A DNA stretch of 64,000 bases from Psammoneis japonica (taxonomy: Eukaryota), in the NCBI GenBank assembly GCA_008632985.1, contig QPGO01000026.1, forward strand, positions 1 through 64,000, in the 5' to 3' direction. Under the pieces are notes generated by a model, which did no database searches, was not told the origin of the DNA, and saw nothing but the letters and a program-made list of their open reading frames with translations. Positions 1-64,000 of the stretch are shown piece by piece. How positions within the stretch are numbered: the stretch's first letter is position 1; each line of letters starts with the position of its first letter. The translations under genes and the position numbers were made by a program.

Positions 1-23
1 TTGGGGATGACTCGATCAAGCCA

Positions 24-3000
24 TTGAAGCTGATGCAGTCCCTGACACACGACTCCATGAGAGGTCGTCACCCATTCCACACGTTCACCAAGGCCTCATC
101 CACCTTGCTTGACGTCAGACACCAAGAACATGAGTCACTAAATGACTGCTTGTCACGATTCAAGAATCAACGTGATGCCACTAAAGAAGGAATGGGAGAT
201 GGATTCCTTGACGGTTTCGTCGAGAACACCAAGGAGTGCACCATGGGAACCAGGACACAAAAGGATGAACTTAAGAAGGACGCGCACGAGACATGGACGA
301 CGCATCTGTTCATTCAGAACAGTGACGATCACTGTCACAAGAGTCTTAAGAAGAGTCTGGTACGAGACTACAGTCTCGGAAATGACACGTATCCCAAGGA
401 TTTGGATTCGGCAATGGACGTGTTGTTGAATCATCCCAAAGACAACGATCCGCGAAAAAGAAGCGGGAAGCGAAACGAATCGAAAAGAAACGATCAAGAC
501 AAGAAAAATGAGAAGGACCAGAGTCATGCACAACAGACACACAGGACAAGGCAATCATCTGTGATTGTTGTGGTGTGGGGGGGCACAAATCCAACAAGTG
601 CAAACACCGCAACGATGTCCCCCATGACAAGTGGTTTAAGAACACCAAGAAGAAGCCCGAACTGCTGGGACAGAGCCACGCACAGGCTCGAACTGGCGAA
701 AACAGTTCAGAAGACGACAACACAAGCGTTGATTCAATCAGTGGCATCAGGTCGTTGCGGTCCAATGGAAATAGAAGGTCTTGGCATTCATCACATTTGC
801 AAGTGACGAACGAGAGCACGCAGGTCAGCATGAACCAGAGCTCATCAAACATCGAGTCAGATGAATTGATCCTCGACAATGGATCCACCCTTGGCATGGC
901 AGCGAGTGGGAACCTCGTGCACAATGTCAGACCAGCAAAGGTCAAGATCGACCCATCAACGAACACAGGAGTGGACACGCTGGATGAAGACTGTGCCATG
1001 CCAGGATGGGGTGACATGAAACTCGGGACAAAGAATGCACTTGCGAACATCCTCAGTTTACGAGACGTCAAGAAAAAGTGCAACGTGACCTGTGACACGC
1101 GAGCAGCCGATGAATTCCGCTCACTGGGTGAGAAGTCGGGGAAGCAAGTCGCGGTGTTCAAGGTGAACAGCATTGGCCTGTGCACGTTCACACCGAGCAA
1201 TGGATTCCCAGGTTGCATGAAGGAGCTCCAAGAAGCAGAGCAACATGCAAACATGAATGTGACAGGATCCAAGCAATCGAAGCGCAAGAAGTGCGGGCCA
1301 GGCAGTGTTGCTGGGACAGTGATTCCGACTGCCAAAGAAAACTCAAAAGGGCACACAAAACGCGAGATCGCGAGGGCAAAAGAGGCTCTCCGATTCTACT
1401 ACGAGGCTGGCATCCCCAGTTTGCGGGATCACAAGCGATTCCTGCGATCAAACCAAGTCAAGAATCTCGACATCATTCCCAAAGACGCCGATCGCATGGT
1501 GGCCATTTGGGGTCCACCTGTGGACGCAGTGAAAGGAAAATCCAAACACGCCCACCATTCCCATGAGAGGAACGACATTGTTTCCTTGCCGCCAGAGCTT
1601 TGTGAGAGACAGAAGGACGGCATTGCTCTGTGCATTGACATCATGGAGGTTTGTGGAGCCAAGCCACTCCATTCTATTGACAAGACGATTAAATGTTGAG
1701 CGAGCGTGCGTTTAAAGTCCAAGAAGCACGTTCACGTGCATGATGCACTGGATGCTGTTCTGCGCCAACACAACAAGGCTTCCTTCAAGATTGACTTCAT
1801 TGAGTGTGATCCTGAATTTAAAGAGATGCTTTCCGACGTTGCGGACGGCATGGACATTGAACTTGTCAGTGCCAACACCAAGGATCACGCACCTGAAGTC
1901 GAGCGCAGCATTCAAACCATTGAGGAACGGACAAGAGCTGCCGTTCAACACGTGCCATGTGAGGCAATGCCCAAGCTCATGTGTGAGCACGCGGCAATCA
2001 AGAACACTGTGATGTCAAACATGCATCTGCAAAAGGAGGGCATCTTGGATGTTTGCAGTCCACACACTGTCCCACAACGCAGGAATCTCGACTGCACCAA
2101 ACATTTTGCTTTCACTTTCGGTGAATTTGTTCTTTCACACGTCGAGAATTCCCCCACGAATGCAATGGAAACACGTGGGATCGACAGTGTCCACCTGCGC
2201 CCCCGTCACGACACGGACAAAGGGGGACACTACACTGTGAATCTCCACACAGGGAAACTTCTTAACCCCTGCAAATGCACTGCAGTCCCTTTAACCGATG
2301 CCCACGTTCGGGCGGTTGAACGCATGGCCTCTCGTCAAGGCATCAAGGACTTCAAGTTCACCGGCAAATGTGGTGACAATCTTCGTGATGCTGATTGGAC
2401 TGCAGGAGTGGACAACAGCAACAGCGACAACGACAGCGACAGCGACAACGACAGCGACAGTGACAGCGACAACGACAGTGACAACGACAACGATGACGAA
2501 TGTGAATCTGACGAAGAACACAAAGAAACCAATGCAATCCTCGCAGAAGATGGATCCAGTCCAAATCAACACCAAGAAGAGACGAAACAACCAGGAGAAT
2601 CGGCAGAAACAACAAGCCAAACCACAAGATCAGGACGCAGCTGCAACACAAAAGCAAAGACAAGTGACACGAGAAAGAAAGTCCACTTTGCAGGAGTGGC
2701 GAGAACCCAAGAAGAAGAACAAGAGCTGAGAAAGCTTAAGTGCTGCCACAATGTCCTGACCAACGGGAGTCCTAACCCACAAGACGACACAGACTACGAC
2801 CATGAAGAAGGATTGGTCACTGCATTTTTCATGTGCGAATGTGATGACAGAGCACGAGCAGGAAAGGAGATGTCGTTCGGTCAGCAACATCCACCACACA
2901 AAGGTCTCAAACTGTTTGGACAGCGAGGACATGACGCCTCACAGAAAGAAATGAAACAACTGCACGACCGAGTTTGCTTCCAACCGGTGTCAGTGAAAAG

Positions 3001-4486
3001 CCTGACTCCGACCGAGAGGAAGAAGGCGATGACAGCCCTGATGTTCCTCACAGAGAAACGCGACGGTCGCATCAAAGGGCGGATGGCACACAATGGAAAA
3101 CCATCCAGAGAATGGCTGGACAAAGACGAATCAGCCAGTCCGACAGCATCATTGGAAGGAATCCTGATGACTGCGGCAATCAATGCAGACGAGGGATGTG
3201 ACATTATGAGCGCTGATGTCCCCAACGCATTCATTCAAACAGAAGTTCCAGAACCCAAGGAAGGCGAGGAACGAATCATGATGAAGATTGCAGGTTCACT
3301 TGCAGACATGCTGGCAAGCATTGATCCGAACTTGTGTGGACCGCACGCAGTCCTGGAAAAAGGAAAGAGAGTCCTTTACGTCCAAGTCGTCAGAGCAATC
3401 TACGGCATGCTTGTTGCCACATTGCTGTGGTACAAGAAGTTCCGTAAAGACTTGGAAAGGGCAGGGTTCAAGTTCAACCCACATGACCCGTGCATTGCTG
3501 ACCGAATTGTCAACGGAAAGCAGCACACAGTGCGATTTCACGTGGATGACTTACTGTCAAGCCACATCAACCCAAAAGTTAACGACAAGTTCCTCAACTG
3601 GTTAAACAGAAAGCACAGGAGTCACGGCAAAGTCGTGGCGACGAGGGGTCCGAGACATGACTGCCTCGGCATGATCCTGGACTTCACTGACAAAGGGAAG
3701 GTGATGGCAGACATGAGAAAGTGTGTCGGATCTGTGATTGACGAATTTCCAGAAAAGATCAAGAGCACAGATTTTGCTGTGACACCAGCAGGGGAGAACC
3801 TGTTTGAGGTGGTTGGAACAAAATTGCCACCAGAGAAAGCACAGATGTTCCATGCGTGGGCAGCGAAAGGACCACTTGCATCCAAACGTGGACGCATGGA
3901 CGTCCATCCGACGATGTCAGCATTGTGCACACGGACAAGAGAGCCTGCCAACAAAGACTGGGCGAAGCTCATCCGGCACCTCAAGTGTCTGAATCGAACG
4001 CGTGACGAGGTGGCCACCCTGAGCGCAAAAGATCTCTGAGTGACAAAGTGGCACGTCGACGCATCCTTCGTGGTGCATCCAGATTTCAAGAGCCACACCG
4101 GAGCAGTGATGACAATGGGCAATGGAGCGACACAAGCTGTGTCACGAAGACAGAAATTGAACACCCGAAGCAGTGCAGAAGCCGAACCAGTGGGTGTCGA
4201 TGACGCAATGACCATGATCCCATGGACGAAGCCATTTGTGGAGCACCAAGGATGTCCCATCGACAAGAACATCCTGTGCCAAGACAACAAAAGTGCAACA
4301 CCATTAGAGACGAACGGTCGTCGGAGCGCAGGGAAGCATTCCAGAGCACTGAACATACGATGCTTCTTCGTGTGCGACCAAGTCGAGAAGGGCAACCTAA
4401 CTGTCGAGCACTGTCCCACCGACGCGATGATTGGAGATTTCATGACCAAGCCATTGCAAGGTGAAAAGTTTTTAAAATTCAAATGA
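24..4486 (+). pseudogene. gag-pol polyprotein broken by a frameshift and in-frame TGA stops
   Basis: ORFs 24-806, 575-1699, 1706-4039 and 4040-4486; the last three share a frame and are separated by TGA; many conserved Tyr positions read Cys or His. Confidence 0.9.
2411..2495 (+). repeat. GACAGC/GACAAC hexamer microsatellite encoding an Asp-Ser/Asn tract in the IN-RT linker
   Basis: gacaacagcaacagcgacaacgacagcgacagcgacaac... Confidence 0.9.
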
Positions 4487-4653
4487 GCCGTCATGGGACG
4501 TTAAGTCCCAACGGCAACAGGCAAGATTCCTGTTTGTGACGTCAGACGAGAATTCTGACGCGTGTGGGTGAAAGATCCCTGGCACCCGGAGAATGACGAT
4601 CGTGCGATCTTCCCCGGAGCGAATCATGTTTCGCATGACAACAATGATCGACA

Positions 4654-6084
4654 ATGAATGACGACGAGGAGGCAGACATTGATCAAGCCATCCTGAGCGC
4701 CGTGTTAGAAGCGGCACTGAACGAACGTGTTGGAGACCTCATCAACCAAGTGATGCACCAAGAAAGGGCCACGCGGCACTTGTACAATGAGAAAAGGCCA
4801 CAAGAACATGTCACTCATGACACAACCGGCACAGTGTTGAATCGTTGGCCGAACAACTGTTTTTTAGAGGTGGCAGGCACCTGCGCAATTGATGCAAGCA
4901 TCAAGGATGAGTTTGTCAGGACGGGCGACCTACGTGCCAACAGTCTTCCTGTGGATTTATGGAATGGAAGAAAGGAGGAAGTTCTCCAAGAATGCGGCAC
5001 AAGAGCGCACAAACGAGCAAGGGACCAACTCTCCCTTTGGACAAGAGCGTTTGCACCGAGTTGTGGCGCAAACGTAGAAATGGCAGATGGCGATCTACCT
5101 GCTGAAGAGCCAGTCTTAGCAATGGATGTGCTAGACCATCACATGATTTGCTGGGAAGAGCGATTCGTGACTCACCGTCAGCAATTCAAGGAGGTGTTCA
5201 TGAGACTGTGGAGACAACGTTTTGGTCTCATGGAGTCAGTCTTCGAACTGTGCAAGAAGTGGTCGCCTCCCATGCGGCACTGCATGTCCGCTGCAACACC
5301 GATGTTCTCTCTCCATGACGACATGGAACAGAGACCACTCGAGATCAGGAACAAAAGCCAGACGGCACATGCCACTCGAGACTGCTGGCAATGCTTGGCC
5401 GGTGGACCGCAAGCTCTTAACACAAGGCGATCCAACCTGTGGTGATCGCGAGGCAACATGCTCAAGCTTGCACTAGACCGCAGTGACATTGACCAACTTG
5501 ACTTGTCACGAACCTGTGGTTTGCCGTTGTGTGGGGTTGACACCCACGGCGAAGTTGGAGGACTCATGGATTTGAACGTGGATCCTTTTGAATCACGTCA
5601 GCAGAATCGCAACATGGACAATCTCGTCCGGCACTCATTGGCCATTGATGGCAATGGAACAATGTACGATGGATTCAAGCTGGCAATGTTCTTCAGCCTC
5701 AATGCCAACTGGCTGTCCAATCGCGGAAGCCTGTGGCTTGTCAGCCAAGCAACTTTTTTCGAGTTACGTCCAGACGCAATCCATGGATGGACCAAGGACG
5801 TTGTTACGAACCTGGAGACCAAGTGCAAAGGTGGCTTCAGCAACGATGTCGTGAAAGAACGAATCCGACGCGACTGTGCAACCCAATTCGTGCGCTGTGT
5901 CGAAGGCATCACCGATTCATTCAATGGCATGCTTGACTTTTTGAATCCTGGTCAGACACAGTGGTGTCACAGCACCGAAGCCGACGTGAGTGTGGAAGGG
6001 ACAGGTGTTCCCGATGTGACAGGATACGATGTCATTCCAAAGGGCGCTGTTCCCACTTACGACGTTCAAGAACAATTGATGTGA
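4654..6084 (+). pseudogene. additional ORF (~477 codons, unknown function) between pol and the 3' LTR
   Basis: ORFs 4654-5445 and 5458-6084 share a frame, separated by one TGA; ends just before the PPT. Confidence 0.65.
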
Positions 6085-6096
6085 GTGGCAGGAGTG

Positions 6097-6464
6097 TGTT
6101 GGAGCATGTGAGTGTGGGGTGAAAGCAACCCGAACACACGTGAATTGAAGTGAAAGACAAGTGAGGCTCCATGCGCGTGCAATCCGATGACGTGTGCATT
6201 CCGATGACTGCATCTTCTTCGTCATCGATCTGTCGTTCACGCAACAACTTTCTCACTCTTTAGAGTGAATCATCTGGTTTGTCATCTGTGTTGATTGGCA
6301 CTGGGAAGCATCTGTTAAAACAAACATCTAACAAGCAAACGAAGTTTGTGCTGGGCAATCTTCTGGGCAAACCACAGCCGCACAAGCAGCCAGGACGAGT
6401 GTGACGAGAGCGGAGGATTCTTCATGAGATCCCTGTTTGCCGCCATTGACTCGTCGGTTCAACA
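6097..6464 (+). repeat. 3' LTR of the first copia element
   Basis: TGTTG...CAACA inverted termini; preceded by the purine-rich tract (gagtggcaggagtg), whose caggagtg end also precedes LTRs A and B of the minus-strand copia tandem; partner LTR is outside the window. Confidence 0.75.
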
Positions 6465-6627
6465 CTCAATGAACAGACCAACCTGACAAATCAGTGTTTG
6501 GAGCTTGTCTTTTGGATGCAAAGAGCACACAACATGTTTGGATGACTTGCTTGAACTGTTTTGGGGGGGGGGGGCGATGGGAGACATTGAATTGCATGTG
6601 GCTTGGGTGGGAAAATCTTTACTTTAA

Positions 6628-7114
6628 GGTAGCACGGGTGCAAAAGTGGGCCAGATTCTGCGTGCACAAGCTTGGCATGTTTTCCACACAAATCGCCAAT
6701 GTCGGCTCGCCAACTTGAGCCCTCTCCCGGACGATGGAAACTTGGACATTTCACATGACAAAGTGCTCAAACTGCTCAGCTGCACTCCCCTCGACTTGTT
6801 TGTGAAGAGAAGCTGCAAGTTTCCACAGGTTTCTTGTTTTGTGTGGCTCTTTAAAACTCGAATGTCCGATTTTGGCACCTCTCTGATCAGACTCGTTGCA
6901 TGTTCTCAGAAACCTGTGAAAACTTGCAACTTCTCTCCCCAAACAAGTCAAGGGGAGTGCAGCTGGGCAGTCAAAGCACTTTGTTGTGTGAAATGTCCAA
7001 GTTTCCATCATCCGGGAGAGGGTTCAAGTTGGCGAACCGACTTTGGCGATTTGTGTAGAAAACATACTAAGCGCTACGTACGTAGAATCTGGCCCACTTT
7101 TGTACTGTACCACC
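6628..7114. mobile_element. MITE with ~125-bp terminal inverted repeats flanked by TTAA
   Basis: 6628-6755 is the reverse complement of ~6987-7114; TTAA at 6624-6627 and 7115-7118; no credible coding capacity. Confidence 0.85.
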
Positions 7115-7374
7115 TTAACGAGCGCTCGCTTTCGCGCATCCCATTTCGTCTGGCCATGAACAGTTTTGGAACTGTGCCTCGCGCGAACAAGACATGCCGC
7201 GCGCACACAGATCCACGACTGATCAGTTGCGGATACTCGCGGGTGGAATAATCTTTGTTCGTTCCACTCTTGTCAACAGAAGTTCAACCAGAATTTGACA
7301 CGACACCCCTCACTCGTTCCGTTACTTGTAATGGCATCAACCACATTCCTCTCTATTGTCATTCTCTTTACACC

Positions 7375-10187
7375 ATGAAGATCCGCTATCATGACAAGAC
7401 TTGCATTTGTGGTCGTGAAGAGTGCAAGGGGATTGCCACCGCCTTTTACTTGTTTGATGATGCTCGCGGCGGCTGCACCAGAGTCCCAACGCACTTGGAC
7501 CGCACGAAAAGTGCCCGCGACTTGCACAGGAACGAATGGAGAAAGGTCTTGATGGATTACATCAATTCTGAAGACTTTGAAAAGTCTTCGGTGGAAGCGG
7601 TTGCTGATGGTAAATCTTCCGTCTACATTGCCAACCATCATTTTCACCCAAACATTGTGGTGGCTGCACAAGCCAATACGAGCCCGGATGCGAGCTTCAA
7701 GATGCCCATGATGATTCCCAAACAAGATGCGGAACGTCACGGATGGAAACCCCAAGACATGCACGTCGTTTGTGACAAGAACGGCAAACCGACAGACAAA
7801 GTCTATTGCATTCCCAACTACAGCTTTGATGCAGTCAAGCAAGACATCAAGAAAGCATCTCATCAAAACGTTGTAGCTCATAACATCATGTTGGTGGAGC
7901 GTAAGGATGCCGAGGCTAAAAGAGCTGCAAAGGCTGGTCGTGCTGCCGGAGCCTCGGTGCCTGGTGCCGTCTCGGTACCTGGAGTTGCTTCTACGACCAC
8001 GACGACGCCTTCCGAATCCAACGTCGCGGACCGTCAAGACAAGAGTCGCGGTGCTGCTGTGGCGGGTACAATGGCAGTGGCGGGTGCCGCAGGTGCCGCA
8101 GCCGCAATTACCGCCAGCTCTAGTGCAAACCAACAAGTGATGGACCGGCAAATGAAAGAAAATGCAAAAGCCGGAATCTCGAGTGGTAATCAAGTTCAGC
8201 CACAAGATGATGAAGATATTATGGTCAGCGGCGCACGTGCTTTGGAAGAGGCTCCTTCGAGTAGCAAAGAAAAAGACGCTGTCAAGCTTGGCCAATTCAG
8301 TCCTTACCATGACGAAGAACAGTTTGCAGGCCCCGAAATGACTGAGCCAGGCCCCGAAAGCATCCCTGGTGCTGCAGCAGGCCAATATGGTGTAGAACCT
8401 GCGGAGTATGGAAGCAACCAGGCGAGAGACCCTCTGGTTCACGCATTCTTGGTTGATGAAGAAGCCAACAATCGTGGGGCTGACAGCCGTCCAACCCACG
8501 ACTCTTATGGAGATGGTGTCGCGCAGGACGACCCCAACCTTCCACCGAGTGTTCCTGCCAAGGCTGTTGAATACAAGCCGTGGTACAAAAAGCCTCCTAT
8601 TTTGATTGGACTAGGATTGCTAGTTGCTGGTATAATTGGAATTATCTTGGGAGTGACGCTTTCAGACAACGGCGGCGGAGGCAATCCCACCGACACCATG
8701 TCTCCTACTGCCAGTCCGGCTCCAACTGCTCAAACTGTTGTGACAATGGTCATGCAGTTAGATAGAAACCCACAGGAGACGGGATGGGTTCTTGAATGTG
8801 ATGAGGTGGAAATTCAAAGGGTACCAGAAGGTTTGTCGTGTGCTCTTGTCTTTTCTCTATTCTTTTGAAGATTGTCTCACCGCTCGCGCCTCATTCTTGT
8901 GCCGTAATGTATTTATCAGGCTCTTACGCTTTTCTCCCAATCGGTGTTTTGATACCAAGCTTTCGCCTTGAAATCACTGCGGATGTGGTTGTTGGCAGCG
9001 AATGTCTCTTCAACATTACAGATGCGGGAGGCGACGGTCTCCTTGGCGGCTTTTATGAAGTCTACTTTGGAAATGATGTCGGCAATGCTGCCAACTTGAT
9101 TGCAAGAGGAGTTCCCCAGTCGCAGCAAACGCTCATTCCTTTTGTCGTCGACCTTCCACCGGCTGCGTTTGAGCCATCTACCGCTCCCGTTACGCCGCGT
9201 CCTGCCATGCCATCAACTGAGCCGCCCGCTGCCTCCGACGTGTGCACGGTTTGTCCTGATGGCTCCCCGGTACCCAACCCCAACATTATCATTTTTGAGT
9301 CGGGCATGACTTGCGGTGAGATGGATTCGTCAGCAAGGAATGTGACCAATTCCACCGAATGTAAGGTGACATTTGAAAGTCTTGCGACAGATTGTGGTTG
9401 TGAAAACTTTTGTAGCACCCTTTGTTCCGATGGAAGTCTCATTGATGAATCTCAAGAAGAAACCCTCGTCCGAGTTGACCGTGGTTTTCCAGTTACTTGT
9501 GGAGACATTCAAGATCAAATCATGGCTCGAAAATCAACGGCGAGTGATTGCCTCACGGCTGGGTTTATCGGTGAAGAAATATGCATGTGTCCATCAGAGG
9601 GTATGTTTTGTGTTTTTCTTTCTCTACGGTGTTGTGAGTGACACAGAGATTGTCTCACCACTCGTGCGTTACTTATTCCTATCGGCACAAAAGGTTCATT
9701 CTGTCGTATTTGCGAACCGGGAGGTCCGACTCGTGTACCAGGAAACCTCACGAGGGAAATTATTCCAGGCATTGCATGCGAGGATATTTCTGGTATCGCG
9801 TTTTCCCTGCTGAGGTCCGATCCTCGGTTTAGCCTCATTTGTCCTGCCTGCTTGGGAATTGGAGCCTATTGTGGATGCCCTCAAGTCGAGAATCCCCGAA
9901 CATTCTGTCGTCTTTGTGGTGGTACCAATGATCTTCTTCCTGCACCGGATCGACTTGTATTTTCTCCGACGCTCAATCAGACTACGACATGTTTCCATGT
10001 AAGTTGATCCGTGCTTTTTTTTTGCTTTAATTGACCCAGCTTACATTGTGTTTTGTCCACGCATTTGTTCATGCTCAACAAGGTTGAATTCTTCTCCAAT
10101 CTGGGAATTGCACCGAATGGGACAACATCGGTGATCCCAGACTGTTCTGTTGTTCAAGAGGAAAGTGCAGCGGAATGCTGCACTTAG
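7375..10187 (+). CDS. 4-exon gene for a single-pass membrane protein: THAP-like N-terminus, low-complexity linker, TM helix, Cys-rich C-terminal repeats
   Basis: Exons 7375-8830, 8920-9600, 9694-9998, 10083-10187; GT-AG introns 8831-8919, 9601-9693, 9999-10082 preserve frame to TAG at 10185-10187; TM segment ILIGLGLLVAGIIGIILGVTL; CxxC..TC..C..CGC repeats; normal TpA content. Confidence 0.8.
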
Positions 10188-10227
10188 AAGATGCGAAGAG
10201 TGTTACATTCTTCATTGTTGGTGTTAT

Positions 10228-10330
10228 GTTGTTGGTGGTACTTGTGTGTTGTGGCTGTGCATCAGGGTTTAGGAGCAGCAGTGCGATCCACCTGCGAGTT
10301 ACACACTGCGTCTCCTGTCACTGTGAACAT
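10228..10330 (+). repeat. dispersed repeat, paralogous to ~24807-24908
   Basis: Shared ttgttggtggtacttgtgtgttgtgg..gcatcagggtt.aggagcagcagtgcgatccac.tgc.agttac..; tggagtaggtt motif follows both copies. Confidence 0.8.
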
Positions 10331-13019
10331 CTGTTTTCTCTTGCGTTGGAGAATAACTAATCTCACTTGTATTCGGTCTCTACGATGTTTTGGTGGGTTT
10401 AGTCTTGATCAATCTTTTTAAGTTTCAACTTAGCAATGGTGGTGGCTCTGATGCACAATATTTGTTTTCTTTTATGTTGGAGTAGGTTCAGTTTTATCTC
10501 AGCAGTGGTGTTAGCTCTGCTGCACATACCCACTGCGTCTCCTGTGACTGTGAACATTATTTGTTTTCTCATGTTGGAGCAGGCTTAGTTTTGACGAATC
10601 TTTCTATTCAGCCAGATGTTCGTGCGCAATTTCTGGTGCACCGTAGACTTCAGCACGAATTCTGCTGCGGTCGGATTCAGCTTGGCCGAGCCACATTTTC
10701 AGTCGTCAACATTTTCTTCAAAAAGCTGAGCATCACAATGAAAGAAGAATCAAACTGTCACAAGTCCCTGCAGGTGGGGAACATGGTTTGGGGGGTCCAA
10801 GTGCAATTTTGAACACCATGTCGCGGCAAGATGCGCTCGGGTTGTGTTGGGGCATTGCCTTTCCATGTCATGCCACATCGCATCACGTTGCCCTCATCTG
10901 CCCATGATTTCCTTTCTTCTCTGGACAATGTGTGCTGTGTGATCATTGTTTGAATTCCAAATCACAACCCATGCCATGTTTGTGTGTGATGCATTGAATT
11001 CTCCTGCACCATCTCTCGCCACTTGTTGCGGCAATGGGCAAACTTCTCCTTGTTGTTTGCACTGCATGGGTGCCTGAGGCAAGACCATGCAATTGGGCTG
11101 ACTTGGACAGTCCACAACTCATGCATCCCCAACAGACTCTTGCTCAACCCATCCACTCGTCCTCCCAAGGTGACAGCATTGCGTGCTGTGTCCAACCATC
11201 AACCTTGTTGCTGAGCCTCCCCCAATGACTCTGAGTCCAACAACAAGACCATGGTGCTTCCAATTGATGTGCTAAATGACCACCATCCACCGGTGTGCCG
11301 CCACCTGTGGACAGTCCAGGGTGCATTGCTTGTCTTTGAACTCTTGTTGGTGGAGCAATTGACTGCTGGAAGTGCACTTGGGACTCTCCAGCCAGCTGGC
11401 AGCAGTGCATGATGCATCTGCCCCACACAAAGGATCAAGCACCTCTTCCTGGTGACTTCATGGCATGGAACTTGCTCAATGTGCAGGAAAGAACAGCTGC
11501 CATGGTGAGCTCATGCCCAAGGCTCTACTCTGCTTTGACCTTCTGGAATTTCTGCCACCCCCACCAGGCACAACCAAGCTTGCGCGCAATGAGAAAACCC
11601 TCAGCATCATTGTTGAGATGCGCTGCTGCCAAAACATCAGGATTTCACCTCACCAGCAATGGGAAGGGAAGGTGCACATGCCCTTCCTGCACGTGTTGCA
11701 GCAGCACCCAAGAAAGGTAAGAAAAGCTGTGCAACACCAGCGGTGCAATCCTCCAAAGTCAAACACTCCGTGTGTCAACCACCAGCACAACAGCTGCTGC
11801 AATGGGCACAAAAATCAACCCCGCCATTGTCAGACATTCAATGCCAAGACTTGAGCAAGCACATGTTCTTGGCAGATCAAGCTTCAGGCCAATCAACGTG
11901 GCCACCGTGTCATGGCTGGAAATGGGCACAATGAACACAAAAGTTGCTGTCAGCACACCTGATGCAAAACCAAAATTGATGCCAAAGATCTGCAGGACCA
12001 AGGCCAAGAGCACCTTTGTCAGTTGTCTGGTGCCCATGTTGGCACTGCCTCTGCTCACAATTTCTTTGTTGGGAATTTCAGTGCCCCCCCCCCCCCCTCT
12101 TGTCTTGTTCTCAGTGCATCATGTTGCATGACAGGAAGACAAGAACAGCTTGCCTCCTCCACTGCTTCCAGATGAAGAGGCAAATGACAGCTTTTGCTTG
12201 ATCTGCTGTCCCCAGTCTCATGACAATGATGGCTGCTGCATTCTTGGCAGTGCCAAGAATGCCAAAAACATGGGTGATTGGGCCACAGATGCTGGCATGA
12301 CTCTGTTTGATGAAGCCACTTGTGACAGAGGGGGGCAGGTTGTTTTGTCAAATCAGCTGATGAGGATGTCCAGCCATTGCTCCAAAAGGTGGAGTTTGCC
12401 ACAAAATTGTGATGCTGCAGCTTTGCGTGCCCCCCCCCCAATGGTTGCAAGAATGCCAAGGAAATGCAGGCCCTCAAGGCACTTTTTGCTGCTTTTCATC
12501 TATTTCCCAAGCATTTCTGAGAGCAGCGGGTGGCATCAAAATCCCATCAGTGTCAAGCGCTGCAGTTTGTTGTCAACCATGTTTTCCCACATGAATGACA
12601 CAGTGCTCGCTGTCTTCACACAGGCATCCACTGCCATGAGGAGGCAAACAGCAGCAGTTGTGAAGGCAGAAATTTTGCATTGAAGAGCTGCTGTGTTGGC
12701 ACCAATGACTTGGCTGCTGGCGCCAAGAACATGTCCATGCAGGCTGACACAACAACACTGAATTTGTGCCAGGTGTGAGCAACTGCTTGCTGGAGTTGTG
12801 CCATCTGAGGCACTGCCTTTCAGGCCGCATCTGCAGAAAAGCCAGTTGCAAAAAAAAACAGAGCAATTGTGCAACGTTGCAAATCATGGGTCAGCAACAG
12901 CCAGCAGAGGACAACTGCAAACCACTTCTTTCTAAAGCCTGACATTGAACAATGCAGCTGCACTGCTGTGTGGAGCCAAAACAAGCAAGTCACTTCTTGA
13001 GGTGTGAATGGTCTGTGCA

Positions 13020-13640
13020 AGCCTCCGTGTTGTCTTTGAATTTTAGCACACTTGCGCAAAGTGAGCATGTTGCCACTGAAAAAACTTGAGTCACCTGCAC
13101 TCTCCAGAACTGCAAATGCTTCCTCTCTCCAGCAACAGCTGTCATTTCCATGACTCACAAACATGTGCCACAAAGCTGCCACAACTGCACCAATCCTGCA
13201 ATGGTCTGACAACTTGTTTTCCAGCAACTGATGTTCATGCTGCCCTGAACCAAGACAATGTCCTCCACAGTTGTTGAGTGGGATTTTTGGGTCTTCTCTT
13301 TTCCACACATCGTCCCTCAGCAAAGGCTCAAAAAAAGACATGTGAAGAAATGCTGGATGCAAGGAATTGCCCACTTCCCACATTTCTCTTGCCCAACTTC
13401 TTCCTTCCTTGTGCCTCTCAGGAAGCAATTTGACACTGAATGATTTCCCTTTGGGGCAAGCCAATCTGTGTGCGATGACAGAATGACCTTTCCCACCACC
13501 AACATCAACAAAACTGCCAGCTGAGGTTTCACTCATGTCCATCACATGGGGGGCCAAAGAGCATGTCCAAAGTGAAATCAAATCCCAGCTGATCTCTGCG
13601 GGAAGTCCTGTCACCTCCTTGTGTTGCTCCAACAGTGGTT
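13020..13640 (-). pseudogene. class I SAM-dependent methyltransferase relic, DOT1-like
   Basis: Within ORF 12820-14226: SFVDVGGGKGHSVIA (motif I, DxGxGxG), SFSVKLLPERH, FLHMSFF, KIPLNNCGG, RIGAVVAAL, ordered as in DOT1-type enzymes; DNA is almost devoid of TpA. Confidence 0.45.
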
Positions 13641-14942
13641 TGTCAGCACTGAGCCAATGACACACCAATTTCCAGCACCATCTGTTTCTTGTTTTGTGAG
13701 GCATTGCTTGAAGTGATTTTGTGCTGCGTGGTGTTGCTTGGAGGGGATTTGTGTGGCGTGGCAGTGCTTGCAGGAGGAGAGAGTGAAGGTTGCATTGACG
13801 GCAATGGCGTGACTGCATTTGCTGCTTCAGAATCATCTTCATGATCTTGTTTCTTGGTTTCCCTGGCCTCAGAAAAAGCACTGGATCACACCGGTGCACA
13901 CAAGCACCCTTAAACTGCTTTTGCTGGCACAACTCCTCAGAAACTGATGCAATGTCAAACACCCTGTTGGAAAAGGATGAATCAACAAAAGGCCCTGGCA
14001 TTTGGCAATCAACTTCGGAAGCGGGCTCCCAGGTCAAAGAAGCATTCGTGAGAGATGTGGTCTCCTTGAGAACCTTCATGTTGCTCTCTTGGCATGATTT
14101 GTTGAATTCAATCATGCCATGGGTGTTTCTTTGCTGAGCCTCCAGCATGAGATCTTGAAGCTTGTTTTGGGAGTCATCACCCATTTCAAGCAAGAACCTT
14201 GTTTTGGGTGTCTTCGGCTGTTTCATGAATCATCTTTGAACTGTTCTGGAAGAGTTCTTTGTTCTGTGCCTGCATTTCACCTCTCATTTTCTCACTTTGC
14301 TCTGAGTTGTGATTCAACACTTGCGTGAGCATGGCGTGGACAAAGGATTCATGATGCTGCCAAGGAGGGGTGTCTCTTCCTCCACCAAAGTCCAAGGCAC
14401 ACACCGCCTGAGGAGTGCCTGGCACAGGGCTGGGTGAGACCCGTTGAATTTGGACAAGAGTGCTGGGTGCACTGCAAGGTGAAGAAGCAAACATGATGGG
14501 GGGCTGACGAGAAAAGTGGCAAACATGATGGGGGACTGACAAGCTGCCAGTGCACTGCAAGGAGAAGCAGCAAACATGATGGGGGGCTGATGAGCTGCTT
14601 GTTCTTCCATCTCTTTGCGGGTGCATTTTTCAACTTTTTTTCTTCTTGTGGCATCAAAGATCTGAGGTGCAACAGGAGTTTTTTTTTGTGTTCCTTTGCT
14701 TGGCCTTCTTGGCTTCCTCTGACTTGCAGGCTGCCAGAACTTCCTCTGAAGGCTGAGATGGAGGGAGGGGATGCAGAGAATCAAGCTCAGCTTTCACACA
14801 TTGTTGGGCAATCAACACATTGCTCTGCATCAACGTGTTGCTCCTTTGACTGACGGTGGATGCCGCCAAAGTGTCACTGTCGCAATGTGCGTTCATGACA
14901 GCGAGAATAATGAATGTGACGAAAGCAGCAAATGATGACAAC

Positions 14943-15218
14943 TGACAGGATTTGAACACGATTTAGGTGCGCGCGAAATGTCGCGCACTGTTTGGTTTAC
15001 CGCGCACAGTTTTGTGTGCTTTAGTTCCGCGCGTTTGCGCACGATGTAGTTTGCTTTCGAGCCACAAGGCTCACAAGAACAATGACAGTAGCCCGATTGT
15101 ACCGACTTGCACGTCTTTCGGCTCCTGTGACGGTCTCTGAGCGGAGACTCATCTGCTGTTTAGACAGCAGCAAGGAGTTGTTGTTTGAATTCTTGCCATT
15201 TGCCTTCAATTTCTGTCA
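14943..15218 (+). repeat. left LTR-like repeat
   Basis: TGACAG...CTGTCA termini; inverted partner at 18241-18516. Confidence 0.9.
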
Positions 15219-17296
15219 CTCAGATCAGACAAAACGAGGAGGAACGGCGGGGCAACATTGCAGGACAATGCAAACAAGTTGACATTGCCTTCACTTCCTG
15301 AGCGAAGGTCGCAAAGACTGATGGCCATCTGTTGGTTCTTGGAACGGTTGCCACACTGGGCTGCTGCCAGAAAAGCAGAGCAGCACTCGTGCAGGGTGGC
15401 GTGGCGTTTGCACGACTCGGGGAACAGAGCAAGCATGAGTTCAAAGGCACAAGCGGTGGTCTTGTGTTCCACCAATCCGATTGCAAGCTCAGCTGCATCT
15501 CCTGAGAGACTGATCCAATTGGAGAAATGAGTCTCAAGGTGCAAGCCTTCGGGGATCGGATTGGAGCAAGGCATCTTGTGGTGCAAGGCTGCAGATGTCT
15601 GATTGGGGCAACCAGTTCCGTGCTGCAAGACTTCTGGGATCCAAAAGGACTTGCCAGTCTTGTGACATGAGTCTTCGGGGATCCAATCAGGAGGCCAAGT
15701 CTTGAGGTGCGAGACTTGGGGGATCCAATCAGGAGGCCGAGTCTCGAGGCACGAGACTTGAGGCATCCAATCAGGAGGCCCAGTCTCAAGGTACGAGACT
15801 TGGGACATCCAATCAGGAGACCTGGTCTCGAGGTGCGAGACTTGGGGCATCCAATCAGGAGGCCCAGTCTCGAGGTGCGAGACTTGGGGGATCCAACCAG
15901 GAGGCCCAGTCTTGAGGCACGAGACTTGAGGCATCCAATCAGGAGGCCTGGTCTCGAGGTACGAGACTTGGGGCATCCAATCAGGAGGCCCAGTCTCAAG
16001 GTACGAGACTTGGGGGATCCAACCAGGAGGCCCAGTCTCGAGACACGAGACTTGGGGTATCCAATCAGGAGGCCCAGTCTCGAGGTGCGAGACTTGGGGG
16101 ATCCAACCAGGAGGCCCAGTCTCGAGGCACGAGACGTGGAGAGTCCAGTTGGGAGGCCTGGTCTCAAGGCACGAGACTTGGAGCATCCAATCAGGAGGCC
16201 CAGTTTCGATGTACGAGACTTGAGGGATCCAATCCGGAGGCCTGGTCTCGAGGTACGAGACTTGGGGCATCCAGTCAGGAGGCCTGGTCTCGAGGTACAA
16301 GACTTGAGGAATCCAACCAGGAGGCCCAGTCTCGAGGCACGAGACTTGAGGCATCCAGTCAGGAGGCCCAGTCTCAAGGCACGAGACTTGAGGCATCCAA
16401 TCCGGAGGCCCAGTCTCGAGGCACGAGACTTGAGGCATCCAATCCGGAGGCCTCGTCTCGTGGTGCGATGCTTGGAGGATCCAAAGACAACGAAGCTGCT
16501 TGGGTGTCCTGAACTCCCCATCTGATGAACCGGTTGAACTGTTGTGAACAGATTCAATGATGGGAAAAGGAGGCTCCCCATCAGGAGATACGAGAAGCAA
16601 GTTGTCATCTCCATCACTTCCCAAACGAAGGTCGTGAAGGGTGACAGCGGTGGACACGTGGAGGTCGGCAGCACATGGTTTGCGGGGTGCAAAGGCTGCG
16701 GCTTTGCAAGCCATGGGTGGAGTGCCCCAACTGGTTTCGAAGTGCGGGCCTGCGCAAGGGCTGCAATCCTGCACTGGGCCGAGTTTGCTTGCGGGCGGGT
16801 TGGTCAAGACATGCGGGGCGCGACTGACACCACTTCTTGGGGACACCTGAGTGGTGGCACAGTGCAAGGCTGGTGTCAAAATGGTGCTGGGTTCACCTGG
16901 TTTGGATGGCAAGGGACTCGGCACAGGTGCGGAGGGTGCTGCACCAGTGGCTGGAGAGGTCAAGCAGTCCGGGCCAAGGCGATGGTCGCGAAATTCCTCG
17001 GGTGTGAGCAACTGGGGTTCATTGGTCACATCATCACCGTTGCAAACTTTGACAAAGTAGAAGCTGATCAAAGCTGCCAGGAGGTTTCTGTAGGTCCATG
17101 GCAAAGGAACTACATTGGCGCCGTCTCTGTAAGTGAGGGCATCAATTTGGGTGGGTGAGAATGTGAACAATTCCTCACACGATTCAATCCCATTGATGGA
17201 CAGGGCAGAACGAAGAGGGCTGTCATCGTCTTGATTGAGCACAGTGCCTAGAATGCATTTGAAGCTTTCGGTTTGTTGCTGTCGCGTGAGAACCAT
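15206..17296 (-). CDS. copia gag-like N-terminus fused to a 14-aa repeat tract
   Basis: ATG at 17296 (MVLTRQQQTESFKCILGTVLNQDDDSPLRSALSINGIES...LTPEEF) resembles diatom copia gag starts; then ~19 x S[YCH]LETGPPDW[MI]PQV; no pol motifs. Confidence 0.55.
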   Translation of the reverse strand: MVLTRQQQTESFKCILGTVLNQDDDSPLRSALSINGIESCEELFTFSPTQIDALTYRDGANVVPLPWTYRNLLAALISFYFVKVCNGDDVTNEPQLLTPEEFRDHRLGPDCLTSPATGAAPSAPVPSPLPSKPGEPSTILTPALHCATTQVSPRSGVSRAPHVLTNPPASKLGPVQDCSPCAGPHFETSWGTPPMACKAAAFAPRKPCAADLHVSTAVTLHDLRLGSDGDDNLLLVSPDGEPPFPIIESVHNSSTGSSDGEFRTPKQLRCLWILQASHHETRPPDWMPQVSCLETGPPDWMPQVSCLETGPPDWMPQVSCLETGPPGWIPQVLYLETRPPDWMPQVSYLETRPPDWIPQVSYIETGPPDWMLQVSCLETRPPNWTLHVSCLETGPPGWIPQVSHLETGPPDWIPQVSCLETGPPGWIPQVSYLETGPPDWMPQVSYLETRPPDWMPQVSCLKTGPPGWIPQVSHLETGPPDWMPQVSHLETRSPDWMSQVSYLETGPPDWMPQVSCLETRPPDWIPQVSHLKTWPPDWIPEDSCHKTGKSFWIPEVLQHGTGCPNQTSAALHHKMPCSNPIPEGLHLETHFSNWISLSGDAAELAIGLVEHKTTACAFELMLALFPESCKRHATLHECCSAFLAAAQCGNRSKNQQMAISLCDLRSGSEGNVNLFALSCNVAPPFLLVLSDLSDRN
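15678..16460. repeat. 42-bp minisatellite, ~19 units, each with a 7-bp hairpin
   Basis: Unit ~ atccaatcaggaggcccagtctcgaggtacgagacttggggc; period 42 (atcc at 15681 and 15723); AGTCTCG-n5-CGAGACT inverted repeat; no unique spacers. Confidence 0.95.
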
Positions 17297-18240
17297 GACG
17301 GAGGACGGTGCAGCAGAAACAAAAGACAGGAACCAATCTAGAGCGCGGTCTTGACTCGGAGTTTTGACTTGCAACTTGGCTTGAAAAAGACTTGACTTGA
17401 GCCAGACTTGACTTGAAATCTTGGACCATCTTAAAATCAGAAGTCGCCGGGCTGTGACATCCCATTCGTTGTCAAGTGCTAAACTTCCCATCGGTCCGTA
17501 GAGTTGTGCCGGCACGTCCGAACTTGCAGCTGGCGGCGCTTTGGGTTGCTTGCGAGCGGAGTGGCAGGTTGTAAACCCCTGCAGGCAAGCTGACCAGAGG
17601 TGGACAAGACCCCCGAACCGTTCTCATTTTATGTCGGTTGGATTTCCCGATCAGGCTGGCCAGTTGACGCAGGCGTCAGGCGCTGTGGACGAACGAACAA
17701 ATGTGGGAAAACACCCTTGCCCCAACGCAGGCTGCAATCACGGCTGCTTGCTCTCACAGTCATCCTCGTGGACCTGGTGGAACTGCGGAGCACCAGCAGT
17801 CCGGGGCAGATCAGGTGCAACAGACTCGGTGTGCTTGTAGAGTGGCAGCAAAGCCGCAGTCCAAAGGGTGGGTTCAAGTTCTTGGCCGTGAAGACACACA
17901 GGTCCTCAGCAACAAAGATCCTTGAATGTGCGGGGTTCTTGACCGTCAACCGTTGAATGGGTGTGTCAAGGGATGAGGATCAAGGATGGACTTGGACACA
18001 GCCGTTGAATGCATGTCTTCAGCAACAAAAGGTGGCACAATCAATCCAGACATCCAGCGGCAAGGAGACTTGATGGTGACGTTAAATTCCTGCTGATGCC
18101 TGGCATTGAATGCACGCAGACTTGCCGATGTACGTAGAACACACACGGAGGTCCACGCAGAATTGAAGTGGCATCGTTGGTAAATCAACGACGACAATGG
18201 CGGTTGCTCAATGGGTTGACAATGAGCAAGACTGTCAATC

Positions 18241-18516
18241 TGACAGAAATTGAAGGCAAATGGCAAGAGTTCAAACAACAACTCCTTGCTGCTGTCTAAA
18301 CAGCAGATGAGTCTCCGCTCAGAGACCGTCACAGGAGCCGAAAGACATGCAAGTTGGCATGATCGGGCTACTGTCATTGTTCTTGTGAGCCTTGTGGCTC
18401 GAAAGCAAACTACATCGCGCGCGAACACGCGGAACTAAAGCACACAAAACTGTGCGCGGCAAACTAAACAGCGCGCGACATTTCGCGCGCACCCAAATCC
18501 TGTTCAAATTCTGTCA
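18241..18516 (-). repeat. right LTR-like repeat (5' LTR relative to gag)
   Basis: TGACAG...CTGTCA termini; followed on the minus strand by a PBS-like GATTGACAGTC (18240-18230). Confidence 0.9.
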
Positions 18517-19642
18517 ACAACACGACAGTCTGTTGCAAGCTTTGTGCTGCAATGGCTCTCTCTCTCTCTCTTGTTCCCAATTGTGATGAGATTCTTCTCT
18601 GCTCTTCTTCCATCTTCTCCGTGTTCAATTCAGTGCAACACACGCACAACAGGCAGGCAGTGCTGGTTGAATCAAATCGATCATCAAGTCTTTCTTCTGC
18701 CCTGTTTGCTCTCTCACAACAAGAATGAGGCACGGTCAAGATCATTGAAGAGCACTTTGGTGCAATTGACAAAAATGAGTGTGAGAGCCTCATGCATGCT
18801 GTCAATGAAGATGTGTTTTTGTCTGGCATGAGTCCTTCCCAAAAAGGTGGCTCTGGTCTTTGTGGAAACATGGGCTGGTTGCTGAGTGGTGATCAGAACA
18901 GGGGAACAGGGGCGTGGGTGGATCTTTGGCCCCTCTTGAGAGACAAAGCTTGAAGACATGGGTGCTTTCACTCCAATTCACAGTCATCTTGCCATTCATG
19001 CAGCAAACAACAAAGCACATCATTTCACGCACGCTCTTTTTGCTGCAGCATTTGTTGGATGTGTGACAAAGTGACCCAGGCATGGCTTGTGACTGGAAGG
19101 GATGCTTCCTCTCACGTGTGAAAACAAGTGTTCAGGAGGAAACAATGTGTCATTTCCACCTCAACGCTGGAAGCAGGAGCTGTTGAACCCCGTCTTTTGG
19201 CCCCACCCATCAATTTTCTAGAGCTGTCACCTTCCAAAAATGGTGCCACTTCAGGGGCAACTCCAACTCAGGATCAAATGCAACCTTGTTGTTCCTTTCC
19301 ACAGCCTCTTGGCAGAGATCACCATTTGCTTTGATCAAGGCAGCTCCAATTTTCTCATGATGCTGCTGGTCATTCTCAACAATTTGCAAGAACATGCTTG
19401 TGAGGAGGTCTTCATGTCTGTGCCAACAAGGAGCATCTCCTCAGCCTGGCGCAGCAGGGCTGGGTGAGACCTGTTGAATTTGGACAGGAGTGCTGGGTGC
19501 ACTGCAAGGTGAAGAAGCAAACATGATGGGGGGCTGACGATCTGCTTGCTCCTCTTGCAGCATCTCTTCACAAACACGCTTTTCCAATGGATGGCTTGAG
19601 GATGCTCCACTCTTGCAAGATGCAATTGGAGTTTTTTTTTTT

Positions 19643-19755
19643 NNNNNNNNNNNNNNNNNNNNNNNNNNNNNNNNNNNNNNNNNNNNNNNNNNNNNNNNNN
19701 NNNNNNNNNNNNNNNNNNNNNNNNNNNNNNNNNNNNNNNNNNNNNNNNNNNNNNN
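19643..19755. other. assembly gap
   Basis: run of N. Confidence 1.
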
Positions 19756-22067
19756 TTTGACTTGCTTTTGAAAGGGGGGTTTCTTTGAATGGTTGTCTTG
19801 ACACATCTGCTGCCATTCAGCATTGCTGGGTGGAGATGCACTGCTCTGTTTCAATGCGTTGCTCCATCAAATGCCTGTGGACGCCGCCGAAGTGTCGCTG
19901 TTGTAAGATGCCTTCATGACAATGAGAATGATGAATGTGAAGAAAGCAGCAAATGACGACAATGCAACAGTCTGTTGCAAGCTTTGCATTGCAACAGCTC
20001 TCTCTTGCTGCTCCTAATTTGATTTTTCTCTGCTCAGCTCTTCTTCCATCTTCCAAGTGTTCCACTCAGCATGACAGGCAGCAGGCAGTGTTGATCAAAT
20101 CAAGTTGATCATCAAGTCTGTCCTTCTGCCCTTTTTGCTCTCTCACAACAAGAGCAAGGCAGCTGCAGCAAGAAAAAAACTTTGGAGAGCAAAATGGAGG
20201 GAATGGTTGCTGTTGGAGTTGCAACAAGGCAAAACAGTTGCCTCACAAGCTGCCCAAAAATGTGGCACTGTCAACTGGCATTGACGCAGATTCACTTTTT
20301 GCTTGTCTTGGGTGCCATGTTGGGCAAGTTGCACTCGGCACTGTCACTTTGACACAAGTGAATTGCGGGCATGTGGTCGCATGAGTGAGCCACAAGTGCA
20401 CTGGAATGCTCAGCACAAGAAAGTGGTGGAAAGTGAGAAACCACATTGACACTCTGTCGGGTTCTGACAAGAACTGTTGCCGTCTTTCATCTGCCACTCT
20501 TGCAAAAAATGTGAGGCTGCATGGCTGATTGAAAAGAGGTGGATTCCATCACAGAAGAATGTGTGAATGTGCTTGCGATGGACAGTTCATCTGTCTCATC
20601 AAGTGCAAGGTCACCCCACCTTCTTCGCCAATGCCGAAACACCTTGACCAGGCTTCTCGACATGAGCAACGATTTTTTTTGGCAACGTCTGTTGGCTTTG
20701 AACACCTTGTGGTCAGCAGCATGGTTGGTGGTGCAGGTGGATCAACTGCGGTTGGCAGAATGCTGTGAGCATGGCCAAATTGACAACCATCCTTTCGTTT
20801 CCAAGTTTCCGGCACTCTCCAGCACTTGGAGTCTGCAGCACTTGGAGTCTGCACCAAGCAATGAGATGCAGCCTTGGCAAGTCCATTTGAGCCCATCTCA
20901 TCATGCCAGGTGCAAGCATGGGAGATGCTGCTGCAAGAATTCAAAAACAAGCTGAGCCCCTGGTGTGCTTCACCAGAATTTCACATGGGCAATTTGAGGA
21001 CAAAGAGAAAGCTGTCACAGCCAATCTTTGTTGCTGGCCTCAGCCTTGAAAGAGCTGAGGCTGAAGTGGAAAGATCAAAAAGTCCACACTGTCCTCAACT
21101 TCAATGACAACCATGGATGCACCCACTGTTTGGAAAAAATTCCAGCCCTCTGTCGTGACAGTTGAATTCTCAGCAAGCGGAGACCAGCAGGTGCCAGGGC
21201 AAATTGGGCACTTGCACTCGTGGTGGTGACCTGACTTGCTGATGCAATTGGAAGAGCAGAGCAGTCACCAGCTGGTGGCACAGATTGCAAAATGATGGCA
21301 GCAGAGGAATGTGGCTGGGCTGCAAGGTGCGCTGAACATCTGTCAACAAGTCTGAGTTCAAACCAGAAAACACAAAACCAAAATTCCACATTCAATGTGC
21401 TGCTGCACTTCCACCTTGTGACTCCAGCAACAAGCTGACCCACACACCCAGCACACAAACAGTGCGGCAGGAGCACACAGCGATTGGCCAAGATCGGCGC
21501 CACCCTCGGGCGATGCGGCGCCAAAGTGTGACCTCCAACCACACGTGAGTCCAAACCAGAGCTTGGCACATCTGCTTCCACCACGTTCGATTGTTGACCA
21601 TGTTCTCTTGATTGTGACACTATGAACATCCTTGTCCCAGATTCCAACAACCTTGTGAGGCACCAGGAGTGTGCTGCTGTTGCTCAAGCCAGTCAGCTCT
21701 CCAGCTGGCTCGGCAAGACAGGGGCAAATGGAGACAACGTGATCACCTTTCATCCAATTTTTTTGTTCAGCACAAGCACATCAACAAAAACAGTGCAATT
21801 GCAATGACAGTTGTTTGACAAAAATGAGTTGTATGATGGTTCTTGTTGATTGAGTCAAACCAGCTCGGCATCTGTTTCAATGGGTGAGGACCCGGAGAGG
21901 TTGGTGGCACAATAAAAAGATGGCCCATCGCTCCACACTGGGTTATGAGCATGCCCTCCATCGCACCTTGAAGGCTAAAGCTGGAGCACGAACAACAAAC
22001 AAATAATGTAGGGCTATCAACGAACAATCGGCCATTTGGTGCACCCATCCGCGAAGAATAAAAAACC

Positions 22068-23699
22068 ATGAGCAGCAAGAAGAAAATTGTGTGGGTGCTA
22101 CAGGGAAAGACAGAGCATCAGGCTTTTCTTCTCAAAGAAGATGGAGAGGAAAGCTTTGTAGAGTGGTCCTCCACCCAACAAGCCGAGTGGGTAGACAGCG
22201 CTCTGGTTCGTCTTGAACTCCCCCCTCGATGTCGGGATGCTTCCACAAGGGATGACAATCAAAGAGTGCCTGAAGCCAGCAGGGAACACTCAAATGCAAC
22301 CAAAAGGAGTGGTTCTTGTGATGCAAAAAATATGCCGAGAAAGAAGAAACTGCAACAGTCAAAGTCTGGAAAGGAACAACAACAAGAGGATGCCAAACCG
22401 GAGTCATCAAATGCCAGCAGGAGTTCCGTCACCTTTGAAGAGGTTCTCCAACAAGCCAGGAACAACGTTCCTTCTGATGCTGCAGAGGGATCCATCAAGG
22501 CCTGCATTGTCTTTCCCAACAACAAAAACTATGAAAGTTTTGAGAGTGCCTTTGTGGCAAATGATTGGCAAGTTGCAATGCAAGAAGCTGAAAATGTAGA
22601 TGAAAATGGAAACCCAGAACCACGTGACCTTTGGATGCTTGGCACCAACTCAAAAGACAAGATTCGAGGTGTGTATGAACATGCCTGGCGTGACACTGGG
22701 GATGAAAAGACGTTTTTTTCTGGAGAAAACCCATGGCAGAATCTCTGGATTTGCAAGAACGCCAAAGGCGACATCGAAAACCATGTTTTGCAAGCGGAGT
22801 ATCACTCCATTTACAAATACATAGTTCTGAGTCCTTGCTCCCAAGGCTCAGGATTCAGATTGACAGAGGGACTTGTTGAATTCTTGGAAAGGAAACTAGA
22901 TACCTGGAAAGCGACTCTAATTGCACCCTCGAAGAGCACAGTTCTTTCGACTAAAAATTCGACTAAAAAGGAACCAAGTCTGAAGGTCTTTCTCGACAGT
23001 CTTCTCTCTTTGATGGCCCTTTCAGTGCGCATTGGAATAGTGGATACACGGGATTTCAATAGGGAGGTTTGGGCTGGTGCTGCAATTTTAGAAACTGATG
23101 CATCAGGCAAAGAAAGCATACTTGCATATGACGCAATTCGATTCAGTCGAAAAGGTCAAGGAGAAACACATGCGGAAGAAAGGGTTTTGGCAGAATTGCA
23201 CAGTAAGCGAAAAAAGGCAGAACGGACACAAGGAAGTTCTATGCACATGGCTCTCATCGTGGTTCATGCAATGGGTGGAGGACAAGGAGGCTCAATGTGT
23301 GGAAGTTGCATTTGCGCACTCTCTCAATTTCATGCAGACTGGTGTCTAGACCCCGGTAAGCTGGCAGTTGTGTACCCAACACGTCGTTTCAAGCGCCACG
23401 AAAGACCAGAAAAAGGAGAATGGGTGTCACCACGCACTGCATTTTACGACATGGTGAAGGACAAGAAAAATCACTTTAACTTGCTACAAGACATTGTATA
23501 CCACAACAGTAAAATGAACAATCACGGAACTTCTGGATGCATTGGAGAGGATGTGATTGGACATGATGTGAGCACTGTTGTTCAGAGCCTACATGACAAT
23601 AGCTTACATGACGATGACGCCACTAACCATGCTTCGCATTGGAAGCACTGTTGCTACCATGGCACGAATGAGAAGCATGATTTCCGACTCCCTTCCTGA
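22068..23699 (+). CDS. 543-aa protein: Tudor/chromo-barrel-like N-terminal domain plus C-terminal TadA/CDA-fold zinc-dependent deaminase domain
   Basis: Intact ATG-TGA ORF. N-terminus IVWV..HQAFLL..SFVEWSSTQQAEWVD. Deaminase motifs REVWAGAAIL (R332; cf. TadA REVPVGAVLV), HAE (H368, 23169), LIVV, MCGSC (C411/C414), LAVVY. Confidence 0.75.
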   Translation: MSSKKKIVWVLQGKTEHQAFLLKEDGEESFVEWSSTQQAEWVDSALVRLELPPRCRDASTRDDNQRVPEASREHSNATKRSGSCDAKNMPRKKKLQQSKSGKEQQQEDAKPESSNASRSSVTFEEVLQQARNNVPSDAAEGSIKACIVFPNNKNYESFESAFVANDWQVAMQEAENVDENGNPEPRDLWMLGTNSKDKIRGVYEHAWRDTGDEKTFFSGENPWQNLWICKNAKGDIENHVLQAEYHSIYKYIVLSPCSQGSGFRLTEGLVEFLERKLDTWKATLIAPSKSTVLSTKNSTKKEPSLKVFLDSLLSLMALSVRIGIVDTRDFNREVWAGAAILETDASGKESILAYDAIRFSRKGQGETHAEERVLAELHSKRKKAERTQGSSMHMALIVVHAMGGGQGGSMCGSCICALSQFHADWCLDPGKLAVVYPTRRFKRHERPEKGEWVSPRTAFYDMVKDKKNHFNLLQDIVYHNSKMNNHGTSGCIGEDVIGHDVSTVVQSLHDNSLHDDDATNHASHWKHCCYHGTNEKHDFRLPS

Positions 23700-23830
23700 A
23701 ATGCTCACATCTGGAAAGACAGTCAATGTCAGTGATGCATTGGTTGACTCATCTTGCATTAGAGGTGCTTTTTTTAATTTAGATTGCATTTCTATGGTGG
23801 CTCACTCACTCACTCAATTCACTGCAATTT

Positions 23831-24071
23831 GAGTGGAGCCACAGTAGCTCTAATCTCTCCACTGAGCTAGGGTTGGGGGTTAGGGTCCATTGAAATTGAT
23901 ACATTCAACGCTCTGCACAAATAAATATTCACTCCTAAACTCCTCATTGGCATGGTAACTTGTTCAATCAATCTATTGCAATTAGAGTGGAGCTAGCTCT
24001 AATCTCTCTGAGCTATTGAAACTGATCCATTCAACGCTCTGCACAAATAAAAATCACTCCTAAACTCCTCA
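23831..24071 (+). repeat. imperfect direct duplication
   Basis: gagtggagc..tagctctaatctctc..tgagcta..cattcaacgctctgcacaaataaa..tcactcctaaactcctca at ~23831-23946 and ~23985-24071. Confidence 0.8.
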
Positions 24072-24514
24072 CTCACGATCCTGTCGCAGAGGGTTTTGCC
24101 CTCAAACCAAGCAGCTGTAAGGGACTGCACAACACCGCATGCCGCATAATTGCATGACATTCCTGCAAAAGATTTTGTTTGATGCTTCCACCTTTCAAGA
24201 GGAGTGTGATTTCTTATACCCCTCCAATCCTGATGCTAGGGTCATCTCCCATCCACAAGGAACCAACAGAAGGCAAAAGACACAGCACAGAAAAATGGTT
24301 GTCAACTCCCCTGACATGATGATGCACCATGTTAAATAGAACTTTGAGTTGCAAGCACTGGGCACTTGGTCATCAATTGCTACCCATTGCTCCCTGCCTG
24401 ACCCCACCCTGCCAGCACCTTTTTTTTGTCAAGATGTGGCCTTTCACCATCAGATTGTCAAGATGTGGCCATTTACCATCAGAATTAATGTCCTGAGATG
24501 GGCACTGCGAACCG

Positions 24515-24832
24515 CAATTTTCACATTGGCTCCCCTTTTGCTTTTAAAATTTTCCCAGACTGTTCAAAGAATTGATTCACAGCAGATTTTTGACACAAGC
24601 GAACACAAAGAAAAAGAAAATTTTTGACAGAGAGCAATAAACCTTGTTGGTGGTACTTGTGCGTTGTGGCAATTTTCACACTGGCTCCCCTTTTGCTTTT
24701 AATTTTTTCAAGACTGTTCAAAGAATTAATGATTCACAGCAGATTTTTTCTTTTGACACAAGCGAACAAAAAGAAAAAGAATTTTTTTGACAGAGAACAA
24801 TAAACCTTGTTGGTGGTACTTGTGTGTTGTGG
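24515..24832 (+). repeat. tandem duplication, ~155-160 bp x2
   Basis: caattttcaca.tggctccccttttgctttta...aataaaccttgttggtggtacttgtg.gttgtgg present twice. Confidence 0.85.
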
Positions 24833-25939
24833 ATGCATCAGGGTTGAGGAGCAGCAGTGCGATCCACTTGCAAGTTACCCGATGCGTCTCCCGTGACCGT
24901 GAACGTTTTTGCTTTCTCTTTTATATAATGGAGTAGGTTTATTTTTATTTTTAGGTTTCAATGGTCTGATGCATTTCTGTTTTATAATGGAGTAGGTTTA
25001 GTTTTGTTTCAGTGATGCAAATCAAATTTACAAACAGAATGGAAACAGCTTTGCAAGCAGAATGGGGTTATCGCTGATACAAACAAAAGTTACGAACAGA
25101 ATGGAGAAAGGCTAACAAATTGAAAATGGATCTCGTTTAATTTAGTTGGGCTTCCATTTCTGTTAGCGAAAAAGAACTTGAATGAGAAGACAGTTGAGAA
25201 AATGGTACAAAAAAGCCTGAGATGGACAGCCAAGCAATTTGCTATCATGCCCAATTAAAATGTATTCTTATTGACTGCCTGAATGAATCACCTGAAACAA
25301 ATTGAACATGGAAAGGCTAAGAGAATTTTTTCTGTGAAGTAACACACGACCTATCATCGGTGCCAGCCGAAAAAAGAAAAGAATAGACCAAGAAGAGAGG
25401 GTTATTCCTGATTGCATAAACAAGGGTATGGAGATTGGTCGACAAACCTTCAAATCGTTCGTGTGCGGTAAAGAATGAATTGCAGCGATTAATCTTATTG
25501 AAAATGTCCATTACAAAAATGGCCTTAGATAGGCAGAATAGCATAATGGTGAGAGCCAAGGGGTGCCATCTAAGAAGGGCGGCATCCTACGCGCAGAATA
25601 AACTGGACTCAGAGGAAGTACGGTATTGACAGACCGAAAAGTATGGGAACTTTCTCGTAGATTCTACGAGACAAACGGGCGATAGACAGACAATTGCGAT
25701 GGAAGAGTTGTCCCGTCCCCGTGCTTTTTGAAATTGTGTACAAATCCTACAAAATTATTTTACCACCAATGAGCAACAAAAATATTGCCACATTGGCTTA
25801 GCTGAAATTTAGAATGCCTGAAGTGATCACCTGAAACAAATTGAACACAGAAAGGCAAAAGCTAACTCATATTTTCCCTATGATAAAGGGGCAACGAGTT
25901 GTGAAGACAAAAGAATTGAGTAAATTAACAGAACAAAAT

Positions 25940-26177
25940 TGGTCTTTCAACTCTTGCAAATCGCTCTTGTGCGGTCAAGAAGGACCTGCGTAGAGCTTAG
26001 TACCTATTCCATAAATGTGAGATCCCCATTGAGACAATCAATCTTATTGCCAATATCTGGTCTTTCAACTCTTGCAAATCGCTCTTGTGCGGTCAAGAAG
26101 GACCTGCGTAGAGCTTAGTACCTATTCCATAGATGTGAGATCCCCATTGCGGCAATCAATCTTATTGCCAATATCTA
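25940..26177 (+). repeat. near-perfect tandem duplication, 118 bp x2
   Basis: tggtctttcaactcttgcaaatcg...atcttattgccaatatc twice; TpA retained in both copies. Confidence 0.92.
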
Positions 26178-27938
26178 TTGCAATAATTGCCTGAGATAGA
26201 CAGAATAATTTTGTTGATTTTGAAATTGCACTACTGATTTACAGGTCTGTGAAAAGAAAAGAGTAGCTTTATATGAGCATTTTCCGAATGTCCAAAGCTG
26301 TGCGTATCTGTACCAATGTAGCTTCTATAAATTTGCACGGTGTGTCAACCTTAATGGATCGTCAGCGTCTTCGCTAACATCACAATGACACGTAGCCTTC
26401 TGCCTGTTTCATAAGTCAACGAGTGATGTGACAAAGGCAGCAGAGGTGTGGTAGTATGCCATGAGATGCTGAGTATAGAATGCCATAAGCTTGGCCAGTG
26501 AAATTTTATCTTCCATGTCGAAAAAGTCACTAAATTCCAATGCATCTTCGTTGTAGAGCCAATAAGTCTACCTCAATGGCATGTCGACCCCAAAGATTAC
26601 AACGCTGGCGTCATCCTCATTGCCATTTTTTTGTTCGTCCTCTAACTCACGGCATCAAGGACCGCGAGCAGGAAGGATTTGACATCGAGACAATGCAACA
26701 TGCTTCCGACCGCTTAACACAAATTTTTAATGTGTTTATGTCATAAATGGAATTTGAATCCCAGAAAAATCTTGAAGACACAAAAATCTGCCAGGGCTCA
26801 CGTGAAAATTTGAGCACTTCGGGAAACAAAAATCACGAGATCGCAAGAATGAAACTTTTTCAGAAAAAAGGCAATGAAAGTCTGAATAGCTGAAACATCT
26901 TCAAAGTGGTGGCAACATCAAATTAATTCCGTGTGAATGATGCTGTCTAGATGATGCAATTAAAATCAAAATAAAAAGGGCTGACAGAAAACAGCCCAAA
27001 ACAGACAACAGAGATGATTCCATAAAAAGCAAAAAGAAGAGTTTTAAAAATGCCTGAGATGGACTGAAAAGACAAACCTGGAAATGGCAACAATGGGAAT
27101 TAAGATGAATTATGCTGTGGGGATGATGAAATGAAAAATTAAAAAAGAAAAGTCTGAGTTCTAACAGTTCAAAACAATGAAGATTCGACTGCAGAGATGA
27201 TTCAACATTAAAGTTTTTGACACCCGGACCTATTTTAATGCACGCCCTCATGTCTGTAGAATGCATTAAAATACCATCGGTCCAAATCAAATCGTGTTTT
27301 AGCATGCTAAAAGTGTCGCACCATTTCGGTTCCTCGCCAATCAAAGAAATGAGGCACAACAATTTTCATAATTATATATATTGAAATGAACACACCCAAA
27401 AATCACACCTCATCTTCCGAACAATCCGCCAGATCTTTAACCCCCCCTCCAAATGGATTGAGCAGACTCTCAGCTTTCCATCGATGTATCGCAATGCTCA
27501 AACACACTGGCAACAGTCGGACCCACCAGTGCATTCTTGAAAACATGGAAAAAACAGCAACCAACAGTTGTGCGCTCCAACTGTAATGCCAAATGTTCAC
27601 GCTGTGGACTTGCAGCATCCTCCTCTGAAGTTGCCTCTGTGCTGAACCAACCGACCGACCGCCCAATTGCTGCCCAACAGCACAGCAAACCAGTCTGAAT
27701 GACCGCATGATCACAGCTCAAAACAGACAGGGATGGTTGGACACATTTTGCAACAGTCGAGTGTGGTGAAAAGTGTGCATTTGGTCAAAATCGATCATGA
27801 ATGCTCATTGTGCTACCTTTGGGGGCCCTTCAGTGAGCCGAACACGCCCATTTCTCCTCTGAACATCACATGTCCATCTCACGGAGGTGTCAATTTTGTG
27901 ACCGGGACACATCTTGAAAAAAATTGTCACAAACTTAG

Positions 27939-28426
27939 CCCTTCAACCACCGGACTTGAGCAAATCTCCACGGGTGGAGATTTGCTCGCTTACGTCACAA
28001 ATATAGCACATTCAGATATGAATAATATTTTATTTGCGCGATTTTGTTTTGGAACGCGCATTCGCCGAAAATCTGAGGGAACCCTTTTGTAATTTAGAAA
28101 GTTTAATGTCGACTTTTAACACCGAGTTTTTTGCAAGCTTCATCTATGAATAGAGAGGAACTAAATATCAGCCTTTAACAATGAGGGTTATCATGAATTA
28201 CTATCACAAATAGAGCAATAATACCACACCCTTGGAGCAAATCTCCACCGGTGGAGATTTGCTCCCGATAAGTAAATGCACCTGGTATACTTTACGTAGA
28301 TTGTACGCGACATGACGTTTTTATACTATTGTATGTTCATTACATTGTTATAAAAATGCATGACACGTCACAAATCCACAAGTAGAGCAAATCTCCACCC
28401 GTGGAGCTCCCCTGGTGGTTGAAGGG
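27939..28426. mobile_element. piggyBac-like MITE with internal palindromes
   Basis: TIR CCCTTCAACCACC / GGTGGTTGAAGGG; TTAG on the left (27935-27938) and TTAA on the right (28427-28430); palindromes at 27958-27987, 28234-28265 and a partial one at ~28385-28410; TpA-rich interior. Confidence 0.82.
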
Positions 28427-28504
28427 TTAAACCAGCCAAGAAGGTCATTGCAGCTGGAAAAAAAAACACCGGCACCCTGAAGACAGCACAACCTGCACTC
28501 AACG

Positions 28505-29452
28505 ATGGATTTTCAACCAAGCGCACACTTTCTGCCACACCAGAGTGTTGCCTGGTGGATTCGTGGATGTGGTGTTGGTGGGGTGCAACAAGAAAATTTT
28601 GGAAAATGCTTGAGATGAACAAAAAGAGACAAAACCTGGAAATGGCAACAATTGGGGTTAAGATGAGTGGCACTTTGAGAGAATGCCTGAGATGAGCAAA
28701 AAGAAACAGAGTTCATGGATGAAAGTGTCACAGAATCAGCAGTTGCCACGACCTCACCCCTTGATCAACACAAACAATGGGGGAGAGTGGATGGTGTGAT
28801 CTCGTTGATTGCCCTGATGTCTGCAACCACTTTCTTGCCTTGAAAAACAATCTGCACTCAAGAATGGATTTCAACCAAGCGTGCACTTTCTGCCACACCA
28901 GAGTGTCGCCTGGTGGATTCGGGGATGTGGTGTTGGTGGGGTGCAACAAGAAGATTTTGGGAAATGCCGGAGATGAACAAAAAGAGACAAAGGTGGATTC
29001 GGGGATGTGGTGTTGGTGGGGTGCAACAAGAAGATTTTGGGAAATGCCGGAGATGAACAAAAAGAGACAAAACCTGGAAATGGCAACAATCGGGGTCTCG
29101 CCTTGAAAAACAATCTGCACCCAACAATGGATTTCAACCAAGCGTGCGCTTTCCGCCACACCAGAGTGTCGTCTGGTGGATTCGTGGATGTGGTGTTGGT
29201 GGGTGCAACAAGAAGATTTTGGAAAATGCCCGAGATGAGCAAAACGAGACAAAACCTGGAAATGGCAACAATCGGGGTCAAGGTGAGTGGCGCGCTTTGG
29301 GAGAATGCCCAAGATGAACAAAAAGAAACAGAGCCAATGGACGAAAGTGTCGCAGAGTCAGCGGTTGCCACGATCTCACCTCTTGACCAATGAGAGCGGG
29401 CAGTGTGATCTCGTTGATTGCCCTGGTGCACGCAACCACTTTTTTGCCTTGA
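28505..29452 (+). repeat. complex tandem array of a ~260-360-bp degenerate unit (about 3 copies plus a partial internal duplication)
   Basis: atggattt.caaccaagcg..cactttctgccacaccagagtgt.gcctggtggattcg.ggatgtggtgttggtggggtgcaacaag recurs at ~28505, ~28865, ~29128 and partly at ~28992. Confidence 0.85.
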
Positions 29453-29846
29453 GTCTTCCCCAAGATGACAAGCTGGTCGACCTGCACTTGTTTTGCTTGC
29501 ACCGCATCTTTGTCGAGCATCGACGAAGGTGCTCGTGGGTGTTTCCGCACTGCCCTCATTGCCGCTGCACAAGCGGACAATGCACTCCATCTGCTCAGCA
29601 CAGGTGGCGCTGCGGAGCTCAACGACATCCAAGGTCTTTTTGTTTGCCACTTGCAAGCAGATGGCACCATCTGAGTTGGCCTCATCTTTGGCGCCGGCCC
29701 CTTCTTCCAAAGTTTGAAGATGCAAGTTGAAGACCCTCTGGAGCACCGCAACGACCTTGCTGTGGGCAGAGTTGAGAGTGCGAGAAGAGTCGCTGCCTGT
29801 GCTGGCAGAGGGCACATCGCCTGTGCTCTTCTCCTCCACTGCCGAG

Positions 29847-30085
29847 TGTTGCAACCCATCCTTCTGGTGGCTGTTCCAGAGCCACCTCAGTCCTCCAAGG
29901 TCTGATCCTGAGGCCAAAATGGACAAGCTTGTTGTCACAATGCTTTCCAAGAGTTAAAAGAGAACAGTGGCTGCTTCCATCGGCTGTTTTTGTTGCTTCA
30001 CGTGGAGCACATGAGTGCTGACGCATGCGTCTTCTTCACACCATTTAATTTTGGTGTTTGAACTTTTAGCTCACCATTTCCAACA
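29847..30085 (-). repeat. LTR A (3' LTR)
   Basis: TGTTG...CAACA; minus-strand PPT-like cagcaggagtg adjacent. Confidence 0.92.
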
Positions 30086-33000
30086 CACTCCTGCTGACCA
30101 ATGACAAGATTCTTGCCATTTCCAAATTTGACCATCTTGGGCACTTGGATGTTCATGATGGCTTGATGATCAACAATGAACTTTTTACCAACCACTGGTT
30201 TGGTCGTGCAATCTGCCATCATCTTGTCTGTTGGGCAGAACTTGATCTCAAGTTCTCCTCGCTTGATGAGGTCAGCGATGCAAAAACACTTGATGTTGAA
30301 ATGTCTCGTGCGTTTGCCCGAGCTGGCCTTTCCATTTTGTTCCAGTTTCACGCAACTTTGGTTGTCTCGATGCATGATGTTGCGCTCGACTTCAAAACCT
30401 TGAGCTTCAACAAAACGCTTGGTCCAAAGGACCTTTGCCAAAACGTCGTCTCCTGCGACGATCTCTGCTTCTGCAGAACTCCTGGTGTTGATCTTCTGCT
30501 TCGTGCTGACTGATGTGATGACACCTTTTCCAAGGGTCATGGCAGAACCTGTGTGACTTTTATGGTCCGGATGGACTGTGAATGCGGCATCCGTGTGCCA
30601 CTCGATGATGACTTTGTCTCCAGCCGACATGACTGCGACATCAAGCTGGGTTGTCCTGAGGAAATTCATGAGCCTCGCCAGCTTTGGCCAATCCGATTTG
30701 TTCGGATCCTTGACCCTGGTGGAGAGAAAAGCAGTGCCAGGCTGAATGTCCTGTCTGGCTCTCTTGCACACAAACATGCCCTTCATCACAAAAGTGCAAA
30801 ATGCTCGAGCACGCTTGAGATCTAATTTCTTGGCTGTCTCATCCACCTTGTTGAGCTTCTTGCTCCACGGGCAATCCACGTCACCCGACAATTCTTCTGG
30901 GAATTCCTTGAAGAACTCCTTGGCCATTCCTTGCACACAAAGCACCATGTCAACTTGCAGTGCTCCTGGAATGGAGCAATCTAGAGTCATGGCCAGACAG
31001 TCGTGCCTCTTTCCACGCGTGACTTTGACCTTTCCGATCTCATCCGCATGAGTTTTGTCTAACCAAATCTTGAATTCATCGTTGACCTTGCTGTCAACGT
31101 GACTGGACTTCAAATCATCCACATGCCATGTCACCGTGTGTTGTTTTCCATTCACGATGCGGTTGGCGACACATGGATCACAAGGATCAATCTCAAATCC
31201 AATTCCTTCGATGTCTCTGCGGAACTTCTTGTGACAAAGAATGGAGGACACCAGCACTCCGCAGAGCGCCTTCAACATTTCAGCGTAGAGAACCTTGTGT
31301 TTGCCTTCACACACGATGCAGTCCTGGCAAGTGTCTGGATCCAATTCCAGCAACATGTCCACCATCCTTCCACGGATCTTCATGATGATCTTTTCATCCT
31401 TGACCTCGATGTCCGTTTGCACAAATGCGCTCGGGATGTCCGCTGTCACAACGTCTCTGCCTTGCTTGGCATCAATCACTCCTGCAATGAGAACAGATTC
31501 TGTGGATGCTGTCGGACTGGCGGTTTCGTCTTGGTCCATGTGCTCTCGCTGCGTGCTTCCGTTTGCACACAACCTTGACTTGATTCGTCCATCTCTCTTC
31601 TCTGTGAGAAACATGAGGCTCTCCATGGCTCTCTTCCTCTCCAGAGGAGTCATGTCATTGATGTGAATGGGTTTGAAAACCACTCTGTCATGGATTTGCT
31701 TCAGCTCTGACACTGCTGACTTGTGGCCTTCTTCTCCAAACTTCTGGAGTCCTCGTGCCAAGCTGCAAGTCTGAACAAATTGATGTGCTTCTTCATCAGT
31801 GGAAATCGTGCTAACCTTCTCGTTCCACTGACACATTGTCGTGGCCATGATTCTGGCCGTTTCTAAGCTGCACTCTTCTTTTGTGAATGAGCTTGAGTCT
31901 GTAGATGGCATTGGCAGTCTCCCAATCTAACTGGAGGTTTCAGAGTCCTTCCTGCCCTGGATGTAGCAACAGGCTCTTCTTGGACACTTTCTTCGGTTTC
32001 ACTCTGCTCCTCTCCAGATTCGTCATCAGATTCCAGGTCTTTCATTTCGCCGATGATCTCTTGCACTTCCGGAGAGTGTTCCTTCTCTTGTTCCAGCCTC
32101 TGTTGTTCATCAATGTGGTCAATCATGTCGTCGATTTCTTGTGAAATTCCGCTGCTGTCTGATGGTTGAGAACCAACTTCGTCATTGTCTCTGAGATGCT
32201 CATCATTGGAGGTTTCTTCTTGAGTCTCGTCTTGTTCTTCACTGATGTGGCTGGCTTCTTCATCCAATTCTTGTTCTCGAATTGTGTCTTGCAGCTCTTG
32301 ACTAACTCTGTCACAGTCTCCCCAGTCTGGCTCTTCTTCCTCATTGTCTTCAGTTTCAATGTCTTCTTCTAGATCACAGTCTTCGTCTTCAAATTGATCT
32401 TCAGCATGGTCCACTCCTGCAAGCCAAGCACTGTCGTACAAAACAGCTCCAGCACACTTCTGAATCTTGAGACCGTTGGGCATCTTGTTCATTTCAGCCA
32501 AACGATGAACCTGCTTTGTGATGGCGGGAGTGATGGGCACAGGGGTGACCTTGCGATGAGTGATCTTCTTGCCGGTTTGCAAGTGCAGCAACTCATGTCC
32601 AATCTGGTTGCTGTCGGTGGGGCGCAAATGAATGCAATCCAAGGTCCGTGACTCTTGGGTGTTCTTGGGGTCCGGGTCATTGTGAGCTTGCACACAAGTG
32701 CCGGACGTGATCTTGCAGCTCTTGTCACAGTCTAGATTCTTTTGATGGAGAATCATTCTCGGACTGCAATGTTTGGAAACGCCGTGCTTGGCTGGAAAAT
32801 AATTGAGCTTCTTAGCAGCTTCAGTGACCATGACTTCGACCATGAGTTTTGGCAGATGCTTGAATGGCAGCCAATGATGGACTGCCCTGGCACGTTCTTG
32901 AATGACTCGGTTGTTTCTTTCGGCTTCTGGGACATGCTCCTGAGCATTTGCGTAGTTCATCTTTAGATCAAACTTGTCTTCTAGTGCATTCCCAATGGGC

Positions 33001-35260
33001 CTGAATTCGTTGTCGCAACGAATGCGTGTGACCTTCAAATCGGCCTTGTTGCAGACTTGCAGCACATCTTCCAGAGCTTCTTGATGAGTTGGTTGGGTCA
33101 AGTCCTTGAGCGGTTGTGCCTTGCGATAAAAAATGTTTCGTGACACTGTGGTGAGGAATGGCAATCCATTCACCTTGAGGCCGTCCAGGCAAAGAGTGAC
33201 CTTGTGCTGTGCTGCAATGAGCTCCTTCGGGATCTCCACACAGTCTTCCACAACTGGCTCCAGCTTCTGCCTTGTGACCTTGCCTTTTAGACTTCCAATG
33301 TCTGGTCCAAAAATCTTCTCGGCCAAATCTACATCCTCCGTTGTGACGGGATTGTTCTTGATGCTGTTCACGCAAATGATGGCCTTCAGATCATTCACGG
33401 TTGGGTTTCCCAATGCGCGCAACAATTCCCCAGCCCTCTTGGCTTTCTTGAACTGTCGTGGAGTGCAGAACTTCTTGTTCTCTTCCACACTCTGCACAAA
33501 TTGGAGCTGAGTTCCAGTGTCATTTATCTTGGGCTTGTAAACGTGCAGCCCTTTTCCATCCTCCTCGAACCCAACCTTCTTGTTGGGGAGATGAGCGGTG
33601 AATGCGTTGTCTTGTTTAGAATCACTTGTGATTCTGTGTTTCTTCTTCATGTCAGAGTGAGCAAAAATGTTGGTGATTGCATCTGGGTCAAACCAAGTCT
33701 CGCCAAACCCTGGCACCATGGCCTTGTGTGTCGTGACCAGGACTCCGCTGTTGGTGTGCAAACGCATGGCTTCATCCGACGGAGGATGTCTGTGATGAGC
33801 TTCTCATTGCAGAAGATTGTGGTTGTTGTGGTTGTTGTGGTTGTGGACTGGTTGTCCAACAAAATCCAGTCTCTCATGCTGCCAGATTGATCCTGGTAGA
33901 GAGACACATCGATGTGCATGCCAGCCCATCCTGAAACAGTGGATTTTGTTCCAGTGGATTCTTTGGTGGAAGAGTTGGCTGCACTGGCATCGTCACTTGG
34001 CTGAGCATTGCTTGCTTCTTGCTCAGCTTTGGCCTTGTTGATGGCCCATTCTGCTTGAGGTTTTCCTTGCCTTTCCCAGCACTTGTTGGAATTGTGTCTG
34101 GCCTTGCCACAGCAGCAACACTTGCCTTCTAACTGAGCGAAGGACAGCGTGATTTCTTGGTTTTCTTCTTGTTTCTTGGAGTCAGAGTTGTTGTTTCGAT
34201 TGTTCCTGTTGCAGCAGTTGTCAGGCTGACCAACGTAGTCAAAAGTGTGGTTGCTCAACACCGTGTTGGCTTCCGCAACAGACTTGGGATGTCAGTCGTT
34301 CTTGAGGGACTGCTGAGTGTTCAATCCTGTTAGAATTGATCCGCACTTGCACTGGTCTGCGTTCTCCAAGTGCGCGCAACCCATCAATTGGCTGAGCGCC
34401 TTTTCTTGACACTTCTTGATGGAATCCGCATTGTGCTCATCGCATTCTGACATGCCTTGCACTGCCTTGGTGAGGACAATTGGTCCTCCAACATGAGACT
34501 TCATGATGTCCCTTGCAACCCTGAATCTCTTGGCACAATCTTGGAGACTCTCCTTCTCCTTCTGCTTGGTTTCCAGCACCGCTCTCATTGAATCTGAGAT
34601 GACAGCCATGTCACACCTGTGCTCTTGGCAGTTCAATGCATGCTCCTTAATGGCCTTGAGCAATTCAATGGGATTGTTTTCAATTTTGGTTTGGAACTCG
34701 GTTCTTGCTTGAATCTTGTTCTTCATGGCCTTGGAGCATCTCTCCCAGAGCAAAGCACAAGCCTTGATGAGGTTGTTCTCATGAGTTTGGGTCCTCTCAA
34801 TGTGAGCATCAAATTCTGTCTTGAACTCAATTTCACACTGTTTGTTCAATGGCACATCCACCTTGTCATCTCCTCCAGTCAAGCTGACCTGCAAAGTTGG
34901 CTTCTTAGAACTCATGTCACATGGAGTGCAAGTGTTGAGTGCAGCTGCAATGTCACCTCCAAACTCACAAGTCTTCTCAATGTAGTTGATGATGAACTCA
35001 GTGGCAATCTGAAAATCAGATGCTTGCTTGGCACTTCCAACATGGCAGACACAATCATTGATGCCCTTGTGGCTTTGCTTGCCACTCTTGTTTCTCCTTC
35101 CTGAGGGTCCTCTTCCTTGGCTTCTGTTGCCAGTTCCACCTCTGCCTCTTCCACTCATGACAAAAAGGCAAAGCAGCAAAATGTCTCACACACTGTGAGA
35201 ATGACTCTTTTCTTTCTTGCTTTCTTTTCACAGCTCTCAGCTGGATTGTTCTCTTTTGGC
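30086..35260 (-). pseudogene. copia gag-pol copy A, frameshifted
   Basis: ORFs 34292-35179, 33647-34261, 31863-33767, 29998-31911. Confidence 0.92.
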
Positions 35261-35498
35261 TGTTGCAATTTGTCCTTCTGGTGACAGTTCCAGAGCCACC
35301 TCAGTCCTCCAAGGTCTGATCCTGAGGCCAAAATAGACAAGCTTGTTGTCACAATGCTTTCTAAGAGTCAAAAGAGAATGATGACTGCTTCCATCGGCAG
35401 TTTCAGTGCCTCACGCAGAGCACATGAGCGCTGGTGCGTGCGTCTTCTTCGCGCTGTCTAATTTCGGTGTTTGAACTTTTAGCTCGCCATTTCCAACA
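35261..35498 (-). repeat. LTR B (shared central LTR)
   Basis: Aligns with LTR A and C; PPT of copy B on one side, leader of copy A on the other. Confidence 0.92.
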
Positions 35499-38400
35499 CA
35501 CTCCTGCTGACCAATGACAAGATTCTTGCCATTTCCAAATTTGACCATCTTAGGCACTTGGATGTTCATGATGGCTTGACGATCAATGATGAACTTTTTA
35601 CCAACCACTGGTTTGGTCATGTGGTCTGCCATCATCTTGTCTGTTGGGCAGAACTTAATCTCAAGTTCTCCTTGCTTGATGAGATCAGTGATGTAAAAAT
35701 GCTTGATGTTGAAATGTCTCGTGCATTTGCCCGAGCTGGCCTTTCCATTTTGTTCTAGTTTCATGCAACTTTGGTTGTCTTGATGCATGATGTTGCGCTT
35801 GACTTCAAAACCTTGAGCTTCAACAAAACGCTTGGTCCAAAGGACCTTTGCCAAAACGTCGTCTCCTGTGACGATCTCTGCTTCTGTAGAACTCCTGGTG
35901 TTGATTTTCTGCTTCGCACTGACTGATGTAACAACACCTTTTCCAAGGGTCATGGCAGAACCTGTGTGACTTTTGTGGTCCGGATGGACTGCAAATGCGG
36001 CGTCCGTGTGCCACTTGATGATGACTTTGTCTCCAGCCGACATGACTGCGACATGACTGCGACATCAAGCTGGGTTGTCCTGAGGAAATTCATGAGCCTC
36101 GCCAGCTTTGGCCAACCCAATTTGTTCGGATCCTTGACCCTGGTGGAGAGAAAAGCAACGCCAGGCTGAATGTCCTTTCTGGCTCTCTTGCACACAAACA
36201 TGCCCTTCATCACAAAAGTGCAAAATGCTTGAGCACGCTTGAGATCTAATTTCTTGGCTGTCTCATCCACCTTGTTGAGCTTCTTGCTCCACGGGCAATT
36301 CACGTCGCCCGACAATTCTTCTGGGAATTCTTTGAAGAACTCCTTGGCCATTCCTTGCACACAAAGCACCATGTCAACTTGCAGTGCTCCTGGAATTGAG
36401 CAATCCAGAGTCATGGCTAGACAGTCGTGCCTCTTTCCACGCGTGACTTTGACCTTTCCGATCTCATCCACGTGAGTTTTGTCCAACCAAATCTTGAATT
36501 CATCGTTGACCTTGCTGTCAACATGGCTAGACTTCAAATCGTCCACATGCCATGTCACCGTGTGTTGTTTTCCATTCACGATGCGGTTGGCGACACATGG
36601 ATCATGAGGATTGATCTCAAATCCGATTCCTTCGATGTCTCTGCGGAACTTCTTGCAATGAAGAATGGAGGACACCAGCATTCCGCAGAGCGCCTTCAAC
36701 ATTTCAACACAGAGAACCTTGTGTTTGCCTTCGCACACAATGTAGTCCTGGCAAGTGTCTGGATCCAATTCCAGCAACATGTCCACCATCCTTCCACGGA
36801 TCTTCATGATGATCTTTTCATCCTTGACCTCGATGTCCGTTTGCACAAATGCGCTCGGGATGTCCGCTGTCACAACGTCTCTGCCTTGCTTGGCATCAAT
36901 CACTCCTGCAATGAGAATGGATTCTGTGGATGCTGTCGGACTGGCAGTTTTGTCTCGGTCCATGTGCTCTCGTTGCGTGCTTCCATTTGCACACAACCTT
37001 GACTTGATTTGTCCATCTCTCTTCTCTGTGAGAAACATGAGGCTCTCCATGGCTCTCTTCCTCTCCAGAGGAGTCATGTCATTGATGTGAATGGGTTTGA
37101 AAACCACTCTGTCATGGATTTGCTTCAGCTCTGACACTGCCGACTTGTGGCCTTCTTCTCCAAACTTCTGGAGTCCTTGTGCCAAGCTGCAAGTCTGAAC
37201 AAATTGATGTGCTTCTTCATCAGTGGAAATCGTGCTGACCTTCTCGTTCCACTGACACATTGTCATGGCCATGATTCTGGCCGTTTCTAAGCTGCACTCT
37301 TCTTCTTGTGAATGAGCTTGAGTCTGTAGATGGCATTGGCAGTCTCCCAATCTAACTGGAGGTTTCAGAGTCCTTCCTGCCCTGGATGTAGCAACAGGCT
37401 CTTCTTGGACACTTTCTTTGGTTTCACTCTGCTCCTCTCCAGATTTGTCATCAGATTCCAGGTCTTTCATTTTGTTGATGATCTCTTGCACTTCCAGAGA
37501 GTGTACCTTCTCTTGTTCCAGCCTCTGTTGTTCATCAATGTGGTCAATCATGTCGTCAATTTCTTGTGAGATTCTGCTGCCGTCTGATGGTTGAGAACCA
37601 ACTTCGTCATTGTCTCCGAGATGCTCATCATTGGAGGTTTCTTCTTGAGTCTCGTCTTGTTCTTCACTGATGTGGCTGGCTTCTTCATCCAATTCTTGTT
37701 CTCAAATTATGTCTTGCAGCTCTTGACTAACTCTGTCACAGTCTCCCCAGTCTGGCTCTTCTTCCTCATTGTCTTCAGTTTCAATGTCTTCTTCTAGATC
37801 ACAGTCTTCGTCTTCAAATTGATCTTCAGCATGGTCCACTCCTGCAAGCCAAGCACTGTCATACAAAACAGCTCCAGCATGCTTCTGAATCTTGAGACCA
37901 TTGGGCATCTTGTTCATTTCAGCCAAACAATGAACCTGCTTTGTGATGGCGGGAGTGATGGGCACAGGGGTGACCTTGCGATGAGTGATCTTCTTGCCGG
38001 TTTGCAAGTGCAGCAACTCATGTCCAATCTGGTTGCTGTCGGTGGGGCGCAAATGAATGCAATCCAAGGTCCGTGACTCTTGGGTGTTCTTGGGGTCCGG
38101 GTCATTGTGAGCTTGCACACAAGTGCCGGACGTGATCTTGCAGCTCTTGTCACAGTCTAGATTCTTTTGATGGAGAATCATTCTTGGACTGCAATGTTTG
38201 GAAACGCCGTGCTTGGCTGGAAAATAGTTGAGCTTCTTAGCAGCTTTGGTGACCATGACTTCGACCATGAGTTTTGGCAGATGCTTGAACGGCAGCTGAT
38301 GACAGACTGCCCTGGCACGTTCTTGAATGACTCGGTTGTTTCTTTCGGCTTCTGGGACATGCTCCTGAGCATTTGCGTAGTTCATCTTTAGATCAAACTT

Positions 38401-40669
38401 GTCTTCTAGTGCACCCCCAATGGGCCTGAATTCGTTGTCGCAACGAATGCGTGTGACCTTCAAATCGGCCTTGTTGCAGACTCGCAGCACATCTTCCAGA
38501 GCTTCTTGATGAGTTGGTTGGGTCAAGTCCTTGAGCGGTTGTGCCGTGCAATAAAAAATGTTTCGTGACACTGTGGTGAGGAATGGCAACAAATTCACCT
38601 TGAGGCCGTCCAGGCAAAGAGTGACCTTGTGCTGTGCTGCAATGAGCTCCTTCGGGATCTCCACGCAGTCTTCTACAACTGGCTCCAGCTTCTGCCTTGT
38701 GACCTTGCCTTTTAGACTTCCAATGTCTGGTCCAAAAATCTTCTTGGCCAAATCTACATCCTCCGTTGTGACGGGATTGTTCTTGATGCTGTTCACGCGA
38801 ATGATGGCCTTCAGATCGTTCACGGCTGGGTTTCCCAACACGTGCAACAACTCCCCAGCCCTCTTGGCTTTCTCAAACTGTCGTGGAGTGTAGAACTTCT
38901 TGTTCTCTTCCACACTCTGCACAAATTGGAGCTGAGTTCCAGTGTCATTTATCTTGGGCTTGTAAATGGGCAGCCCTTTTCCATCCTCCTCGAACCCAAC
39001 CTTCTTGTTGGGGAGATGGACGGTGAATGCGCTGTCTTGCTTAGAATCACTTGTGATTCTGTGTTTCTTCTTCATGTCAGAGAAAGCAAAAATGTTGGTG
39101 ATTGCATCTGGGTTGAACCAAGTCTCACCAAACCCAGGCACTGTGGCCTTGTGTGTCATGACTGGGACTCCGCCATTGGTGTGCAAACGCATGGCTTCAT
39201 CCGATGGACAGACGTCTGCAACGAGCTTCTCGTTGCAGAAGATTGTGGTTGTGGACTGGTTGTCCAATAAAATCCAGTCTCTCATGCTGCCAGATTGATC
39301 CTGGCAGAGAGATGCATCGATGTGTGTGCCAGCCCATCCTGAAACAGCAGATTTTGTTCCAGTGGAGTCTTTGGCAGAAGAGTTGGCTCTGCACTGGCAT
39401 TGTCACTCGCCTGAGCGTTGCTTGCTTCTTGCTTAGCCTTGGCCTTGTTGTTGGCCCATTCTGCTTGAGGTTTTCCTTGCCTTTCCCAGCACTTGTTGGA
39501 ATTGTGTCCGGCCTTGCCACAGCAGCAACACTTGCCTTCTAACTGAGTGAAGGACAGCGTGATTTCTTGGTTTTCTTCTTCTTTCTTGGAGCCAGAGTTG
39601 TTGTTTTGATTGTTCCTGTTACGGTGGTTGTCAGGCTGACCAACGCAGTCAAAAGTGTGGTTGCTCAACACCGTGTTGGCTTCCACAATGGACTTGGTGC
39701 ATTGGTTGTTCTTGAGGGACTGCTGAGTGTTCAATCCTGTTAGAATTGATCTGCACTTCCGCTGGTCTGCGTTCTCCAAGTGCATGTAACCCATCAATTG
39801 GCTGAATGCCTTTTCTTGACACTTCTTGACAGAATCCGCATTGTGCTCATCGCATTCTGACATGCCTTGCACTGCCTTGGTGAGGATGATTGGTCCTCCA
39901 ATGTGAGACTTCATGATGTCCCTTGCAACCCTGAATCTCTTGGTGCAATCTTGAAGACTCTCCTTCTCCTTCTGCTTGGTTTCCAGCACCGCTCTCATTG
40001 AATCTGAGATGATGGCCATGTCACACCTGTGCTCTTGGCAGTTCAATGCATGCTCCTTAATGGCCTTGGGCAATTTGACAGGATCGTTTTCAATTTTGGT
40101 TTGGAACTCGGTTCTTGCTTGAATCTTGTTCTTCATGGCCTTGGAGCATCTCTCCCAGAGCAAAGCATGAGCCTTGATGAGGTTGTTCTCATGAGTTTGG
40201 GTCCTCTCAATGTGAGCATCAAATTCTGTCTTGAACTCAATTTCGTGCTGTTTGTTCAATGGCACGTCCACCTTGTCATCTCCAGTTGAGCTGTGACCTG
40301 CAAAGTCGGCTTCTTAGAACTCATGTCACATGGAGTGCAAGTGTTGAGTGCAGTTGCAATGTCATTTCCAAACTCACAAGTCTTCTTAATGCAGTCGATG
40401 ATGAACTCAGTGGCAATCTGAAAATCAGATGCTTGCTTGGCATTTCCAACACAGCAGACACAATCATTGATGCCCTTGTGGCTTTGCTTGCCACTCTTGT
40501 TTCCCCTTCCTAAGGGTCCTCTTCCTTGGCTTCTGTTGCCAGTTCCACCTCTGCCTCTTCCACTCATGACAAAAAGGCAAAGCAGCAAAATGTCTCACAC
40601 ACTGTGAGAATGACTCTTTTCTTTCTTGCTTTCTTTTCACAGCTCTCAGCTGGATTGTTCTCTTTTGGC
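35499..40669 (-). pseudogene. copia gag-pol copy B, frameshifted
   Basis: ORFs 40256-40588, 39282-40271, 37702-39285, 35950-37692, 35411-36043; 11-nt duplication (gacatgactgc) near 36040-36060 shifts frame. Confidence 0.92.
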
Positions 40670-40907
40670 TGTTGCAATTTGTCCTTCTGGTGACAGTTCC
40701 AGAGCCACCTCAGTCCTCTAAGGTCTGATCCTGAGGCTAAAATAGACAAGCTTGTTGTCACAATACTTTCTAAGAGTTTAAAGAGAACAATGACTACTTC
40801 CATTGGCAGTTTCAGTGCCTCACGTAGAGCACATGAGCGCTGACGCATGCGTCTTCTTCACGCTATCTAATTTCGGTGTTTGAACTTTTAATTCACCATT
40901 TCCAACA
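40670..40907 (-). repeat. LTR C (5' LTR)
   Basis: TGTTG...CAACA; retains more TpA than LTR A or B. Confidence 0.92.
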
Positions 40908-42689
40908 CCTTTGCTCCTTTGCTGTTGGAAGAAGGGTTGGACGAATGACTGCCACTTTTCGTGGTCTTTTTCTTGTTGCTTGGTGGCAGGTTGCACCTCC
41001 CACGACCAAGTCACTGTTGGCCTTGTTGGAGCCACCAGCGCCGCTTTTCCTGCGCGGCATGGACCTGGCCTTCTTGGTGGACAACTTGCCAACTGAGTTC
41101 TTTGCAGCAGTCTTCATTGTGGAGGTGTTGAAAGTGATGCCGTGCAACTTGTGAGATTTTCCAGCACCGCTCTTGGCAATGAATTTCTTGTGAGCAGCGG
41201 CAGCGACAGCAGCAATTTGCATGATTTGCAGGTGGGTCTGCTGGGTTCACCCCTGGCCTCACAGTCTTCCTCTTGGTGGCACCCTGAGCAGCACAGGAGG
41301 GTCAAGCTTGCAATTGACAGTGGGAGAGACAAGGGGCAGAGACACCGGCACACTTCATGATGTGCAGCCACCACTTCTTGCATTGCGCGCTGCAGAGGAC
41401 AGTGGGTTGCCGATTGCAGCATGCATGCCAGTTGTTGCAAAAGGACCCAGTTGTCATTGCACAACAGCCAAGCACAGAACAACCAACAAAGTGAGTGAGA
41501 TTTGCACAGTCTTGTGACATTGGCTCAAAATGATGATGGAATTCCGCAAGCATGCATTTCATGTGTGGGGCCAACACAAGTGCACCTCCACTGGGTTTGA
41601 GAGGTGCCTTTGCTTTGCAAAAAGAAAAACATGAGCCTGTCATGAAGGCTTCCCCAGAAACAGCAGGGCTCTTGTGCAGCTGCTTCCTGAAGCCAAAGAA
41701 CCTGATCACCTCCAAGCAAATCTTTGTCTGGAGTGTGGGTTCTGTCTTTAGCAAGTGACTGGTCCAAAGTGTGAAAGAGAGTGCCTCTCAGCAATCCACG
41801 AGTGCAGCTTGCTTGCAGACAAGGAAAACAACACAATGCCAAACAAGCACAAGACACTTGGCAGAAATGCAAGTGCAGGGGCTGACTTTAGGGCCAAGAA
41901 CACAGTGCCAAACAAGCACAAGACACTTGGTGGCAAAACAAGCACAGGGGTTGACTTTGAGACCAAACAGCAGTGCAGTGTGTGCGCAGCCAAAAAGATG
42001 TGTGTTTCCATCATCTGCACTGTGCTTGAGTGCACAGCAGGCCTGCACAGAAGGGGGCAAGCAAAGTGACTCAACACAATGAATCATGGTCCTGTGGAGA
42101 TGGTGCTGGGGCAGCATGCAAGCACAAGTCTTTTTGGTTCAATGCAAGCAGGTGTTGACAGCAGCAGCAAACATCATGTGAGAAAACAGCAACATTCAGA
42201 AAACAACCCTGACATCACACCCAACAACTTCAACTTGGGCTCCAAATGAATCACACACAAGGCACATGATGGTCAGACCCATCATCTCAATGAAAGAGCT
42301 CTCATCTGGATGGCGGCACATCGGACGACAAACTTTGGCAAGAGTGCTGGTGCTGGCCAGCACCCTGTCCATCACAATGATGCAATGTTCCAAACAGAGC
42401 TGTTGGAAATTGGCTCATTGCATCATTGGAAGAGTTGCTGCACAGAGTCAAGGTGCAAAAATGGAGCTTGGAAAGGTCCTTGATGCACCAAGCAGTGATT
42501 TTGCAGTGGGGTTACAGCACAAAAGGAGCCAAGGCAGGACATCAACACCTTGTGCTCACCAGGTGTGTGGATGATTGGGATGTGGGCAAGCACAAGATGT
42601 TGGCTCAGTCACCTGAGCTGCTGCTTGTGGTGGCAATCTGAGAACCTCTCAGAAAGAGGAATGCCAGAGCAGTGCACCAAGACACCATT

Positions 42690-44620
42690 CAATGGAGCAG
42701 CACTGTGAGAAAGCCCAAGGGGGGGCAGTCAGGCACATCTCTGACCACACAAAAGGTGAAGTGCTTGCACCAGATGATGTTGATGAAAAGACCAAGGACA
42801 CCATGTTTGAGGCACTTCAGATTAAACATCTGAGTCAGAGGATTCCAGAGGAAGATCATTTTCACAAGTTTGGTGAGCTGCCCAAACTCCAAGTTGTCGC
42901 CATTGCCAACAGCACCATCAAGACTGTCATGCAAAGACTGTTGGGGAGTGCAGGCCTCAGCAGATCTGATTTTAGCACAGCATCACAGCGGCTTTTCCAC
43001 CACTGTGGAAAGGCCAGCAGAGTGCTTTGAGAAGTGTTGTGCATGTTCACGAGCTTGCTGGCAAACAAATCACCCCCATGGGCCACTTGCCACACACTCA
43101 TGGCAAAGCAACTCACTGCACCAGACAAAAATCCAGGTGTCTGTCTGGTCAACATGGGGGAGGTGTGGCAGCAAGCCGTGGCTGAAGCTGGCTTGATTCA
43201 TGCTGTGAATGTGCTCTGGGGGCAACACAAATTTGAGGATGTCTTTGGATTTCTTTTTGTTGATGCTCCAACAGATTCGATGAAGAGAGTGGGGCCCCAA
43301 TGTTGTGCAATGTTGGGCACCTTTGGCCATCTGGCACTGGGCTCACCTTCAAGAATTGTTGCAAGCATTGGAGCACCCCAATCATCCGAGGACACTTTGG
43401 CAACACCTTTGTGCCATTCAGCAAAGAAGGTGTTACACAGGGCAGTGGCAGCCCCCACTTGGTGCAGCAGCTCATGGACTGAGATGATTTCATCCACTGG
43501 TTTGAGAGATGAGCAAGCATTTCAAAGATGTGCTCACCTCATCTTGGCACACTGACAACTCCACTGCAGCAGGAAAATTTAATGCCCTGCCTGATTTTTT
43601 CTTGATTCTCCAGGCTGAAGGCCCCAAGCATGGGTGCTGCACAGCCAACAGCTCCAAGAACAGCATCTCCTCAGCAGCCCCAAAATGCAACCTGGAAAAT
43701 GCCAGGGTGCACTTTGGGGACCTCGGCTTTGCTGTCAAATCTGGCGGGAGATGGATGATGTGCACATGGCGGCTGGCTGGCACAAGCTGAGTTGTGGACC
43801 TCGGTCATCCAAGGACTCACCAAGGTTGCAGCCCACCACCCCCAGGCAGAAGTCTCTGCAACACCAGTGGCAGCATGTCCACTGCACAGCTGAGGACTGT
43901 GGAGAATCACCAGTGGATGAAGCAGAGCGTGGCACAGCACAAATTTCTTCCAGCGCCAATCAGCAAGACTTTGGTGGTGGATGACAACCCAAGACCAGCC
44001 CCATCTGCCTTTCCAACAAAATTCTTGGGACTCACCATCCCTTGTGCAATGGAGTCTGTGGCTCAAAACTGCAAAGTGAGCACTCTCATGTGCTCACACA
44101 TGACCGACTCACTTCACGGGGCCGCTCCCCCAGCTCTCTTCTGCAGTCCACAAGGACACCATGTGCAAAGTGAACCAAGAAATGGCTGAAAGGAAAGTCA
44201 AAGTGCGTGAGGAGACCCTTGAAATGATCCTCAGGACTCTGCCTTGCCTCAAGGCCAGAGCTGTCAAGCGCAGAACCAAAGCTGGAGCACGGCTGCCTGC
44301 ACGCCCATCGACGCTGAATGGCGCAGAACTCTCAAGCCAAGAGCTCCATGATGCACTCTGTTTGCAGCATGGCAGCACTCCACCAGACCTCCCTGAGCAT
44401 TGTGATGGGTGCGGCCACAAATTCTCCATCAGCCACGCCTTTCAGTGCAAGAAGGGTGGCCCAGAGTCATCTCACGACATGATGAAGTGTGTGACAACCT
44501 TGGCGACCCAATTGGAAAGGCTTGCAAGCCTTCCTGCACATGTGACAAACCTCTGGTCAACCCTCCTGTTGGTCACATCTTGGGAAGCCCAGGCAACTGT
44601 GACAGCTCCTCAGGCAACAC
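42690..44620 (+). mobile_element. decayed non-LTR retrotransposon (RT plus Cys/His motif; CRE/R2-group-like)
   Basis: Fragments across frames: LTAPDKNPGVCLVNMGEVW, GFLFVDA, KEGVTQG, WHTDN (cf. WYADD), GPKHGC (cf. GPxYGY), KFLGLTIP, LNGAELSSQELHDALCLQHG..CDGCG..HAFQCKKGG..SRHDEV. Confidence 0.75.
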
Positions 44621-44959
44621 AAACACCAACAAGTCCAAGGATGGCGAACGTGAGATCTTCTTGCCATGAGATTTTGGGATGGAAGGACAGACAACATGGT
44701 GACGGATGTTTGCACGCACGCACTCATGCAGTCTTCGCTCACATTCGTTCCAGATGTGGATGCGAAAAAGCGCAAGCTCTGTGCTTTTCTCAAGCCGAAG
44801 CCCTTGTTGCAAAGCAGTGCTGTGATGGTCAAATGACGCTGACAGACAACACCGGCAGACACAACTGGCATTGCCTGAAACAACAACATTGATCCCACAC
44901 ATTTGTTCCAACGTCGTTTCAAGAATTGCTGCAAAATGTTCGATCCCTGTACGACACGA

Positions 44960-45361
44960 TGTGAGAACATGCATGTGTTCATGTGTCAGCATGCCATCAA
45001 GTCCTGCGTGTGACAACGACCGCTCAGAAACCGCCATCAACCACCATCAACGACTCACCCAATCACAGCTCGAGAAACGAATGAGATCGGAGGTCTTGGG
45101 TTCAAATCGAGAATTGAGCCTCACTTCTTCTTTTCTTTTATGCAATCAAGAACTTCTTGTTCCTGCCAAGTCTTTTCACTGCATTCATCTGTGTTGAGTT
45201 CGGCACAAATGCGGGTCACTTCTCGTTCTTTACAAACTCTTGTTGGTTGTTGAGTGGAGCAGTTTTTGTTCCCACAATTTAGCGGCTGGTCAATTCGCAC
45301 CTCCTGAGTTGTCTGTTGTTGCTGTTTCTGTCTCTGCGGCATAAACTGCCACATGCCCACA
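44960..45361 (+). repeat. 5' LTR (heavily TpA-converted)
   Basis: Aligns to 51414-51802; differences are dominated by TA versus TG/CA. Confidence 0.95.
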
Positions 45362-45450
45362 TGCTTCCTCTGCGCTGTGGAGACCTGACTCAGTTCAAAA
45401 TTGTTGCAGAAACCAGAGCCCAACATCATGGACGCCGAAACGACGACATC

Positions 45451-48400
45451 ATGAACGCCAAACAGATTGCAGCCGTGATTGCTGCAGCCATTCCCGCCGC
45501 CATCCAACCTCTTGTCAATGCCCAGAACAACCCTCCAGCTGGCAACTTCACTTGCTCACCAGCCTCAGCACGTGATGCACTGCTTGACTGCAGTCACCGA
45601 GGCGATGCCAACGCATTCAAGACATCCACTGAACCTCTTCCAACCACGTTCAACACCCAGAAGCCTGACATCCGAGCATTGCTCGATGAACTTCGTACAA
45701 GGTCCAAAGCTTTTGGTTGGAACGACATCCCAACGATCAACGTCAATGAGGGAGTGGCTGACGCCACCGCTGAAAACCGGAACATGCTCACATCCTGCGG
45801 AAACATCACACCGGAACAGATCCGCACGGTGTCCGCTGCTTGCACAAACAGGCAGAATCGTGAAACCCAGAACAACTGTCAGCTGTGCCTGTGCCTTCAC
45901 AACTTGGTGGATGAAGCCACCAAGCAAGTCATGGCCAATGAATCCAAGCAGCACTGCATTGGAGACATGGATTGCAGGGCATTGCACCTCAAAATCCTGC
46001 TCTCGAAGGCCGAGATTGATGCTCGCGCTGCAGCCTCCCATGTCCGCTCCGAGCTCGCATCCCTGGACAAGCACATGGTCGATGCAGCCAACCACGATGT
46101 CAAGGCATTCAACGAGCACGTGAGGGACCGGATCAAATCCCCATCAAGCTGAGGAGAAATGTCCAACGATCTCATCACGAACCCATTTGAGGGACATGCA
46201 GCGTGCACGGACAAGAACTTCACAAAGTGCACGGAGAAAATCAACGACGACTGCGATGATGGAGTCGACATTGCCCGTGAGCAACTCATGATTTGCGCTG
46301 AGAAGAAATGTCAAGCCCTCGTCCTCAACGAAAAGTGGAACGAACCAACCGAGGAACAAGCGCAAATTGTCGCTCTTTGCGCCAAAGTGAACGACCTCCG
46401 GAACCAACGCTCGCGCAAGTCACCCCAGACGCGTTCCAGCCCTAGGTGGGAGCTCGTAGTGCTGACGTGTGACACAAATAATTTTTATCATCCGTGGTAT
46501 GTTTTGCACGTACATTTCGACGTGTGATATTTAATAAAAATTGTCCAGACTCGCTGTTTTGCGAAGCCCCAGACGTTTTACATAACGAATTTATAGAAAC
46601 AATAATGCGCCAGTTACATTCTTCAATGTCTGAAGAATGTAACTGGCTAAGTAAAAAATGATGTACTTCAAAATTGCCTCATTTTCTGTTGGCGAACATT
46701 GACATTTAATTACCGTATAATTTTACTACGGAGCTCGCACGTAGAATTCTACGGGCCCAATGTCACACGGATTCCCACCTACGTCTGGAACGCGTCCCCA
46801 GCGGTCATCGGGCCAGAAACCTTCCAACGCCAGCCAGGCCAAGAAGTCCTCAAGCGCCACCAAATGCAAGAAAGGTGAAAAACCAAAATTTGAAGGAAAA
46901 TGGACTTGGCGCGGCGTCGAACCTCAGCCCGGAGAACCCAAAGTGAAGACCTTTGAGGGAGAAGAATGGAAGTGTTGCGACTTCCACAAGCACTGGGGAC
47001 AGCACTTGAGCAAGGACTGTCATGCCAAACAGAAAGCTGACAACTGGAACTCCGGCAACCCGAACCAGCCGACGTCCGACGCTCTCACCGCTTCCATGGC
47101 AAACATCGGCATCAACGACATGACTGGACAGGCCCAAGGCGAGTGAAGGTGGTGGTCAGGTTTGGAGATGATCTGTGCCACACTGCTTGTTGCACTGTTT
47201 GCGATCTTGGCTTGCACTGATGAAGTTGTGGACACCATTCTGATGAAAGCAATTCCCATCGCAGCCAACGTGATCAGCAGTGCATGTGATCCATTGCACT
47301 CCTTGTCTGACTTAGCCAAGCCCTTCCACGTCAGCCTAAATCCCAAGCCAAGAGTCCGAAGACCTCAGAGTCGGTGCAAGCGAGGCTCCACTTGCCGCCG
47401 CCGACATGTCCGACGCAAACGTGGAGCACGTGTCATGCACAAAGTCGTCGAGGTCCATGTGACCTGTGAACCAGTCATCGGATGCTCCTCCACCACCGAT
47501 GCAGAATGGTGCTCAACCTGCAACAACCACAGCTGTGACGCCAACTCGTTCCTCATTGGCATCGATGACCACGCCTCCCACTGTCTGACCAACTCGATGT
47601 CGGACTTCATCCGGACACCAGCAAAGGTCCACGTCAACGTCAAGGGTGTGTCCGGCAACGCATCGACCTCACACAAAGGAACTGTTTGTTGGCCCATCCA
47701 AGACAACCTCGGACAAACACACAACTTGAATGCACCTGGCGTCTGTTGTGCACCCAACCTCCCGATCCGGCTCCTGTCTCCGCAACATCTGGCTCAAGCT
47801 CTCAAGCCACAAGAGCACACCCAGGAAGGCACTCGTGCTACAACCACGAGCAACCACACTGTCTTAGAGTGGATGGACCGAAAACACACGCGGTTGGTCC
47901 CCCTCAACAAAAGCAATGTTGGTGTCTTTTGCTCCGCCCCTTCTTTTACGTCCCTTCAGGCGTCATGCGAAACATGCGACTGTCGTCGTGACGAAAACTT
48001 TTGTGCATTCCGAGCACACCTCATTCCGCCCGACGATGACACACCCGATGCCACTGTTGCTCACAATCATGCTCCTCCGCCCGACGGGGTCTCGGATCAT
48101 GCCAAGCAACCCACTGTTCCGACTCACACTCCGGTTGACGAAGCACCCGACGATGCAACTAGCCCGAACGAGAAAGCCATCCATGCGGATCAATCAACAC
48201 CTCCGTCCAACCCCAATGCAGTCGAATTCAACCCATCAGAGGACGGATCAGAGGGTGAACAATTCATCAAAAATGAAGAAATCATCACGCCTGCGAATCC
48301 ATCCCACGAACTGCTGCTTTGGCACTGTCGACTCGGTCATCTCCCATTTTCGCGCATGCAAGCTGTGGCTTGCAGTGGAGACCTGCCTCGTCGTCTGTCA

Positions 48401-51386
48401 ACGTGCCATGTCCCTCAATGTGCTGCCTGTCGATTCGGAAAAGCGACAAAAGCACCTTGGAAAGTCAAAGGGGACAACAAACAAAACAAAACATTCAAAG
48501 CCACTGAGCCTGGTCAGTGCGTGTCGGTGGACCAACTTGACGCAACAACACCAGGTCCAACAGGCCAATTGAAAGGCTGGGCAACAACAAAACGCTGCAG
48601 ATGCGCTGCTCTGTTCGTTGACCACTGCAGTGACTTCTCTTTTGTCCATTTGCAAACAACTTTGACTGGAGCTGAGACGGCAGCAGCGAAGCGCGCGTTT
48701 GAAGCATGCTCCCGATCACTCGGAGTTCACATTTGTCACTGCCATGCCGACAATGGCCGTTTCGCAGACAATGCACACCTCAAGGTGGCAAAGGATGCAA
48801 ACCAAACGACATCCTTTTGCGGAGTCAATGCACACTTTCAAAACGGCATCTGCGAGAAAAGAATCTGCGACCTCCAAGATTCAGCTCGCACACAACTCAT
48901 GCATGCCAAGCATCGATGGCCAGCAGCAGCAGAGGTGGCTCTGTGGCCCAGCACCATTCGATGCGCGAACACTGTGTGCAACTGTGTGCCGAGAATTGGT
49001 CAGCAAGTGTCGCCGATCGAACTTTTCTCAAAAGCACCAGCGAAACCCAAAATTTGGCACTTTCATCCGTTCGCCTGCCCAGCCCACATTTTAAACAGCA
49101 AACTGCAAGCCAACAACACTGCACCCAAAAGTGGGACCCTCGCTCTTGAGTTGGTCCACACCTTGGGCCATCACCAAGACACTCTCGTCAGTTGCTCCGG
49201 TTCCAAATCTCGCCACGGGGATGGTCTCACCACAATGTCACGCGAGGTTTGACAATTCATTCAAAATGCTCAAATCCCAATGCACGACTGAGTCCCGCTG
49301 GCAGCAGATCTGCCACTTCCTCCAAGACTCAAAACTTCAACCACGAATCACCAAGAAGACCGGAACGGCGGCACGCGTCAAGACCACGTGAGCCACGTCA
49401 AATGCACACCATGGTGCCAAACCCGCCAAAATGCCTGTGGAGGCAACCGCACCGGATGAATTGGCAGAAGATGAAGAAGATGCGCCAAATGCAACAAATG
49501 AGGGAGCCTCTGAGACCCCAGAATCACTGCCAGAATCCGAAGCACCTGAACCAGAGCCTCCACCAGCAGCACGAATGACGTGGTCTGGACGCACTGTTCA
49601 GCCAATGCAGGGCATGATCGAGTCAGAACTGCAACGGCAGGCCAATGTTGTCTCGCACAGAGCCAACTTCGAAGTGCTGGACCAAGACATGCACTCAGAA
49701 CAAGATTTTCAGGCAGATCTTGACAATCCTGTCGCTTGCTCCTTGAAGGCCTCTGCTGATCCGGGTGCCATGTGCATGCACAAAGCTGTGAAGCAGCCAG
49801 ATGCAGAGCAGTTCAAAGAGGCCATGGTGAAGGAAATTCAAGACCACACTGCTCGTGATCACTGGGAACCATGCGAGAAATCTGATGCACCCAACGATGA
49901 GACGATCCTGCCAGCAGTGTGGTCAATGAAGCGCAAGCGCCAAATTCACACACGAGAAGTCTACAAGTGGAAGAGTCGACTTAATCTTGGCGGGCACAAG
50001 CAGATTCCCGGAAAGCACTGTGACCAGACTTGTGCACCAGCTTTGTCCTGGACAACGATCCGTCTGTTTCTGCATCCATGTGTCATGCATGGATGGCATT
50101 CAAGACAAGTTGATTTCGTCCTTGCGCATCCACAAGCGGACATTCCATGACCAACCTTCATGGAGCTGCCCCAGGGAGTGACATTTCCTGGCATTGATTG
50201 CAACAAATTTTGTCTCTGCATTAAGAAGAACATGTGCGGCGGACATGACAGTGGACGAACCTGGCACAAACATCTCCGTGCCGGTTTAATGCAACTCGGT
50301 TTTGTTCCATCGGAGTTCGATGAATGCATCTTCTACAGAGGAACCACAGTCCTCCTGGTCTACACAGATGATTGTCTTGTGTTTGACAAAGAGTCTGCTG
50401 CAAACATTGACAAGGTCATCAAGTTGATGCAAACCACATTCGATGTGGAGGACGAAGGAACCATTGACAAATGCCTCGGAGTCAAGATTCAGAGGGAGAA
50501 AAATCGACATCACTTGGCCCAGCCTCACCTTGTCAATGGCATTCTTGTCAATCTCGGACTTGTCAATGAGAATGGAACACCAAAGAAAGTGGTGACCACC
50601 AGGGAGCTTCCAGCCCTCTCCACCAGGCTCATTGGGCCTGACTTTGACGGCGAACCTTTTGACTGTGATTTCGACTGCCGATCGGTTGTGGGCAAAGTCA
50701 ACTTCCTTGAGAAGTCTGCTTGCCCGGATGTCACGTACACGACTCACCAACTGGCTTGCTTCACAGCCAATCCAAAGAAGTCCCATGGCGTGGCCCTCAA
50801 GCACCTCGGTCGGCACTTGTTGCTGACTCGTGACAAGGGCTGCTGCACTCAAATTCCTCCAGATGGCACCAAGAGCTTTGAGTGCTACGTGGATGCCAAC
50901 TTCTGTGGCAACTGGGACAAAACAATTGCGGCGGAGGACCCCAACATGGCAAAGTCTTGCAGCGGCTATGTCGTTGAGCATGGAGGGGCTCCTCTCTGCT
51001 GGCCATCCAAGCTGCAGACTCAGTTTGCTCTCAGCAGCAGTGAGAGTGAATGCTTGGCCTTGTCGGCTGCCACCAGGCATGCAAAAGCATCTGTGCATCT
51101 CCTTGAGGAGGTGAACGAGAAGTTTTGCCCTGTGGCAACCACACCAACAGTCTGCTGCAAATCATTCAAGGACAACTCGGCAGCACTTGAGACTGCAAAA
51201 GTGCCCAAGATGCGTCCAAGAACACGTCATGTCAACAATGTCTGTCACCACTTCCGCTCTGAAGTCGCCAACGGACATCTCCTGATTGAAGCCATTGGGA
51301 CCAAACTCCAACAAGCTGACTTCCTGACGAAAATGCCAGACCTAGCGACGTTCATTCGCCATCGTCTCTCGGTTCAGGGATGGTAA
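45451..51386 (+). pseudogene. gag-pol, interrupted by TGA stops, frameshifts and a MITE
   Basis: ORFs 45316-46152, 46159-, 46760-47146, 47162-49252, 49431-50150, 50160-51386. Confidence 0.9.
46428..46796. mobile_element. MITE inserted in gag, ~24-bp TIR, 4-bp TSD CCCA
   Basis: GACGCGTTCCAGcccTAGGTGGGA / TCCCACCTAcgtCTGGAACGCGTC; CCCA at 46424-46427 and 46797-46800; perfect 17-bp hairpin 46609-46647; TpA-rich. Confidence 0.92.
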
Positions 51387-51413
51387 CAACTCGGACATTT
51401 CGGTGTGAAGGAG

Positions 51414-51802
51414 TGTGAGAATATACATATATTCATGTATCAGTGTGCCATCAAGTCCTACGTGTGACAATGACCGCTCAGAAACCGCCATCAACCACCA
51501 TCAACGACTCACCCAATCACAGCTCGAGAAACGAATGAGATCGGAGGTCTTGGGTTCAAATCGAGAATTGAGCCTCACTTCTTCTTTTCTTTTATGCAAT
51601 CAAGAACTTCTCGTTCCTGCTAAGTCTTTTCACTACGTTCTCGGTACAAATACGGGTCACTTCTCGTTCTTTACAAATTCTTGTTGGTTGTCGAGTAGAG
51701 TAGTTTTTGTTCTCACAATTTAGCGACTGGTCAATTCGTACCTCCTAAGTTGTCTATTGTTACTATTTCTATCTCTACGGCGTAAACTACCGTATACCCA
51801 CA
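51414..51802 (+). repeat. 3' LTR (TpA largely retained)
   Basis: tgtgagaatatacatatattc...actaccgtatacccaca. Confidence 0.95.
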
Positions 51803-53446
51803 CACGACGCAAGAGCGACTAACGGCATGGGTGAAATTGGTGCAAGATTAATGCACCAGAACCAAGGATCGAGTAGCACTATCCAAACCAAAGGTCCATC
51901 GACTGCGACAACAAACAAGGTGAAGAATACACCGAGGCAATAAGAAGGCCATTTTGCTACAGAAAGGAGTCATAGACTAACTGCTCTTTCATTCTTTGAA
52001 TCTCAAGCAAGCTACAGGCAGTCATCTTGTTGGTGCCAGGAATCGCATCACTTGATTCAAGACACGGGGAATTGAATCACTGCTTCGATATCAACGAACA
52101 ACTGAGAAATACTTATCGAGAGCATACAAGACAAAGCTGATTACAGTGGAAGAATATTCCAAGGCGGATTGGTTTGATGAGAACGGGTACTCGCAAACAG
52201 CACGTGATGAAGTGTAGGGGAGATTTGTCAATCCGTGGAATTCTGTCGCTACCAATGGTCACCATTCACTCGGTACCTTCCTTTCGTAAAGATTGGATCG
52301 ACTCGTTACAAAAACAAGGAGATACATGATTTGGGCGAATCTACAACTCGTACTCTGAACAACAGAGATTTGGATGCGGTGTTTGCTCCACGCGCTTCAA
52401 AAAGCAATCCCGATGCAATCAAGTTGACGGGACATTCCTCTTGTGTGCTTGGTGGAAATGGCCCATGGTGGCGATATTACAATAAATGAACGGATCCGCA
52501 TATTTCATAGTATGCCTTTCTCCGTTTGACTTTGACCGAAACGAGTAGTGGACGCGCCGTACTGGCATCATGGCAAACCGTTTATGTCTGCGCCATGTGT
52601 CACCATCAGTAGGCCCTAAACGACAATGGTGGGAGTCAACTATATTTCCAAAAAAGTTAACTCGTCCCTGTTGCAAAGGAAACAAGACCTTTACAAAGAA
52701 CAAGAAGCTGGTACTCTTTAAAATCACATGTGTGCTCCGGCGCAGCATTGGTGTATAGTCGCACAACACCGCAGGATGTCGAAATAATGTACAAGGCTGT
52801 GGTGCTCATTTTTTGTGATGGAGTACTACAATCAAGAAGAAGAGCTCCACCATCGTTTCTACTTTGGTGAATTTTGCTTGGGTCATTTGATTTGGCTGCC
52901 ATTCGTAAGCTATAAGACTATTGCTTGTTGATTTGGCTCTTGGTTCTGTGATGTCCATATGCACCACGGTGGTTCATGGCCGATAGCCATGCATCCCAAA
53001 GGAAGCTCTCCGGATATACAAGGATGAGCAATGCAAGAAATCTGTTGCGATACATTTGGGGCACGTTTGACTTGGCGGATGATAATATACAAGAAACTCC
53101 GTTGTTGCTACAGGAAGCGTTTCGATAGATTTTGTTGTTTTGCGTCATGAGACATCGGTGGAATCCAATCCAGATGAACATCATGAGTGTCCAAGCAGGA
53201 GAGAAGAATTTGTGAATGACGGCGAGATTCAGCTACTAGAGTAGACTCCAATGAAGAAAGTTCGTACTCCAATGACGGTGAACGGCAAGGGGTCACACTG
53301 GCTTAACAAAAATGCTACTTGATAATGTCTCTGCTAGGTCTACAAGGATCATTTTGTAGAATAAGAAAAGCCATCATGAGTTTGGGACGAAACACAAACA
53401 GTAATGCAATGTAAACCACCCGTTCAAAGATCGCTCATGCTGAGAT

Positions 53447-56400
53447 CTAAGTATCAAACAAAGCGCTTCTGTTTGCATCTTCTATTTCGCCGTCTTGCTG
53501 AACATCTGGCTCCAAGAATGTACATTCGAATGTGCCATACGCCATTGCTATCTCGTCGGAGAACATCTCCAATACTGCAGGTTTGCAATGAAGCTGAAAC
53601 CTGTACTCCAACCCGTTGGCCTCGAACCAGTGCTTGACGCTCTTGACCTTGTGATTATTGTGATAAATTTTGATGTCGTGGCCTTTTTCCCAGATCTTTT
53701 CTTTGGTATCAGGGACTGTTCCGATTCGCAATATCCTGTTGCCGACAACAAAGAAACCTTTTTTGTCGGGAACGAGTGCCTCGTGAGGTCGTACAGCTTT
53801 GTTCTTGCTGCTGAATCCAGAAATACTGTCACTAGAACGTAGAAGAATGTTCTCGATCAACTGCCATGCTTCAGAGAAAGACAGCACGCGTTCCATAAGA
53901 AACATTTTGTACCCCACCTCTTCGAACTGTCGATTCACTTGATCAACGTGCCTTTCTAAGCGTACCCGCAATGGTTCATCTTTATCCATCCGTGAACCCT
54001 GCAATGAGTGTGAGCGTAAACTTGTCTTCTTCGAAATGAGAGTTTGTTGTAGCCCGCCACCTCCACTGCCGATGTCTACTTCATCATCAGGAATCAATTT
54101 CTCCAGTCGTTTGATGACTTGTGTTTTACGTTTGTTCTCAGACTCTAGAAGCTTAACTCGCGAACGAAGCTTCTCGAACTCAGACAATTTTGCAGCTTCC
54201 TCCGAACTGCTACAATGCTGTTCAACGGGCGGCTCTGATGCCACTTCCTTGCAATGGCAAGCTTGTTTATCGGAATGGGTAACCATTTGTATTTTAGATG
54301 ATTTGCTTGATTGTAAATGAACACCGACATATTCCAAACACGAACCCTTTGCAATAACACCAAGGCATTCCAAGACGAATGCTGCCTTTTCGTCTTCATC
54401 AGCTTGTTTCAAATCATTGTATCTGTCGCGATCTTCTTCCCACAGTTGAAGGACGCCGATCGTAATAGTGTGAAGGTCATCAATCACCTTGAGACCGATT
54501 GGATCCAGTTCTTCCAAGGAAATCAGGTGAACCTTTCGAAGATGGCAAGACGCTACCTTCGTTAATGGCTCAAGGATTGACGCCTTTAACTTTTGAATAA
54601 TCGACGCATTGTCCTTGTCCACACCAATCTCGAAGTCAGAAAAGTTATCCATAACGCATATTTTCTTCGCAATGCGTCGATAGGCCAGCATGTACCCATC
54701 CCGGCTGTTGCCATTGAAAAAATCTTGAAATATCCAGAGAAAATTCTTTTGTTTTCTTTTCAGTGAATAGGAGTACAACGAGATGATGATAGACGCACAA
54801 CCCAAGAATGGGACGTTGCTTACTTCGAGACCCTTGCCGACAACATTGAGGACTGCAGCGATTGTTCCCTGGAGCTTTGAAGACAAGGCAACAGTCACTG
54901 TGCCGCTGGAAATGACTTCAGCTGCTAGATAGGTCCGTTGAAACGACTGACAAAAGGCAAAGAAGTAAGCCTGGATGTGCTTTGGCATTGCTTCTAGCTC
55001 CTCGGGAAGACCTTGTACGGATTCTAGCGATCGATCAAAATCCTGAATATTTGAGGTGAGCTTCTGTAATGCATTGTACTGTTCTGGGGTAAGCCGTTCC
55101 ACATCCAAACGTCGCTTCAGCTCGATGAGTTCACTCGTAGACTTTGAGGTGAGTTTCTGCAATGCATTGCACTGTTCGGGGGTGAGCCGTTCCACGTCCA
55201 AACGTCCCTTCAGTTCCATGAGTTCGTTTGCAGACTCGACGCCTGCCTCACCAACCTTGAGCATCTGCAGCCGAGCCTCCAAAGATGCAATTTGCTTCTC
55301 TAGATCGGTTGCTGAAGCCCACTGAGGCAAGCTCTGAAGAGGAACAAGGGCCTCGTATTCCGCTTTGGCGCGCGCAGCAGCAGACGTTACATCAGGATCT
55401 GTCGCACCTCTGGCCGCCTCAATAAAGTCTTGCAATCGTTGCATTTCTTGATCTAGAGCAACCCTTGCTTGGAACTTCTCAGCACAATCCTTTCGAAACT
55501 GCTCTTGTTTGCTCTCTTCTTGTTTCCTTTGCTCTTCTGCAAGTCGATGTTTCTCCACCGCTTCCCTTTCAAACCGCATTCTTTCTGCCTCTTGCTCTTG
55601 TTGCCTTTGCTCTTCTGCTTTCTGTTCTTCAAGCTCTTCTACAACTTGATCTCTCTCAGCCGCTTCCCTTTCAAGCCGCATTCTTTCCGCCTCTTGCTCT
55701 TGTTGCCTTTGCTTTTCTGCTTTCTGTTCTTCACGCTCTTCTGCAACTTGATCTCTCTCCTCTGCTTCCCTTTCAAGCCGCATTCTTTCCACCTCTTGCT
55801 CTTTTTGCCTCTGCTCCTCTGCTTTCTGTTCTTCAAGCCGCAAGCGTGCTGCCTCCTCTTCGCGACGCCGCTGCTCCATTGCTTCCTGCTCTAATCGTTT
55901 TCGTTCCAACTCCTTTTCTTGCCGCGATCGCTCTAACGCCAGCTCTTCCAGCCGCAATCGTTCTGCCTCTTGCTCACGACGCTCTTTTAATTTTCCAGCC
56001 TCTTCTTCTGCCTTGTTGCTTGTGCTGGTTTTCTGTGGGGAAGCCTGAGGCGCTGGTGATCTCTTGATGGGGAAACCTGCAACTCCTTGTTGCTGCGCTT
56101 TTAAAATCGAAACTACTTGGGAATGACCTTTTTGTTTGGCCATGTCTAGCGCACTCTGCTTGTGAGAGTAGCCTGCTTTAAGATTGGCATCAGCTCCATG
56201 ATCCAAGAGAAGCTGGACGACCTCACCATGTCCATTCTTGGATGCAGCCATGAGAGGCGTCTTTCCTCCTTTACATCTGGCATTTATTTTGGCGCCGTGA
56301 TCCACCAAGAGTTTTGCGGCTTCCACTTGTCCTTGTTGACTGGCATGGTAGAGCGCGGTGGAGCCATCACTGTCGACTGCATCCACATTTGTGACATCGT

Positions 56401-57363
56401 CGAGAAGTCTCACCAGTTCCCATTGACCATTGCGAGCAGCATGCCGCAAACTCTTTTCTATCTTGCGTTCCGGCGGTAAAATTAAAAAGCCCAACGTGTG
56501 CTTTTCTGCACTACCTTGTCGCCCTCGTTTCGCCTCGAAAATCCTTTCTGTGTTGCGTTGTTGCTTGAGTCGTTCTCCTTTCCCCTCGACTTCTGCAAAA
56601 AAGAGGCATAAATGAAAAGGTTATGTGAGAAACGCACACAGGTATTCCGGCGGTATAACAAAAAACGCAACGTGTGCTTTTCTGCTTTACCTTGTCGCCC
56701 TCGTTTCGCCTCATAAATCCTTCCTGCGTTACGTTGTTGCTTGAGTCGTTCTCGTTTCGCCTCGACTTCTGCAAGAAAGAGACAAAAATGAGGTCATGTG
56801 AGAAACGCTCACTGGCATTCCGGCGGTAATACCAAAGAACGCAATGTGTGCGTTTCTGCATTACCTTGTCGCTTGAGCAGTTCTTGTTTTCGTTTCGCCT
56901 CGACTTCTGCAAGAAAAGAGACATGAATGAAAAGGACATGTAAGAAACGCACACTGGCATTCCAGCGGTAAAACCAACGTGTGCTTTTAGTCATTACCTT
57001 GTCGCTTGAGCAGTTCTTGTTTTCGCAGTTCTTGTTTTCGTTTCGTTGCCACTTGTTTGTTCTTGTTGCGTTCCACCAATGTCCGAATTTCGCTTTTCAA
57101 AATATTGGAAATGCCCGTGTTGGAATCCAAGTCCAAGCGCGTCAAATTCCTGTTGTATTTTTGCAGTGTTCGCTTCAATGCTCTTGCTCCGTCGTCACGA
57201 ATTCGGTTGGAATTAAGGTTGAGCCATTCCAATGTGGTGTTGGTTTCGAGTGACGTTGCAAGCGCTCTTGCACCGGCATCACCAATTTCGTTGTGATGAA
57301 GACTGAGCGTTGTCAATGTGGGATCATTTTCCGGAGACGGCGGCAGGCTTCATCGAGTCTCAT
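53447..57363 (-). CDS. LRR (RI/NLRC3-like) + duplicated micro-exons + ankyrin repeats + charged coiled coil + unknown C-terminal domain; apparent 1-nt frameshift near the start
   Basis: Exons ~57363-56998 (LSLHHNEIGDAGARALA), 56906-56865, 56768-56691, 56592-56515, 56457-53447 (GSTALYHAS, GKTPLMAAS ankyrin motifs); phase-1 GT-AG introns; the last acceptor is inferred from frame. Confidence 0.75.
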
Positions 57364-58117
57364 GCTGCTGTTGCAAAATCACAATCACGTGCCACCTGTC
57401 CGCACACAACAAAAAGAGATGCAACAAAGAAGTGCAATGCACAATGACAAGACGGGATCGTTTGCGAGTGTGGTATCTTTCAACAAGAACGAGTCGATGC
57501 AATGAAAGCAACGAATGATGCACAAATGATGGAGAGCAACTACTGTACGGTACAGTATGATGGAAGGGTCTGGTGTCTGGTGTCTGGTTCGCATCCAATC
57601 CGCGACTCTGGTTCGTGCGCACTGACCAACCCGAATTTTCAAAAGATCGGAGTCATCACAGCCTGAAATGACCTACAAACGATTTCTGGACTTAACGGAA
57701 TGACTGTTCTCAGACTTTCATGCTCGGGACACCCTACTGTTAAAGTCATTTCAGACAAAAATGAAGCTGGTCAGAATTGAAACGTTAGATCACAAATTTG
57801 TCCCGTGTACGAGACAAATCGCAGCACCAGAGAGTGGACAAAACAAATGATGTGGTGTCTCACACAATGAATCTTAATGTGGTGTGCAATGCATCGGGAG
57901 TTTGTGTGTTCTTGCTGCAGGCTGAGACTTTGTCATTTTTGATCTTTGCTGTTTTGATGGATGTGTTGATGCTGCTGCAGCTGCAGGTGTGGCGAGACGT
58001 CATTTGTGATTTCACACCTTTTTGCAAAACATCGCTTGTGCGCCAGTCTGCGAAAGGTGTGTGGCATCCGTGGCATGGATTGAGTGCTCGGCAATTGTGC
58101 TTGTTTGTAATTTCCTG

Positions 58118-58514
58118 GACTCGTTCCAGCCCTGGGTGTGAGCTCATGGCACTGACGTGTGATGCAATTGTTTTTTGTCATCCGTCGCATGTTTGGCGCA
58201 CACATTTCTGCATGCAGTCATCCAAAAAATGTTCCAGACTCGCTGTTTTGCAAAACCCCAGACGTTTTATTTAACAAATTTATGAAAACAACAATGCACC
58301 AGGTGCATGCTTCAATGTCTGAAGAGCGCACCTGGCTCAGCAAAACATGATGTGCTTCAATCATGGGCAAGTTTGTGCACTCGCAAAACTGCCTCATTTT
58401 CTGTTGGCGATCATTGGCATGTGTTCATTGCTCGCCAATTTCACTGCGGAGCTTGTGCTTGGAATTCTGCAGGCCCAATGTCACACAGATTCCCACCCAC
58501 ACCTGGAATGCATT
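58118..58514. mobile_element. older TpA-converted relative of the 46428-46796 MITE, 4-bp TSD CCTG
   Basis: Colinear with 46428-46796 (gactcgttccagccctgggtg...attcccacccacacctggaatgcatt); CCTG at 58114-58117 and 58515-58518. Confidence 0.85.
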
Positions 58515-60195
58515 CCTGTTGCTTTCCCTTGCAGGCTGCAAGTGCTGAAACCAGCTTGGCTGTGCGTCACTGTCGGTTGCTTGGACACACGCCAAAGTGC
58601 AGGGCGCGGTGGGCCCACAAATCAAGCCTGCTGAGAGCAACAGCACATGCAGCTTTGACAACTGCTTGCTCTCAACATGTGTCAAGGGAGCTGCAGCCTC
58701 CACAGGAGAGCTGTGGTGGGGACAGGGGCAGCTTGGCGCAAGTTGACGAAAAAGTGTGCCCAGGGCTCAGGAGAGCATCTGATGCAGGGATCTTTTGACA
58801 ACTGAGCTCCACCCAGAAAACAAGACAGTGATTGAGAAGCTGGTGCTCTTTGAAGTTGGGCCTTGTCTCACCATGCACATCAGATCAGGAGCCAGTGCGC
58901 TGCCACAAGTCACCCAAAATGAAAGCTGTGCGCCACGTGCACTCTCATCGTGTGAAAAAGTTTTTCAACATGTGGTTGGCAGGACAATTTGGGCAACCTG
59001 GCTAGACAAAAATTGGCAAGCTTTCTTTCTTTCTTTCTTGGTGTTTTTTGCCCCAACATGTGCAGGAGCTCATCAGAGTTGTGGTTCTGAGTTCAGGTTT
59101 CTTTCTTGCTTGCTGGGCATCTCCTGACATGCTGCTCTGGCCTCAGGTTGTGAAATGCATTTGCACAACTGTGCATGGGCCACAGGCCTCAGTCACCAAA
59201 AACAGTGCTGCAATGTTCAGAGCACCCTCTTTCCATTCTTGTCATGAGTTTGTGCCAATGCACACAATGATTGTGTGCCTCTTGTGCTGCAACCCTCATT
59301 GTCACACCTGCAACGCATGCAAAATTTTGGGAAGCAGCCACACACAGCAGATGCATGAGGAAGCACTGCACCCAGATCACCACCACATTGCAGCAAGCAG
59401 CTGGTGCAGGAAACCTTGTGCAGAAATGTTTGGATGTAACTCAGAAAGGATGATCTGTTGTGAAAAAGCTTGGGAACCCACACCACTCATCTTGCACACC
59501 CAACATGGACAGATGGATGGCAAAAAAAAAAAACAGATCCATTTTTAAAGTGCTGTCACTCCTTTGCCAGCCAGGCTGGTGCCGGCTGACCCACACTCCC
59601 AGCACATCTTGTGGTGTGGCAGGGCAGGAGCCCACACAGACTGGCCAGAATGGGTGTCAGAAAACTGGCCAGCCAAGTGAGAGTCAGGGTCAGACACAGA
59701 TCAGGCTGCACAGTGGACAGACAGCCAAATTGTGGCTTGTGGAGTGCACATGCAACAGCTTGTGCTGACTCAACAGCTGATGTCAAAGACACCTCTGGCA
59801 TGGACAGATCACAGACAACAGAAGTGAAAAGCCTTCAAAGCTCACAATGTTTTCATGAGACAGGTTGTGAAGCCCGGTGTTGCCTCACATCTGAGGGGAG
59901 AACAACACAGGTTGATGGGCCAAATTGAACAATGTGGGTCTGTCCTTCATTTTCCATGCAGGTTTTGGGGGTTCATTGCAGTTTTGCTTCTGTTGCATTT
60001 GGTGTGGGTGGCCACACCAGCATGCTGCGCATTGACATCACAGGTCAATGACTCAGCCCCATTTTGTGCCGCTGCATGAACATTTCTGATGCCACTGCAT
60101 TTTGTGTGTGGTCTCTGTCAACACATCCACATTTTTTCCCTTTTGATCCTTTTCAATCCACGATTGCCTCCGTTGGTTTTCATTTTTGCAAATCA

Positions 60196-62094
60196 TTTGA
60201 GGATGGATCCATGGGGGTGAGTGCGGACATTTGTGGGCCCATCAATTTTTTGGAAAAAATGAATTCATTGCACTGGTCTAAAAGCACACGATGTGTTCCA
60301 GTCCCAGTGATGCACAAAACAACAATCCCTTTTGAGCACAATTCATGTGTGAGCTTCGCATGTTGAGGCTGTCCACAGAAATGCTTGTGCACTTTGGCTT
60401 TTGTCTTCGATTGAGCATCATGTGAACATTTAAACTGTTTTTCATTGGTGTTCAAGCATGACATGAAATGTTTCTGTAGAAACAGTGCTGGCTGCACATC
60501 AGTGCTCACAGTGCAAAAATTTTTGTGTGAAGCAGACCACTGCTGAAAAATGCACACAGCAACATTTTGTGTCAACTTTTGAACAGTTGCAGCACATGAA
60601 TCCTCAAAAATGTTGGTGAAAATCATCCGTTGTGTTGCAACTTGTTTGTCCCAATGAAACACCATTAATTGCTCAAAAACAATGACATTGCATCACTGAC
60701 ATGAGCCATCTTGTCAGTGTTGCAAAACATTAAAATTTGGGAACCAGGCCTGCGGGAGCATTGGCCACTTGTCTTTCTTTGTGGGTGTGGGTGTGCGCCA
60801 TTGCTGCATGTTTGTCGGGGTCATCGAATGCAGGTGGGGCGACTTCGTCAAGCAAGTGACCTCAACCCGTTTCCGGGTTGCCGGTTCAAGCACGTGTGTG
60901 CGGAAAAAGGGAGGGACTCGAACCCCCGACGAATTGAAGTGGCAGGCAGGCTGGCATGGCCACTGCACCGGTGACGCAGATGACCATCACATTTGATGGC
61001 TCATGCCATTTTTGGGCTGCAGCGAGGTGCACGGACACTCTTTTTTGTCCAATTTGCTGCAAAAACAGTGCATCGCACAAACTCACTTGTTGTTTGATGT
61101 GTTTTTTCCAGCATGACTGTTTTGCACACAATTCATGACAAATTTTCTTTGTCTGAAGCTCAGCGCATTTTTAAACATGCCACGCCAGCAACTCCAATTT
61201 TCCAGCACTTTCAAGCTCTTCTGAAAAACAGTTCCATGGACCCGTCACAGGGAATTTGTCAATTTTTTAGGATGTCCTCATGACCTCCAATGTTCTCAAT
61301 GATCATTCTCTGAATCCAAACAATCATTTGCACTGAACAACCCATGCCATTCCGAAATCCGAGGGACACACTCTTGAACTCGGGTGGACTGTTGCCCGAC
61401 CGACTGCCCCACACAAAAAAGTCTGCAATCACCAACCACTGAGTGGTCAGTGAAATCTGTGCTTTTGGTGGTGAAAGCTTGTTCACAAGTCAGAAACCAT
61501 GCAAAAAACATGCAAATGTTGCAATGCGCAGCTGCCAGTGAGAGTCAATGTATCACGGTGACGTGTCACAGCCTTTGAATGTCACAAAGGGAGTGACAAA
61601 AATGACCTTTTGTCTGCATGTGTGCTGCAACGTCATTTTTCTGCACATTTTCTTGGTTCATGTGTGGCTGGAACATGTCACACGGACGTTTGCCAAAACA
61701 AAATTCCAGTGACAGGTCAAACTTTGACTGTTCCTGGGACATCATAGAACGGTCATGCAATGGTTGTGCCCATGTGTGACATTTGGCTTGTTGACTGCAG
61801 ACATGTCTGTGGCCAATCAAATGCCAATCATCAGCATTTCCTGGAAAGTCATGGCTCATTTCCATGGCAAAAATCAGCAGCAATTTTAACCTGGCAACAG
61901 GGCACAGGCTGACAAGTGGCATTTGAAGCTTTGAACATGCAGCTCTCACAGCAGTCTGACAGCCCCCTGATGAGGGTTTGTCAAACACATGAGTGTTTGG
62001 GGGTGTTCCAAGACAGGTCCAAATGTCACAGCAAAGTGCGGGAAATTCGAGGCCCACAAATGTCCATCCTCACCCCCATGGATCCATCCTCAAA
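60196..62094. mobile_element. ~1.9-kb non-autonomous TIR element, 44-bp TIRs
   Basis: 60196-60239 (tttgaggatggatccatgggggtgag..ggacatttgtgggcc) is the reverse complement of 62051-62094; CA on both flanks. Confidence 0.7.
60909..60977 (-). ncRNA. tRNA-derived (Gly-like) Pol III relic or SINE head
   Basis: Minus strand: A-box-like ccggtgcagtgg, gcctgccac, B-box GGTTCGAGTCC, then TTTTT; no acceptor stem pairing. Confidence 0.35.
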
Positions 62095-64000
62095 CAGCTG
62101 CCTGTGCCTCCAGGAACCACACATCCAGGTTTTTGATGTTTTCATTGTCCTCCTCCTCTTCCTCCTCCTGCATCCATGGTGGGGTGGCTCTCATTGACAA
62201 CATGAAGGCCAGTGTTGCAGTGACTCTCATTTGGAAGACACATGTCAAACAAGATGTTGCCATTGCAAAGAAAGTCAACAACAGCCCTGTGGATGTCCAA
62301 ATGCACCATCATGTGATGACAATGCTTCTGCTCACCAATGCAAACAAACACCTGAACCCTGTCAAGATCAGGTGGCACAAAGTGGGTGCAAAAGCAACAT
62401 GTGTCCAATGCTTGTGGCTTGCCTGACCCAGCTTGCAAAGTGAGGAAATGTTCTTCCAACATGATTTTGTGGGGTCGTCTTCATGCATCATCCCAATGTT
62501 CTTAAGTCCTCTCCATTGGCTGGGCACCAAACAAAGAATGATTGACTTCAGAGGACCCACAAGAGGAGATTTTGTGGTGCAATTGGGAAGTTCCGGGCCA
62601 CGCACAACTGGGTTGTTCATCCGGGATCCATTGCAGGCAAACCAATCAACAAATGGTTGGAACAAAAACAGATGGGAGCAGATGCTTGAGGAGGTGCTGC
62701 TTGGACAGTGACAGATTTGCAAGGGGAGCATCTGGGGCAGAGATGACACTTCTTCAGCTGTTGCAGCAGTGGGAGGCAAAGATGCAGCAGGATCACAGGG
62801 GAAAGCTCCTGGAGTGAACAGAGTGGATCCATTCCCAAGAAAGAGAGGTGATGCAGGATGGACCATGGCAGAGCTTGTGAAGTGCTCCATGGAAAAAAAC
62901 CACCAACATCAATGCCACTTCAAAAACTGTGGGATGATGTGTCATGATGATCGCCTGCACAAACACAGGGATCCTTCAACAGCTTCATCCCCCACAAAGG
63001 TTGGAGCAGTCATGGGGTGAACCCTTGCAGTGGTGCACTCTCTAGCTCACAAGCCCACAAAGTGGGATTGGCAGCTGTGCCCCCAAAGCAAGGAAGGAGT
63101 GTGGGAGATGCACCCTGACAAAGTTGTTGGAGGCATCCCCCGACATCCCCTGTGGAAATGGGGGCCATGGGATGAACCCTGGCAGCAATGTCACAAAAGC
63201 TGTCAAAAAGCCCAGAATGACTGGCTGCACCTCTTGGAAGCATGGGGGGGGGCATGAGATGACCCCCCTGGCAGCATGGCAGGTGTCTTCTGTGCCAACC
63301 CTGTGAAGTGGTGCTGCAGAACCAAGCTTCCCTTCCCCACCCTTGACTGCATTCTGACCCTGCTTCTTTAACAGACTTGAACATTGACCCATGATGTGTG
63401 GAAAACAGCAAGCACTGTGCAGCAGGTGTTTGGAGATGTGTTGTTCTGCCCACAAAATGAAACTGTGATGGCATCAAAAGCAAAAAATTGTGAACAGAAT
63501 TTCATTTCCCCAATCCAACTGAACAAAACAAAAATTTTGGAACAAACTGTTGAACAGGACATTGGAGCTGCAAATTGAAATTTTCATTGTTGTTGGAAAA
63601 TGACATCACTGTGAGGAAAAAGAAGCAGAAAGTGGTGCAAAGAAAAACAGTGTGTCACCCAAAAAAGGTTGTGAGTTGTGCAGCACATCTGTGTGGAGAA
63701 CATGTGGAGAGGATGCCTGCAAGGAGAATTTGGAAGAATTTTGCCATGCTGCGGGAGTCATGCAGTGTTGTGTGGAAAAAATGAAAGTTTGTTGCATCAA
63801 ATGTGGGTCATCATGCACTTGAGAAATGAAAACCCAATGGGCCAATGCAAAACCTGTGTGGAGCCCGCCTCAACTCTGATGTCAGATGACTGCAAAGTTC
63901 AATTTTGAAAAAAGTTGTGAGAAACTGGCAGCAGCTTCAGTGCACAATTTTGGCGCTCTCACCAGGGGTCATTTTTGAAATGTTCCTGGCATTGTTTGGG

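Follow-up and report, generated by a model that had tools for sequence, protein, structure and literature searches.

The locus analysed here raises the question of why TpA, a dinucleotide of ordinary frequency in some parts of the window (the whole stretch of 64,000 nucleotides under study), is almost missing from others. A two-state segmentation of the window gave block edges close to those proposed in an earlier, sequence-only reading of this DNA, and the depletion described there is real: the depleted blocks, 48.6 kb summed, contain 271 TpA where 2,986 are expected (observed/expected ratio, O/E, 0.09), compared with 539 where 1,019 are expected (O/E 0.53) in the normal segments between them. 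Per kb, TpA O/E is 0.02–0.2 inside the blocks and 0.3–0.6 outside. TG and CA are enriched in the depleted blocks (O/E 1.65 and 1.59, vs 1.32 and 1.22 in normal segments), and beyond TA, TG and CA, only CG differs in dinucleotide O/E between the two types of block. The stop triplets in the blocks comprise 98 TAA, 83 TAG and 1,213 TGA.

What can be recognised in the depleted DNA varies from segment to segment. The segment at 2–7054 (+ strand; TA O/E 0.14, CG O/E 0.80) holds a copia element, E1, while the one at 10609–22795 (TA O/E 0.09, CG O/E 0.42) is decayed, unclassifiable DNA with a tandem array of 19 units of 42 bp (15669–16484), a pair of 276-bp inverted repeats (14943–15218 and 18241–18516) and an N gap (19643–19755). 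No Pfam family reached the curated cut-off among the ORFs of at least 110 aa in this segment (32 of 85 ORFs scanned). Two sub-threshold Pfam matches in its ORFs are at chance level. Further depleted segments lie at 28433–40711 (TA O/E 0.11), 40894–46437 (0.04) and 46782–51337 (0.06), the second of these including the most depleted stretch, 40894–44959, whose content is unclassified and where the ORF scan found no Pfam family. The segment at 57000–63997 (TA O/E 0.07, CG O/E 0.34) is unclassified except for a decayed element with terminal inverted repeats (TIR), and its left edge is approximate because the first ~350 nt overlap an ORF with leucine-rich repeats (LRR). No viral genes were found in the depleted blocks. 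Because most of the depleted sequence is without a class assignment, selfish DNA is demonstrated for about half of the depleted DNA only; within these blocks, to which the process had been said to be confined, copia elements and the TIR element are indeed affected.

Outside the blocks, host DNA has a TpA O/E of 0.44–0.57, similar to that of intact environmental relatives of the copia elements (0.55). It includes a gene with ankyrin repeats on the - strand (53447–56620; Pfam Ank_2, 4.8e-28), an uninterrupted ORF of 1,057 codons in DNA of normal TpA content, and an RNA-like run, X2, covers 53.3–57.5 kb only, including this ORF. The LRR ORF (57002–57349) also has a Pfam match. Support for genes here is thin, the ankyrin and LRR ORFs being the only two with Pfam matches.

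The coding sequences of the copia copies record the direction of the change. E1, which is cut by the window start and whose reverse transcriptase (RT)-bearing ORF lies at 1700–4039 (+), keeps 5 of 20 conserved Tyr residues, with 8 changed to Cys and 6 to His. In the tandem pair E3/E4 (29847–40908, -; LTR-internal-LTR-internal-LTR, copies 94.3% identical), 1 and 0 of 20 are kept, with 12 and 13 Cys and 4 and 3 His, and in a pooled set dominated by the insertion E5, 5 of 26 are kept, with 12 Cys and 6 His. Cys and His together number 18, 14, 16 and 16 at conserved Tyr sites across the four copia copies, whereas Phe, Asn, Lys, Gln and Trp are 75–100% kept. By comparison, 78 environmental relatives carry Cys at only 5 of 1,701 conserved Tyr sites (0.3%). 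With only 0–5 of 20–26 conserved Tyr left per copy and this 78-locus negative control, the proposed loss of Tyr to Cys or His stands. At codon position 1, A-to-G changes were found at 15 of 16 sites after T and at 3 of 78 after other bases (p = 1.4e-13), a contrast that was replicated element by element (E1: 6/7 and 4/66, respectively). The environmental relatives, all intact, have a median TpA O/E of 0.55, and the TpA-loss signature was not seen among the 78, in a search biased against finding it since intact Tyr-containing motifs were required. The sole named copia relative, from Fragilaria crotonensis, is 37% identical.

The insertion E5 shows when and on which molecule the change took place. 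A perfect target-site duplication, the 5-bp CACGA, lies outside both of its LTRs. The 5' LTR (44960–45361, +) is hypermutated, with 4 TA (O/E 0.14), and the internal region (45362–51413, +; gag, integrase, RT and RNase H) has a TA O/E of ~0.06 and frame breaks, while the 3' LTR (51414–51802, +) is spared, with 26 TA (O/E 0.79). Twenty-two of these 26 TA sites read TG (16) or CA (6) in the 5' LTR; the conversions are all in the 5' LTR and none in the 3' LTR, and reverse changes amount to 0 of 49. The LTRs differ at 33 positions, 22 of them TA to TG/CA, 5 of CpG type and 3 outside pyrimidine-purine (YR) steps (389 nt). As the two LTRs belong to one insertion and yet differ by 22 conversions, the change came after integration, and the hypermutation acted on chromosomal DNA. 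Relative to 32 intact relatives, E5 has per 100 nt 3.2 fewer TA, 2.3 more TG and 1.5 more CA, with no change in CG. Loss of 85% of TA sites against a background divergence of 0.77% corresponds to a ~485-fold excess, a historical estimate from the E5 LTRs and not a measured rate, which places the process orders of magnitude above background.

A DNA-type element was hit as well as the LTR retrotransposons. Nested inside E5 is a MITE-like TIR element (46428–46793) with 28 TA (O/E 0.89) and a CG O/E of 1.41, present in very high copy number in the run (summed depth 20,739–43,182), and it is unmutated within a domain of TA O/E 0.04–0.06. A decayed copy at 58118–58511 has 3 TA (O/E 0.11): where the intact copy has 22 TA sites that align to a YR step, this copy reads TG at 11 and CA at 8, 19 conversions in all, and 0 of 48 TG/CA sites reverted. 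Taking the two polarised pairs together (E5 LTRs and TIR copies), 41 TA were converted, and reversions were found at 0 of 97 TG/CA sites. The changes are thus A:T-to-G:C transitions at TA steps on both strands, and codon contexts and polarised pairs agree on a TpA-specific process of the direction first proposed. Its targets are the four copia copies, a TIR/MITE-type element and unclassifiable decayed DNA; neighbouring host DNA, one E5 LTR and the later nested insertion are spared. The process is also episodic, as read from sequence history: the later nested TIR insertion is intact, and the tandem sisters E3 and E4 were hit unequally (26 vs 9 TA hits).

The tandem pair, compared over 5.65 kb, separates TA loss from CpG decay. 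Here 218 of 286 mismatches fall within the TA/CG/TG/CA quartet, and sites of CG vs TG/CA (91) are commoner than sites of TA vs TG/CA (35), so the claim that copies differ mainly by TA versus TG or CA fits the E5 LTRs (22/33) but not this pair. There are also 46 TG/CA double differences, and such differences occur in paralogous copies elsewhere in the run as well. TA loss and CG loss are concentrated on opposite tandem copies. Blocks with TA O/E 0.06–0.14 retain a CG O/E of 0.70–0.80, and several other depleted blocks have a CG O/E of 0.34–0.47. TA loss is therefore independent of CpG decay, and with TA lost where CG is kept and no reversal at 97 sites, the process is, as suggested, distinct from decay of 5-methylcytosine (5mC) and opposite to fungal repeat-induced point mutation (RIP).

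The proposal that repeats as such are the target is not supported. Depth over 41335–43335 is 56–76, compared with 64–67 for gene DNA, so that this stretch (41.3–43.3 kb; TpA O/E 0.04) looks single-copy, although the 90% criterion used for depth would miss copies that have diverged, and the very high-copy nested TIR element is spared. The LTRs of the tandem pair (29847–30086, 35261–35499 and 40670–40908) have TpA O/E values of 0.18, 0.26 and 0.57, and the last of these is partly spared in the interior of a depleted region, which is not what a simple chromatin-domain model would predict.

The bases flanking the sites were also informative. Among 76 events, 35 of them with assumed polarity, the base after the converted A was C in 34, T in 14, G in 18 and A in 10, compared with A 30, G 28, C 10 and T 8 after kept orientations (p = 8e-6). 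Hot sites are TA followed by a pyrimidine (TAY over TAR), cold sites are YTAR (TTAA, CTAG, TTAG/CTAA), and all 7 kept TA of the polarised pairs lie in TTA/TAA. TadA acts naturally on U-A-C in the anticodon loop, and the first base editors made from it prefer TAC. The preference for a following pyrimidine agrees with this and may point to a TadA/ADAT2-derived enzyme as a candidate.

We consider it probable, though far from assured, that the pattern reflects intense post-integration TpA-to-TpG/CpA hypermutation of mobile DNA by enzymatic adenine deamination, serving as a genome defence. A deaminase-fold enzyme, of ADAT2/TadA type or another member of the fold, would turn DNA adenine into hypoxanthine, and replication would fix the resulting I:C pair as G:C. 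A guide or a chromatin state, and not repetition as such, might direct the enzyme to silenced or foreign DNA. The outcome would be a mutational defence in which Tyr (TAY) and other TA-containing codons are destroyed along with TA-containing regulatory motifs.

Adenine chemistry is assumed in this proposal, since A to G on one strand is indistinguishable from T to C on the other. An unlikely alternative is oxidation of T at TpA by a dioxygenase of TET/JBP type acting on silenced DNA, which would yield 5-hydroxymethyl- or 5-formyluracil; G mispairing or faulty repair would then give T to C, which in duplex DNA is the same as A to G. Thymine hydroxylation at trypanosome telomeres and in dinoflagellates favours T before A, and 5-formyluracil mispairs with G. 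Against this, 5-hydroxymethyluracil:A pairs are not strongly mutagenic, and we know of no precedent for conversion of 85% of sites; the flanking preference, read as T to C, becomes a purine (mostly G) before T, which matches none of the TET/JBP-type preferences that we are aware of. Less likely still is an adenine analogue of CpG decay, in which N6-methyladenine at heterochromatic TpA gives hypoxanthine through spontaneous or enzymatic deamination. Per-site losses since the tandem duplication, derived from the counts, are alike (TA ~0.36, CG ~0.31), and the palindromic YR steps TA and CG both go to TG/CA in the same blocks. However, near-TA-free blocks keep a CG O/E of 0.7–0.8, opposite tandem copies carry the two losses, and an enzyme episode accounts better than slow decay for a burst that took 85% of the E5 sites at 0.8% background and was followed by complete quiet, as the nested element shows; moreover, eukaryotic N6-methyladenine is known at ApT, not TpA.

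Two other explanations have very little probability. The earlier reading had named error-prone repair of Pol eta type (WA to WG), here at heterochromatic lesions, and A to G at TA does fall within the WA motif, but the absence or rarity of AA-to-AG changes contradicts it: AGY/AGR was found at 0 of 41 conserved Asn/Lys codons in the E5-dominated set and at 1–2 per element otherwise, AA O/E is flat (1.22 vs 1.20), and the spectrum is almost pure, with the 3 non-YR differences of the E5 LTRs. It is equally improbable that ADAR-like A-to-I hyper-editing of retrotransposon transcripts was fixed by reverse transcription and reintegration. Most recognisable targets are retrotransposons, and ADARs are described as preferring U 5' of the edited A (bioRxiv 10.64898/2026.01.13.699255), but editing at the RNA level is contradicted by the asymmetry of the E5 LTRs, which are identical at integration. 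In addition, the process reached a DNA element of TIR type, single elements carry changes on both strands (TGY and CAY outcomes), and the tandem copies went on diverging in place. Hardly more probable is an artefact, in which a base modification or a basecalling or polishing error in repeats causes TA to be read as TG/CA. Contigs of exact 31-mers from run X1 (k-mer depth ~55) match the window with 3 differing letters and 1 gap at 41120–43875 (2,757-nt contig), 0 differing letters at 43849–44535 and 1 at 44508–44990, so that 4 differing letters are spread over 3.9 kb free of TA, and the 3 differences in unique DNA are CpA/CpG, none TA. The run's contigs thus reproduce the TA-free sequence, with the reservation that X1 could be the very read set from which the assembly was built and is therefore not fully independent support. 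The window also contains an N gap, which an artefact would accommodate, but old duplicates share changes, paralogues differ in a tree-like way, and the nested repeat, although present in hundreds of copies, shows ordinary sequence.

To our knowledge, only the RIP of fungi and the APOBECs of vertebrates are well-established mutational genome defences. Ascomycete RIP resembles the present case in acting after integration, at the DNA level, in one transition class within a dinucleotide context and in sharp compositional blocks, but it changes C:G to T:A, mostly at CpA, and so makes TpA, the very dinucleotide that is lost here in favour of CpA/TpG. RIP also needs duplicated DNA and a premeiotic stage. 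A RIP-type C:G-to-T:A process is contradicted by the 0 of 97 TG/CA-to-TA changes and the TpA O/E of 0.09. Decay of 5mC at CpG feeds TG/CA, as TA loss does, and operates in several of the blocks, but it cannot remove TpA and is distributed differently between the sister copies. APOBEC3 likewise inactivates retroelements by deaminase-based hypermutation, recognisable in the genomic copies by its dinucleotide context, but it acts on cytosine in minus-strand cDNA before integration and gives strand-specific G to A, in contrast to the A:T-to-G:C changes after integration on both strands observed here. TadA, ADAT2-3, ADAR and TadA base editors all convert A to I, read as G, with T/U before the target A, as here, and the U-A-C context of TadA matches the TAY preference. 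The natural substrates of TadA/ADAT2-3 and ADAR are RNA; DNA activity is reported only for engineered TadA and for a few ADAT2 enzymes, the latter as cited in the available text of Mettrop et al. (bioRxiv 10.64898/2026.01.13.699255).

That preprint is also the single report of a TpA-specific A:T-to-G:C system, in one alga, so the process is not undescribed as had been supposed: its available text documents the same signature in Bigelowiella natans, where NCLDV and virophage sequences integrated in the genome undergo TpA-only hypermutation (Mettrop et al., 2026; bioRxiv 10.64898/2026.01.13.699255). Mutation-accumulation data place the rate of TpA-only A to G/T to C at ~6e-7 per site per generation; only a subset of the lines was affected, and the changes struck viral DNA that is silent and single-copy. 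The authors propose ADAT2 as the enzyme and find RT and DDE domains over-represented in TpA-poor, CpA+TpG-rich clusters (Mettrop et al., 2026). As far as the available text describes, the change in B. natans, like that in the window, is exclusively A:T to G:C at TpA, orders of magnitude above background and non-constitutive; it is local to foreign or selfish DNA, in the window as far as the depleted DNA could be classified, and by this analogy we infer that the two may be the same kind of process. The inserts there are viral, whereas the recognisable targets here are copia LTR retrotransposons and a TIR element; the B. natans mutations arose de novo, whereas ours is historical sequence evidence; and depletion is deeper here (O/E 0.04–0.14, vs Rho 0.45 in the B. 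natans NCLDV region). Relative to the available text, the asymmetry of a single insertion's LTRs, the +1 pyrimidine rule and the independence from CpG decay are new. The host lineage is probably diatom-like and probably different from B. natans, as judged for the latter from gene structure, with a 3.17-kb intronless expressed ORF here and a mean exon of 159 bp in B. natans. A literature search for diatoms found no report of TpA hypermutation, and the preprint nowhere uses the word 'diatom'.

We can only tentatively raise the possibility that a second, phylogenetically distant lineage, a diatom-like stramenopile and not a chlorarachniophyte, possesses a naturally occurring DNA adenine editor that works in episodes against mobile DNA soon after its integration, in which case TpA-erasing hypermutation might be an old and widespread eukaryotic defence and a mirror image of RIP. 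What the window adds is a near-saturated signature on ordinary LTR retrotransposons and a DNA transposon, chromosomal action read from the LTRs of one insertion, a figure for intensity, and episodes. The signature suggests a little-known cellular way of disabling invading DNA, and the flanking-base rule helps to narrow down the enzyme. If the host lies outside the chlorarachniophytes, the system would be spread widely enough to be identified by comparative genomics, the enzyme being findable by comparing genomes with and without the signature. A natural DNA adenine deaminase would be of interest to base-editing research. Annotation pipelines should beware of such DNA: erasure of TpA removes TAA and TAG and thereby opens long spurious ORFs on both strands, and transposons can be hidden from domain searches, as seen here for RVT_2, which scored only 32–50 bits in one Pfam search and had no match in the other ORF scan.

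Across four large regions of the window, a per-kilobase scan gave an observed/expected ratio (O/E) for TpA of 0.02–0.2, compared with 0.3–0.6 in between. Two-state segmentation of the window delimited the depleted segments at 2–7054 (TpA O/E 0.14), 10609–22795 (0.09), 28433–40711 (0.11), 40894–46437 (0.04), 46782–51337 (0.06) and 57000–63997 (0.07). Summed, these segments contain 271 TA, compared with 2,986 expected from base composition, while the normal segments contain 539 with 1,019 expected, and the scarcity of TpA claimed in an earlier sequence-only reading is thus confirmed. Only the dinucleotides TA, TG, CA and CG shift in frequency between the two classes of block; AA, AT and TT are unchanged. 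Among stop triplets in the depleted blocks we counted 98 TAA, 83 TAG and 1,213 TGA, and since TAA and TAG are nearly gone, long open frames arise on both strands, which should not be read as genes. The segmentation also called a 1-kb depleted patch within the ankyrin gene (55095–56096, TA O/E 0.20). This patch overlaps 93-nt and 102-nt coding tandem repeats as well as a high AA O/E, and is probably compositional rather than a result of hypermutation.

We compared the window with contigs from two sequencing runs, here called X1 and X2. X1 carries a fraction of 0.76 of the words sampled from 44001–54000, and its contigs, at a k-mer depth of ~55, match the TA-free stretch 41120–43875 with three letters different and one gap, 43849–44535 with zero differences, and 44508–44990 with a single difference. 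The differences in unique DNA lie at 41425, 41798 and 42702, where the window has CpA and the run CpG, and none is at a TA site; they represent allelic variation or else CpG transitions that separate the assembled individual from the sequenced one. X1 therefore provides good support for the TA-free sequence, with the qualification that it may be the assembly's own data and hence not independent. X2 (30 Mb of contigs from a sample shared with X1) covers only 53299–57541 among the 20 kb compared, that is, the ankyrin ORF and a leucine-rich repeat (LRR) ORF at 57002–57349, with zero coverage in transposon blocks; it resembles a transcriptome even though it is labelled 'DNA?'. At 57374, possibly a splice site, one X2 contig diverges from the window.

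The depleted DNA includes several copia-type LTR retrotransposons, marked by weak Pfam matches to RVT_2 and gag-pre-integrase. E1 extends from 1 to ~4.5 kb on the plus strand, and E3 and E4 form a tandem pair with three LTRs on the minus strand (29847–40908). E5 (44960–51802, plus strand) is complete, with TG...CA LTRs of ~390–400 nt, a purine-rich tract ahead of the 3' LTR and CACGA on both flanks. Nested in E5 is a 366-nt MITE-like element (46428–46793) with 12-nt perfect terminal inverted repeats (TIRs) and an apparent 4–5-nt flanking duplication, and a decayed relative of it lies at 58118–58511. The depth of X1 contigs summed over 46.0–47.3 kb is 20,739–43,182, as compared with ~55–65 in unique DNA, indicating a TIR family with hundreds of copies. 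The window gave no match in Rfam or tRNA scans, so this island of very high depth is not a known RNA gene. No Pfam family reached the curated cut-off in the other depleted DNA (85 ORFs scanned), except for the LRR ORF on the margin of the last block, and the ORFs of the normal blocks matched none beyond ankyrin and LRR. The ankyrin ORF is expressed-looking and uninterrupted over 3.17 kb; outside its ankyrin repeats, the 1,057-aa protein matched no homologue at E<=0.001. Nor did a protein atlas supply a usable match to the host genes. For the chlorarachniophyte Bigelowiella natans, a comparison table lists exons of mean 159 bp and 7.8 introns per gene (PMC12730881). Intact copia relatives of 1,300–1,800 aa are present in public data and are common in freshwater and marine metagenomes; one of the 85 homologues listed has an organism name attached, the diatom Fragilaria crotonensis (37% identity), and eight relatives looked up by cluster carried none. 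Taken together, these points make a diatom-like stramenopile the most likely host lineage and B. natans an improbable one.

The direction of change was read from proteins and from reference copies. A position counted as conserved if one residue was common to at least 70% of intact homologues. By this measure, conserved Tyr was kept at 5 of 26 positions in a pool dominated by E5, with Cys (TGY) at 12 and His (CAY) at 6; the E5 counts come from this pooled test only, its per-element alignment, to the wrong family, having been left out. Tyr was likewise kept at 5 of 20 positions in E1 (8 Cys, 6 His), 1 of 20 in E3 (12 Cys, 4 His) and 0 of 20 in E4 (13 Cys, 3 His), the latter two counts not being independent owing to common ancestry. 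Phe, Asn, Lys, Gln and Trp were kept at 75–100% in the same test, and in a control of 78 environmental relatives conserved Tyr had become Cys at 5 and His at 119 of 1,701 positions. At conserved Ile, Met, Thr, Asn and Lys codons, the first A had changed to G in 15/16 cases after T and in 3/78 after other bases (p = 1.4e-13), a bias also seen element by element. In the TIR pair, 22 TA sites of the intact copy align to a pyrimidine–purine (YR) step, 19 of which now read TG (11) or CA (8) in the decayed relative, while none of the 48 TG/CA sites of the intact copy is TA there. Again, the 3' LTR of E5 has 26 TA, of which 22 read TG (16) or CA (6) in the 5' LTR, with 0/49 reverse changes. Compared with 32 intact relatives, E5 is poorer by 3.2 TA per 100 nt and richer by 2.3 TG and 1.5 CA, with the same CG content. 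Three-way LTR parsimony proved unusable as a direction test where parallel hits are common, and we therefore rest the direction on the protein and reference-copy tests. With these controls and the cross-codon comparison, the proposed change of TA to TG or CA, including Tyr to Cys or His, stands.

Since the LTRs of one insertion are identical at integration, E5 acquired its 22:0 asymmetry when already in the chromosome. Its two LTRs have only three non-YR differences in 389 nt, a background divergence of 0.77%, and the loss of 85% of TA sites exceeds this ~485-fold per site. TG↔CA double changes set other genomic copies in X1 apart from the window, for example at 45755/6, 48040/1, 48052/3, 48707/8 and 48970/1, as expected of independent hits on one ancestral YR step. 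The nested TIR element retains 28 TA (O/E 0.89) amid a domain at 0.04–0.06; being unmutated, it indicates that nothing has happened there since its insertion, and thus that the process is episodic. The E5 domain ends abruptly on its right, with zero TA in 50968–51342 and normal density from 51343, ~70 nt ahead of the spared 3' LTR. An LTR at 40670–40908 is also partly spared (O/E 0.57, compared with 0.18 and 0.26 in its sister LTRs) and has depleted DNA on either side; the cause may be a chromatin edge, promoter activity in the LTR or gene conversion.

Flanking preference was assessed on 76 events oriented as A→G, of which 41 have firm polarity and 35, from the tandem pair, an assumed one. The base after the converted A was C in 34, T in 14, G in 18 and A in 10 cases, as compared with C 10, T 8, G 28 and A 30 for kept TA counted in both orientations (p = 8e-6), and position −2 had no effect in the 76 events. 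All seven kept TA in polarised pairs lie within TTA/TAA. The survivors in the blocks are YTAR words, with TTAA, TTAG/CTAA and CTAG at 0.28–0.33 of their density in normal DNA; ATAT, ATAC, ATAG and ATAA are at 0.02–0.05. TG and CA conversions are interleaved along each copy, without long strand-coordinated runs. A transcriptional strand bias, considered on account of a sense-strand TG:CA ratio of 50:25, was dropped, because Tyr is TAY, so that a +1 pyrimidine rule itself predicts an excess of Cys over His, and because the composition mass balance gives only ~0.9–1.5:1.

TA loss is separate from CpG decay, although both processes feed TG and CA. CpG O/E is 0.34–0.47 in some blocks but 0.70–0.80 in E1 and E5, despite their near-total loss of TA. 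The 286 mismatches of the E3/E4 tandem pair include 91 of CG↔TG/CA, 35 of TA↔TG/CA and 46 TG↔CA double changes; TA was lost at 26 sites in copy B and 9 in copy A, and CpG loss leans the opposite way.

What has acted here is a DNA-level, post-integration, TA-specific A:T→G:C hypermutation of both strands, locally confined and episodic, and the genome-defence-like character proposed for it is supported. Adenine is probably deaminated enzymatically to hypoxanthine, which would then be fixed as G at replication. This chemistry is favoured by near-complete conversion in a short time with an almost pure spectrum, and by the T-A-pyrimidine preference, which resembles the U-A-C target of TadA. A T→C chemistry, such as thymine oxidation, would be compatible with the sequence as well, in which T→C and A→G look alike owing to the symmetry of the TA duplex. 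Pol eta-type WA→WG mutagenesis, the other mechanism put forward at the outset, is contradicted by the absence of AA→AG, and a bias resembling GC-biased gene conversion by the rarity of A→G outside TA at the conserved codons. ADAR editing fixed by retrotransposition is contradicted by the LTR asymmetry and by the hits on both strands; moreover, the TIR element is of DNA transposon type, which excludes a route through RNA or cDNA as the general one.

Targeting to repeats, as first suggested, found no support. The 41.3–43.3 kb stretch is single-copy by depth (56–76, compared with 64–67 in gene DNA, in a count that copies >10% diverged escape) yet depleted (TpA O/E 0.04), and the window's most repeated sequence is unmutated.

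The view that such hypermutation is undescribed is out of date, as its kind is already described in one 2026 preprint. In the parts of that text available, 231 of 302 nuclear point mutations in B. natans mutation-accumulation lines fall in integrated NCLDV and virophage regions, all but one of the 231 being A→G or T→C and every such change on TpA, at ~6e-7 per site per generation and in only some lines (Mettrop et al., bioRxiv 10.64898/2026.01.13.699255). The same source describes the NCLDV region as silent and single-copy, reports 124 TpA-poor, CpA+TpG-rich clusters and 324 TpA-poor CDS enriched in RT/DDE domains, and proposes an ADAT2 homologue as the enzyme; its available text gives no extended motif and no mention of diatoms. 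Full-text literature searches yielded this preprint as the single directly relevant paper and found no report of TpA hypermutation in diatoms, and a diatom DNA-methyltransferase paper discusses the RID-related DNMT4, with no TpA or deamination in the text available (PMC9998398). In the window the process has reached saturation on LTR retrotransposons as well as on a DNA transposon, and our data further prove that it acts after integration and add an estimate of its intensity, its episodic behaviour, the +1 rule and its independence of CpG decay.

The 78 environmental copia loci have a TpA O/E of 0.28–0.93, in a search whose patterns contained Tyr and would miss hypermutated relatives. The lowest four, all freshwater-metagenome loci (L003, L004, L005 and L007; 0.28–0.34), are also low in CpG (0.15–0.32), and L004, the sole one of them among the rows listed, has no Tyr→Cys change (0 Cys). 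These four probably reflect methylated hosts rather than TpA hypermutation.

Lastly, we noted some structural features of the depleted blocks. An imperfect 495-nt palindrome (6624–7118, 78% self-complementary) sits precisely on the right-hand boundary of the first. The second contains a scaffold gap of 113 N (19643–19755), flanked by repeats (19455–19540 and 19839–19962) that match 14425–14941. A 42-nt unit is repeated 19.4 times at 15669–16484 (85% matches), within long open frames at 15206–17623 (minus strand) and 15671–16525 (plus strand), and the stretch containing this array is bounded by 276-nt inverted repeats (14943–15218 and 18241–18516, 94.6% identical); it could be a foldback/TIR element or a decayed repeat-protein gene.

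Follow-up and report, generated by a model that had tools for sequence, protein, structure and literature searches.

A single-exon open reading frame on the forward strand of a Psammoneis japonica contig (22068..23699 in the window, i.e., the whole 64-kb stretch of DNA analyzed here) encodes a 543-aa protein, P0001, whose C-terminal domain is, as predicted from its amino acid sequence and a structural model, a zinc deaminase domain with intact catalytic residues. The reading that we tentatively prefer, and that as a whole we hold to be somewhat short of probable, is that P0001 is a functional nuclear gene of a diatom-type organism, that its family is a lineage-restricted deaminase superfamily clade without earlier annotation, lying outside the curated families, and that the enzyme is targeted to chromatin or nucleic acid and is a polynucleotide mutator in genome defense. 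Its N-terminal module and the basic stretch behind it would bring the enzyme to chromatin or nuclear nucleic acid, and the deaminase domain would act there as a mutator on polynucleotide bases, most probably those in the DNA of repeats or invading elements. With adenine as the target, deamination would leave a TpA→TpG/CpA signature, and with cytosine or 5-methylcytosine a CpG→TpG/CpA signature; both signatures occur in the window.

The deaminase-fold domain spans aa ~304-515 (22977..23612, + strand). An earlier, sequence-only reading of this DNA had picked out the motif series REVWAGAAIL, HAE, MCGSC, and LAVVY, all of which were located in the translation (aa 332-341, 368-370, 410-414, and 432-436, respectively). 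It had likened the first of them to a TadA string, given there as REVPVGAVLV. The nearly invariant HAE codons lie at 23169..23177 (+), with H368 as a predicted Zn ligand, E370 as the predicted proton shuttle, and E371 following to give HAEE. The CxxC codons (23298..23309, +) specify C411 and C414, both predicted Zn ligands, and are preceded by G-G-S-M. In an alignment of 14 sequences G408 and C414 were invariant, and H368, A369, E370, S409, and C411 were among the nearly invariant residues, which argues that the motifs of P0001 did not arise by chance. HAE was present in 12/12 relatives covering the column, and the first Cys of CxxC in 12/13 (Arg in P0004) and the second in 13/13. As had already been pointed out, the usual Pro before CxxC is missing; the residue is Met in P0001 and Pro in 0/13 relatives.

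An AF2 model covering the deaminase domain had a pLDDT of 85.8, whereas a single-sequence AF2 model of full-length P0001 was unusable (pLDDT, 33.6). The elements of the domain model (E33-43, E49-61, H69-79, E91-99, H112-125, E133-140, H155-173, and E176-180, in model numbering) give the core order β1-β2-helix 2 (HAE)-β3-helix 3 (CxxC)-β4-helix 4-β5, with HAE opening helix 69-79 and CxxC opening helix 112-125. The three-layer α/β core, [HC]xE at helix 2, and CxxC at helix 3, by which the deaminase superfamily is recognized, are all found in P0001. Top lists from both Foldseek and VIA-align consisted of deaminases. First rank in Foldseek went to APOBEC3/AID, weakly (E 6e-4 or weaker; TM 0.27-0.39), and the best matches by Z were free-nucleoside cytidine deaminases; the nearest structural relatives of the domain appear to be deaminases of cytosine rather than of adenine. 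BFVD viral structures gave no match at E <= 1e-3, the best (4.6e-3) being followed by weak giant-virus dCMP-type deaminases. AlphaFold plus Foldseek, the check proposed with the sequence-only reading for the C-terminal part, returned a deaminase fold, and the Zn/Glu catalytic signature of the domain is complete.

Relatives of this domain are rare. For the family to which the C-terminal ~215 aa belong, phmmer retrieved 13 relatives among 1.84 billion representatives, and it found no family member in annotated NCBI or UniRef proteomes. No Pfam, NCBIfam, or PADLOC model matched P0001 or its relatives; at a threshold as lax as E <= 10, Pfam deaminase families matched 0/14 members, and an NCBIfam scan of P0001, P0002, P0003, and P0009 gave none at E <= 1. 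A word-indexed homolog search returned nothing from P0001 alone and P0011 alone from the alignment, the ESM Atlas held no usable match to whole P0001, and metagenome contigs scanned with P0001 and P0004, as well as viral contigs scanned with P0001, yielded no confirmed relative. Matches to PDB sequences by phmmer or profile (Tat, cupin, HAUS4, and WDR63) were rejected as chance, and TadA was absent from them.

In the consulted part of Iyer et al. (2011; PMC3239186, Table 1), the markers of TadA/Tad2 are EPCxMC, an Asn in strand 2, a Glu before strand 1, and an E/F in the C-terminal helix. The domain had been called TadA-like, and this designation was not supported, as EPCxMC, the strand-2 Asn, and the E/F helix are absent from the family alignment and no Pfam deaminase family matches. 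Where TadA/Tad2 (ADAT2) and the DNA-editing TadA variant ABE8e have EPCxMC, the family has G-G-S-[MVL]-C-x-x-C; P0001 itself reads C-G-S-C, with neither Met between the cysteines nor Glu-Pro. A conserved S-x-K-G closes strand 2, in which no Asn is conserved, E333 of P0001 falls in a variable column, and no conserved E/F helix follows strand 5.

The family shares several features with the AID/APOBEC-like enzymes as characterized in the same table of PMC3239186, so far as it was consulted. The likenesses comprise a helical element separating strand 4 from strand 5 (a helix pair in the AF2 model), HxEE (HAE[EQ] in the family), a charged end of strand 1 (E342, conserved as E-[TV]-D), a Ser at the second position ahead of CxxC, an extended loop of basic character that follows strand 4 (14 residues rich in Arg/Lys, aa 441-454), and Met/Leu ending strand 5 (M483; Met in 9/13 covering sequences including P0001, otherwise V/L/I). 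Helix 4, the basic loop, HAEE, E342, and M483 are features of the polynucleotide type according to that part of Table 1. Like the AID/APOBEC-like enzymes, the family is lineage-restricted and fast-evolving, with a plausible role in conflict. It differs from AID/APOBEC (markers again from the consulted part of PMC3239186) in lacking the strand-3 Trp and SxS-PCxxC, having one Ser and no Pro, and in having no conserved Phe in helix 501-512, the marker of the first additional helix; the marker list further includes a Trp between the terminal helices. Pfam APOBEC, NAD, and SNAD models match no family member, and P0001 differs in architecture, with a module at its N terminus, a domain in the middle, and a His/Cys tail at its C terminus. 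A "novel AID/APOBEC-like" clade is described from nematodes, Nematostella, Micromonas, and Emiliania in the consulted parts of PMC3239186 and Krishnan et al. (2018; PMC5889660); in the consulted text of the latter, neither "diatom" nor "stramenopile" appears.

CDD/CDA enzymes such as yeast CDD1 (1r5t), which act on free nucleosides, have a CxE motif and a hairpin formed by strands 4 and 5, with no helix 4 (PMC3239186, consulted part), whereas P0001 has HAE, a pair of helices separating strand 4 from strand 5, and a multidomain chain of 543 aa. The same source describes, in the part consulted, stramenopile proteins derived from CDD/CDA in which an N-terminal deaminase, noted as inactive, precedes a SAM domain and an array of 1-22 Tudor domains. 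These likewise combine a deaminase fold with Tudor-type modules in stramenopiles, but the deaminase of P0001 is C-terminal, its active site is intact, and it is accompanied by one small module with no Pfam Tudor match. Membership of P0001 in this group was ruled out by domain order, clade, and active-site state.

The N-terminal module occupies aa 5-52 (22080..22223, +), with the consensus VWV..GKTxHxAxLL ... LVxWxST...EWV....V..EL. The first ~50 aa had been matched to the pattern of methyl-lysine-reading Tudor/chromo-barrel folds, with a basic PRKKK following. They do form a discrete module with a basic stretch behind it, and the module recurs elsewhere: it was found in 23 further representatives, VRR_NUC accompanying it in three, and is also carried by the Phaeodactylum FAN1 nuclease and one Seminavis protein. 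Residues W9, G13, H17, A19, and W33 were invariant in 21 sequences. A module HMM matched the family members P0005/P0038 (E 1e-8, 9e-11) and P0003 (E 5e-4) in a search space of 15, showing at the level of sequence comparison that no fewer than two additional family branches have module and deaminase joined. These findings show a module of ~50 aa, apparently β-rich, that the same lineage places on FAN1-type repair nucleases and many other proteins. When a profile of 21 modules was run against the PDB, the two best matches were cpSRP43 chromodomains (E 0.27 and 0.28, not significant), and ESM Atlas neighbors at 0.79-0.84, below the 0.9 level, included Tudor-knot, Agenet, MBT, and PTM/DIR17-Tudor domains. 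Pfam reader families matched none of the 21 module sequences, and the single-sequence AF2 model of P0001 showed three short strands at 8-11, 18-22, and 28-32, with a pLDDT of about 30-36 over aa 1-50. That the module is a Tudor or chromo-barrel-like β domain is plausible but unproven.

The P0001 frame begins with an ATG at 22068 and ends with a TGA at 23697-23699, the stop codon being counted in the coordinates given above; an in-frame stop lies two codons 5′ of the ATG. The intact 543-aa ORF reported from the sequence alone was borne out, the stop-to-stop frame comprising 545 open codons as against a maximum of 290 (mean, 163) in 300 first-order Markov simulations modeled on positions 20001-26000. 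Over the ORF stretch the P0001 frame contains one stop, the terminal one, and the remaining five frames contain 13-33. Changes of TpA to TpG/CpA never generate stop codons, and an open frame is for this reason weaker proof of constraint here. A real gene is still supported, however, because no TGA occurs inside the P0001 frame, the terminal one being alone, compared with 8-24 TGA stops in the five non-coding frames.

Depletion of TpA in the window is genuine and extreme. TA observed/expected (o/e) was below 0.25 in 46 of the 64 1-kb intervals (72% of 64 kb), and most of the window consists of degenerate copia with a TA o/e of 0.02-0.2 and TG/CA in excess. The ORF had been said to adjoin heavily mutated DNA, and this is true: the upstream flank (20501..21620), where a domain of mutated repeats has its edge, contains zero TA dinucleotides, with a CpG o/e of 0.16-0.40 and a TG/CA o/e of ~1.8, and the scarcity of TA extends from it into the first ~600 nt of P0001. 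The use of this co-location as support for a mutator role has no force, since 72% of the window is depleted. Some repeat stretches have a CpG o/e of 0.05-0.25, but several TpA-depleted stretches hold CpG at 0.8-0.9, and the TpA and CpG signatures are therefore separable. A comparison of two tandem copia copies yielded 142 transition differences that were scored by context; 34 of them were TpA<->TpG/CpA, and the largest class, with 82, was of the CpG type.

Fungal RIP is known to convert CpA to TpA (C→T), to make stop codons and AT-rich DNA, and to need DNA-methyltransferase-like proteins. The pattern in the window resembles RIP in its repeat-restricted, dinucleotide-specific transitions, its skewed kilobase domains beside normal genes, and its leakage into neighbors; it differs in eliminating TpA, taking stop codons away, and raising the GC content. 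The dinucleotide signature itself has a counterpart in the alga Bigelowiella natans, in which, according to the consulted part of a preprint, A→G hypermutation confined to TpA was recently measured in MA lines in foreign or integrated viral DNA that is silent (Mettrop et al., bioRxiv 10.64898/2026.01.13.699255). There as here, TpA→TpG/CpA change with TpA loss and CpA/TpG gain is confined to foreign or repeat DNA. The Bigelowiella data are measured mutations in a chlorarachniophyte, whereas ours are a compositional footprint in a diatom lineage; the TA o/e here (0.02-0.15) is far more extreme than the 0.45 given for a Bigelowiella NCLDV region in the same part of the preprint. A deaminase is suspected there, with the enzyme unidentified, and the candidate offered in the consulted part is a canonical housekeeping ADAT2 homolog, from which the P0001 family is distinct. 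A full-text literature search found no report of a published TpA→TpG signature in diatoms. P0001 is a useful candidate because TpA hypermutation has recently been shown in Bigelowiella with its enzyme unidentified; a lineage-restricted deaminase with an apparently intact active site, fused to a module of a DNA-repair nuclease, can be tested concretely and cheaply. As the source of the TA→TG mutation in the surrounding repeats P0001 is a reasonable suspect, at the level of a candidate.

The model first put forward for this gene, in which a TadA-like DNA adenine deaminase makes the TpA→TpG/CpA changes while a Tudor/chromo-barrel domain reads a heterochromatin mark, appears doubtful. Its deaminase fold and intact active site were confirmed, and it would account for the extreme TpA loss and TG/CA gain in the copia remnants and for the 34/142 tandem copia differences; the TpA-only A→G change in B. 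natans, as given in the consulted part of bioRxiv 10.64898/2026.01.13.699255, also favors it, as do the cpSRP43 chromodomains (E 0.27) and the Tudor-knot, Agenet, and MBT neighbors (0.79-0.81) of the module. Against this, the TadA markers are missing from the family, whose sequence gives no sign of adenine; the hints of a chromodomain or Tudor fold do not reach significance, with Pfam readers matching 0/21 modules; and adjacency is meaningless with 46 of 64 kb depleted. No relative was found by phmmer in NCBI or UniRef proteomes, and hence none in an annotated Bigelowiella proteome, if such a proteome was included. It is rather unlikely that the P0001 family is a chromatin-targeted, non-TadA DNA adenine deaminase of AID/APOBEC-like or other stock, whose module, shared with FAN1, reads the chromatin state of the target domains and which is the effector of a "reverse RIP", turning TpA into TpG/CpA across silenced diatom retroelements. 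Were this so, it would be the first known natural enzyme to hypermutate adenine in genomic DNA, and would offer an adenine base-editor scaffold of natural origin, with TA context and no relation to TadA. We regard as improbable an AID/APOBEC-like cytosine or 5-methylcytosine deaminase that acts on DNA or retroelement cDNA, contributing to CpG decay of repeats or restricting viruses and retroelements, and is unrelated to TpA. The HxEE, charged strand 1 end, Ser, basic loop, and Met agree with the consulted part of Table 1 of PMC3239186, CpG o/e falls to 0.05-0.25 in several repeat stretches, and CpG-type differences lead between the tandem copia copies. However, the strand-3 Trp, SxS-PC, and Phe of the first extra helix are missing, Pfam APOBEC, NAD, and SNAD give no match, TpA-depleted stretches that keep CpG at 0.8-0.9 separate the two signatures, and methylated CpG deaminates spontaneously, which explains CpG loss without an enzyme.

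It is unlikely that P0001 is a deaminase that edits or modifies RNA (tRNA, rRNA, or mRNA) and is no mutator, as housekeeping RNA editors are widely conserved, whereas this family numbers 13 relatives in 1.84 billion representatives with none in annotated proteomes, and its N-terminal module is common to a DNA-repair nuclease. A cytosine or RNA deaminase would even so represent a new clade and architecture for the deaminase superfamily, and a new small targeting module for diatom chromatin and repair biology. It is quite unlikely that P0001 has little or no present function, being a decaying lineage-specific gene or a mobile-element passenger kept open by stop-removing mutation, or that the substrates of its deaminase are small molecules or nucleotides. 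Decay would fit the TA-poor first 600 nt of the gene (o/e 0.21 in the first 300-nt block and 0.10 in the second) and its position between repeats, with 5 kb downstream devoid of a recognizable gene. It would also fit a second contig set from the same sample, in which 13 listed differences from the window within aa 63-284 comprise 9 nonsynonymous and 4 synonymous changes and codon 334 of one contig bears an insertion of 2 bases; this set could reflect relaxed constraint in an allele or paralog of P0001. On the other hand, TGA stops number 8-24 in the other five frames, P0001 retains the consensus residue at 13/13 invariant or nearly invariant family columns, and later blocks, including the deaminase-coding part, have a TA o/e of 0.36-0.57, resembling the unmutated islands of the window. 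Read depth at P0001 is ~60-145, i.e., single-copy-like, compared with 10^4-10^5 for nearby repeats, and P0001 is thus not the gene of a high-copy element. CDA, moreover, is a small homotetramer, unlike this multidomain architecture with a targeting module. One 1459-base DNA contig was 100% identical to the P0001 gene; the runs listed as containing it were two DNA runs from one sample and no RNA runs.

A basic patch, PRKKK (aa 90-94; 22335..22349, +), lies in a low-complexity linker, and relatives have RRRR immediately after the module; the patch may be an NLS or a nucleic-acid-binding patch. The middle region (aa ~140-300; 22485..22967, +) is common to P0002, P0003, and P0005 in phmmer and the alignment, with phmmer matches starting at aa 152, 66, and 54, and has no Pfam match. 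The C-terminal tail (23628..23684, +) is rich in His and Cys, follows the family pattern H..C..HC.Y....H.F, and is kept in most full-length relatives; it had a confidence of 61-83 in the AF2 model and is possibly a second metal site.

The ORF at 22068-23699 on the plus strand (ATG at 22068, TGA ending at 23699, a stop codon two codons 5′ of the ATG) encodes a predicted 543-residue protein, here P0001. A sequence-only reading had described the frame as uninterrupted, and this was borne out: it is open for 545 codons, whereas the longest frames in 300 first-order Markov simulations of 20001-26000 had a mean of 163 and a maximum of 290 codons. Changes of TpA to TpG or CpA delete TAA and TAG stops or convert TAA to TGA and never turn a sense codon into a stop, so open frames persist in TpA-mutated DNA. 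The five alternative frames across the ORF's 1632 bases contain 13-33 stops each, including 8-24 TGA codons, and the lack of in-frame TGA in the P0001 frame still validly points to a genuine gene. All motifs claimed for the protein were found (REVWAGAAIL, aa 332-341; HAE, aa 368-370; MCGSC, aa 410-414; LAVVY, aa 432-436; PRKKK, aa 90-94), and P0001 is indeed missing the Pro before CxxC, as the same reading had remarked.

The ORF stretch was present in two DNA runs from one sample, and no RNA run containing it was listed. A 1459-base DNA contig matched the window at 22211-23669 without a difference. Another set of contigs of this sample showed 13 listed differences within the ORF at 22255-22919 (nine nonsynonymous, four synonymous), and one contig had two additional T in the T-run at 23068-23070 (listed at 23067), in codon 334; these variants may reflect a second allele, a paralogue with relaxed constraint or faulty assembly. 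At ~60-145, read depth over the gene is far below the 10^4-10^5 reached in repeats at 17-18.6 kb, so the gene does not belong to a high-copy element. An assembly gap of 113 N lies at 19643-19755, and one DNA contig spans it with diverged sequence of equal length.

Exhaustive phmmer comparison of P0001 with 1.84 billion representative proteins (E ≤ 1e-3) returned 36 relatives, of which 13 matched the C-terminal part (roughly aa 310-540) and 23 only the first ~60-120 residues. The closest, P0002, showed 42% identity over aa 152-535 (E 1.6e-64). All 13 C-terminal relatives came from metagenomes, transcriptomes or assemblies, and none from NCBI or UniRef. Pfam scans found no relevant family in P0001, none for its shared regions in the 36 relatives (E ≤ 0.01), and no deaminase-related model in the 14 members of the deaminase alignment, P0001 included (E ≤ 10). 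There was no match to NCBIfam (P0001, P0002 and the relatives P0003 and P0009; E ≤ 1) or to PADLOC models, and phmmer and profile searches of PDB sequences gave chance matches only. By these searches, P0001 is outside the families known by sequence.

In the 14-sequence alignment G408 and C414 are invariant, and S360, H368, A369, E370, S409, C411, A417, F421, V434, N484 and V505 nearly so. HAE is kept in 12 of the 12 relatives covering that site; the first Cys of CxxC is kept in 12 of 13 (Arg in P0004) and the second in all 13. An AlphaFold2 model of aa 301-543, computed with this alignment as input (pLDDT 85.8, pTM 0.87), has the order helix-strand-strand-helix (starting at HAE)-strand-helix (starting at CxxC)-strand-two helices-strand-helix. 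Foldseek comparison of the model with the PDB returned chains of APOBEC3 and AID alone as far as rank 44, and then Rib2 deaminase, with weak scores (top E 6.4e-4, TM 0.27-0.39). Single scores are moderate, but we regard the deaminase fold of the modelled domain as established because the match lists are uniform and the catalytic motifs stand exactly at the sites that the fold requires. Most full-length family members also keep a His/Cys-rich tail (H..C..HC.Y....H.F; aa 521-539, 23628-23684), which may be a second metal-binding element.

The domain had been called a TadA-like adenine deaminase. Its place in the deaminase superfamily stood, on the fold model, Foldseek and HAE/CxxC; the TadA label did not, the Tad2/TadA markers being absent. 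Of the TadA/Tad2 markers listed by Iyer et al. (2011; PMC3239186; Table 1), the family alignment has neither EPCxMC nor the strand 2 Asn nor the conserved E/F helix after strand 5. Like the AID/APOBEC and "novel AID/APOBEC-like" clades in that table, the family has HAE[E/Q], an acidic residue ending strand 1 (E342 in P0001), Ser two positions before the first Cys, and a strand 5 ending in Met (9 of 13; V, L or I in the rest). Unlike AID/APOBEC, it is without the strand 3 Trp, SxS-PC and the Phe of the first extra helix. A place in the "helix-4 division", home of the polynucleotide deaminases, is suggested by the two helices modelled between strands 4 and 5. Our verdict is that the family forms a new clade of the superfamily, closer in architecture to nucleic-acid deaminases than to CDA and outside the TadA family. 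Adenine as the target base found no support; the clade markers do not tell adenine from cytosine. Where the text of Iyer et al. (2011; PMC3239186) treats stramenopiles, they have other clades only, including a deaminase-SAM-Tudor-array group that differs from P0001 in both domain order and clade. The words "diatom" and "stramenopile" are absent from the text of Krishnan et al. (2018; PMC5889660). The supplements of both papers may list further members.

The N-terminal module (aa ~5-52) aligned with 25 segments of 23 other proteins. Across 21 aligned sequences W9, G13, H17, A19 and W33 do not vary, and most proteins have consecutive Arg residues directly after the module. P0013 and P0030 carry it in tandem, and it is also present on a protein of the diatom Seminavis robusta annotated as "expressed unknown protein" and at the start of FAN1-type nucleases (VRR_NUC in P0015, P0026 and P0031); VRR_NUC was present in 4 of 17 matches of another module-protein search, and the P0031 cluster contains an annotated Fanconi-associated nuclease of the diatom Phaeodactylum tricornutum. 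Diatom FAN1-type nucleases starting with the ~50-aa module include P0015, P0026, P0031, P0044, P0047 and P0050, which are not encoded in the window. The occurrence of the module in diatoms supports the diatom lineage that the sequence-only reading had assumed. In animal FAN1 a ubiquitin-binding zinc finger occupies the place that the module takes in diatom FAN1, a hint, by analogy, at a recruitment domain. Within the deaminase family, the module HMM matched P0005 (E 1.2e-8), P0038 (E 9.4e-11) and P0003 (E 5.2e-4) and was undetected in the other ten members (search space 15); one branch of the family has therefore conserved the fusion, which is no accident of the locus.

The module had further been read as a Tudor/chromo-barrel domain. 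Its profile matched cpSRP43 chromodomains best in the PDB, over the "LVxW...EWV" segment and at a non-significant E of 0.27-0.28. Language-model neighbours scored 0.79-0.84, below the 0.9 level, and included Tudor-knot, Agenet, MBT and PTM/DIR17-Tudor clusters; Pfam reader models matched none of the 21 modules. From these comparisons one may fairly guess at a chromo-barrel or Tudor-like fold, and a chromatin-reader domain in P0001 is plausible; that it reads methyl-lysine would be speculation.

The TA observed/expected ratio (o/e) was below 0.25 in 46 of the 64 1-kb windows, often 0.02-0.1 (e.g., 11001-14000, 19001-22000, 41001-45000 and 58001-64000), with TG and CA at 1.5-2.2; islands at 7-10, 22.7-29, 46-47 and 51-57 kb had values of ~0.4-0.6. 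Ty1/copia remnants were recognized in 5 of 19 long frames scanned (RVT_2 in four, gag-pre-integrase in one), all TpA-depleted and degenerate. Within TpA-depleted DNA, CpG o/e fell to 0.05-0.25 at 11001-14000, 41001-44000, 59001-60000 and 62001-64000 but was kept at 0.7-0.9 elsewhere (e.g., 1-7 and 47-50 kb); two separable processes therefore yield TG/CA. A tandem copia-like pair (29847-35499 and 35261-40908; 94.3% identical over 5670 columns) had 286 differing sites, with transitions at 266; the context was unambiguous for 142 transitions, which were CpG-type in 82 cases, TpA-type in 34 and other in 26.

Mutated DNA adjoins the ORF, as had been claimed: TA is absent altogether at 20501-21620, upstream, and TA o/e along the ORF was 0.21 and 0.10 in the first ~600 nt and 0.36-0.57 over the deaminase-coding part. 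The ORF sits on the margin of a mutated domain; some mutation may have spilled over into the low-complexity linker of P0001. With mutation covering most of the window, this adjacency is uninformative as to cause, and P0001 is a candidate for the TpA signature by opportunity alone. A 2026 preprint describes a comparable signature in Bigelowiella natans mutation-accumulation lines: of the 231 mutations that fell in two regions of integrated viral DNA, 230 were A→G or T→C, each of these at TpA, and the rate was ~1000 times the background; as candidate enzyme the authors put forward an ADAT2 homologue (10.64898/2026.01.13.699255). Our search of full-text literature found no report of a TpA signature in diatoms or of an adenine-specific repeat mutator. 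P0001 remains a good candidate because it combines an orphan, lineage-restricted family and an intact active site with a module also found on a DNA-repair nuclease. That it is directed to chromatin and mutates polynucleotides, at adenine or at cytosine, we rate somewhat below an even chance; the specific model lying within and beside that reading, an adenine deaminase behind the TpA signature, is unlikely.

Two other frames were noted in the window. An 805-codon minus-strand frame at 15206-17623 (GC 0.54-0.59, no Pfam match) contains a 42-bp tandem array at 15612-16484, with self-matches at multiples of 42 bases and 82-86% identity. A 1057-codon frame at 53450-56620 on the minus strand lies in a region of normal TpA content; its product has ankyrin repeats close to the N-terminal end (Ank_2, E 4.8e-28).

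Follow-up and report, generated by a model that had tools for sequence, protein, structure and literature searches.

Two transition processes have probably rewritten a dead tandem Ty1/copia dimer within a diatom repeat domain

The window analysed here is a 64,000-nucleotide stretch of DNA from the diatom Psammoneis japonica, and near its middle lie two tandem copies of a copia-type element in which cysteine in one copy repeatedly faces histidine in the other. A preliminary description proposed that each such pair descends from tyrosine, whose codons are one step from those of both residues, and that the two copies were hit independently after the tandem had formed. These pairs raise the questions of which dinucleotide was ancestral, when the changes were made, and what kind of process could have made them.

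A tandem copia dimer with opposed TG/CA sites

Positions 29847-40907 hold a diatom Ty1/copia element in dimeric form, which lies on the minus strand and is arranged LTR-internal-LTR-internal-LTR (Table 1). Its three LTRs are direct repeats of 238-239 bases that start with TGTTG and end with CAACA on the plus strand. Copia-type reverse transcriptase was recognized as PF07727 (RVT_2) at 34.3 bits in copy A and 35.8 bits in copy B, against a cut-off of 31.6, and among the matches listed this domain was present in 119 of 120 relatives, with the nearest protein relatives coming from the diatoms Fragilaria, Nitzschia, Epithemia and Attheya. Upstream of reverse transcriptase, as in Ty1/copia, lies the integrase reading frame (33803-31863), which was detected neither by Pfam nor by a sequence profile against the PDB; its structural model (mean pLDDT 68.7) resembled retroviral integrases, 345 matches falling at or below E 0.001 and the best of them reaching E 6.4e-08. 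The array has no target-site duplication, the five bases before 29847 differing from those after 40907, and the duplication may have been lost by mutation or through the mode of array formation. Judged from its sequence, this diatom Ty1/copia retrotransposon is a tandem dimer and is dead.

Table 1. Features of the dimer and its surroundings, with coordinates in the window.
Feature	Position	Strand	Remarks
TpA-poor domain enclosing the dimer	28430-46440	.	TpA dense up to 28428 and from 46443
Local tandem-repeat array	28488-29452	.	Directly left of the dimer; stripped of TpA too
LTR1	29847-30085	-	In sense orientation, the array's 3' LTR; more diverged than LTR2 and LTR3; 3 TpA left
Internal A (copy A)	30086-35260	-	gag, integrase and RT/RNase H
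Copy A gag	35185-34292, continuing to about 33787	-	
Copy A integrase	about 33782-31927	-	
Copy A RT/RNase H	31926-29998	-	
Copy A private lesion, stop	34294-34292	-	
Copy A private lesions, 1-base deletions	near 33783 and 31880	-	
LTR2	35261-35498	-	Middle LTR, common to both units; 4 TpA left
Internal B (copy B)	35499-40669	-	Second unit
Copy B private lesion, TGA	A position 32279, B about 37704	-	CGA in A
Copy B private lesion, 11-base insertion	near 36037	-	
Copy B private lesions, 2-base insertions	near 39386 and 40291	-	
LTR3	40670-40907	-	In sense orientation, the array's 5' LTR; least mutated; 11 TpA left; TA retained at both three-state sites
Two adjacent ancestral Tyr codons	A 31231-31236, B 36656-36661	-	Cys-His in A, His-Cys in B
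Cys (A)/His (B) counter-example, IN450	32454-32456	-	Ancestor Arg CGY; relatives R47, K25, Y0 of 83
Trp (A)/Gln (B) counter-example, IN311	32871-32873	-	Ancestor Arg CGG; relatives R90/118

Alignment of the two units gave 5431 columns, 39 of them gapped and 5124 identical (95.0% identity), with 250 transitions and 18 transversions. TG in one copy was opposed to CA in the other at 45 sites (29+16), compared with an expectation of 2.3 and a maximum of 9 in 2000 shuffles in which the A/B differences were permuted among columns of the same base. The remaining dinucleotide classes were CG versus TG (46), CG versus CA (40), TA versus TG (10), TA versus CA (19), TA in both (27) and CG in both (98). 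Observed/expected TpA was 0.10 in copy A and 0.14 in copy B, CpG stood at 0.44-0.47 in the two copies, and TG/CA was enriched to about 1.6. The four Cys/His peptide pairs of the preliminary description were all recovered, at reverse transcriptase codons 231/232 (A 31236-31231), 249 (31182), 547/549 (30288, 30282) and 573 (30210). The LTR site at which it had seen three states is alignment column 157, where TG, CA and TA are indeed all present and belong to LTR1, LTR2 and LTR3, respectively; a second site with these three states was found at column 196.

Tyrosine as the ancestral state

Relatives carry tyrosine at every one of the Cys/His examples first noted (Y85 plus F33 of 120, Y119/120, Y117/120, Y83/118 and Y106/115), and arginine in none. 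Native cysteine or histidine at these positions would have undone the argument, and tyrosine prevailed instead: across 13 Tyr columns in 120 relatives, 1439 of 1490 cells were Tyr, 2 were Cys and 3 were His. When the 55 columns with Tyr in at least half of the relatives were scored in copies A and B, 20 were Cys in both, 11 were His in both, 9 were opposed, 5 had kept one Tyr, 3 had kept both and 7 were other combinations, and only 9 Tyr codons per copy were left among 1728 codon columns. Control residues were largely retained (F 26/29, W 10/10, R 28 and 27/31, D 34 and 33/35). All six polarised single-step differences between TA and TG ran from TA to TG, with none in reverse, and the direction of change was thus from TA to TG or CA.

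A process of the RIP type, in which C to T changes created TpA in the less mutated copies, would reverse this direction. A comparison of two copies gives no direction by itself, and four TA sites set LTR3 apart from the other two LTRs, which would suit such a reversal. However, Tyr is ancestral, TpA is depleted and TG/CA enriched, the three-state LTR sites would take two steps if TG or CA were the starting point, and copies A and B have no stop codons in common. TpA depletion and ancestral Tyr together refute the reversed direction, to which we assign practically no probability.

The claim of strand symmetry held only approximately, since the products formed after the split numbered 55 TG and 64 CA; the Cys:His outcome in copy A was 29:16 (binomial P 0.07), and the choice between Cys and His was shifted only mildly by the preceding base.

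CpG decay as a second source

The Tyr origin of the sites first named was borne out, but the codon logic offered for it is insufficient alone, because a single step from Arg CGY likewise leads to a Cys or a His codon. When the 43 opposed sites in coding frame were polarised with homologues by a fixed rule, 18 were derived from TpA and 8 from CpG, and 17 were ambiguous. Restoring TA at all opposed sites, as had been suggested for reconstructing the ancestor, would therefore be wrong at roughly three in ten, judged by the 8 of 26 polarised sites. Two pairs with Arg ancestors are given in Table 1, and at the Trp/Gln pair a TA ancestor would have been a stop codon. Among single-step differences, 14 changes from CG to CA and 5 from CG to TG were seen, versus 7 in reverse, and CpG decay made up 19 of the 43 polarised single-step changes. 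A further 13 of these 43 were A:T to G:C changes outside TpA (six from CpA to CpG, one from TpG to CpG and six others), and these may represent leakage of the same agent or background.

Decay of methylated CpG could in principle be the source of every opposed TG/CA, with the Cys/His pairs arising from Arg CGY, from which both codons are one step away. CpG is depleted here, part of the opposed sites do derive from it, and diatom LTR elements are described as CpG-methylated in the available text of two reports (PMC2806351, PMC9998398). Nevertheless, relatives show Tyr and never Arg at all the sites named at the outset, TpA is the source of 18 of the 26 opposed sites that could be polarised, and TpA is not removable by CpG decay; relatives with heavy CpG loss retain it, as in one (L061) with CpG at 0.08 and TpA at 0.51. 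Tyr in the relatives and the TpA-derived majority refute CpG decay as sole cause, an account for which we see hardly any chance, and it stands only as a second component.

Losses before and after duplication

Because opposite products in two copies need independent events, the proposal of separate hits after the split was upheld for the opposed sites. It does not extend to most of the Tyr loss, which is common to both copies: 31 Tyr-loss columns were in the same state and 9 were opposed, and 53% in the same state would be expected from independent hits (P = 0.0014). About half of the Tyr loss is thus older than the duplication. Divergence between A and B was uneven along the unit, with 9-16 differences per 500 bases mid-unit and 27-47 near the ends, and gene conversion could be the source of this unevenness and would then inflate the shared class. 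Models of independent hits with one rate fitted poorly, leaving an excess of TA/TA and an excess of double hits, so rate differences among sites are needed.

Each frame break was private to one copy, and the common ancestor therefore had one open gag-pol frame. Differences numbered 18 between LTR2 and LTR3, 31 between LTR1 and LTR2, and 29 between LTR1 and LTR3, which places LTR2 nearer to LTR3 than to LTR1. The element had already been mutated when it was duplicated as DNA, because the two units share a single LTR and many Tyr codons ruined in identical fashion.

The same observations bear on ADAR-like A to I editing of RNA, fixed by reverse transcription, with A and B as separate edited insertions. 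Retroelements have an RNA stage, and ADAR-type enzymes favour a 5' U (bioRxiv 10.64898/2026.01.13.699255, in its accessible part). RNA editing is nonetheless highly improbable, given the duplication of a mutated copy as DNA, the roughly equal hits on both strands without tracts, the loss of TpA from non-retroelement tandem repeats adjoining the element, and a repeat whose copy inside the domain is mutated when its copy outside is not.

A further alternative, in which chemical modification of TpA in repeat DNA misled base calling or assembly and the true DNA is still TA, is scarcely more credible. The sole sequencing run found to contain the stretch (X1) is probably the source sample, so that the exact match of its k-mer contigs across 31227-31344 and 40735-40832 is not independent evidence. 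A deterministic error, however, predicts equal calls in identical local sequence, and yet the two copies have opposite products at 45 sites, along with many more at which their products agree; the pattern also tracks genealogy, with LTR2 and LTR3 closer and with both shared and private changes.

Sequence context, strands and domain limits

Measured against 80 metagenomic relatives, TpA survival in the dimer depended on the next base, being 0.048 for TAT, 0.169 for TAC and 0.519 for YTAR (chi-square 98), and a window-wide comparison gave the same ranking of TpA contexts. TpA observed/expected in these relatives had a median of 0.64 and a minimum of 0.48, and their TpA density was 50.8 per kb versus 8.6 per kb in the dimer, leaving 17%, values that carry a bias against mutated copies because the relatives were fetched with two search patterns, one of which contained Tyr. 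There were no strand-coordinated tracts, runs numbering 34 observed versus 31.3 shuffled in A, 28 versus 27.4 in B, and 20 versus 21.6 at the opposed sites.

Loss of TpA was confined to a domain with sharp edges, each falling within a few hundred bases, and a single TpA remained between 28429 and 29954. Within the window, the TpA-poor blocks contain copia remnants and tandem repeats, and an ankyrin gene occupies DNA with normal TpA. In a repeat pair that has one member in the domain and the other outside, TG faced TA at 17 sites and CA faced TA at 6, with 1 site in reverse, and 5 versus 27 TpA were retained. The losses thus have dinucleotide and flanking-base specificity, fall in two phases, lack strand tracts and are restricted to the domain.

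These features bear on whether a dedicated deaminase is needed at all. A passive, TpA-specific bias from A:T to G:C on both strands of repeat chromatin, through mispairing of modified thymine or adenine at TpA or through error-prone repair in silent domains, is the rival to which we give most room, although we regard it as unlikely. The sequence contains nothing that identifies an enzyme, the lack of strand tracts suits many independent single-site events as well as an enzyme, and the 13 of 43 changes outside TpA could reflect a general bias. Arguing against it are the sharp flanking-base ranking and the sharp domain edges, which together with near-saturated loss look like the work of a protein that recognizes a short motif, and the on/off behaviour among lines described in the available text of the Bigelowiella natans preprint considered below (bioRxiv 10.64898/2026.01.13.699255).

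Comparison with known mutational systems

The best match to the signature is TpA-restricted hypermutation, reported in one 2026 preprint on B. natans, plus ordinary CpG decay. In the accessible part of that preprint, Mettrop et al. (bioRxiv 10.64898/2026.01.13.699255) describe TpA-only mutations in integrated giant-virus and virophage DNA, with evidence from mutation-accumulation lines. As described there, the two cases are alike in having TpA to TpG/CpA transitions on both strands, in their confinement to foreign or repeat-derived DNA (here, within the window only), and in TpA-poor clusters rich in CpA and TpG; the low-TpA genes of B. natans show an excess of reverse transcriptase domains, and the dimer likewise encodes reverse transcriptase. 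An ADAT-type adenine deaminase is only hypothesised in the preprint too. They differ in host (a diatom here, a chlorarachniophyte there), in target (an LTR retrotransposon dimer and a tandem array versus viral DNA), in evidence (historical here), in TpA density left (17% of the family level versus about half in the viral region) and in specificity, since 13 of the 43 polarised changes here lie outside TpA. The flanking-base ranking was seen here, whereas the available main text of the preprint does not contain the words "trinucleotide" or "flanking"; "diatom" has 0 occurrences in that text, and we found no description of TpA-restricted hypermutation in diatoms in the literature searched.

The dimer has gag, integrase upstream of RT/RNase H, and LTRs in common with the copia-type CoDi elements of diatoms, and differs from them, as far as they are described in the available text, in being a dead tandem dimer (Maumus et al. 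2009, PMC2806351). Methylated-CpG decay also yields TpG and CpA, but cannot account for loss of Tyr codons or of TpA.

RIP, in Neurospora and other ascomycetes, is a repeat-associated transition process that acts on both strands at one dinucleotide, inactivates transposons and can reach flanking DNA; it changes C to T at CpA, making TpA from CpA/TpG and creating stop codons. The dimer resembles it in association with repeats, in both-strand transitions at one dinucleotide and in transposon inactivation. It is opposite in chemistry, as TpA is destroyed here (observed/expected 0.10-0.14) and a TpA-erasing process cannot create stops, and neither the premeiotic stage nor the duplication dependence of RIP finds support in the dimer.

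APOBEC and ADAR enzymes edit RNA, or a single strand while reverse transcription proceeds, and leave strand-coordinated runs. They too cause deaminase-type, context-specific transitions that ruin retroelements, but in the dimer both strands were hit after integration, and no runs were left. Editing of LTR elements by APOBEC is treated in PMC4866542, and RIP is named as a comparison in the B. natans preprint (bioRxiv 10.64898/2026.01.13.699255), in the parts available of each.

Proposed mechanism and significance

The explanation we consider likely is that TpA-targeted rewriting of both strands, together with CpG decay, acted before and after duplication on a copia dimer, now dead, in a repeat domain. 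Two DNA-level transition processes with common end dinucleotides would have acted on both strands. The dominant one would convert TpA to TpG or CpA (A:T to G:C), fastest with T after the A, then with C, and slowest before a purine; the second would be the ordinary process by which methylated CpG decays into TpG or CpA. The element would have inserted, lost roughly half of its conserved Tyr codons as a single copy, and then been duplicated as DNA, most simply via unequal exchange between its LTRs, although a simple sister-chromatid exchange is unproven, the array having no flanking target-site duplication. Each copy would then separately have lost most of its remaining TpA, and where opposite strands of one Tyr-codon TpA were hit in the two copies, Cys would appear in one and His in the other. 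No sense codon can become a stop through TpA-erasing chemistry, and the frames would therefore have stayed open while the protein was ruined.

The mutation signature suggests, at somewhat less than even strength, that an enzyme could be responsible, the most plausible candidate being an adenine deaminase of the TadA/ADAT type that acts on DNA and is targeted to repeat chromatin. More tentatively, diatoms may have a heritable, chromatin-directed DNA adenine-editing defence, in which a TadA/ADAT-like deaminase reading 5'-T-A-Y would act repeatedly on repeat domains and kill retrotransposons by erasing Tyr codons without making stops.

A mutator of invading DNA that targets TpA has been reported once before, in the 2026 preprint on an unrelated alga, and a near-saturated signature in a retrotransposon of a diatom extends its range to a major phytoplankton group. 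The dimer serves as a natural experiment because its two units were once one sequence, and it reveals both the direction of change and action before and after duplication. By a rough estimate, the TpA process outpaced the CpG decay of this locus several-fold and exceeded the rate of change at other sites by about two orders of magnitude, and its flanking-base preference provides a fingerprint for finding the enzyme. As TpA and CpG decay to the same products, repeats that are rich in TG/CA and poor in TpA cannot be "de-mutated" by one rule, and since TAA and TAG are erased and stops never made, mutated repeats are full of long false open reading frames that gene finders may call. If the adenine-editing system is real, the occurrence of the same signature in a rhizarian alga means that it could be old and widespread in SAR lineages.

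Organization of the tandem element

The copia element at 29847-40907 has the layout LTR-internal-LTR-internal-LTR, with its coding sense on the minus strand and two internal regions, units A and B, of ∼5.17 kb apiece. As in Ty1/copia elements, gag is followed by integrase and then by RT/RNase H. The last ORF of each unit matches PF07727, the copia-type RT (scores of 34.3 bits for A and 35.8 bits for B; cut-off 31.6), and a Pfam search of the gag and integrase ORFs returned no match. When the integrase ORF was compared with the PDB as a sequence profile, weak zinc-knuckle matches alone were obtained (E 0.14 and above). The predicted structure of this ORF, located upstream of RT (mean pLDDT 68.7), resembled retroviral integrases, with 345 matches at E ≤0.001 and a best E of 6.4e-08, and because of this fold search we label it an integrase. 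The closest proteins were 47-63% identical, and include named ones from the diatoms Fragilaria, Nitzschia, Epithemia and Attheya. No target-site duplication was recognised flanking the array. An 18-base in-frame expansion, producing a run of Thr codons, is present at 33816 in copy A only.

Features of the tandem element and its surroundings (window positions)
Feature	Position	Description
LTR1	29847-30085	
Unit A	30086-35260	internal region
LTR2	35261-35498	
Unit B	35499-40669	internal region
LTR3	40670-40907	
Frame lesions, copy A	34294	stop
Frame lesions, copy A	near 33783 and 31880	1-base deletions
Frame lesions, copy B	opposite A 32279	TGA (CGA in A)
Frame lesions, copy B		11-base insertion; two 2-base insertions
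Local tandem array	28488-29452	adjoins the element on the left; TpA-stripped
copia remnants (RVT_2, gag_pre-integrase)	1700-4039 and 47147-51386	in TpA-poor blocks
Ankyrin-repeat gene	53447-56620	TpA-normal DNA, observed/expected 0.3-0.5
400-base repeat, inside copy	44960-45361	inside TpA-poor domain; 88.6% identical to outside copy
400-base repeat, outside copy	51414-51802	outside the domain

Ancestral state of the Cys/His positions

The textbook explanation for TG facing CA between copies is CpG decay. The preliminary description instead read paired Cys and His codons as independent changes from Tyr, and its codon argument holds in part: a single step separates Cys (TGY) and His (CAY) codons from Tyr (TAY), yet a single step likewise separates them from Arg (CGY), and the ancestor was therefore tested against relatives. 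Among 120 aligned diatom RT proteins, Tyr occupied codon column RT231 in 85 of 120 relatives (Phe in 33), RT232 in 119 of 120, RT249 in 117 of 120, RT547 in 83 of 118 and RT573 in 106 of 115, while Arg occurred at these five columns in none. The relatives are free of this mutation: over 13 Tyr columns they show Tyr in 1439 of 1490 cells, Cys in 2 and His in 3, and none of the 120 proteins had more than 2 of the 13 turned to Cys or His.

We then took all 55 columns over gag, integrase and RT at which Tyr is found in at least half of the relatives. The A/B states were Cys/Cys at 20, His/His at 11 and Cys/His or His/Cys at 9; a single Tyr was retained at 5, both were retained at 3, and 7 had other states. 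Only 9 Tyr codons per copy are left among 1728 codon columns, and the Tyr share of residues is 3.72% in relatives vs 0.16% in copy A. Control residues were largely retained, namely Phe at 26/29, Trp at 10/10, Arg at 28 and 27 of 31 and Asp at 34 and 33 of 35 in the two copies. Polarised single steps from TA to TG numbered 6, with 0 in the reverse direction, and at two sites the three LTRs carry TA, TG and CA. Since relatives encode Tyr, the single steps run 6:0 and three-state LTR sites exist, the direction TpA to TpG/CpA is established, as the preliminary description had proposed, and Tyr rather than Cys or His prevails in relatives at the positions it named. The dinucleotide table and the Tyr-column counts also rule out a RIP-like direction as sole cause. 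A change of YVDD to HVDD was rejected, because the family natively has His there (120/120 relatives).

Opposed sites between the two copies

The A/B alignment comprised 5431 columns, of which 39 were gapped, 5124 identical, 250 transitions and 18 transversions, with 205 of the 268 differences falling inside the set TA, CG, TG and CA. The peptide pairs and LTR triplet reported previously were recovered, and the alignment contained 45 opposed sites (TG facing CA), vs a mean of 2.3 and a maximum of 9 in 2000 shuffles in which A/B differences were permuted among columns having the same base. One-rate models of independent hits were rejected, since they predict ∼13 opposed sites by arithmetic estimate, and rates must therefore vary among sites. 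A base-calling artefact was likewise rejected as sole cause, because the same local sequence has opposite products in A and B, and the pattern tracks genealogy. In a word search of sequencing runs, DNA run X1 contained 0.42 of the sampled words and two runs of the same sample contained almost none; no RNA run containing them was listed. The 646 short X1 contigs span 30/30 bins, and contigs from A also match B; X1 is probably the source sample, and was counted neither way.

To polarise opposed sites, we required at least 25 relatives per column and a residue predicted by one ancestor, TpA or CpG, that is present in at least one quarter of them and outnumbers the residue predicted by the other ancestor at least threefold. 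Under this fixed rule, the 43 coding opposed sites divided into 18 TpA-derived, 8 CpG-derived and 17 ambiguous. CpG-derived examples are the Cys/His pair at A 32456 (in relatives Arg 47, Lys 25 and Tyr 0 of 83) and the Trp/Gln pair at A 32873 (Arg in 90/118), at which descent from TA would imply an ancestral stop codon. Polarised CpG single steps were CG to CA at 14 and CG to TG at 5, with 7 in reverse, and CpG observed/expected in the element is 0.44-0.47. Published work describes methylated CpG in diatom LTR elements (PMC2806351). CpG decay as sole cause is ruled out by the 18 TpA-derived opposed sites and by the presence of Tyr, and no Arg, at the named columns. Two processes at this element thus end in the same dinucleotides, TpG and CpA, so that the blanket restoration of TA proposed previously, fails at the 8 CpG-derived sites and would be wrong at ∼3/10 of opposed sites. 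In the metagenomic loci L061, L055, L044, L045 and L080, CpG is strongly depleted (0.08-0.37) and TpA is ordinary (0.48-0.60), which indicates CpG decay without TpA erasure in other diatoms.

Target context and strand pattern

Eighty relatives drawn from metagenomes provided a family baseline, in which TpA observed/expected has its median at 0.64 and its lowest value at 0.48; none of the 80 was below 0.3. TpA density is 8.6 per kb in the element vs 50.8 per kb in relatives. Survival of TpA depended on context (chi-square 98, P 4e-22), being 0.048 in TAT/ATA, 0.169 in TAC/GTA and 0.519 in YTAR; for ATAT, a subset of TAT/ATA, 0 remain vs 1646 in relatives. The ranking was repeated in a comparison of TpA-poor with TpA-normal DNA across the window. 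This preference for TAY accounts for the near erasure of Tyr codons.

Strand symmetry, also claimed in the preliminary description, is approximately borne out by about equal post-split products (55 TG vs 64 CA). The order of products along the copies was random (34 runs vs 31.3 expected in A, 28 vs 27.4 in B), with no strand-coordinated tracts in either by this comparison, which argues against long one-strand tracts of the APOBEC/ADAR hyperediting type. A minor class among 43 polarised single steps comprised 13 A:T to G:C changes outside TpA and 1 G:C to A:T change outside CpG. In LTR2 columns 175-227, CpG is found at three sites with CpA in LTR1 and LTR3, along with one further A to G; these LTR2-only CpG sites look like A to G changes outside TpA, not parallel CpG decay.

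By the genetic code itself, changes from TpA to TpG/CpA cannot make a stop from a sense codon, and they remove TAG and TAA, which agrees with the reading frames that stay open in this element. The region 29000-41500 holds 65 stop-to-stop ORFs of at least 80 residues, overlapping, on both strands and many antisense to the element, an abundance that fits the erasure of TAA and TAG with TGA alone left. Gene finders may call such long frames in TpA-stripped repeats.

A TpA-poor domain around the element

Dense TpA extends to 28428 and resumes at 46443, and 28429-29954 contains one TpA. The 400-base repeat pair has one copy within this domain and one beyond it, with TG inside and TA outside at 17 sites, CA and TA at 6, and the reverse at 1, leaving 5 TpA inside vs 27 outside. 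This pair is strand-biased (17:6), unlike the element. An 80-base piece related to the local tandem array lies at 27029-27108 in TpA-normal DNA, and an assembly gap of 113 N (19643-19755) lies within a TpA-poor block.

Timing of TpA loss and duplication

Among Tyr columns changed in both copies, 31 had the same product and 9 were opposed (P = 0.0014), under a null in which all hits are post-split and the observed 63% Cys gives 53% expected same. The preceding base alters the Cys/His outcome mildly, bringing the expected share to ∼0.56 by arithmetic estimate. The same kind of estimate suggests that ∼19 of the 40 columns were hit independently and that ∼21 were changed in the common ancestor before the copies split. 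Every frame break is copy-specific, and the ancestor therefore had a single open gag-pol frame, with about half of its conserved tyrosines already lost. A/B differences are sparse mid-unit (31347-33347 and the matching part of B), at 9-16 per 500 bases vs 27-47 at the ends, and 16/27 TA/TA sites sit there; gene conversion or locally weaker mutation could account for this, and gene conversion would inflate the shared-change class.

Pairwise LTR differences number 18 columns for LTR2 vs LTR3, 31 for LTR1 vs LTR2 and 29 for LTR1 vs LTR3, which implies an interval between insertion and duplication. The LTR2 crossover point was not placeable, as LTR1-private and LTR3-private columns interleave. In the simplest history, the element would have inserted, undergone a first round of TpA loss as a single copy, given rise to its second copy as DNA, with inter-LTR exchange as the simplest route, a putative step that the missing target-site duplication leaves unproven, and undergone a second round separately in A and B. 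Estimated arithmetically, post-split loss per copy was ∼2/3-4/5 of the remaining TpA, ∼3/10 of CpG and ∼0.6% of other sites. TpA is retained in B alone at 20 sites and in A alone at 9, which makes copy A the more heavily mutated one. The TpA left number 11 in LTR3, 4 in LTR2 and 3 in LTR1, and 44 in copy B and 33 in copy A, so that mutation load climbs right to left across the array; no cause was found.

Possible mechanism

Editing of RNA followed by reverse transcription was rejected as sole cause, since the missing strand tracts, the inside/outside repeat pair and the frame-break pattern stand against it. TadA and ADAT enzymes deaminate tRNA A34, which always comes after U33, and early adenine base editors preferred YAC. 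These preferences fit a 5'-T-A-Y target and provide a lead. A dedicated enzyme behind the TpA loss is a tentative but serious candidate; a passive chromatin-linked bias in place of an enzyme seems rather unlikely. The accessible text of a preprint on Bigelowiella natans reports the same TpA signature, a TpA-restricted hypermutation observed live in mutation-accumulation lines, for which its authors propose an ADAT-type adenine deaminase working on DNA (bioRxiv 10.64898/2026.01.13.699255). That text does not mention diatoms, the accessible text of a 2025 preprint on diatom transposons contains none of six relevant terms, and our literature search turned up no account of such TpA loss in any diatom. 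The Psammoneis japonica element adds a two-phase history of TpA loss, a quantified mix of TpA- vs CpG-derived opposed sites, and a baseline for the context rule from the element's own family.

Follow-up and report, generated by a model that had tools for sequence, protein, structure and literature searches.

RIP, known from Neurospora and other ascomycetes, recognises duplicated sequence and mutates repeats after their insertion by transitions only and at one dinucleotide, mainly C to T at CpA, which creates TpA and kills transposons. In the chlorarachniophyte Bigelowiella natans, integrated giant-virus and virophage DNA was described to carry A>G and T>C changes almost exclusively, always at TpA, yielding TpG or CpA depending on the strand and, in the long term, low TpA with high CpA+TpG (Mettrop et al., 10.64898/2026.01.13.699255). 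An ADAT2/TadA-like adenine deaminase was proposed there as the agent, without a test (10.64898/2026.01.13.699255). The main text of this preprint reports no preference beyond TpA, and the words 'context', 'flanking', 'trinucleotide' and 'tetranucleotide' do not occur in it (10.64898/2026.01.13.699255). Our literature search turned up neither a report of such hypermutation in diatoms nor any rule for the flanks of TpA, and it yielded no known enzyme and no sequence preference wider than the dinucleotide itself. A single preprint of 2026, on another alga, is so far the only report of foreign DNA being hypermutated specifically at TpA, and the flank rule described here is new.

The 64,000-nt stretch of DNA analysed here (the window) resembles the B. 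natans case in its A>G/T>C changes at TpA, its TpG and CpA products and the way foreign or repeat DNA is mutated but host genes are not (10.64898/2026.01.13.699255). Unlike in the chlorarachniophyte, the genome here is diatom-like and the mutated DNA consists of LTR retrotransposons and other repeats. As in RIP, repeats are heavily mutated by transitions at one dinucleotide after insertion; however, TpA is lost and not gained, a direction fixed by an LTR pair and by Tyr-to-Cys/His changes.

Elements of the window and their remaining TpA

The elements and tracts used in this analysis are as follows.

400..6500, plus strand: E1, a third copia-like element (RVT_2), hypermutated and less saturated, which served as an independent check at tyrosine codons
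29847..30085, minus strand: LTR copy 1 of an array arranged LTR-internal-LTR-internal-LTR
30086..35260, minus strand: internal region of copy A, a hypermutated Ty1/copia-type LTR retrotransposon, gag to RT/RNase H, 33 TpA left
35261..35499, minus strand: LTR copy 2, common to copies A and B
35500..40669, minus strand: internal region of copy B, the tandem partner of A and 95.0% identical to it; the pair was used for scoring TA losses
40670..40908, minus strand: LTR copy 3 of the array
44960-51802: E3, a second complete LTR retrotransposon, bounded by TG..CA and flanked by a 5-bp target duplication (CACGA)
44960..45361, plus strand: 5' LTR of E3, hypermutated, 4 TpA left
46428..46793, plus strand: unmutated patch within E3, 28 TpA, the before-like partner of 58118-58511 (73% identity)
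51414..51802, plus strand: 3' LTR of E3, unmutated, 26 TpA, the before-state for the 5' LTR
58118..58511, plus strand: mutated relative of 46428-46793, 3 TpA left, 19 clean TA>TG/CA sites

Copy A was identified from broken ORFs with 60-63% identity to diatom copia proteins and a weak RVT_2 match, the only Pfam hit; its gag, protease and integrase ORFs gave no Pfam match, a poor yield that is consistent with heavy mutation. Compared with its relatives, it is depleted in tyrosine (0.2% vs 3.7%) and enriched in cysteine (3.8% vs 1.2%). The family is multi-copy, with 1341 contigs of at least 80% likeness in one sequencing sample, and these contigs contribute nothing to the TA-site counts. The three array LTRs, spaced by ~5.41 kb and 88-90% alike, were aligned and left out of the counts because frequent parallel loss makes two-versus-one states unsafe to polarise. 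Copies A and B differ by 268 substitutions, of which 250 are transitions; they share 27 TA sites, with 20 more in B only and 9 in A only, and oppose CA to TG at 45 sites. In the window as a whole, rho is 0.21 for TA, 1.57 for TG and 1.50 for CA. The mutated tracts span the copia-like elements, the unmutated tracts include an ankyrin-repeat ORF (53447-56494), and CpG loss accompanies TpA loss in the same tracts.

The 5175 nt of copy A hold 33 TpA, compared with 328 predicted by base composition and ~236 by unmutated relatives. More than half are YTAR (18/33, 55%), followed by RTAR (10), YTAY (4) and RTAY (1). CTAA and GTAG occur seven times each, TTAG six, CTAG four, TTAT and ATAA twice, and TTAC, GTAC, CTAC, GTAA and TTAA once each. 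These counts bear out an earlier note on this DNA, which had estimated by eye about 30-40 TpA in copy A, roughly half of them YTAR and many GTAG, with RTAY almost absent.

As a baseline, we used 15,250 TpA in 79 unmutated relatives of the copia-type element; the ancestral counts used here rest on proxies, either relatives sharing 40-63% protein identity or tracts of host genes, and not on the true ancestor. YTAR is the rarest class in these relatives (17.2%), while RTAY accounts for 30.9%. Against these shares, copy A has an excess of YTAR (binomial p=1.3e-6) and a deficit of RTAY (p=1.05e-4), and the four classes together differ strongly (chi-square 35.9, p=8e-8). Estimated survival is 0.44 for YTAR and falls to 0.13 and 0.09 in the one-sided classes; for RTAY it is 0.014, close to the 0.026 that independent hazards on the two strands predict. 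Survival per context thus stays strongly context-dependent after normalisation to the ancestral tetramer proxies. The earlier note had named coding constraint of the ancestral element as an alternative; since YTAR is rarest in the intact relatives, such constraint would work opposite to the survivor skew. Its description of YTAR as resistant holds in that this class is lost most slowly, but the class is not immune, as ~56% of the estimated ancestral YTAR is gone from copy A. Likewise, 13 of the 29 TA sites lost in one tandem copy only are YTAR, as classed from their flanks. Rewriting of flanks (TATA to TATG or TACA) may inflate some survivor classes.

The same skew is seen in the other mutated tracts of the window (32,846 nt), where 55/106 TpA are YTAR and 10/106 RTAY, against 95/510 and 134/510 in the unmutated tracts (chi-square 55, p=1.1e-12); tracts of intermediate mutation are intermediate (YTAR 69/189). 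All 106 survivor sites lie in distinct 12-mers and are spread across every mutated tract. Survival of TpA therefore depends on its flanking context, and does so in the same way across the window.

Mutation at TpA after the insertion of E3

The two LTRs of E3 provide a before/after pair. At 22 of the 26 TA sites of the 3' LTR, the 5' LTR reads TG (16) or CA (6), and these changes make up 22 of the 33 substitutions between the LTRs; no site with the reverse state, TA in the 5' LTR and TG or CA in the 3' LTR, was found in this pair. The mutation of the 5' LTR came after genomic insertion. Within the pair, A>G occurred at 22/52 adenines after T, 1/66 after A, 2/47 after C and 2/59 after G, and the second pair (46428-46793 vs 58118-58511) gave 20/55 after T and 2/71 after A. 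The AA-to-AG change, which the earlier note had proposed to quantify, is therefore rare, ~28 times rarer than A>G after T, and the process is restricted to TpA. Both strands are mutated, as the LTR pair holds both TG and CA products and copies A and B oppose CA to TG at conserved tyrosine codons.

The E3 pair also bears on how the targets are chosen. One of two homologous 402-nt LTRs was mutated while its partner, 6.4 kb away, was untouched, which argues against homology targeting; yet both tandem copies A and B are mutated.

In copy A, 19 of the 20 conserved tyrosine codons of the RT no longer encode tyrosine, and over the whole polyprotein this holds for 31/34, which mostly became Cys or His. 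This loss indicates that selection was not acting on copy A. The conserved-Tyr columns were taken from query-anchored BLAST, while the integrase rows of a MAFFT alignment were discarded because most of the 120 homologues lack that region.

Strand and flanks of the mutated adenine

Each TpA step would offer two target adenines, one per strand, and each has its own 3' flank. To see which strand was hit, we used 103 polarised events from the LTR pair of E3, in which a single LTR is mutated, from tandem copies A and B, and from the conserved tyrosine codons; concordant A/B states were counted once, as they may reflect shared ancestry. YTAY became TG in 16 cases and CA in 3, whereas RTAR became TG in 15 and CA in 31 (Fisher p=2.5e-4). 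When one strand term per data set was fitted, the stratified hazard ratio was 2.27 (p=0.0086) in favour of an adenine followed by a pyrimidine. In the E3 LTR pair, 8/8 mutated YTAY sites became TG. Conserved tyrosine codons of A and B together read TGY 30 times and CAY 11 times after a pyrimidine, and 9 and 8 times after a purine. In E1, 27 conserved-Tyr codons comprise 5 still TA, 8 TG, 9 CA and 5 other, and follow the expected trend weakly (YTAY: TG 4, CA 3; RTAY: TG 4, CA 6). The product tetramers agree as well, with a ratio (YTGY+RCAR)/(YCAY+RTGR) of 1.12-1.50 in 8/8 mutated segments, where a median of 0.97 is expected without a strand rule and 0.52-0.86 under the opposite rule. From these data we place the 3' pyrimidine on the strand of the mutated adenine (T-A-Y) with moderate confidence.

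The 40 clean sites at which A and B oppose CA to TG comprise R..R 20, R..Y 8, Y..R 9 and Y..Y 3. Simple independent hits after the A/B split, which predict mostly R..Y at such sites, do not match this count of 8/40; we read it as part of the process predating the duplication, and these sites are not counted in support of the flank rule.

The preference extends over two downstream positions and is graded. In the joint model of survival and outcome, hazard ratios for the +1 base relative to A are 2.6 for C, 1.4 for G and 3.9 for T. A term for the +2 base makes the fit better (LRT 52.5, p=2.4e-11; C 2.5, G 1.7, T 3.1), so that the second downstream base weighs as much as the first, and TAYY is the most and TAAA the least susceptible context. 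The outcome-only fit ranks the +1 base C > T > G > A (C 3.7, T 1.65, with a log SE of about 0.45), whereas the survival data rank T at or above C. The earlier note had taken the target to be T-A-pyrimidine: the strand data do put the pyrimidine 3' of the adenine, but as a graded preference, ~2.3- to 4-fold per strand, under which YTAR is still hit.

Among the TAC contexts, survival per view is 16/56 for TACG, 3/62 for TACC and 4/65 for TACT. In E1, 9 of the 12 surviving TAC views are TACG, while in the two before/after pairs 7/7 TACG sites were hit; TACG may be a protected context, possibly via CpG methylation, with the E1 survivors for this and the hits in the pairs against it.

Candidate agents and alternative explanations

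We consider it likely that the surviving TpA are the remnant of a TpA-specific A:T-to-G:C hypermutation whose rate was set by the same-strand 3' bases, and that the agent was most likely a deaminase of the TadA/ADAT kind. Under this reading, mutation of T-A-Y adenines, above all of those in T-A-Y-Y, would proceed ~2.5-4 times faster for each flank position than mutation of T-A-A adenines. Because each of the two adenines of a TpA has its own flank, RTAY would be erased first and YTAR slowest, leaving the latter dominant among the survivors, while YTAY and RTAR would be erased mainly on the strand reading TAY. The agent would read 3-4 nucleotides of one strand, probably as a DNA adenine deaminase acting on silenced repeat DNA, with the resulting inosine then copied as G. 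The few survivors, mostly where both adenines precede purines, point to a process that prefers an adenine followed by pyrimidines and thereby narrow the search for the enzyme. No ORF with the deaminase motif HxE...PCxxC was seen among the 17 that we scanned in the window.

Bacterial TadA reads U-A-C and works best on UACG, the sequence found in the loop of tRNA-Arg. The strict 5' T found here matches the native U33 before A34 of TadA and ADAT2-ADAT3, and a 3' pyrimidine is favoured here. The engineered ABE8e A48E is described in a review as preferring adenine in a 'YAC' context (PMC13109818). Unlike for TadA, the survival data put the susceptibility of TAT level with that of TAC or above it, a +2 pyrimidine is favoured, and TACG survives better than TACC and TACT. 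The idea that the fingerprint could discriminate a TadA-like enzyme from Pol eta therefore stands in part: the WA pattern of Pol eta does not fit, but TACG, the native loop context of TadA, does not appear to be the best target.

An alternative that we regard as unlikely places the chemistry on the thymine of R-T-A, which would be oxidised to 5-hydroxymethyluracil, for example, or modified in some other way, and would then mispair with G or be replaced by C in repair. A T-to-C change at R-T-A on one strand is A-to-G at T-A-Y on the other, and all the T-A-Y evidence fits equally; TpA is also self-complementary, like the CpG sites of DNA-modifying enzymes, and the parallel CpG loss in the same tracts would agree with such an activity. 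On the other side, the sole published TpA-restricted case proposes adenine deamination, as a proposal (10.64898/2026.01.13.699255). Less probable still is context-independent TpA damage followed by a repair that corrects adenine lesions in TAR better than in TAY. The survival and outcome data record fixed mutations only, which makes targeting and repair inseparable in them, but the repair explanation needs an extra assumption, and single-strand deaminases, which read their substrate directly, typically show such a graded dependence on two 3' positions. The flank fingerprint would thus suit a T-A-Y adenine deaminase and an R-T-A thymine-directed activity alike, and targeting as well as context-dependent repair; sequence data alone are compatible with both members of each pair.

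It is very improbable that the remaining TpA were regenerated from CA/TG by ordinary C-to-T changes after the process had ended. The mutated tracts hold ~6,800 CA/TG, from which 1% back-mutation would yield tens of TpA, and some A/B differences could be gains. However, the flanks of these CA/TG are even (23% Y..R, 24% R..Y), so that TpA regenerated from them would not show 52% YTAR and 9% RTAY; moreover, 27 of the 36 TpA in copy A and its upstream LTR are also present in copy B. Regeneration would add noise at best, and context-dependent removal would still be required. We give equally little credence to a rule set by the base before T, read on the same strand as the adenine that mutates (R-T-A, A being the target). 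Survival alone fits both rules, and a -2-only model beats the null (LRT 90.7), but with an equal number of parameters it is worse than the +1-only model by 11.4 log-likelihood units (nll -53.7 vs -65.1). Adding +1 to -2 improves the joint model at p=3.8e-7, and adding -2 to +1 at p=0.02. The YTAY outcomes and the product ratios, which lie outside the range predicted by the 5' rule, also contradict it.

Pol-eta-like error-prone synthesis and ADAR-type RNA editing before reverse transcription are barely credible here. Either would produce A-to-G changes, preferably after a T. The motif of Pol eta in somatic hypermutation is WA, which includes AA, and ADAR2 favours a 3' G. Like Pol eta, the present process changes A to G after T; unlike it, AA is nearly spared in both before/after pairs. 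The 3' G of ADAR2 is not favoured here. A 5' U preference of ADAR is also mentioned in the B. natans preprint (10.64898/2026.01.13.699255); here, both strands and not the sense strand only were mutated in the LTR pair, and a stage of RNA or cDNA is excluded for E3, as its single insertion has one mutated and one unmutated LTR. Pol eta and RNA editing are thereby removed as candidates. Finally, a skew inherited from codon or composition constraint, or from an always TA-poor family, without context-dependent mutation, is just as hard to credit: the element does encode proteins, on an A-rich strand, but the intact relatives are skewed oppositely to the survivors, conserved tyrosine codons are lost, unrelated mutated tracts share the skew, and the E3 LTR changed after insertion.

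For the preferred adenine deamination, the graded rule, with TAYY fastest and TAAA slowest, provides a quantitative fingerprint that can be compared with candidate deaminases and with published mutation-accumulation data. As early hits are expected at RTAY and late survivors at YTAR, the rule could also be used to date or stage mutated elements. More broadly, and only tentatively, we suspect that diatoms possess an enzyme directed at repeats that edits DNA by reading ~4 bases of one strand (5'-T-A-Y-Y-3') and turning the adenine into a G-pairing base. If so, it would be a natural DNA adenine editor with a fingerprint unlike those of ADAR, Pol eta and the UACG optimum of bacterial TadA, and the flank rule would be a signature for finding the enzyme and for spotting the same defence in other eukaryotes, including the chlorarachniophyte case.

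Hypermutated retroelements and the timing of TpA loss

TpA is scarce across the whole window (869 in 64 kb, rho 0.21), in which TpG, CpA and CpG stand at rho 1.57, 1.50 and 0.57, respectively. The features considered here are arranged as follows.

30086-35260, minus strand: copy A, internal part of a Ty1/copia-type LTR retrotransposon (ORFs, Pfam, protein matches)
29847-40908: tandem array with common LTRs (LTR 29847-30085, copy A, LTR 35261-35499, copy B, LTR 40670-40908)
44960-51802: E3, a complete LTR retrotransposon (LTRs 44960-45361 and 51414-51802, TG..CA LTR ends, 5-bp target duplication CACGA)
~400-6500: E1, a mutated copia-like element
53447-56494, minus strand: 1015-aa ORF carrying ankyrin repeats at its N-terminus, most of it within the unmutated tract 51401-55200

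The reading frame of copy A is split into four broken ORF pieces, and its only Pfam match is a weak one to RVT_2 (E=2.3e-8). The RT/RNase H ORF has 711 protein matches at E<=1e-3, the best at 60-63% identity, and the named best matches come from the diatoms Fragilaria crotonensis, Nitzschia inconspicua and Epithemia. In the source sample, the copia family of 29847-35499 is multi-copy, with 1341 contigs at >=80% likeness that differ from it by transitions at 562 places and transversions at 117. At some sites other copies of the family read TG and copy A reads CA, and the reverse (e.g. 32872-32873, 34492-34493, 35043-35044).

The TpA depletion arose by mutation after insertion, on three grounds: RT composition, tyrosine codons and the E3 LTR pair. 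In the RT ORF of copy A, tyrosine has fallen to 0.2% versus 3.7% in 120 relatives, while cysteine stands at 3.8% versus 1.2% and histidine at 3.1% versus 2.6%. At 34 conserved tyrosine columns (tyrosine in at least 60% of at least six aligned relatives), the codons of copy A are TGY in 21 cases, CAY in nine, TAY in one and other in three. In E3, the 5' LTR is mutated and the 3' LTR untouched (4 versus 26 TpA); the 26 TpA of the 3' LTR appear in the 5' LTR as TG (16), CA (6) or unchanged (4), with no change in the opposite direction. An insertion begins with two identical LTRs, so the change took place in the genome. Editing at the RNA or cDNA stage is excluded for the window, since the mutations fall on both strands and in only one LTR of the pair.

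Within the E3 LTR pair, A>G changes occurred at 22/52 adenines after T, compared with 1/66 after A, 2/47 after C and 2/59 after G, and C>T at CpG at 5/38. A second, noisier before/after pair (46428-46793, unmutated, versus 58118-58511, mutated; 73% identity, 24 transversions) gave 20/55 after T and 2/71 after A. The WA pattern of Pol eta is excluded for the window because AA is spared, and this polymerase is disfavoured; the earlier note had suggested that the fingerprint could discriminate a TadA-like enzyme from Pol eta, which should also hit AA.

Inside the otherwise mutated E3 lies a 500-nt patch (46401-46900) of normal TpA density (28 TpA), whose diverged mutated relative (58118-58511) sits 11.7 kb off; perhaps the patch inserted later, once the mutation episode was over. 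The 5' LTR and interior of E3 are hypermutated, and the mutated tract stops at ~51,400, ~400 nt inside the element. That it ends there despite homologous LTRs suggests that a chromatin-like domain, rather than homology targeting, sets the boundary, although tandem copies A and B are both mutated. The ankyrin-repeat ORF, apparently a host gene spared by the process, borders the mutated E3 and extends past the unmutated tract into DNA outside the mutated class. Elsewhere, 15486-16583 contains ~26 tandem copies of a 42-nt unit within long open frames of both strands, where G+C is raised (0.54-0.59), and an assembly gap of 113 N (19643-19755) lies within a mutated tract.

Flanking context of the surviving TpA sites

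From a by-eye scan, the earlier note had put the TpA sites of copy A at about 30-40, roughly half of them YTAR (classes are named by flanking bases, Y pyrimidine and R purine), with many gtag and almost no RTAY. Counting bore this out: the 5175 nt of 30086-35260 hold 33 TpA, where base composition predicts 328, namely CTAA 7, GTAG 7, TTAG 6, CTAG 4, TTAT 2, ATAA 2 and one each of TTAC, GTAC, CTAC, GTAA and TTAA. YTAR is not immune: of the 29 TA sites lost from one tandem copy and not the other, 13 are YTAR by their flanking contexts.

As an ancestral proxy, we used 79 loci encoding RT relatives, from 549 confirmed, all 79 of which are unmutated (rho TpA 0.52-0.91). For tracts, the window was split by local TpA rho in 400-nt windows (<0.2 mutated, >0.4 unmutated), a split that uses TpA counts only and leaves the flanks unused.

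Table. TpA sites by flanking class. Relatives and estimated survival refer to the coding strand.
Class	Copy A survivors	Relatives (15,250 TpA)	Estimated copy A survival	Mutated, outside tandem element (32,846 nt)	Intermediate	Unmutated (11,500 nt)
YTAR	18	17.2%	0.44	55	69	95
YTAY	4	32.8%	0.13	28	44	148
RTAR	10	19.1%	0.09	13	44	133
RTAY	1	30.9%	0.014	10	32	134
All	33	-	-	106	189	510

YTAR, the main survivor class, is the rarest in intact relatives and RTAY is common there, so that coding constraint opposes the observed skew. Inherited coding bias is therefore excluded as its source in the window, and survival independent of context, the other objection that the earlier note had raised against itself, fails against the class shares of the relatives (chi-square 35.9, p=8e-8; binomial p=1.3e-6 for the YTAR excess and 1.05e-4 for the RTAY deficit). 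The survival estimates assume ~236 ancestral TpA in 5175 nt, from the scaled TpA density of the relatives; the relatives behind these proxy counts have 40-63% protein identity, and survivor flanks may be rewritten by the same process (TATA to TATG or TACA). Independent per-strand hazards predict an RTAY survival of 0.13 x 0.09 / 0.44 = 0.026, close to the estimate.

The skew was also found outside the tandem element, in mutated tracts that take in E1 and E3. The three strand-symmetric classes differ between mutated and unmutated tracts (chi-square 55.0, p=1.1e-12), all 106 survivor sites have distinct 12-mers, and every mutated tract is represented, with YTAR making up 19/35 survivors at 0-8 kb, 9/18 at 40-48 kb and 14/21 at 56-64 kb.

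TpA loss is most extreme (rho 0.02-0.07) at 12001-14000, 42001-44000 and 58001-64000. The most TpA-depleted tracts are also lowest in CpG (rho 0.09-0.41), with TG/CA at rho ~1.7-2.0, while CpG is kept at rho 0.8 in other mutated tracts (1-6 kb, 48-50 kb), indicating that TpA and CpG decay are partly uncoupled.

The adenine that is hit

Survival alone cannot separate a pyrimidine after the adenine from a purine before TA because the two are mirror images on opposite strands. The products can: a 3'-pyrimidine rule turns YTAY into YTGY and RTAR into RCAR, and the rival rule gives the reverse. We polarised 103 events: the E3 LTR pair supplied 22, the second pair 19, TA losses in A or B only another 29, and conserved tyrosine codons 33, for which A/B states in agreement counted as one and sites already in the 29 were omitted. 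TG and CA outcomes numbered 16 and 3 at YTAY, 15 and 31 at RTAR, 11 and 11 at RTAY, and 7 and 9 at YTAR. Strand bias is a partial confounder of the contrast between YTAY and RTAR (Fisher odds ratio 11, p=2.5e-4); in a logistic fit with a separate strand term for each of three data sets, the hazard ratio of a 3' pyrimidine is 2.27 (LRT 6.9, p=0.0086). In the E3 LTR pair alone, all eight mutated YTAY sites became TG.

Fitting survivors and outcomes jointly gave negative log-likelihoods of -65.1 with only the base 3' of the adenine (+1), -53.7 with only the base 5' of the T (-2) and -8.4 with no context. Adding +1 to -2 improved the fit at p=3.8e-7, and adding -2 to +1 at p=0.02. These results favour the base 3' of the mutated adenine, rather than that 5' of T, as the deciding one.

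As an independent check by composition, the product ratio (YTGY+RCAR)/(YCAY+RTGR) lay between 1.12 and 1.50 in each of the eight mutated segments examined, which again favours the 3'-pyrimidine rule. Expectations from 60 intact relatives after 90% conversion were a median of 0.97 without a strand rule (2.5-97.5% range 0.78-1.26), 1.08-2.04 under the 3'-pyrimidine rule and 0.52-0.86 under the opposite rule; the margin is smaller for non-copia segments because the baseline of unmutated tracts is 1.22. The tyrosine codons of E1 showed a weak trend (YTAY: TG 4, CA 3, TA 3; RTAY: TG 4, CA 6, TA 2; other 5).

At 45 sites, several of them conserved tyrosine codons, one of copies A and B has CA and the other TG, indicating that many TpA were hit in separate events, on opposite strands, once the copies had separated. 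The flanks are unchanged at 40 of these (R..R 20, R..Y 8, Y..R 9, Y..Y 3), a split that departs from independent post-duplication hits, which predict R..Y as the largest class. One possible account is a process already under way before the duplication, with RTAY the first class to go. CpG-type differences between the copies (86 sites) outnumber the 29 single TA losses.

A graded rule and its possible agents

Relative to A, the joint-fit hazard ratios at +1 are 2.6 for C, 1.4 for G and 3.9 for T. Adding the next base (+2), with sites overlapping a second TA left out, improved the fit (LRT 52.5, p=2.4e-11), giving C 2.7, G 1.5 and T 3.1 at +1 and C 2.5, G 1.7 and T 3.1 at +2; positions +3 and +4 have little effect. 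Raw per-strand counts in the other mutated versus unmutated tracts are TAAA 48/94, TAGA 24/80, TACG 16/56, TACA 20/92, TACC 3/62, TACT 4/65, TATC 3/60, TATT 5/107 and TATA 0/52. Outcomes alone rank C (3.7) above T (1.65; log SE ~0.45), whereas survival ranks T at or above C. The T-A-pyrimidine target of the earlier note is thus real as a preference but not as an all-or-none switch; the rule is better put as a gradient from TAYY (fastest) to TAAA (slowest).

TACG, which is found in the loop of the bacterial TadA substrate, is not the optimal target context here. In the two before/after pairs, all seven TACG sites were hit, six of them on the adenine before CG. In E1, where CpG is retained, 9 of 12 surviving TAC views are TACG, versus ~20% in unmutated DNA. 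In E1, the adenine may be shielded by an adjacent CpG that is possibly methylated, yet TACG is readily hit in the before/after pairs.

Together, the data show a TpA-restricted A:T-to-G:C process that acts on both strands after insertion, with a per-adenine rate that rises with pyrimidines at the two 3' positions. The agent would read three to four bases of one strand; single-strand nucleic-acid deaminases read a short stretch of one strand. The substrate of TadA/ADAT is U33-A34 of tRNA, which the strict 5' T resembles. A TadA-like agent is plausible, and the flank fingerprint alone is insufficient to establish it. The chemistry could target either the adenine of T-A-Y or the thymine of R-T-A, and the flank rule could come from targeting or from repair; in each case, both would fit the data. 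A review describes one engineered TadA variant as preferring 'YAC' (PMC13109818).

The base phenomenon matches that in a Bigelowiella natans preprint (10.64898/2026.01.13.699255), which proposes an ADAT2-like enzyme as the agent; its main text carries no flank analysis, and its supplementary Table S2, with 231 de novo mutations from mutation-accumulation lines, could carry the same signal. In the literature searched, we found no flank rule for TpA hypermutation and no description of it in diatoms. The TpA-specific process itself is already known; the flank rule would give this editing system, little described so far, a first quantitative fingerprint in sequence.

Follow-up and report, generated by a model that had tools for sequence, protein, structure and literature searches.

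Unequal TpA erasure in the two LTRs of a single Ty1/copia insertion in Psammoneis japonica

How can the two LTRs of one retrotransposon, identical when the element inserted, come to differ so that one is nearly stripped of TpA steps and the other is not? This question is raised by positions 44960-51802 of the 64,000-nt stretch of Psammoneis japonica contig QPGO01000026.1 analyzed here (hereafter the window). The LTR pair and the target-site duplication (TSD), read from the window, identify this interval as a single Ty1/copia insertion: the letters CACGA stand on the left at 44955-44959 and again on the right at 51803-51807, supporting the claim of a preliminary description of this DNA that the LTRs began as identical copies. 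On the plus strand, the element comprises a 5′ LTR of 402 nt (44960-45361), an internal gag-pol region (45362-51413), and a 3′ LTR of 389 nt (51414-51802). Both LTRs have TG...CA termini, which, together with the 5-bp TSD and an RVT_2 reverse transcriptase (RT) preceded by integrase, place the element in Ty1/copia. The Pfam match to gag_pre-integrs falls within 47147-49252 and those to RVT_2 within 49392-51386, with one frameshift in the 49252-49392 interval and one in-frame stop codon at 50148-50150, and a purine-rich tract, GAAGGAG, directly adjoins the 3′ LTR. Protein searches found homologues of the internal region that are at most 62% identical, the named matches being from Nitzschia inconspicua, and in both the 'longer' and the 'near' length ranges returned no closer paralogue protein (>62% identity).

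Alignment of the LTR pair revealed 33 mismatches, every one a transition (33/33), plus one 13-nt gap. At 22 sites, TA in the 3′ LTR corresponds to TG (16 sites) or CA (6 sites) in the 5′ LTR, and the reverse arrangement was found at 0 sites, a 22:0 split (binomial p = 4.8e-7). The 5′ LTR holds 4 TA, 39 TG, and 40 CA (TA observed/expected, 0.14), compared to 26 TA (observed/expected, 0.80) and 19 CG in the 3′ LTR. Five sites have CG in the 3′ LTR and TG or CA in the 5′ LTR, and one has CG in the 5′ LTR and TG in the 3′ LTR. A CA/TG site at 44990-44991 accounts for two mismatch positions; it had been described previously (as cagTG versus cagCA) as two changes on an ancestral TA, but this is not established, as CpG decay occurred in both LTRs and an ancestral CG is equally possible. 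CpG loss is also asymmetric, with 5-6 losses in the 5′ LTR versus 1-2 in the 3′ LTR. At the 3 remaining mismatches, the 5′ LTR has G:C where the 3′ LTR has A:T, and 25 of the 33 differences can thus be read as A:T to G:C changes in the 5′ LTR, 22 at TpA and 3 elsewhere. The three pairs of LTR strings quoted in the preliminary description are all present as written, and its warning that LTR dating would mislead here is borne out, with an apparent divergence of 33/389 (8.5%) of which only 3 differences (≤0.8%) lie outside TA and CG steps. In paralogous contigs (80% likeness), none of the 40 difference rows listed, out of 2442, was decisive for the 22 sites or for the 13-nt indel.

TA versus TG/CA differences are directionless when taken alone, and TA observed/expected in the 3′ LTR (0.80) exceeds that of host DNA (0.4-0.6), as might be expected if the 5′ LTR were the original and the 3′ LTR had undergone RIP-like C to T change (CpA/TpG to TpA). 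The body of the element argues for the opposite polarity. Of 20 columns with Tyr in homologues, 10 read Cys in the element, 5 His, 1 Ser, and 4 Tyr, while conserved Cys was kept at 11/12 and conserved His at 22/23 positions. These Tyr to Cys/His replacements (15/20 columns) in contiguous DNA indicate that the direction is TA to TG/CA and that the 5′ LTR is the hypermutated copy, in agreement with the earlier account of one hypermutated and one nearly spared LTR; polarity at the LTR sites themselves is drawn from this adjoining body and from composition rather than from an aligned outgroup LTR copy. TA observed/expected is 0.02-0.07 in the element body and 0.02-0.15 across the erased blocks (copia, MITE, and RT remnant), where TG+CA stands at 1.5-1.9. 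RIP, known from Neurospora and other ascomycetes, is a mutational genome defense that ruins transposons through dinucleotide-specific transitions with sharp local limits. However, its C to T changes create TpA, raising TpA and lowering CpA/TpG, whereas here A to G changes destroy TpA, which is nearly absent from all repeat blocks with TG/CA in excess; and RIP mutates both copies of a duplication, whereas here two identical LTRs 6.4 kb apart are split 22:0. Reversed polarity would additionally require T to C change in the 3′ LTR at the five sites with CG there and TG/CA in the 5′ LTR, and it is at odds with the TA level of an unhit young MITE (0.89, described below), which resembles that of the 3′ LTR, and with three-state sites (TG, CA, and TA) among the three LTR copies of a second, tandem element. 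It is therefore largely refuted, and we give it almost no credence.

Decay of CpG accompanies the loss of TpA. Conserved Arg columns (n = 41) include 6 now reading Cys, 1 Trp, 1 Gln, and 1 His, and CG to TG/CA transitions of the kind seen in silenced repeats have accumulated in the same tracts, asymmetrically between the LTRs, as in CpG decay of methylated transposons, and methylation is a candidate driver here. Transposon methylation is described in diatoms (PMC9998398). CG observed/expected is 0.69-0.85 in the young element, where TA is 0.02-0.14, and falls to 0.24 in old blocks. CpG decay is much slower than TpA erasure and cannot produce the TA loss.

The LTR sequence is multi-copy in public-run contigs (depth of 950-1450 versus about 60-100 for single-copy DNA), and polishing errors arise in such sequence, raising the prospect that the letters of the 3′ LTR were taken from reads of an unmutated paralogue. 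However, a public-run contig covering 51773-53607 with 0 differences and at single-copy depth runs from the final 30 nt of the 3′ LTR, with 5 TA sites, into 1.8 kb of unique flanking DNA, indicating that the right end of this LTR is not an assembly artefact. Moreover, a like asymmetry occurs at an LTR of the tandem element in the same window. An assembly or polishing artefact is accordingly very hard to credit. The start of this contig exactly 30 nt before the LTR end would imply another genomic copy with a TA-bearing version.

The erased body also contains a MITE-like insertion of 367 nt (46429-46795) with terminal inverted repeats of about 22 nt and its own TSD, CCCCAG, at 46423-46428 and 46796-46801; deleting it with one TSD copy restores the gag frame (KSPQ/RSSGQKPSN). 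This MITE is not hypermutated, holding 28 TA (observed/expected, 0.89) compared to 0 in the stretches on either side. Its family is very abundant (depth bin of 89,329 versus about 60-100 in single-copy flank), and a hypermutated plus-strand copy with 3 TA lies at 58118-58511. At the 26 TA sites of the 46.4-kb MITE, the 58.1-kb copy reads TG at 11, CA at 8, and another state at 4, with TA kept at 3. In the one assembly and the contigs of a single sample that the analysis covered, retention of 28 TA in the nested MITE implies that erasure at the element tract has ceased, providing indirect evidence for on/off behavior of the process.

By hand count, TG and CA changes in the 5′ LTR are interleaved in 10 runs versus 9.7 expected, and strand-coordinated (kataegis-like) clustering was rejected because the number of runs is as expected. 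Among 81 polarized changes from four repeat sets, the base after the changed adenine is C in 36 cases and A in 9; for the opposite-strand adenine at the same 81 sites, it is C in 13 and A in 24 (Fisher p = 1.4e-4 and 0.006). Which strand is changed at a TpA thus follows the next base, with TAC favored and TAA avoided and without coordinated runs, pointing to a sequence-specific adenine deaminase on integrated duplex DNA. This context predicts 11.3 ± 2.1 TG changes in the LTR versus 16 observed, leaving a residual strand bias. The T-A-C preference is the one feature pointing to an ADAT2/TadA-like agent, which we regard as a candidate. Targeting coupled to the sense transcript of the element itself was also considered and rejected, as the U3 of the 5′ LTR is changed from its 9th base and the U3 of the 3′ LTR is unchanged.

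Under the standard model, RT mechanics can in principle yield unequal LTRs: an adenine deaminase acting on single-stranded RT intermediates would edit the minus-strand body and the plus-strand strong-stop DNA, from which the 5′ LTR alone is templated, with the quickly duplexed 3′ LTR escaping. The plus-strand A to G excess in the 5′ LTR (16:6) fits such a scheme. However, both strands are changed in the LTR (16 TG, 6 CA) as well as in the body (10 Cys, 5 His), while editing of cDNA is described as one-stranded (PMC4866542); the MITE copy bears the same signature at 19/26 TA sites with no cDNA stage; changes of the same type separated the tandem copies once they had been duplicated; and CpG loss is skewed toward the same LTR. 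The features of APOBEC/ADAR-type pre-integration editing, namely one affected strand, coordinated clusters, and spared DNA transposons, are not what is seen in the element and in the changed MITE copy. We consider editing before integration to be very unlikely. The interleaved changes on both strands, the changed MITE copy, and the independent TG/CA states of the tandem copies indicate that mutation most likely followed integration, as had been proposed.

We then consider where the erased tract ends. Its last demonstrable changes are a Tyr to Cys replacement at 51243-51245 and a CpG to CpA change at 51277. In the tail of the internal region (51278-51413), the TG+CA level is normal and TA is kept at 51343 and at 51384, the latter within the TAA stop codon of pol. 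A boundary before 51343 is favored over one at the LTR edge by a likelihood ratio of 6.5, and the tract edge probably lies upstream of the 3′ LTR, within about 51278-51413, a placement that depends on the two TA sites at 51343 and 51384. The outermost TAs of the 3′ LTR are at 51422 (8 nt from its left end) and 51795 (7 nt from its right end).

The flanks of the element are unlike each other. To the left lies a TpA-free remnant of an older retroelement, containing a plus-strand ORF for a C-terminal domain (44104-44892) with 1225 relatives at E ≤ 0.001. Only an exhaustive HMMER search identified these relatives; a word-indexed search with the 44104-44889 ORF found none, and Pfam gave no match for 10 ORFs in the left block (40.9-44.96 kb). 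RVT_1 is present upstream in 3/7 long relatives tested, with 2 above the Pfam cut-off. The ORF has 1 TA versus 46.8 expected and a depth of about 10x single-copy, and the left block shows TA and CG observed/expected of 0.03 and 0.24. To the right, 51808-56620 is single-copy and TpA-normal, with a depth of 70-110 over 51792-53252 and a minus-strand ankyrin-repeat ORF (53447-56620) matching Pfam Ank families. TA observed/expected is 0.60 in 51808-53446 and 0.40 in the ankyrin ORF, confirming that the spared LTR adjoins TpA-normal DNA. ARAGORN detected no tRNA gene in the 64-kb window that might serve as a barrier element. A scan of 51300-53500 for sigma-70 promoters and terminators gave fewer sites than shuffles, although such a bacterial model carries no meaning in a eukaryotic genome.

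The tract edge and the LTR border are no more than about 140 nt apart, as gene conversion or LTR-specific protection would also give. Hypermutation might have struck both LTRs, with ectopic gene conversion from an unmutated family member, chromosomal or cDNA, subsequently restoring the 3′ LTR and a short piece of the body, the very event that the preliminary description had named as its own refutation. Donors exist, given a family depth that is roughly ten-fold and the contig break at 51773, which implies a second TA-bearing LTR end; the neighboring tandem array shows inter-element recombination, and the lower CpG loss in the 3′ LTR equally fits a younger copy. On the other hand, the conversion tract would have to cover the LTR from end to end, stopping at most 7 nt from where homology ends, and a clustered divergence of 8.5% should hamper pairing. 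In addition, once TA/CG-type sites are set aside, the only differences between the LTRs are the 13-nt indel and 3 transitions, each of which can be read as A:T to G:C in the 5′ LTR. Restoration by conversion is thereby weakened, and we hold it to be rather unlikely. Two further recombination routes were rejected because each needs a crossover within 9 nt of an LTR end: a mutated one-LTR circle integrating into a solo LTR, and a nested insertion with subsequent LTR-LTR deletion.

A second element provides a comparison within the same window. This minus-strand tandem copia array (29847-40907) has the structure LTR-body-LTR-body-LTR, with 3 TA kept in LTR c1 (29847-30085), 4 in the internal LTR c2 (35261-35498), and 11 in the end copy c3 (40670-40907). 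The TAs of c3 are confined to the LTR (40719-40889), and the DNA on either side is TA-free. Between the sister LTRs c2 and c3 there are 17 transitions and 1 transversion; the internal copy lost 6/11 TA and the end copy 0, a second case in favor of a position effect. The two tandem bodies show 41 TG/CA-discordant sites and 26 TA-versus-TG/CA sites. The sparing of c3 amid TA-free DNA implies that gene proximity is not required, and the earlier suggestion that proximity to a gene causes sparing is not established; a simple 'next to euchromatin' rule likewise fails at c3. In each element, it is the LTR on the right that is spared and the end LTR on the left that is changed; with two cases, this may be chance.

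Sparing of c3 strictly within the LTR would also be expected if one end LTR were shielded regardless of its neighbors, for example by an active promoter or a factor-bound nucleosome-free patch, and the spared 3′ LTR does keep a TATA-like run, TATACATATAT, at 51421-51431, the 5′ LTR counterpart of which is CATGCATGTGT. However, both LTRs had the same promoter at the start, TA was probably kept upstream of the 3′ LTR as well (51343 and 51384), and sparing falls on the 3′ LTR of the plus-strand element but on the 5′ LTR of the minus-strand array, leaving no common anatomical rule. Intrinsic protection of this kind seems improbable to us.

On balance, we lean toward a single insertion subjected in place to time-limited, TpA-erasing hypermutation that stopped short of the 3′ LTR, with the edge set by location and not by sequence. 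From the observations above we infer deaminase chemistry, control of the edge by chromatin or position, and the following order of events. A Ty1/copia element would have integrated on the border of single-copy DNA, next to the 3′ end of an older retroelement remnant that had already lost its TpA. Once the element was in place, TpA to TpG or CpA (A:T to G:C) changes, most simply through adenine deamination on either strand of duplex DNA, would have rewritten in situ its 5′ LTR together with about 5.9 kb of its body, removing roughly 85% or more of the TA steps. Erasure would have halted within about 51278-51420, leaving the 3′ LTR, and perhaps the last 70-130 nt of the body, as inserted, and the tract edge would reflect the location of the DNA while the process was active rather than sequence identity. 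Since the MITE that presumably landed later in the erased body is unhit, the process appears to have been time-limited at this locus, and a slower decay of CpG to TpG/CpA also affects this tract. The unlike fates of initially identical LTRs indicate that homology alone does not decide, and to this extent the earlier emphasis on position holds; given the unhit MITE, however, 'position' may mean position during a past episode.

Several known deaminases share features with these changes. ADAR favors U before the edited A, and the tRNA-Arg context of TadA/ADAT2 is U33-A34-C35. TadA/ADAT2 and TadA-derived DNA base editors thus match the present changes in having T/U before the A and, in the favored case, C after it, as in the T-A-C context at the 81 changes, although natural TadA/ADAT acts on RNA loops and its activity on chromosomal duplex DNA is hypothetical. 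A 'YAC' context is given for a TadA-8e variant (PMC13109818). APOBEC3, through C to U change in retroviral and retrotransposon cDNA, and ADAR, on repeat dsRNA, also make transition clusters in retroelements, but are described as acting before integration, on one strand, and with DNA transposons spared (PMC4866542), whereas here both strands and a MITE copy are changed and the LTRs differ.

The closest parallel comes from mutation-accumulation lines of Bigelowiella natans, in which de novo TpA to TpG/CpA changes arose in integrated viral DNA in some lines only (Mettrop et al., bioRxiv 10.64898/2026.01.13.699255). According to this preprint, the targets are integrated NCLDV and virophage DNA, and an adenine deaminase (ADAT2/TadA-like) is proposed, not shown. 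As at the present element, with its A:T to G:C transitions at TpA sites in clustered tracts of mobile DNA, the changes described are almost only A to G/T to C at TpA, giving TpG/CpA, in clustered TpA-poor, CpA+TpG-rich windows local to foreign or mobile DNA, and activity in some lines only fits time-limited action here. Bigelowiella is a rhizarian alga, whereas the present host is a diatom-like stramenopile; there, mutation of viral insertions was followed in real time, whereas an LTR retrotransposon here holds a fossil record, with far deeper depletion (TA observed/expected of 0.02-0.07 versus a Rho of 0.45 in the Bigelowiella NCLDV region). The main text of the preprint, as distinct from its supplements and figures, does not contain the words 'diatom', 'context', 'flanking', or 'trinucleotide', and seems to cover neither the +1-base rule nor a tract edge lying within an element. 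At the level of literature listings, where absence is not proof, this preprint was the sole precedent for TpA hypermutation, with nothing for diatoms.

Targeted A:T to G:C hypermutation of invading DNA thus has one earlier description that we found, in an unrelated alga. The TSD-flanked LTR pair adds a built-in control, two identical sequences of the same age, and their 22:0 fates argue, for this element, against models triggered by homology (RIP-like) or acting at the cDNA stage (APOBEC-like) and point to location and time. The unhit nested MITE and the +1-base rule place two constraints on any candidate enzyme. In genomes of this kind, LTR divergence can give a valid date only with TpA and CpG sites masked, and dead elements can mislead gene callers with long stop-free ORFs because TAA and TAG are erased along with other TpA. 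Tentatively, the mutator could be a sequence-specific adenine deaminase, with a TadA/ADAT2-like preference for T-A-C over T-A-A, that is brought to integrated duplex DNA by chromatin position rather than homology, acts in short bursts on new DNA adjoining silenced repeats, and stops a few nucleosomes before the domain edge. If so, one end LTR would be systematically intact, the right-hand sparing in both elements may reflect the direction of replication or spreading, and TSD-flanked LTR pairs would record, across the genome and at base resolution, the places and times at which the system acts.

A single Ty1/copia retrotransposon on the plus strand spans 44960-51802 of the window. Its 5' LTR (44960-45361, plus strand, 402 nt) and 3' LTR (51414-51802, plus strand, 389 nt) each start with TG, end with CA and adjoin the CACGA target-site duplication, and they align with one 13-nt gap. 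All 33 aligned differences are transitions. At 22 sites, TA in the 3' LTR is replaced by TG (16) or CA (6) in the 5' LTR, and the opposite case is absent (22:0; binomial p = 4.8e-7), leaving 4 TA in the 5' LTR versus 26 in the 3' LTR (observed/expected 0.14 versus 0.80). Among the other differences, five sites have CG in the 3' LTR versus TG/CA in the 5' LTR and one the opposite, a CA/TG site at 44990-44991 accounts for two positions, and at three the 3' LTR has A:T and the 5' LTR G:C. The asymmetry claimed in the preliminary description, a hypermutated 5' LTR and a spared 3' LTR, therefore holds. TA observed/expected is 0.02-0.07 in the copia body and 0.03 in the block to its left (40908-44954), compared with 0.60 in the right flank and 0.40 in an ankyrin-repeat open reading frame (ORF) there. 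An assembly artefact is highly improbable as the source of this pattern: a contig from a public run, possibly of the same sample as the assembly, matches 51773-53607 with 0 differences at single-copy depth and runs from the 3' LTR's TA-bearing end into unique DNA. The spared LTR also carries a TATA-like run, TATACATATAT (51421-51431), where the matching positions of the 5' LTR (44967-44977) read CATGCATGTGT; judging from these two sequences, erasure of TpA would remove any TATA-type promoter element.

The copia body matches gag_pre-integrase and RVT_2, with the reverse transcriptase downstream of the integrase, and is damaged by a single frameshift (49252/49392) and a single in-frame stop (50148-50150). 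Among the database matches listed, the top relatives reach 62% identity; those that carry a name are all reverse transcriptases of the diatom Nitzschia inconspicua, 46% identical, from which we infer that the element is diatom-like. To establish the direction of change, the pol frames were aligned with 30 homologues (P0001-P0030 of 120 listed), and columns with at least 70% agreement were kept. At 20 conserved Tyr columns the element has Cys (10), His (5), Ser (1) or Tyr (4), and conserved Cys and His are unchanged in 11 of 12 and 22 of 23 columns, indicating that TAY became TGY or CAY and that the process destroys TpA. The reversed, RIP-like polarity is accordingly the least credible of the alternatives. 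At 41 conserved Arg columns the element has Cys at six and Trp, Gln and His at one each; these losses reflect a second process, CpG decay, slower than TpA erasure. Because CpG decay is seen in both LTRs, the TG/CA site of the pair could equally derive from an ancestral CG, which gives the same pattern, so the claimed derivation from TA does not follow. Two sites with all three states (TG, CA and TA) occur among c1 (29847-30085), c2 (35261-35498) and c3 (40670-40907), the LTR copies of a second copia array.

Several observations indicate that the mutation most probably took place after integration, as previously proposed, and on duplex DNA. TG-type and CA-type hits (changed TA sites) alternate along the 5' LTR (10 runs versus 9.7 expected, by manual count), and both types are present in the copia body. 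Editing of cDNA, according to PMC4866542, affects one strand only and spares DNA transposons. A MITE copy at 58118-58511 reads TG or CA at 19 of 26 positions where its unhit relative has TA. The second array is a minus-strand tandem (29847-40907; LTR-body-LTR-body-LTR, spacing 5.41 kb) whose outer ends have no matching target-site duplication (CCGAG versus CCTTT). Its two bodies are 95.4% identical, differing by 223 transitions and 15 transversions, and most erased TpA sites are common to both, but 41 sites are TG/CA-discordant and 26 have TA versus TG/CA; most erasure thus preceded the duplication, and some continued after it in the chromosome. Editing prior to integration is, given these interleaved two-strand hits, the erased MITE copy and the divergence of the array bodies, very improbable.

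We also examined the sequence context of 81 polarised hits, taking the unhit copy as ancestor, from the copia LTRs, the MITE pair, c3 versus c1/c2 and the two array bodies. The base 3' of the changed adenine is C in 36 of 81 hits and A in 9, compared with 13 and 24 for the opposite-strand adenine at the same sites (Fisher p = 1.4e-4 for C, 0.006 for A), and in direct competition for the next base C prevails over G 17-6, over T 7-1 and over A 8-2. Retained sites (n = 13) are mostly of TTA/TAA type, and residual TA in erased blocks across the window is enriched for TTAA, CTAA and CTAG, with ATAT absent, a rough comparison because its denominators come from different DNA. This +1-base preference is equivalent to a disfavoured G before T on the other strand, and the two readings are inseparable here. 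From context alone, 11.3 +/- 2.1 TG hits would be expected in the copia LTR; 16 are observed, and a slight strand bias is left over. The TadA substrate presents its adenine in a T-A-C context. A TadA-derived editor has this context as well (PMC13109818), and the match may serve as a lead.

To the left of the copia element lies a multi-copy, TA-free ORF (44104-44892) encoding the C-terminal domain of a retroelement that bears a reverse transcriptase (1225 relatives; RVT_1 in 3 of the 7 long relatives tested), whereas the right flank is single-copy, implying that the element inserted at the border of an existing erased island. After insertion, erasure covered 6.3 kb of new DNA and ended ~0.4-0.5 kb before unique DNA. 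Over its final 850 nt the left flank has a single TA, at 44950, in a favoured GTAC context and 9 nt away from the point of insertion; it may mark the former border. In the ankyrin-repeat ORF (53447-56620, minus strand), to the right of the element, tandem repeats with units of 93 and 102 nt (55050-55838 and 56468-57025) are in frame and encode a charged, coiled-coil-like stretch. The final demonstrable hits in the tract are a Tyr->Cys change at 51243-51245 and a CpG->CpA change at 51277, where nine paralogous contigs have G. Upstream of the 3' LTR, TA sites 51343 and 51384 are retained and the TG+CA level over 51278-51413 is normal, and a two-rate comparison weakly prefers a tract edge before 51343 to an edge that coincides with the LTR border (6.5 to 1). 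The 22:0 split might also have arisen through gene conversion that renewed the 3' LTR, a reading that we regard as unlikely. Elsewhere, an imperfect palindrome (6624-7118; 495 nt, 78% self-complementary) sits exactly at a switch from erased to normal TpA at ~7.0 kb. A transposon-like unit at 14943-18516, with 276-nt inverted ends (95% complementary) and a 42-nt tandem repeat of ~26 units (15486-16583), is partially TpA-depleted, with 1-3 TA per 100 nt between 17.0 and 18.4 kb. Positions 19643-19755 are a 113-nt run of N.

Within the erased copia body, a 200-nt profile revealed a sharp TA-normal island that corresponds to a MITE-like insertion (46429-46795, 367 nt), whose inverted ends are ~22 nt long and which is flanked by a CCCCAG duplication. 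Its excision restores the gag frame. It keeps 28 TA, compared with 0 in the adjoining stretches on both sides. The family is very abundant, and a second copy is erased, so the family is not immune; either the MITE landed after erasure had ended at this locus, or its insertion is extremely recent.

The second array provides another spared LTR. TA is retained at 11 sites in c3, 3 in c1 and 4 in c2, and c3 has TA wherever any of the three does; these sites are confined within the LTR, the DNA on either side being TA-free. Although c2 and c3 are sister copies, with c1 the outlier, c2, internal to the array, has lost 6 of the 11 and c3, at its end, none, a second position effect, here without a TpA-normal neighbour. 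LTR-intrinsic protection, with which the confinement of the retained TA within c3 would fit, is, we believe, a little less likely even than gene conversion. The gene proximity invoked in the preliminary description is a possible cause for the copia element, but as a general rule is contradicted by c3. The right-hand LTR is spared in both elements (the 3' LTR of the plus-strand copia, the 5' LTR of the minus-strand array), but two cases are too few to show a rule. Compared with both c1 and c3, c2 has CG in place of CA at three sites and reads GGTGCGTG in place of GACGCATG. By parsimony the c2-specific changes are A->G at CpA and GpA, so that the mutator is not strictly TpA-limited and can create CpG. 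To the left of the array, very TA-rich patches (25000-26600 and 28100-28600; 8-9 TA per 100 nt, GC 0.39-0.43) directly adjoin erased DNA beginning at ~28.7 kb, and repeats at 28488-29452 are wholly TA-free.

Taken together, we lean towards hypermutation in place, tract-bounded and time-limited, with an edge set by location and not by sequence. The process matches the TpA-restricted hypermutation of integrated viral DNA described in the main text of a preprint on Bigelowiella natans (bioRxiv 10.64898/2026.01.13.699255), where it is active in some lines only, with which the unhit nested MITE agrees. The present system differs from that one in lineage and in depth, and what it hits is an LTR retrotransposon together with a MITE. 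The preprint's main text does not contain 'diatom', 'context', 'flanking' or 'trinucleotide', and a literature search found no report of TpA hypermutation in diatoms. What this locus contributes is a controlled 22:0 comparison, an unhit nested MITE, a second spared LTR that lacks a normal neighbour, and a +1-base rule.
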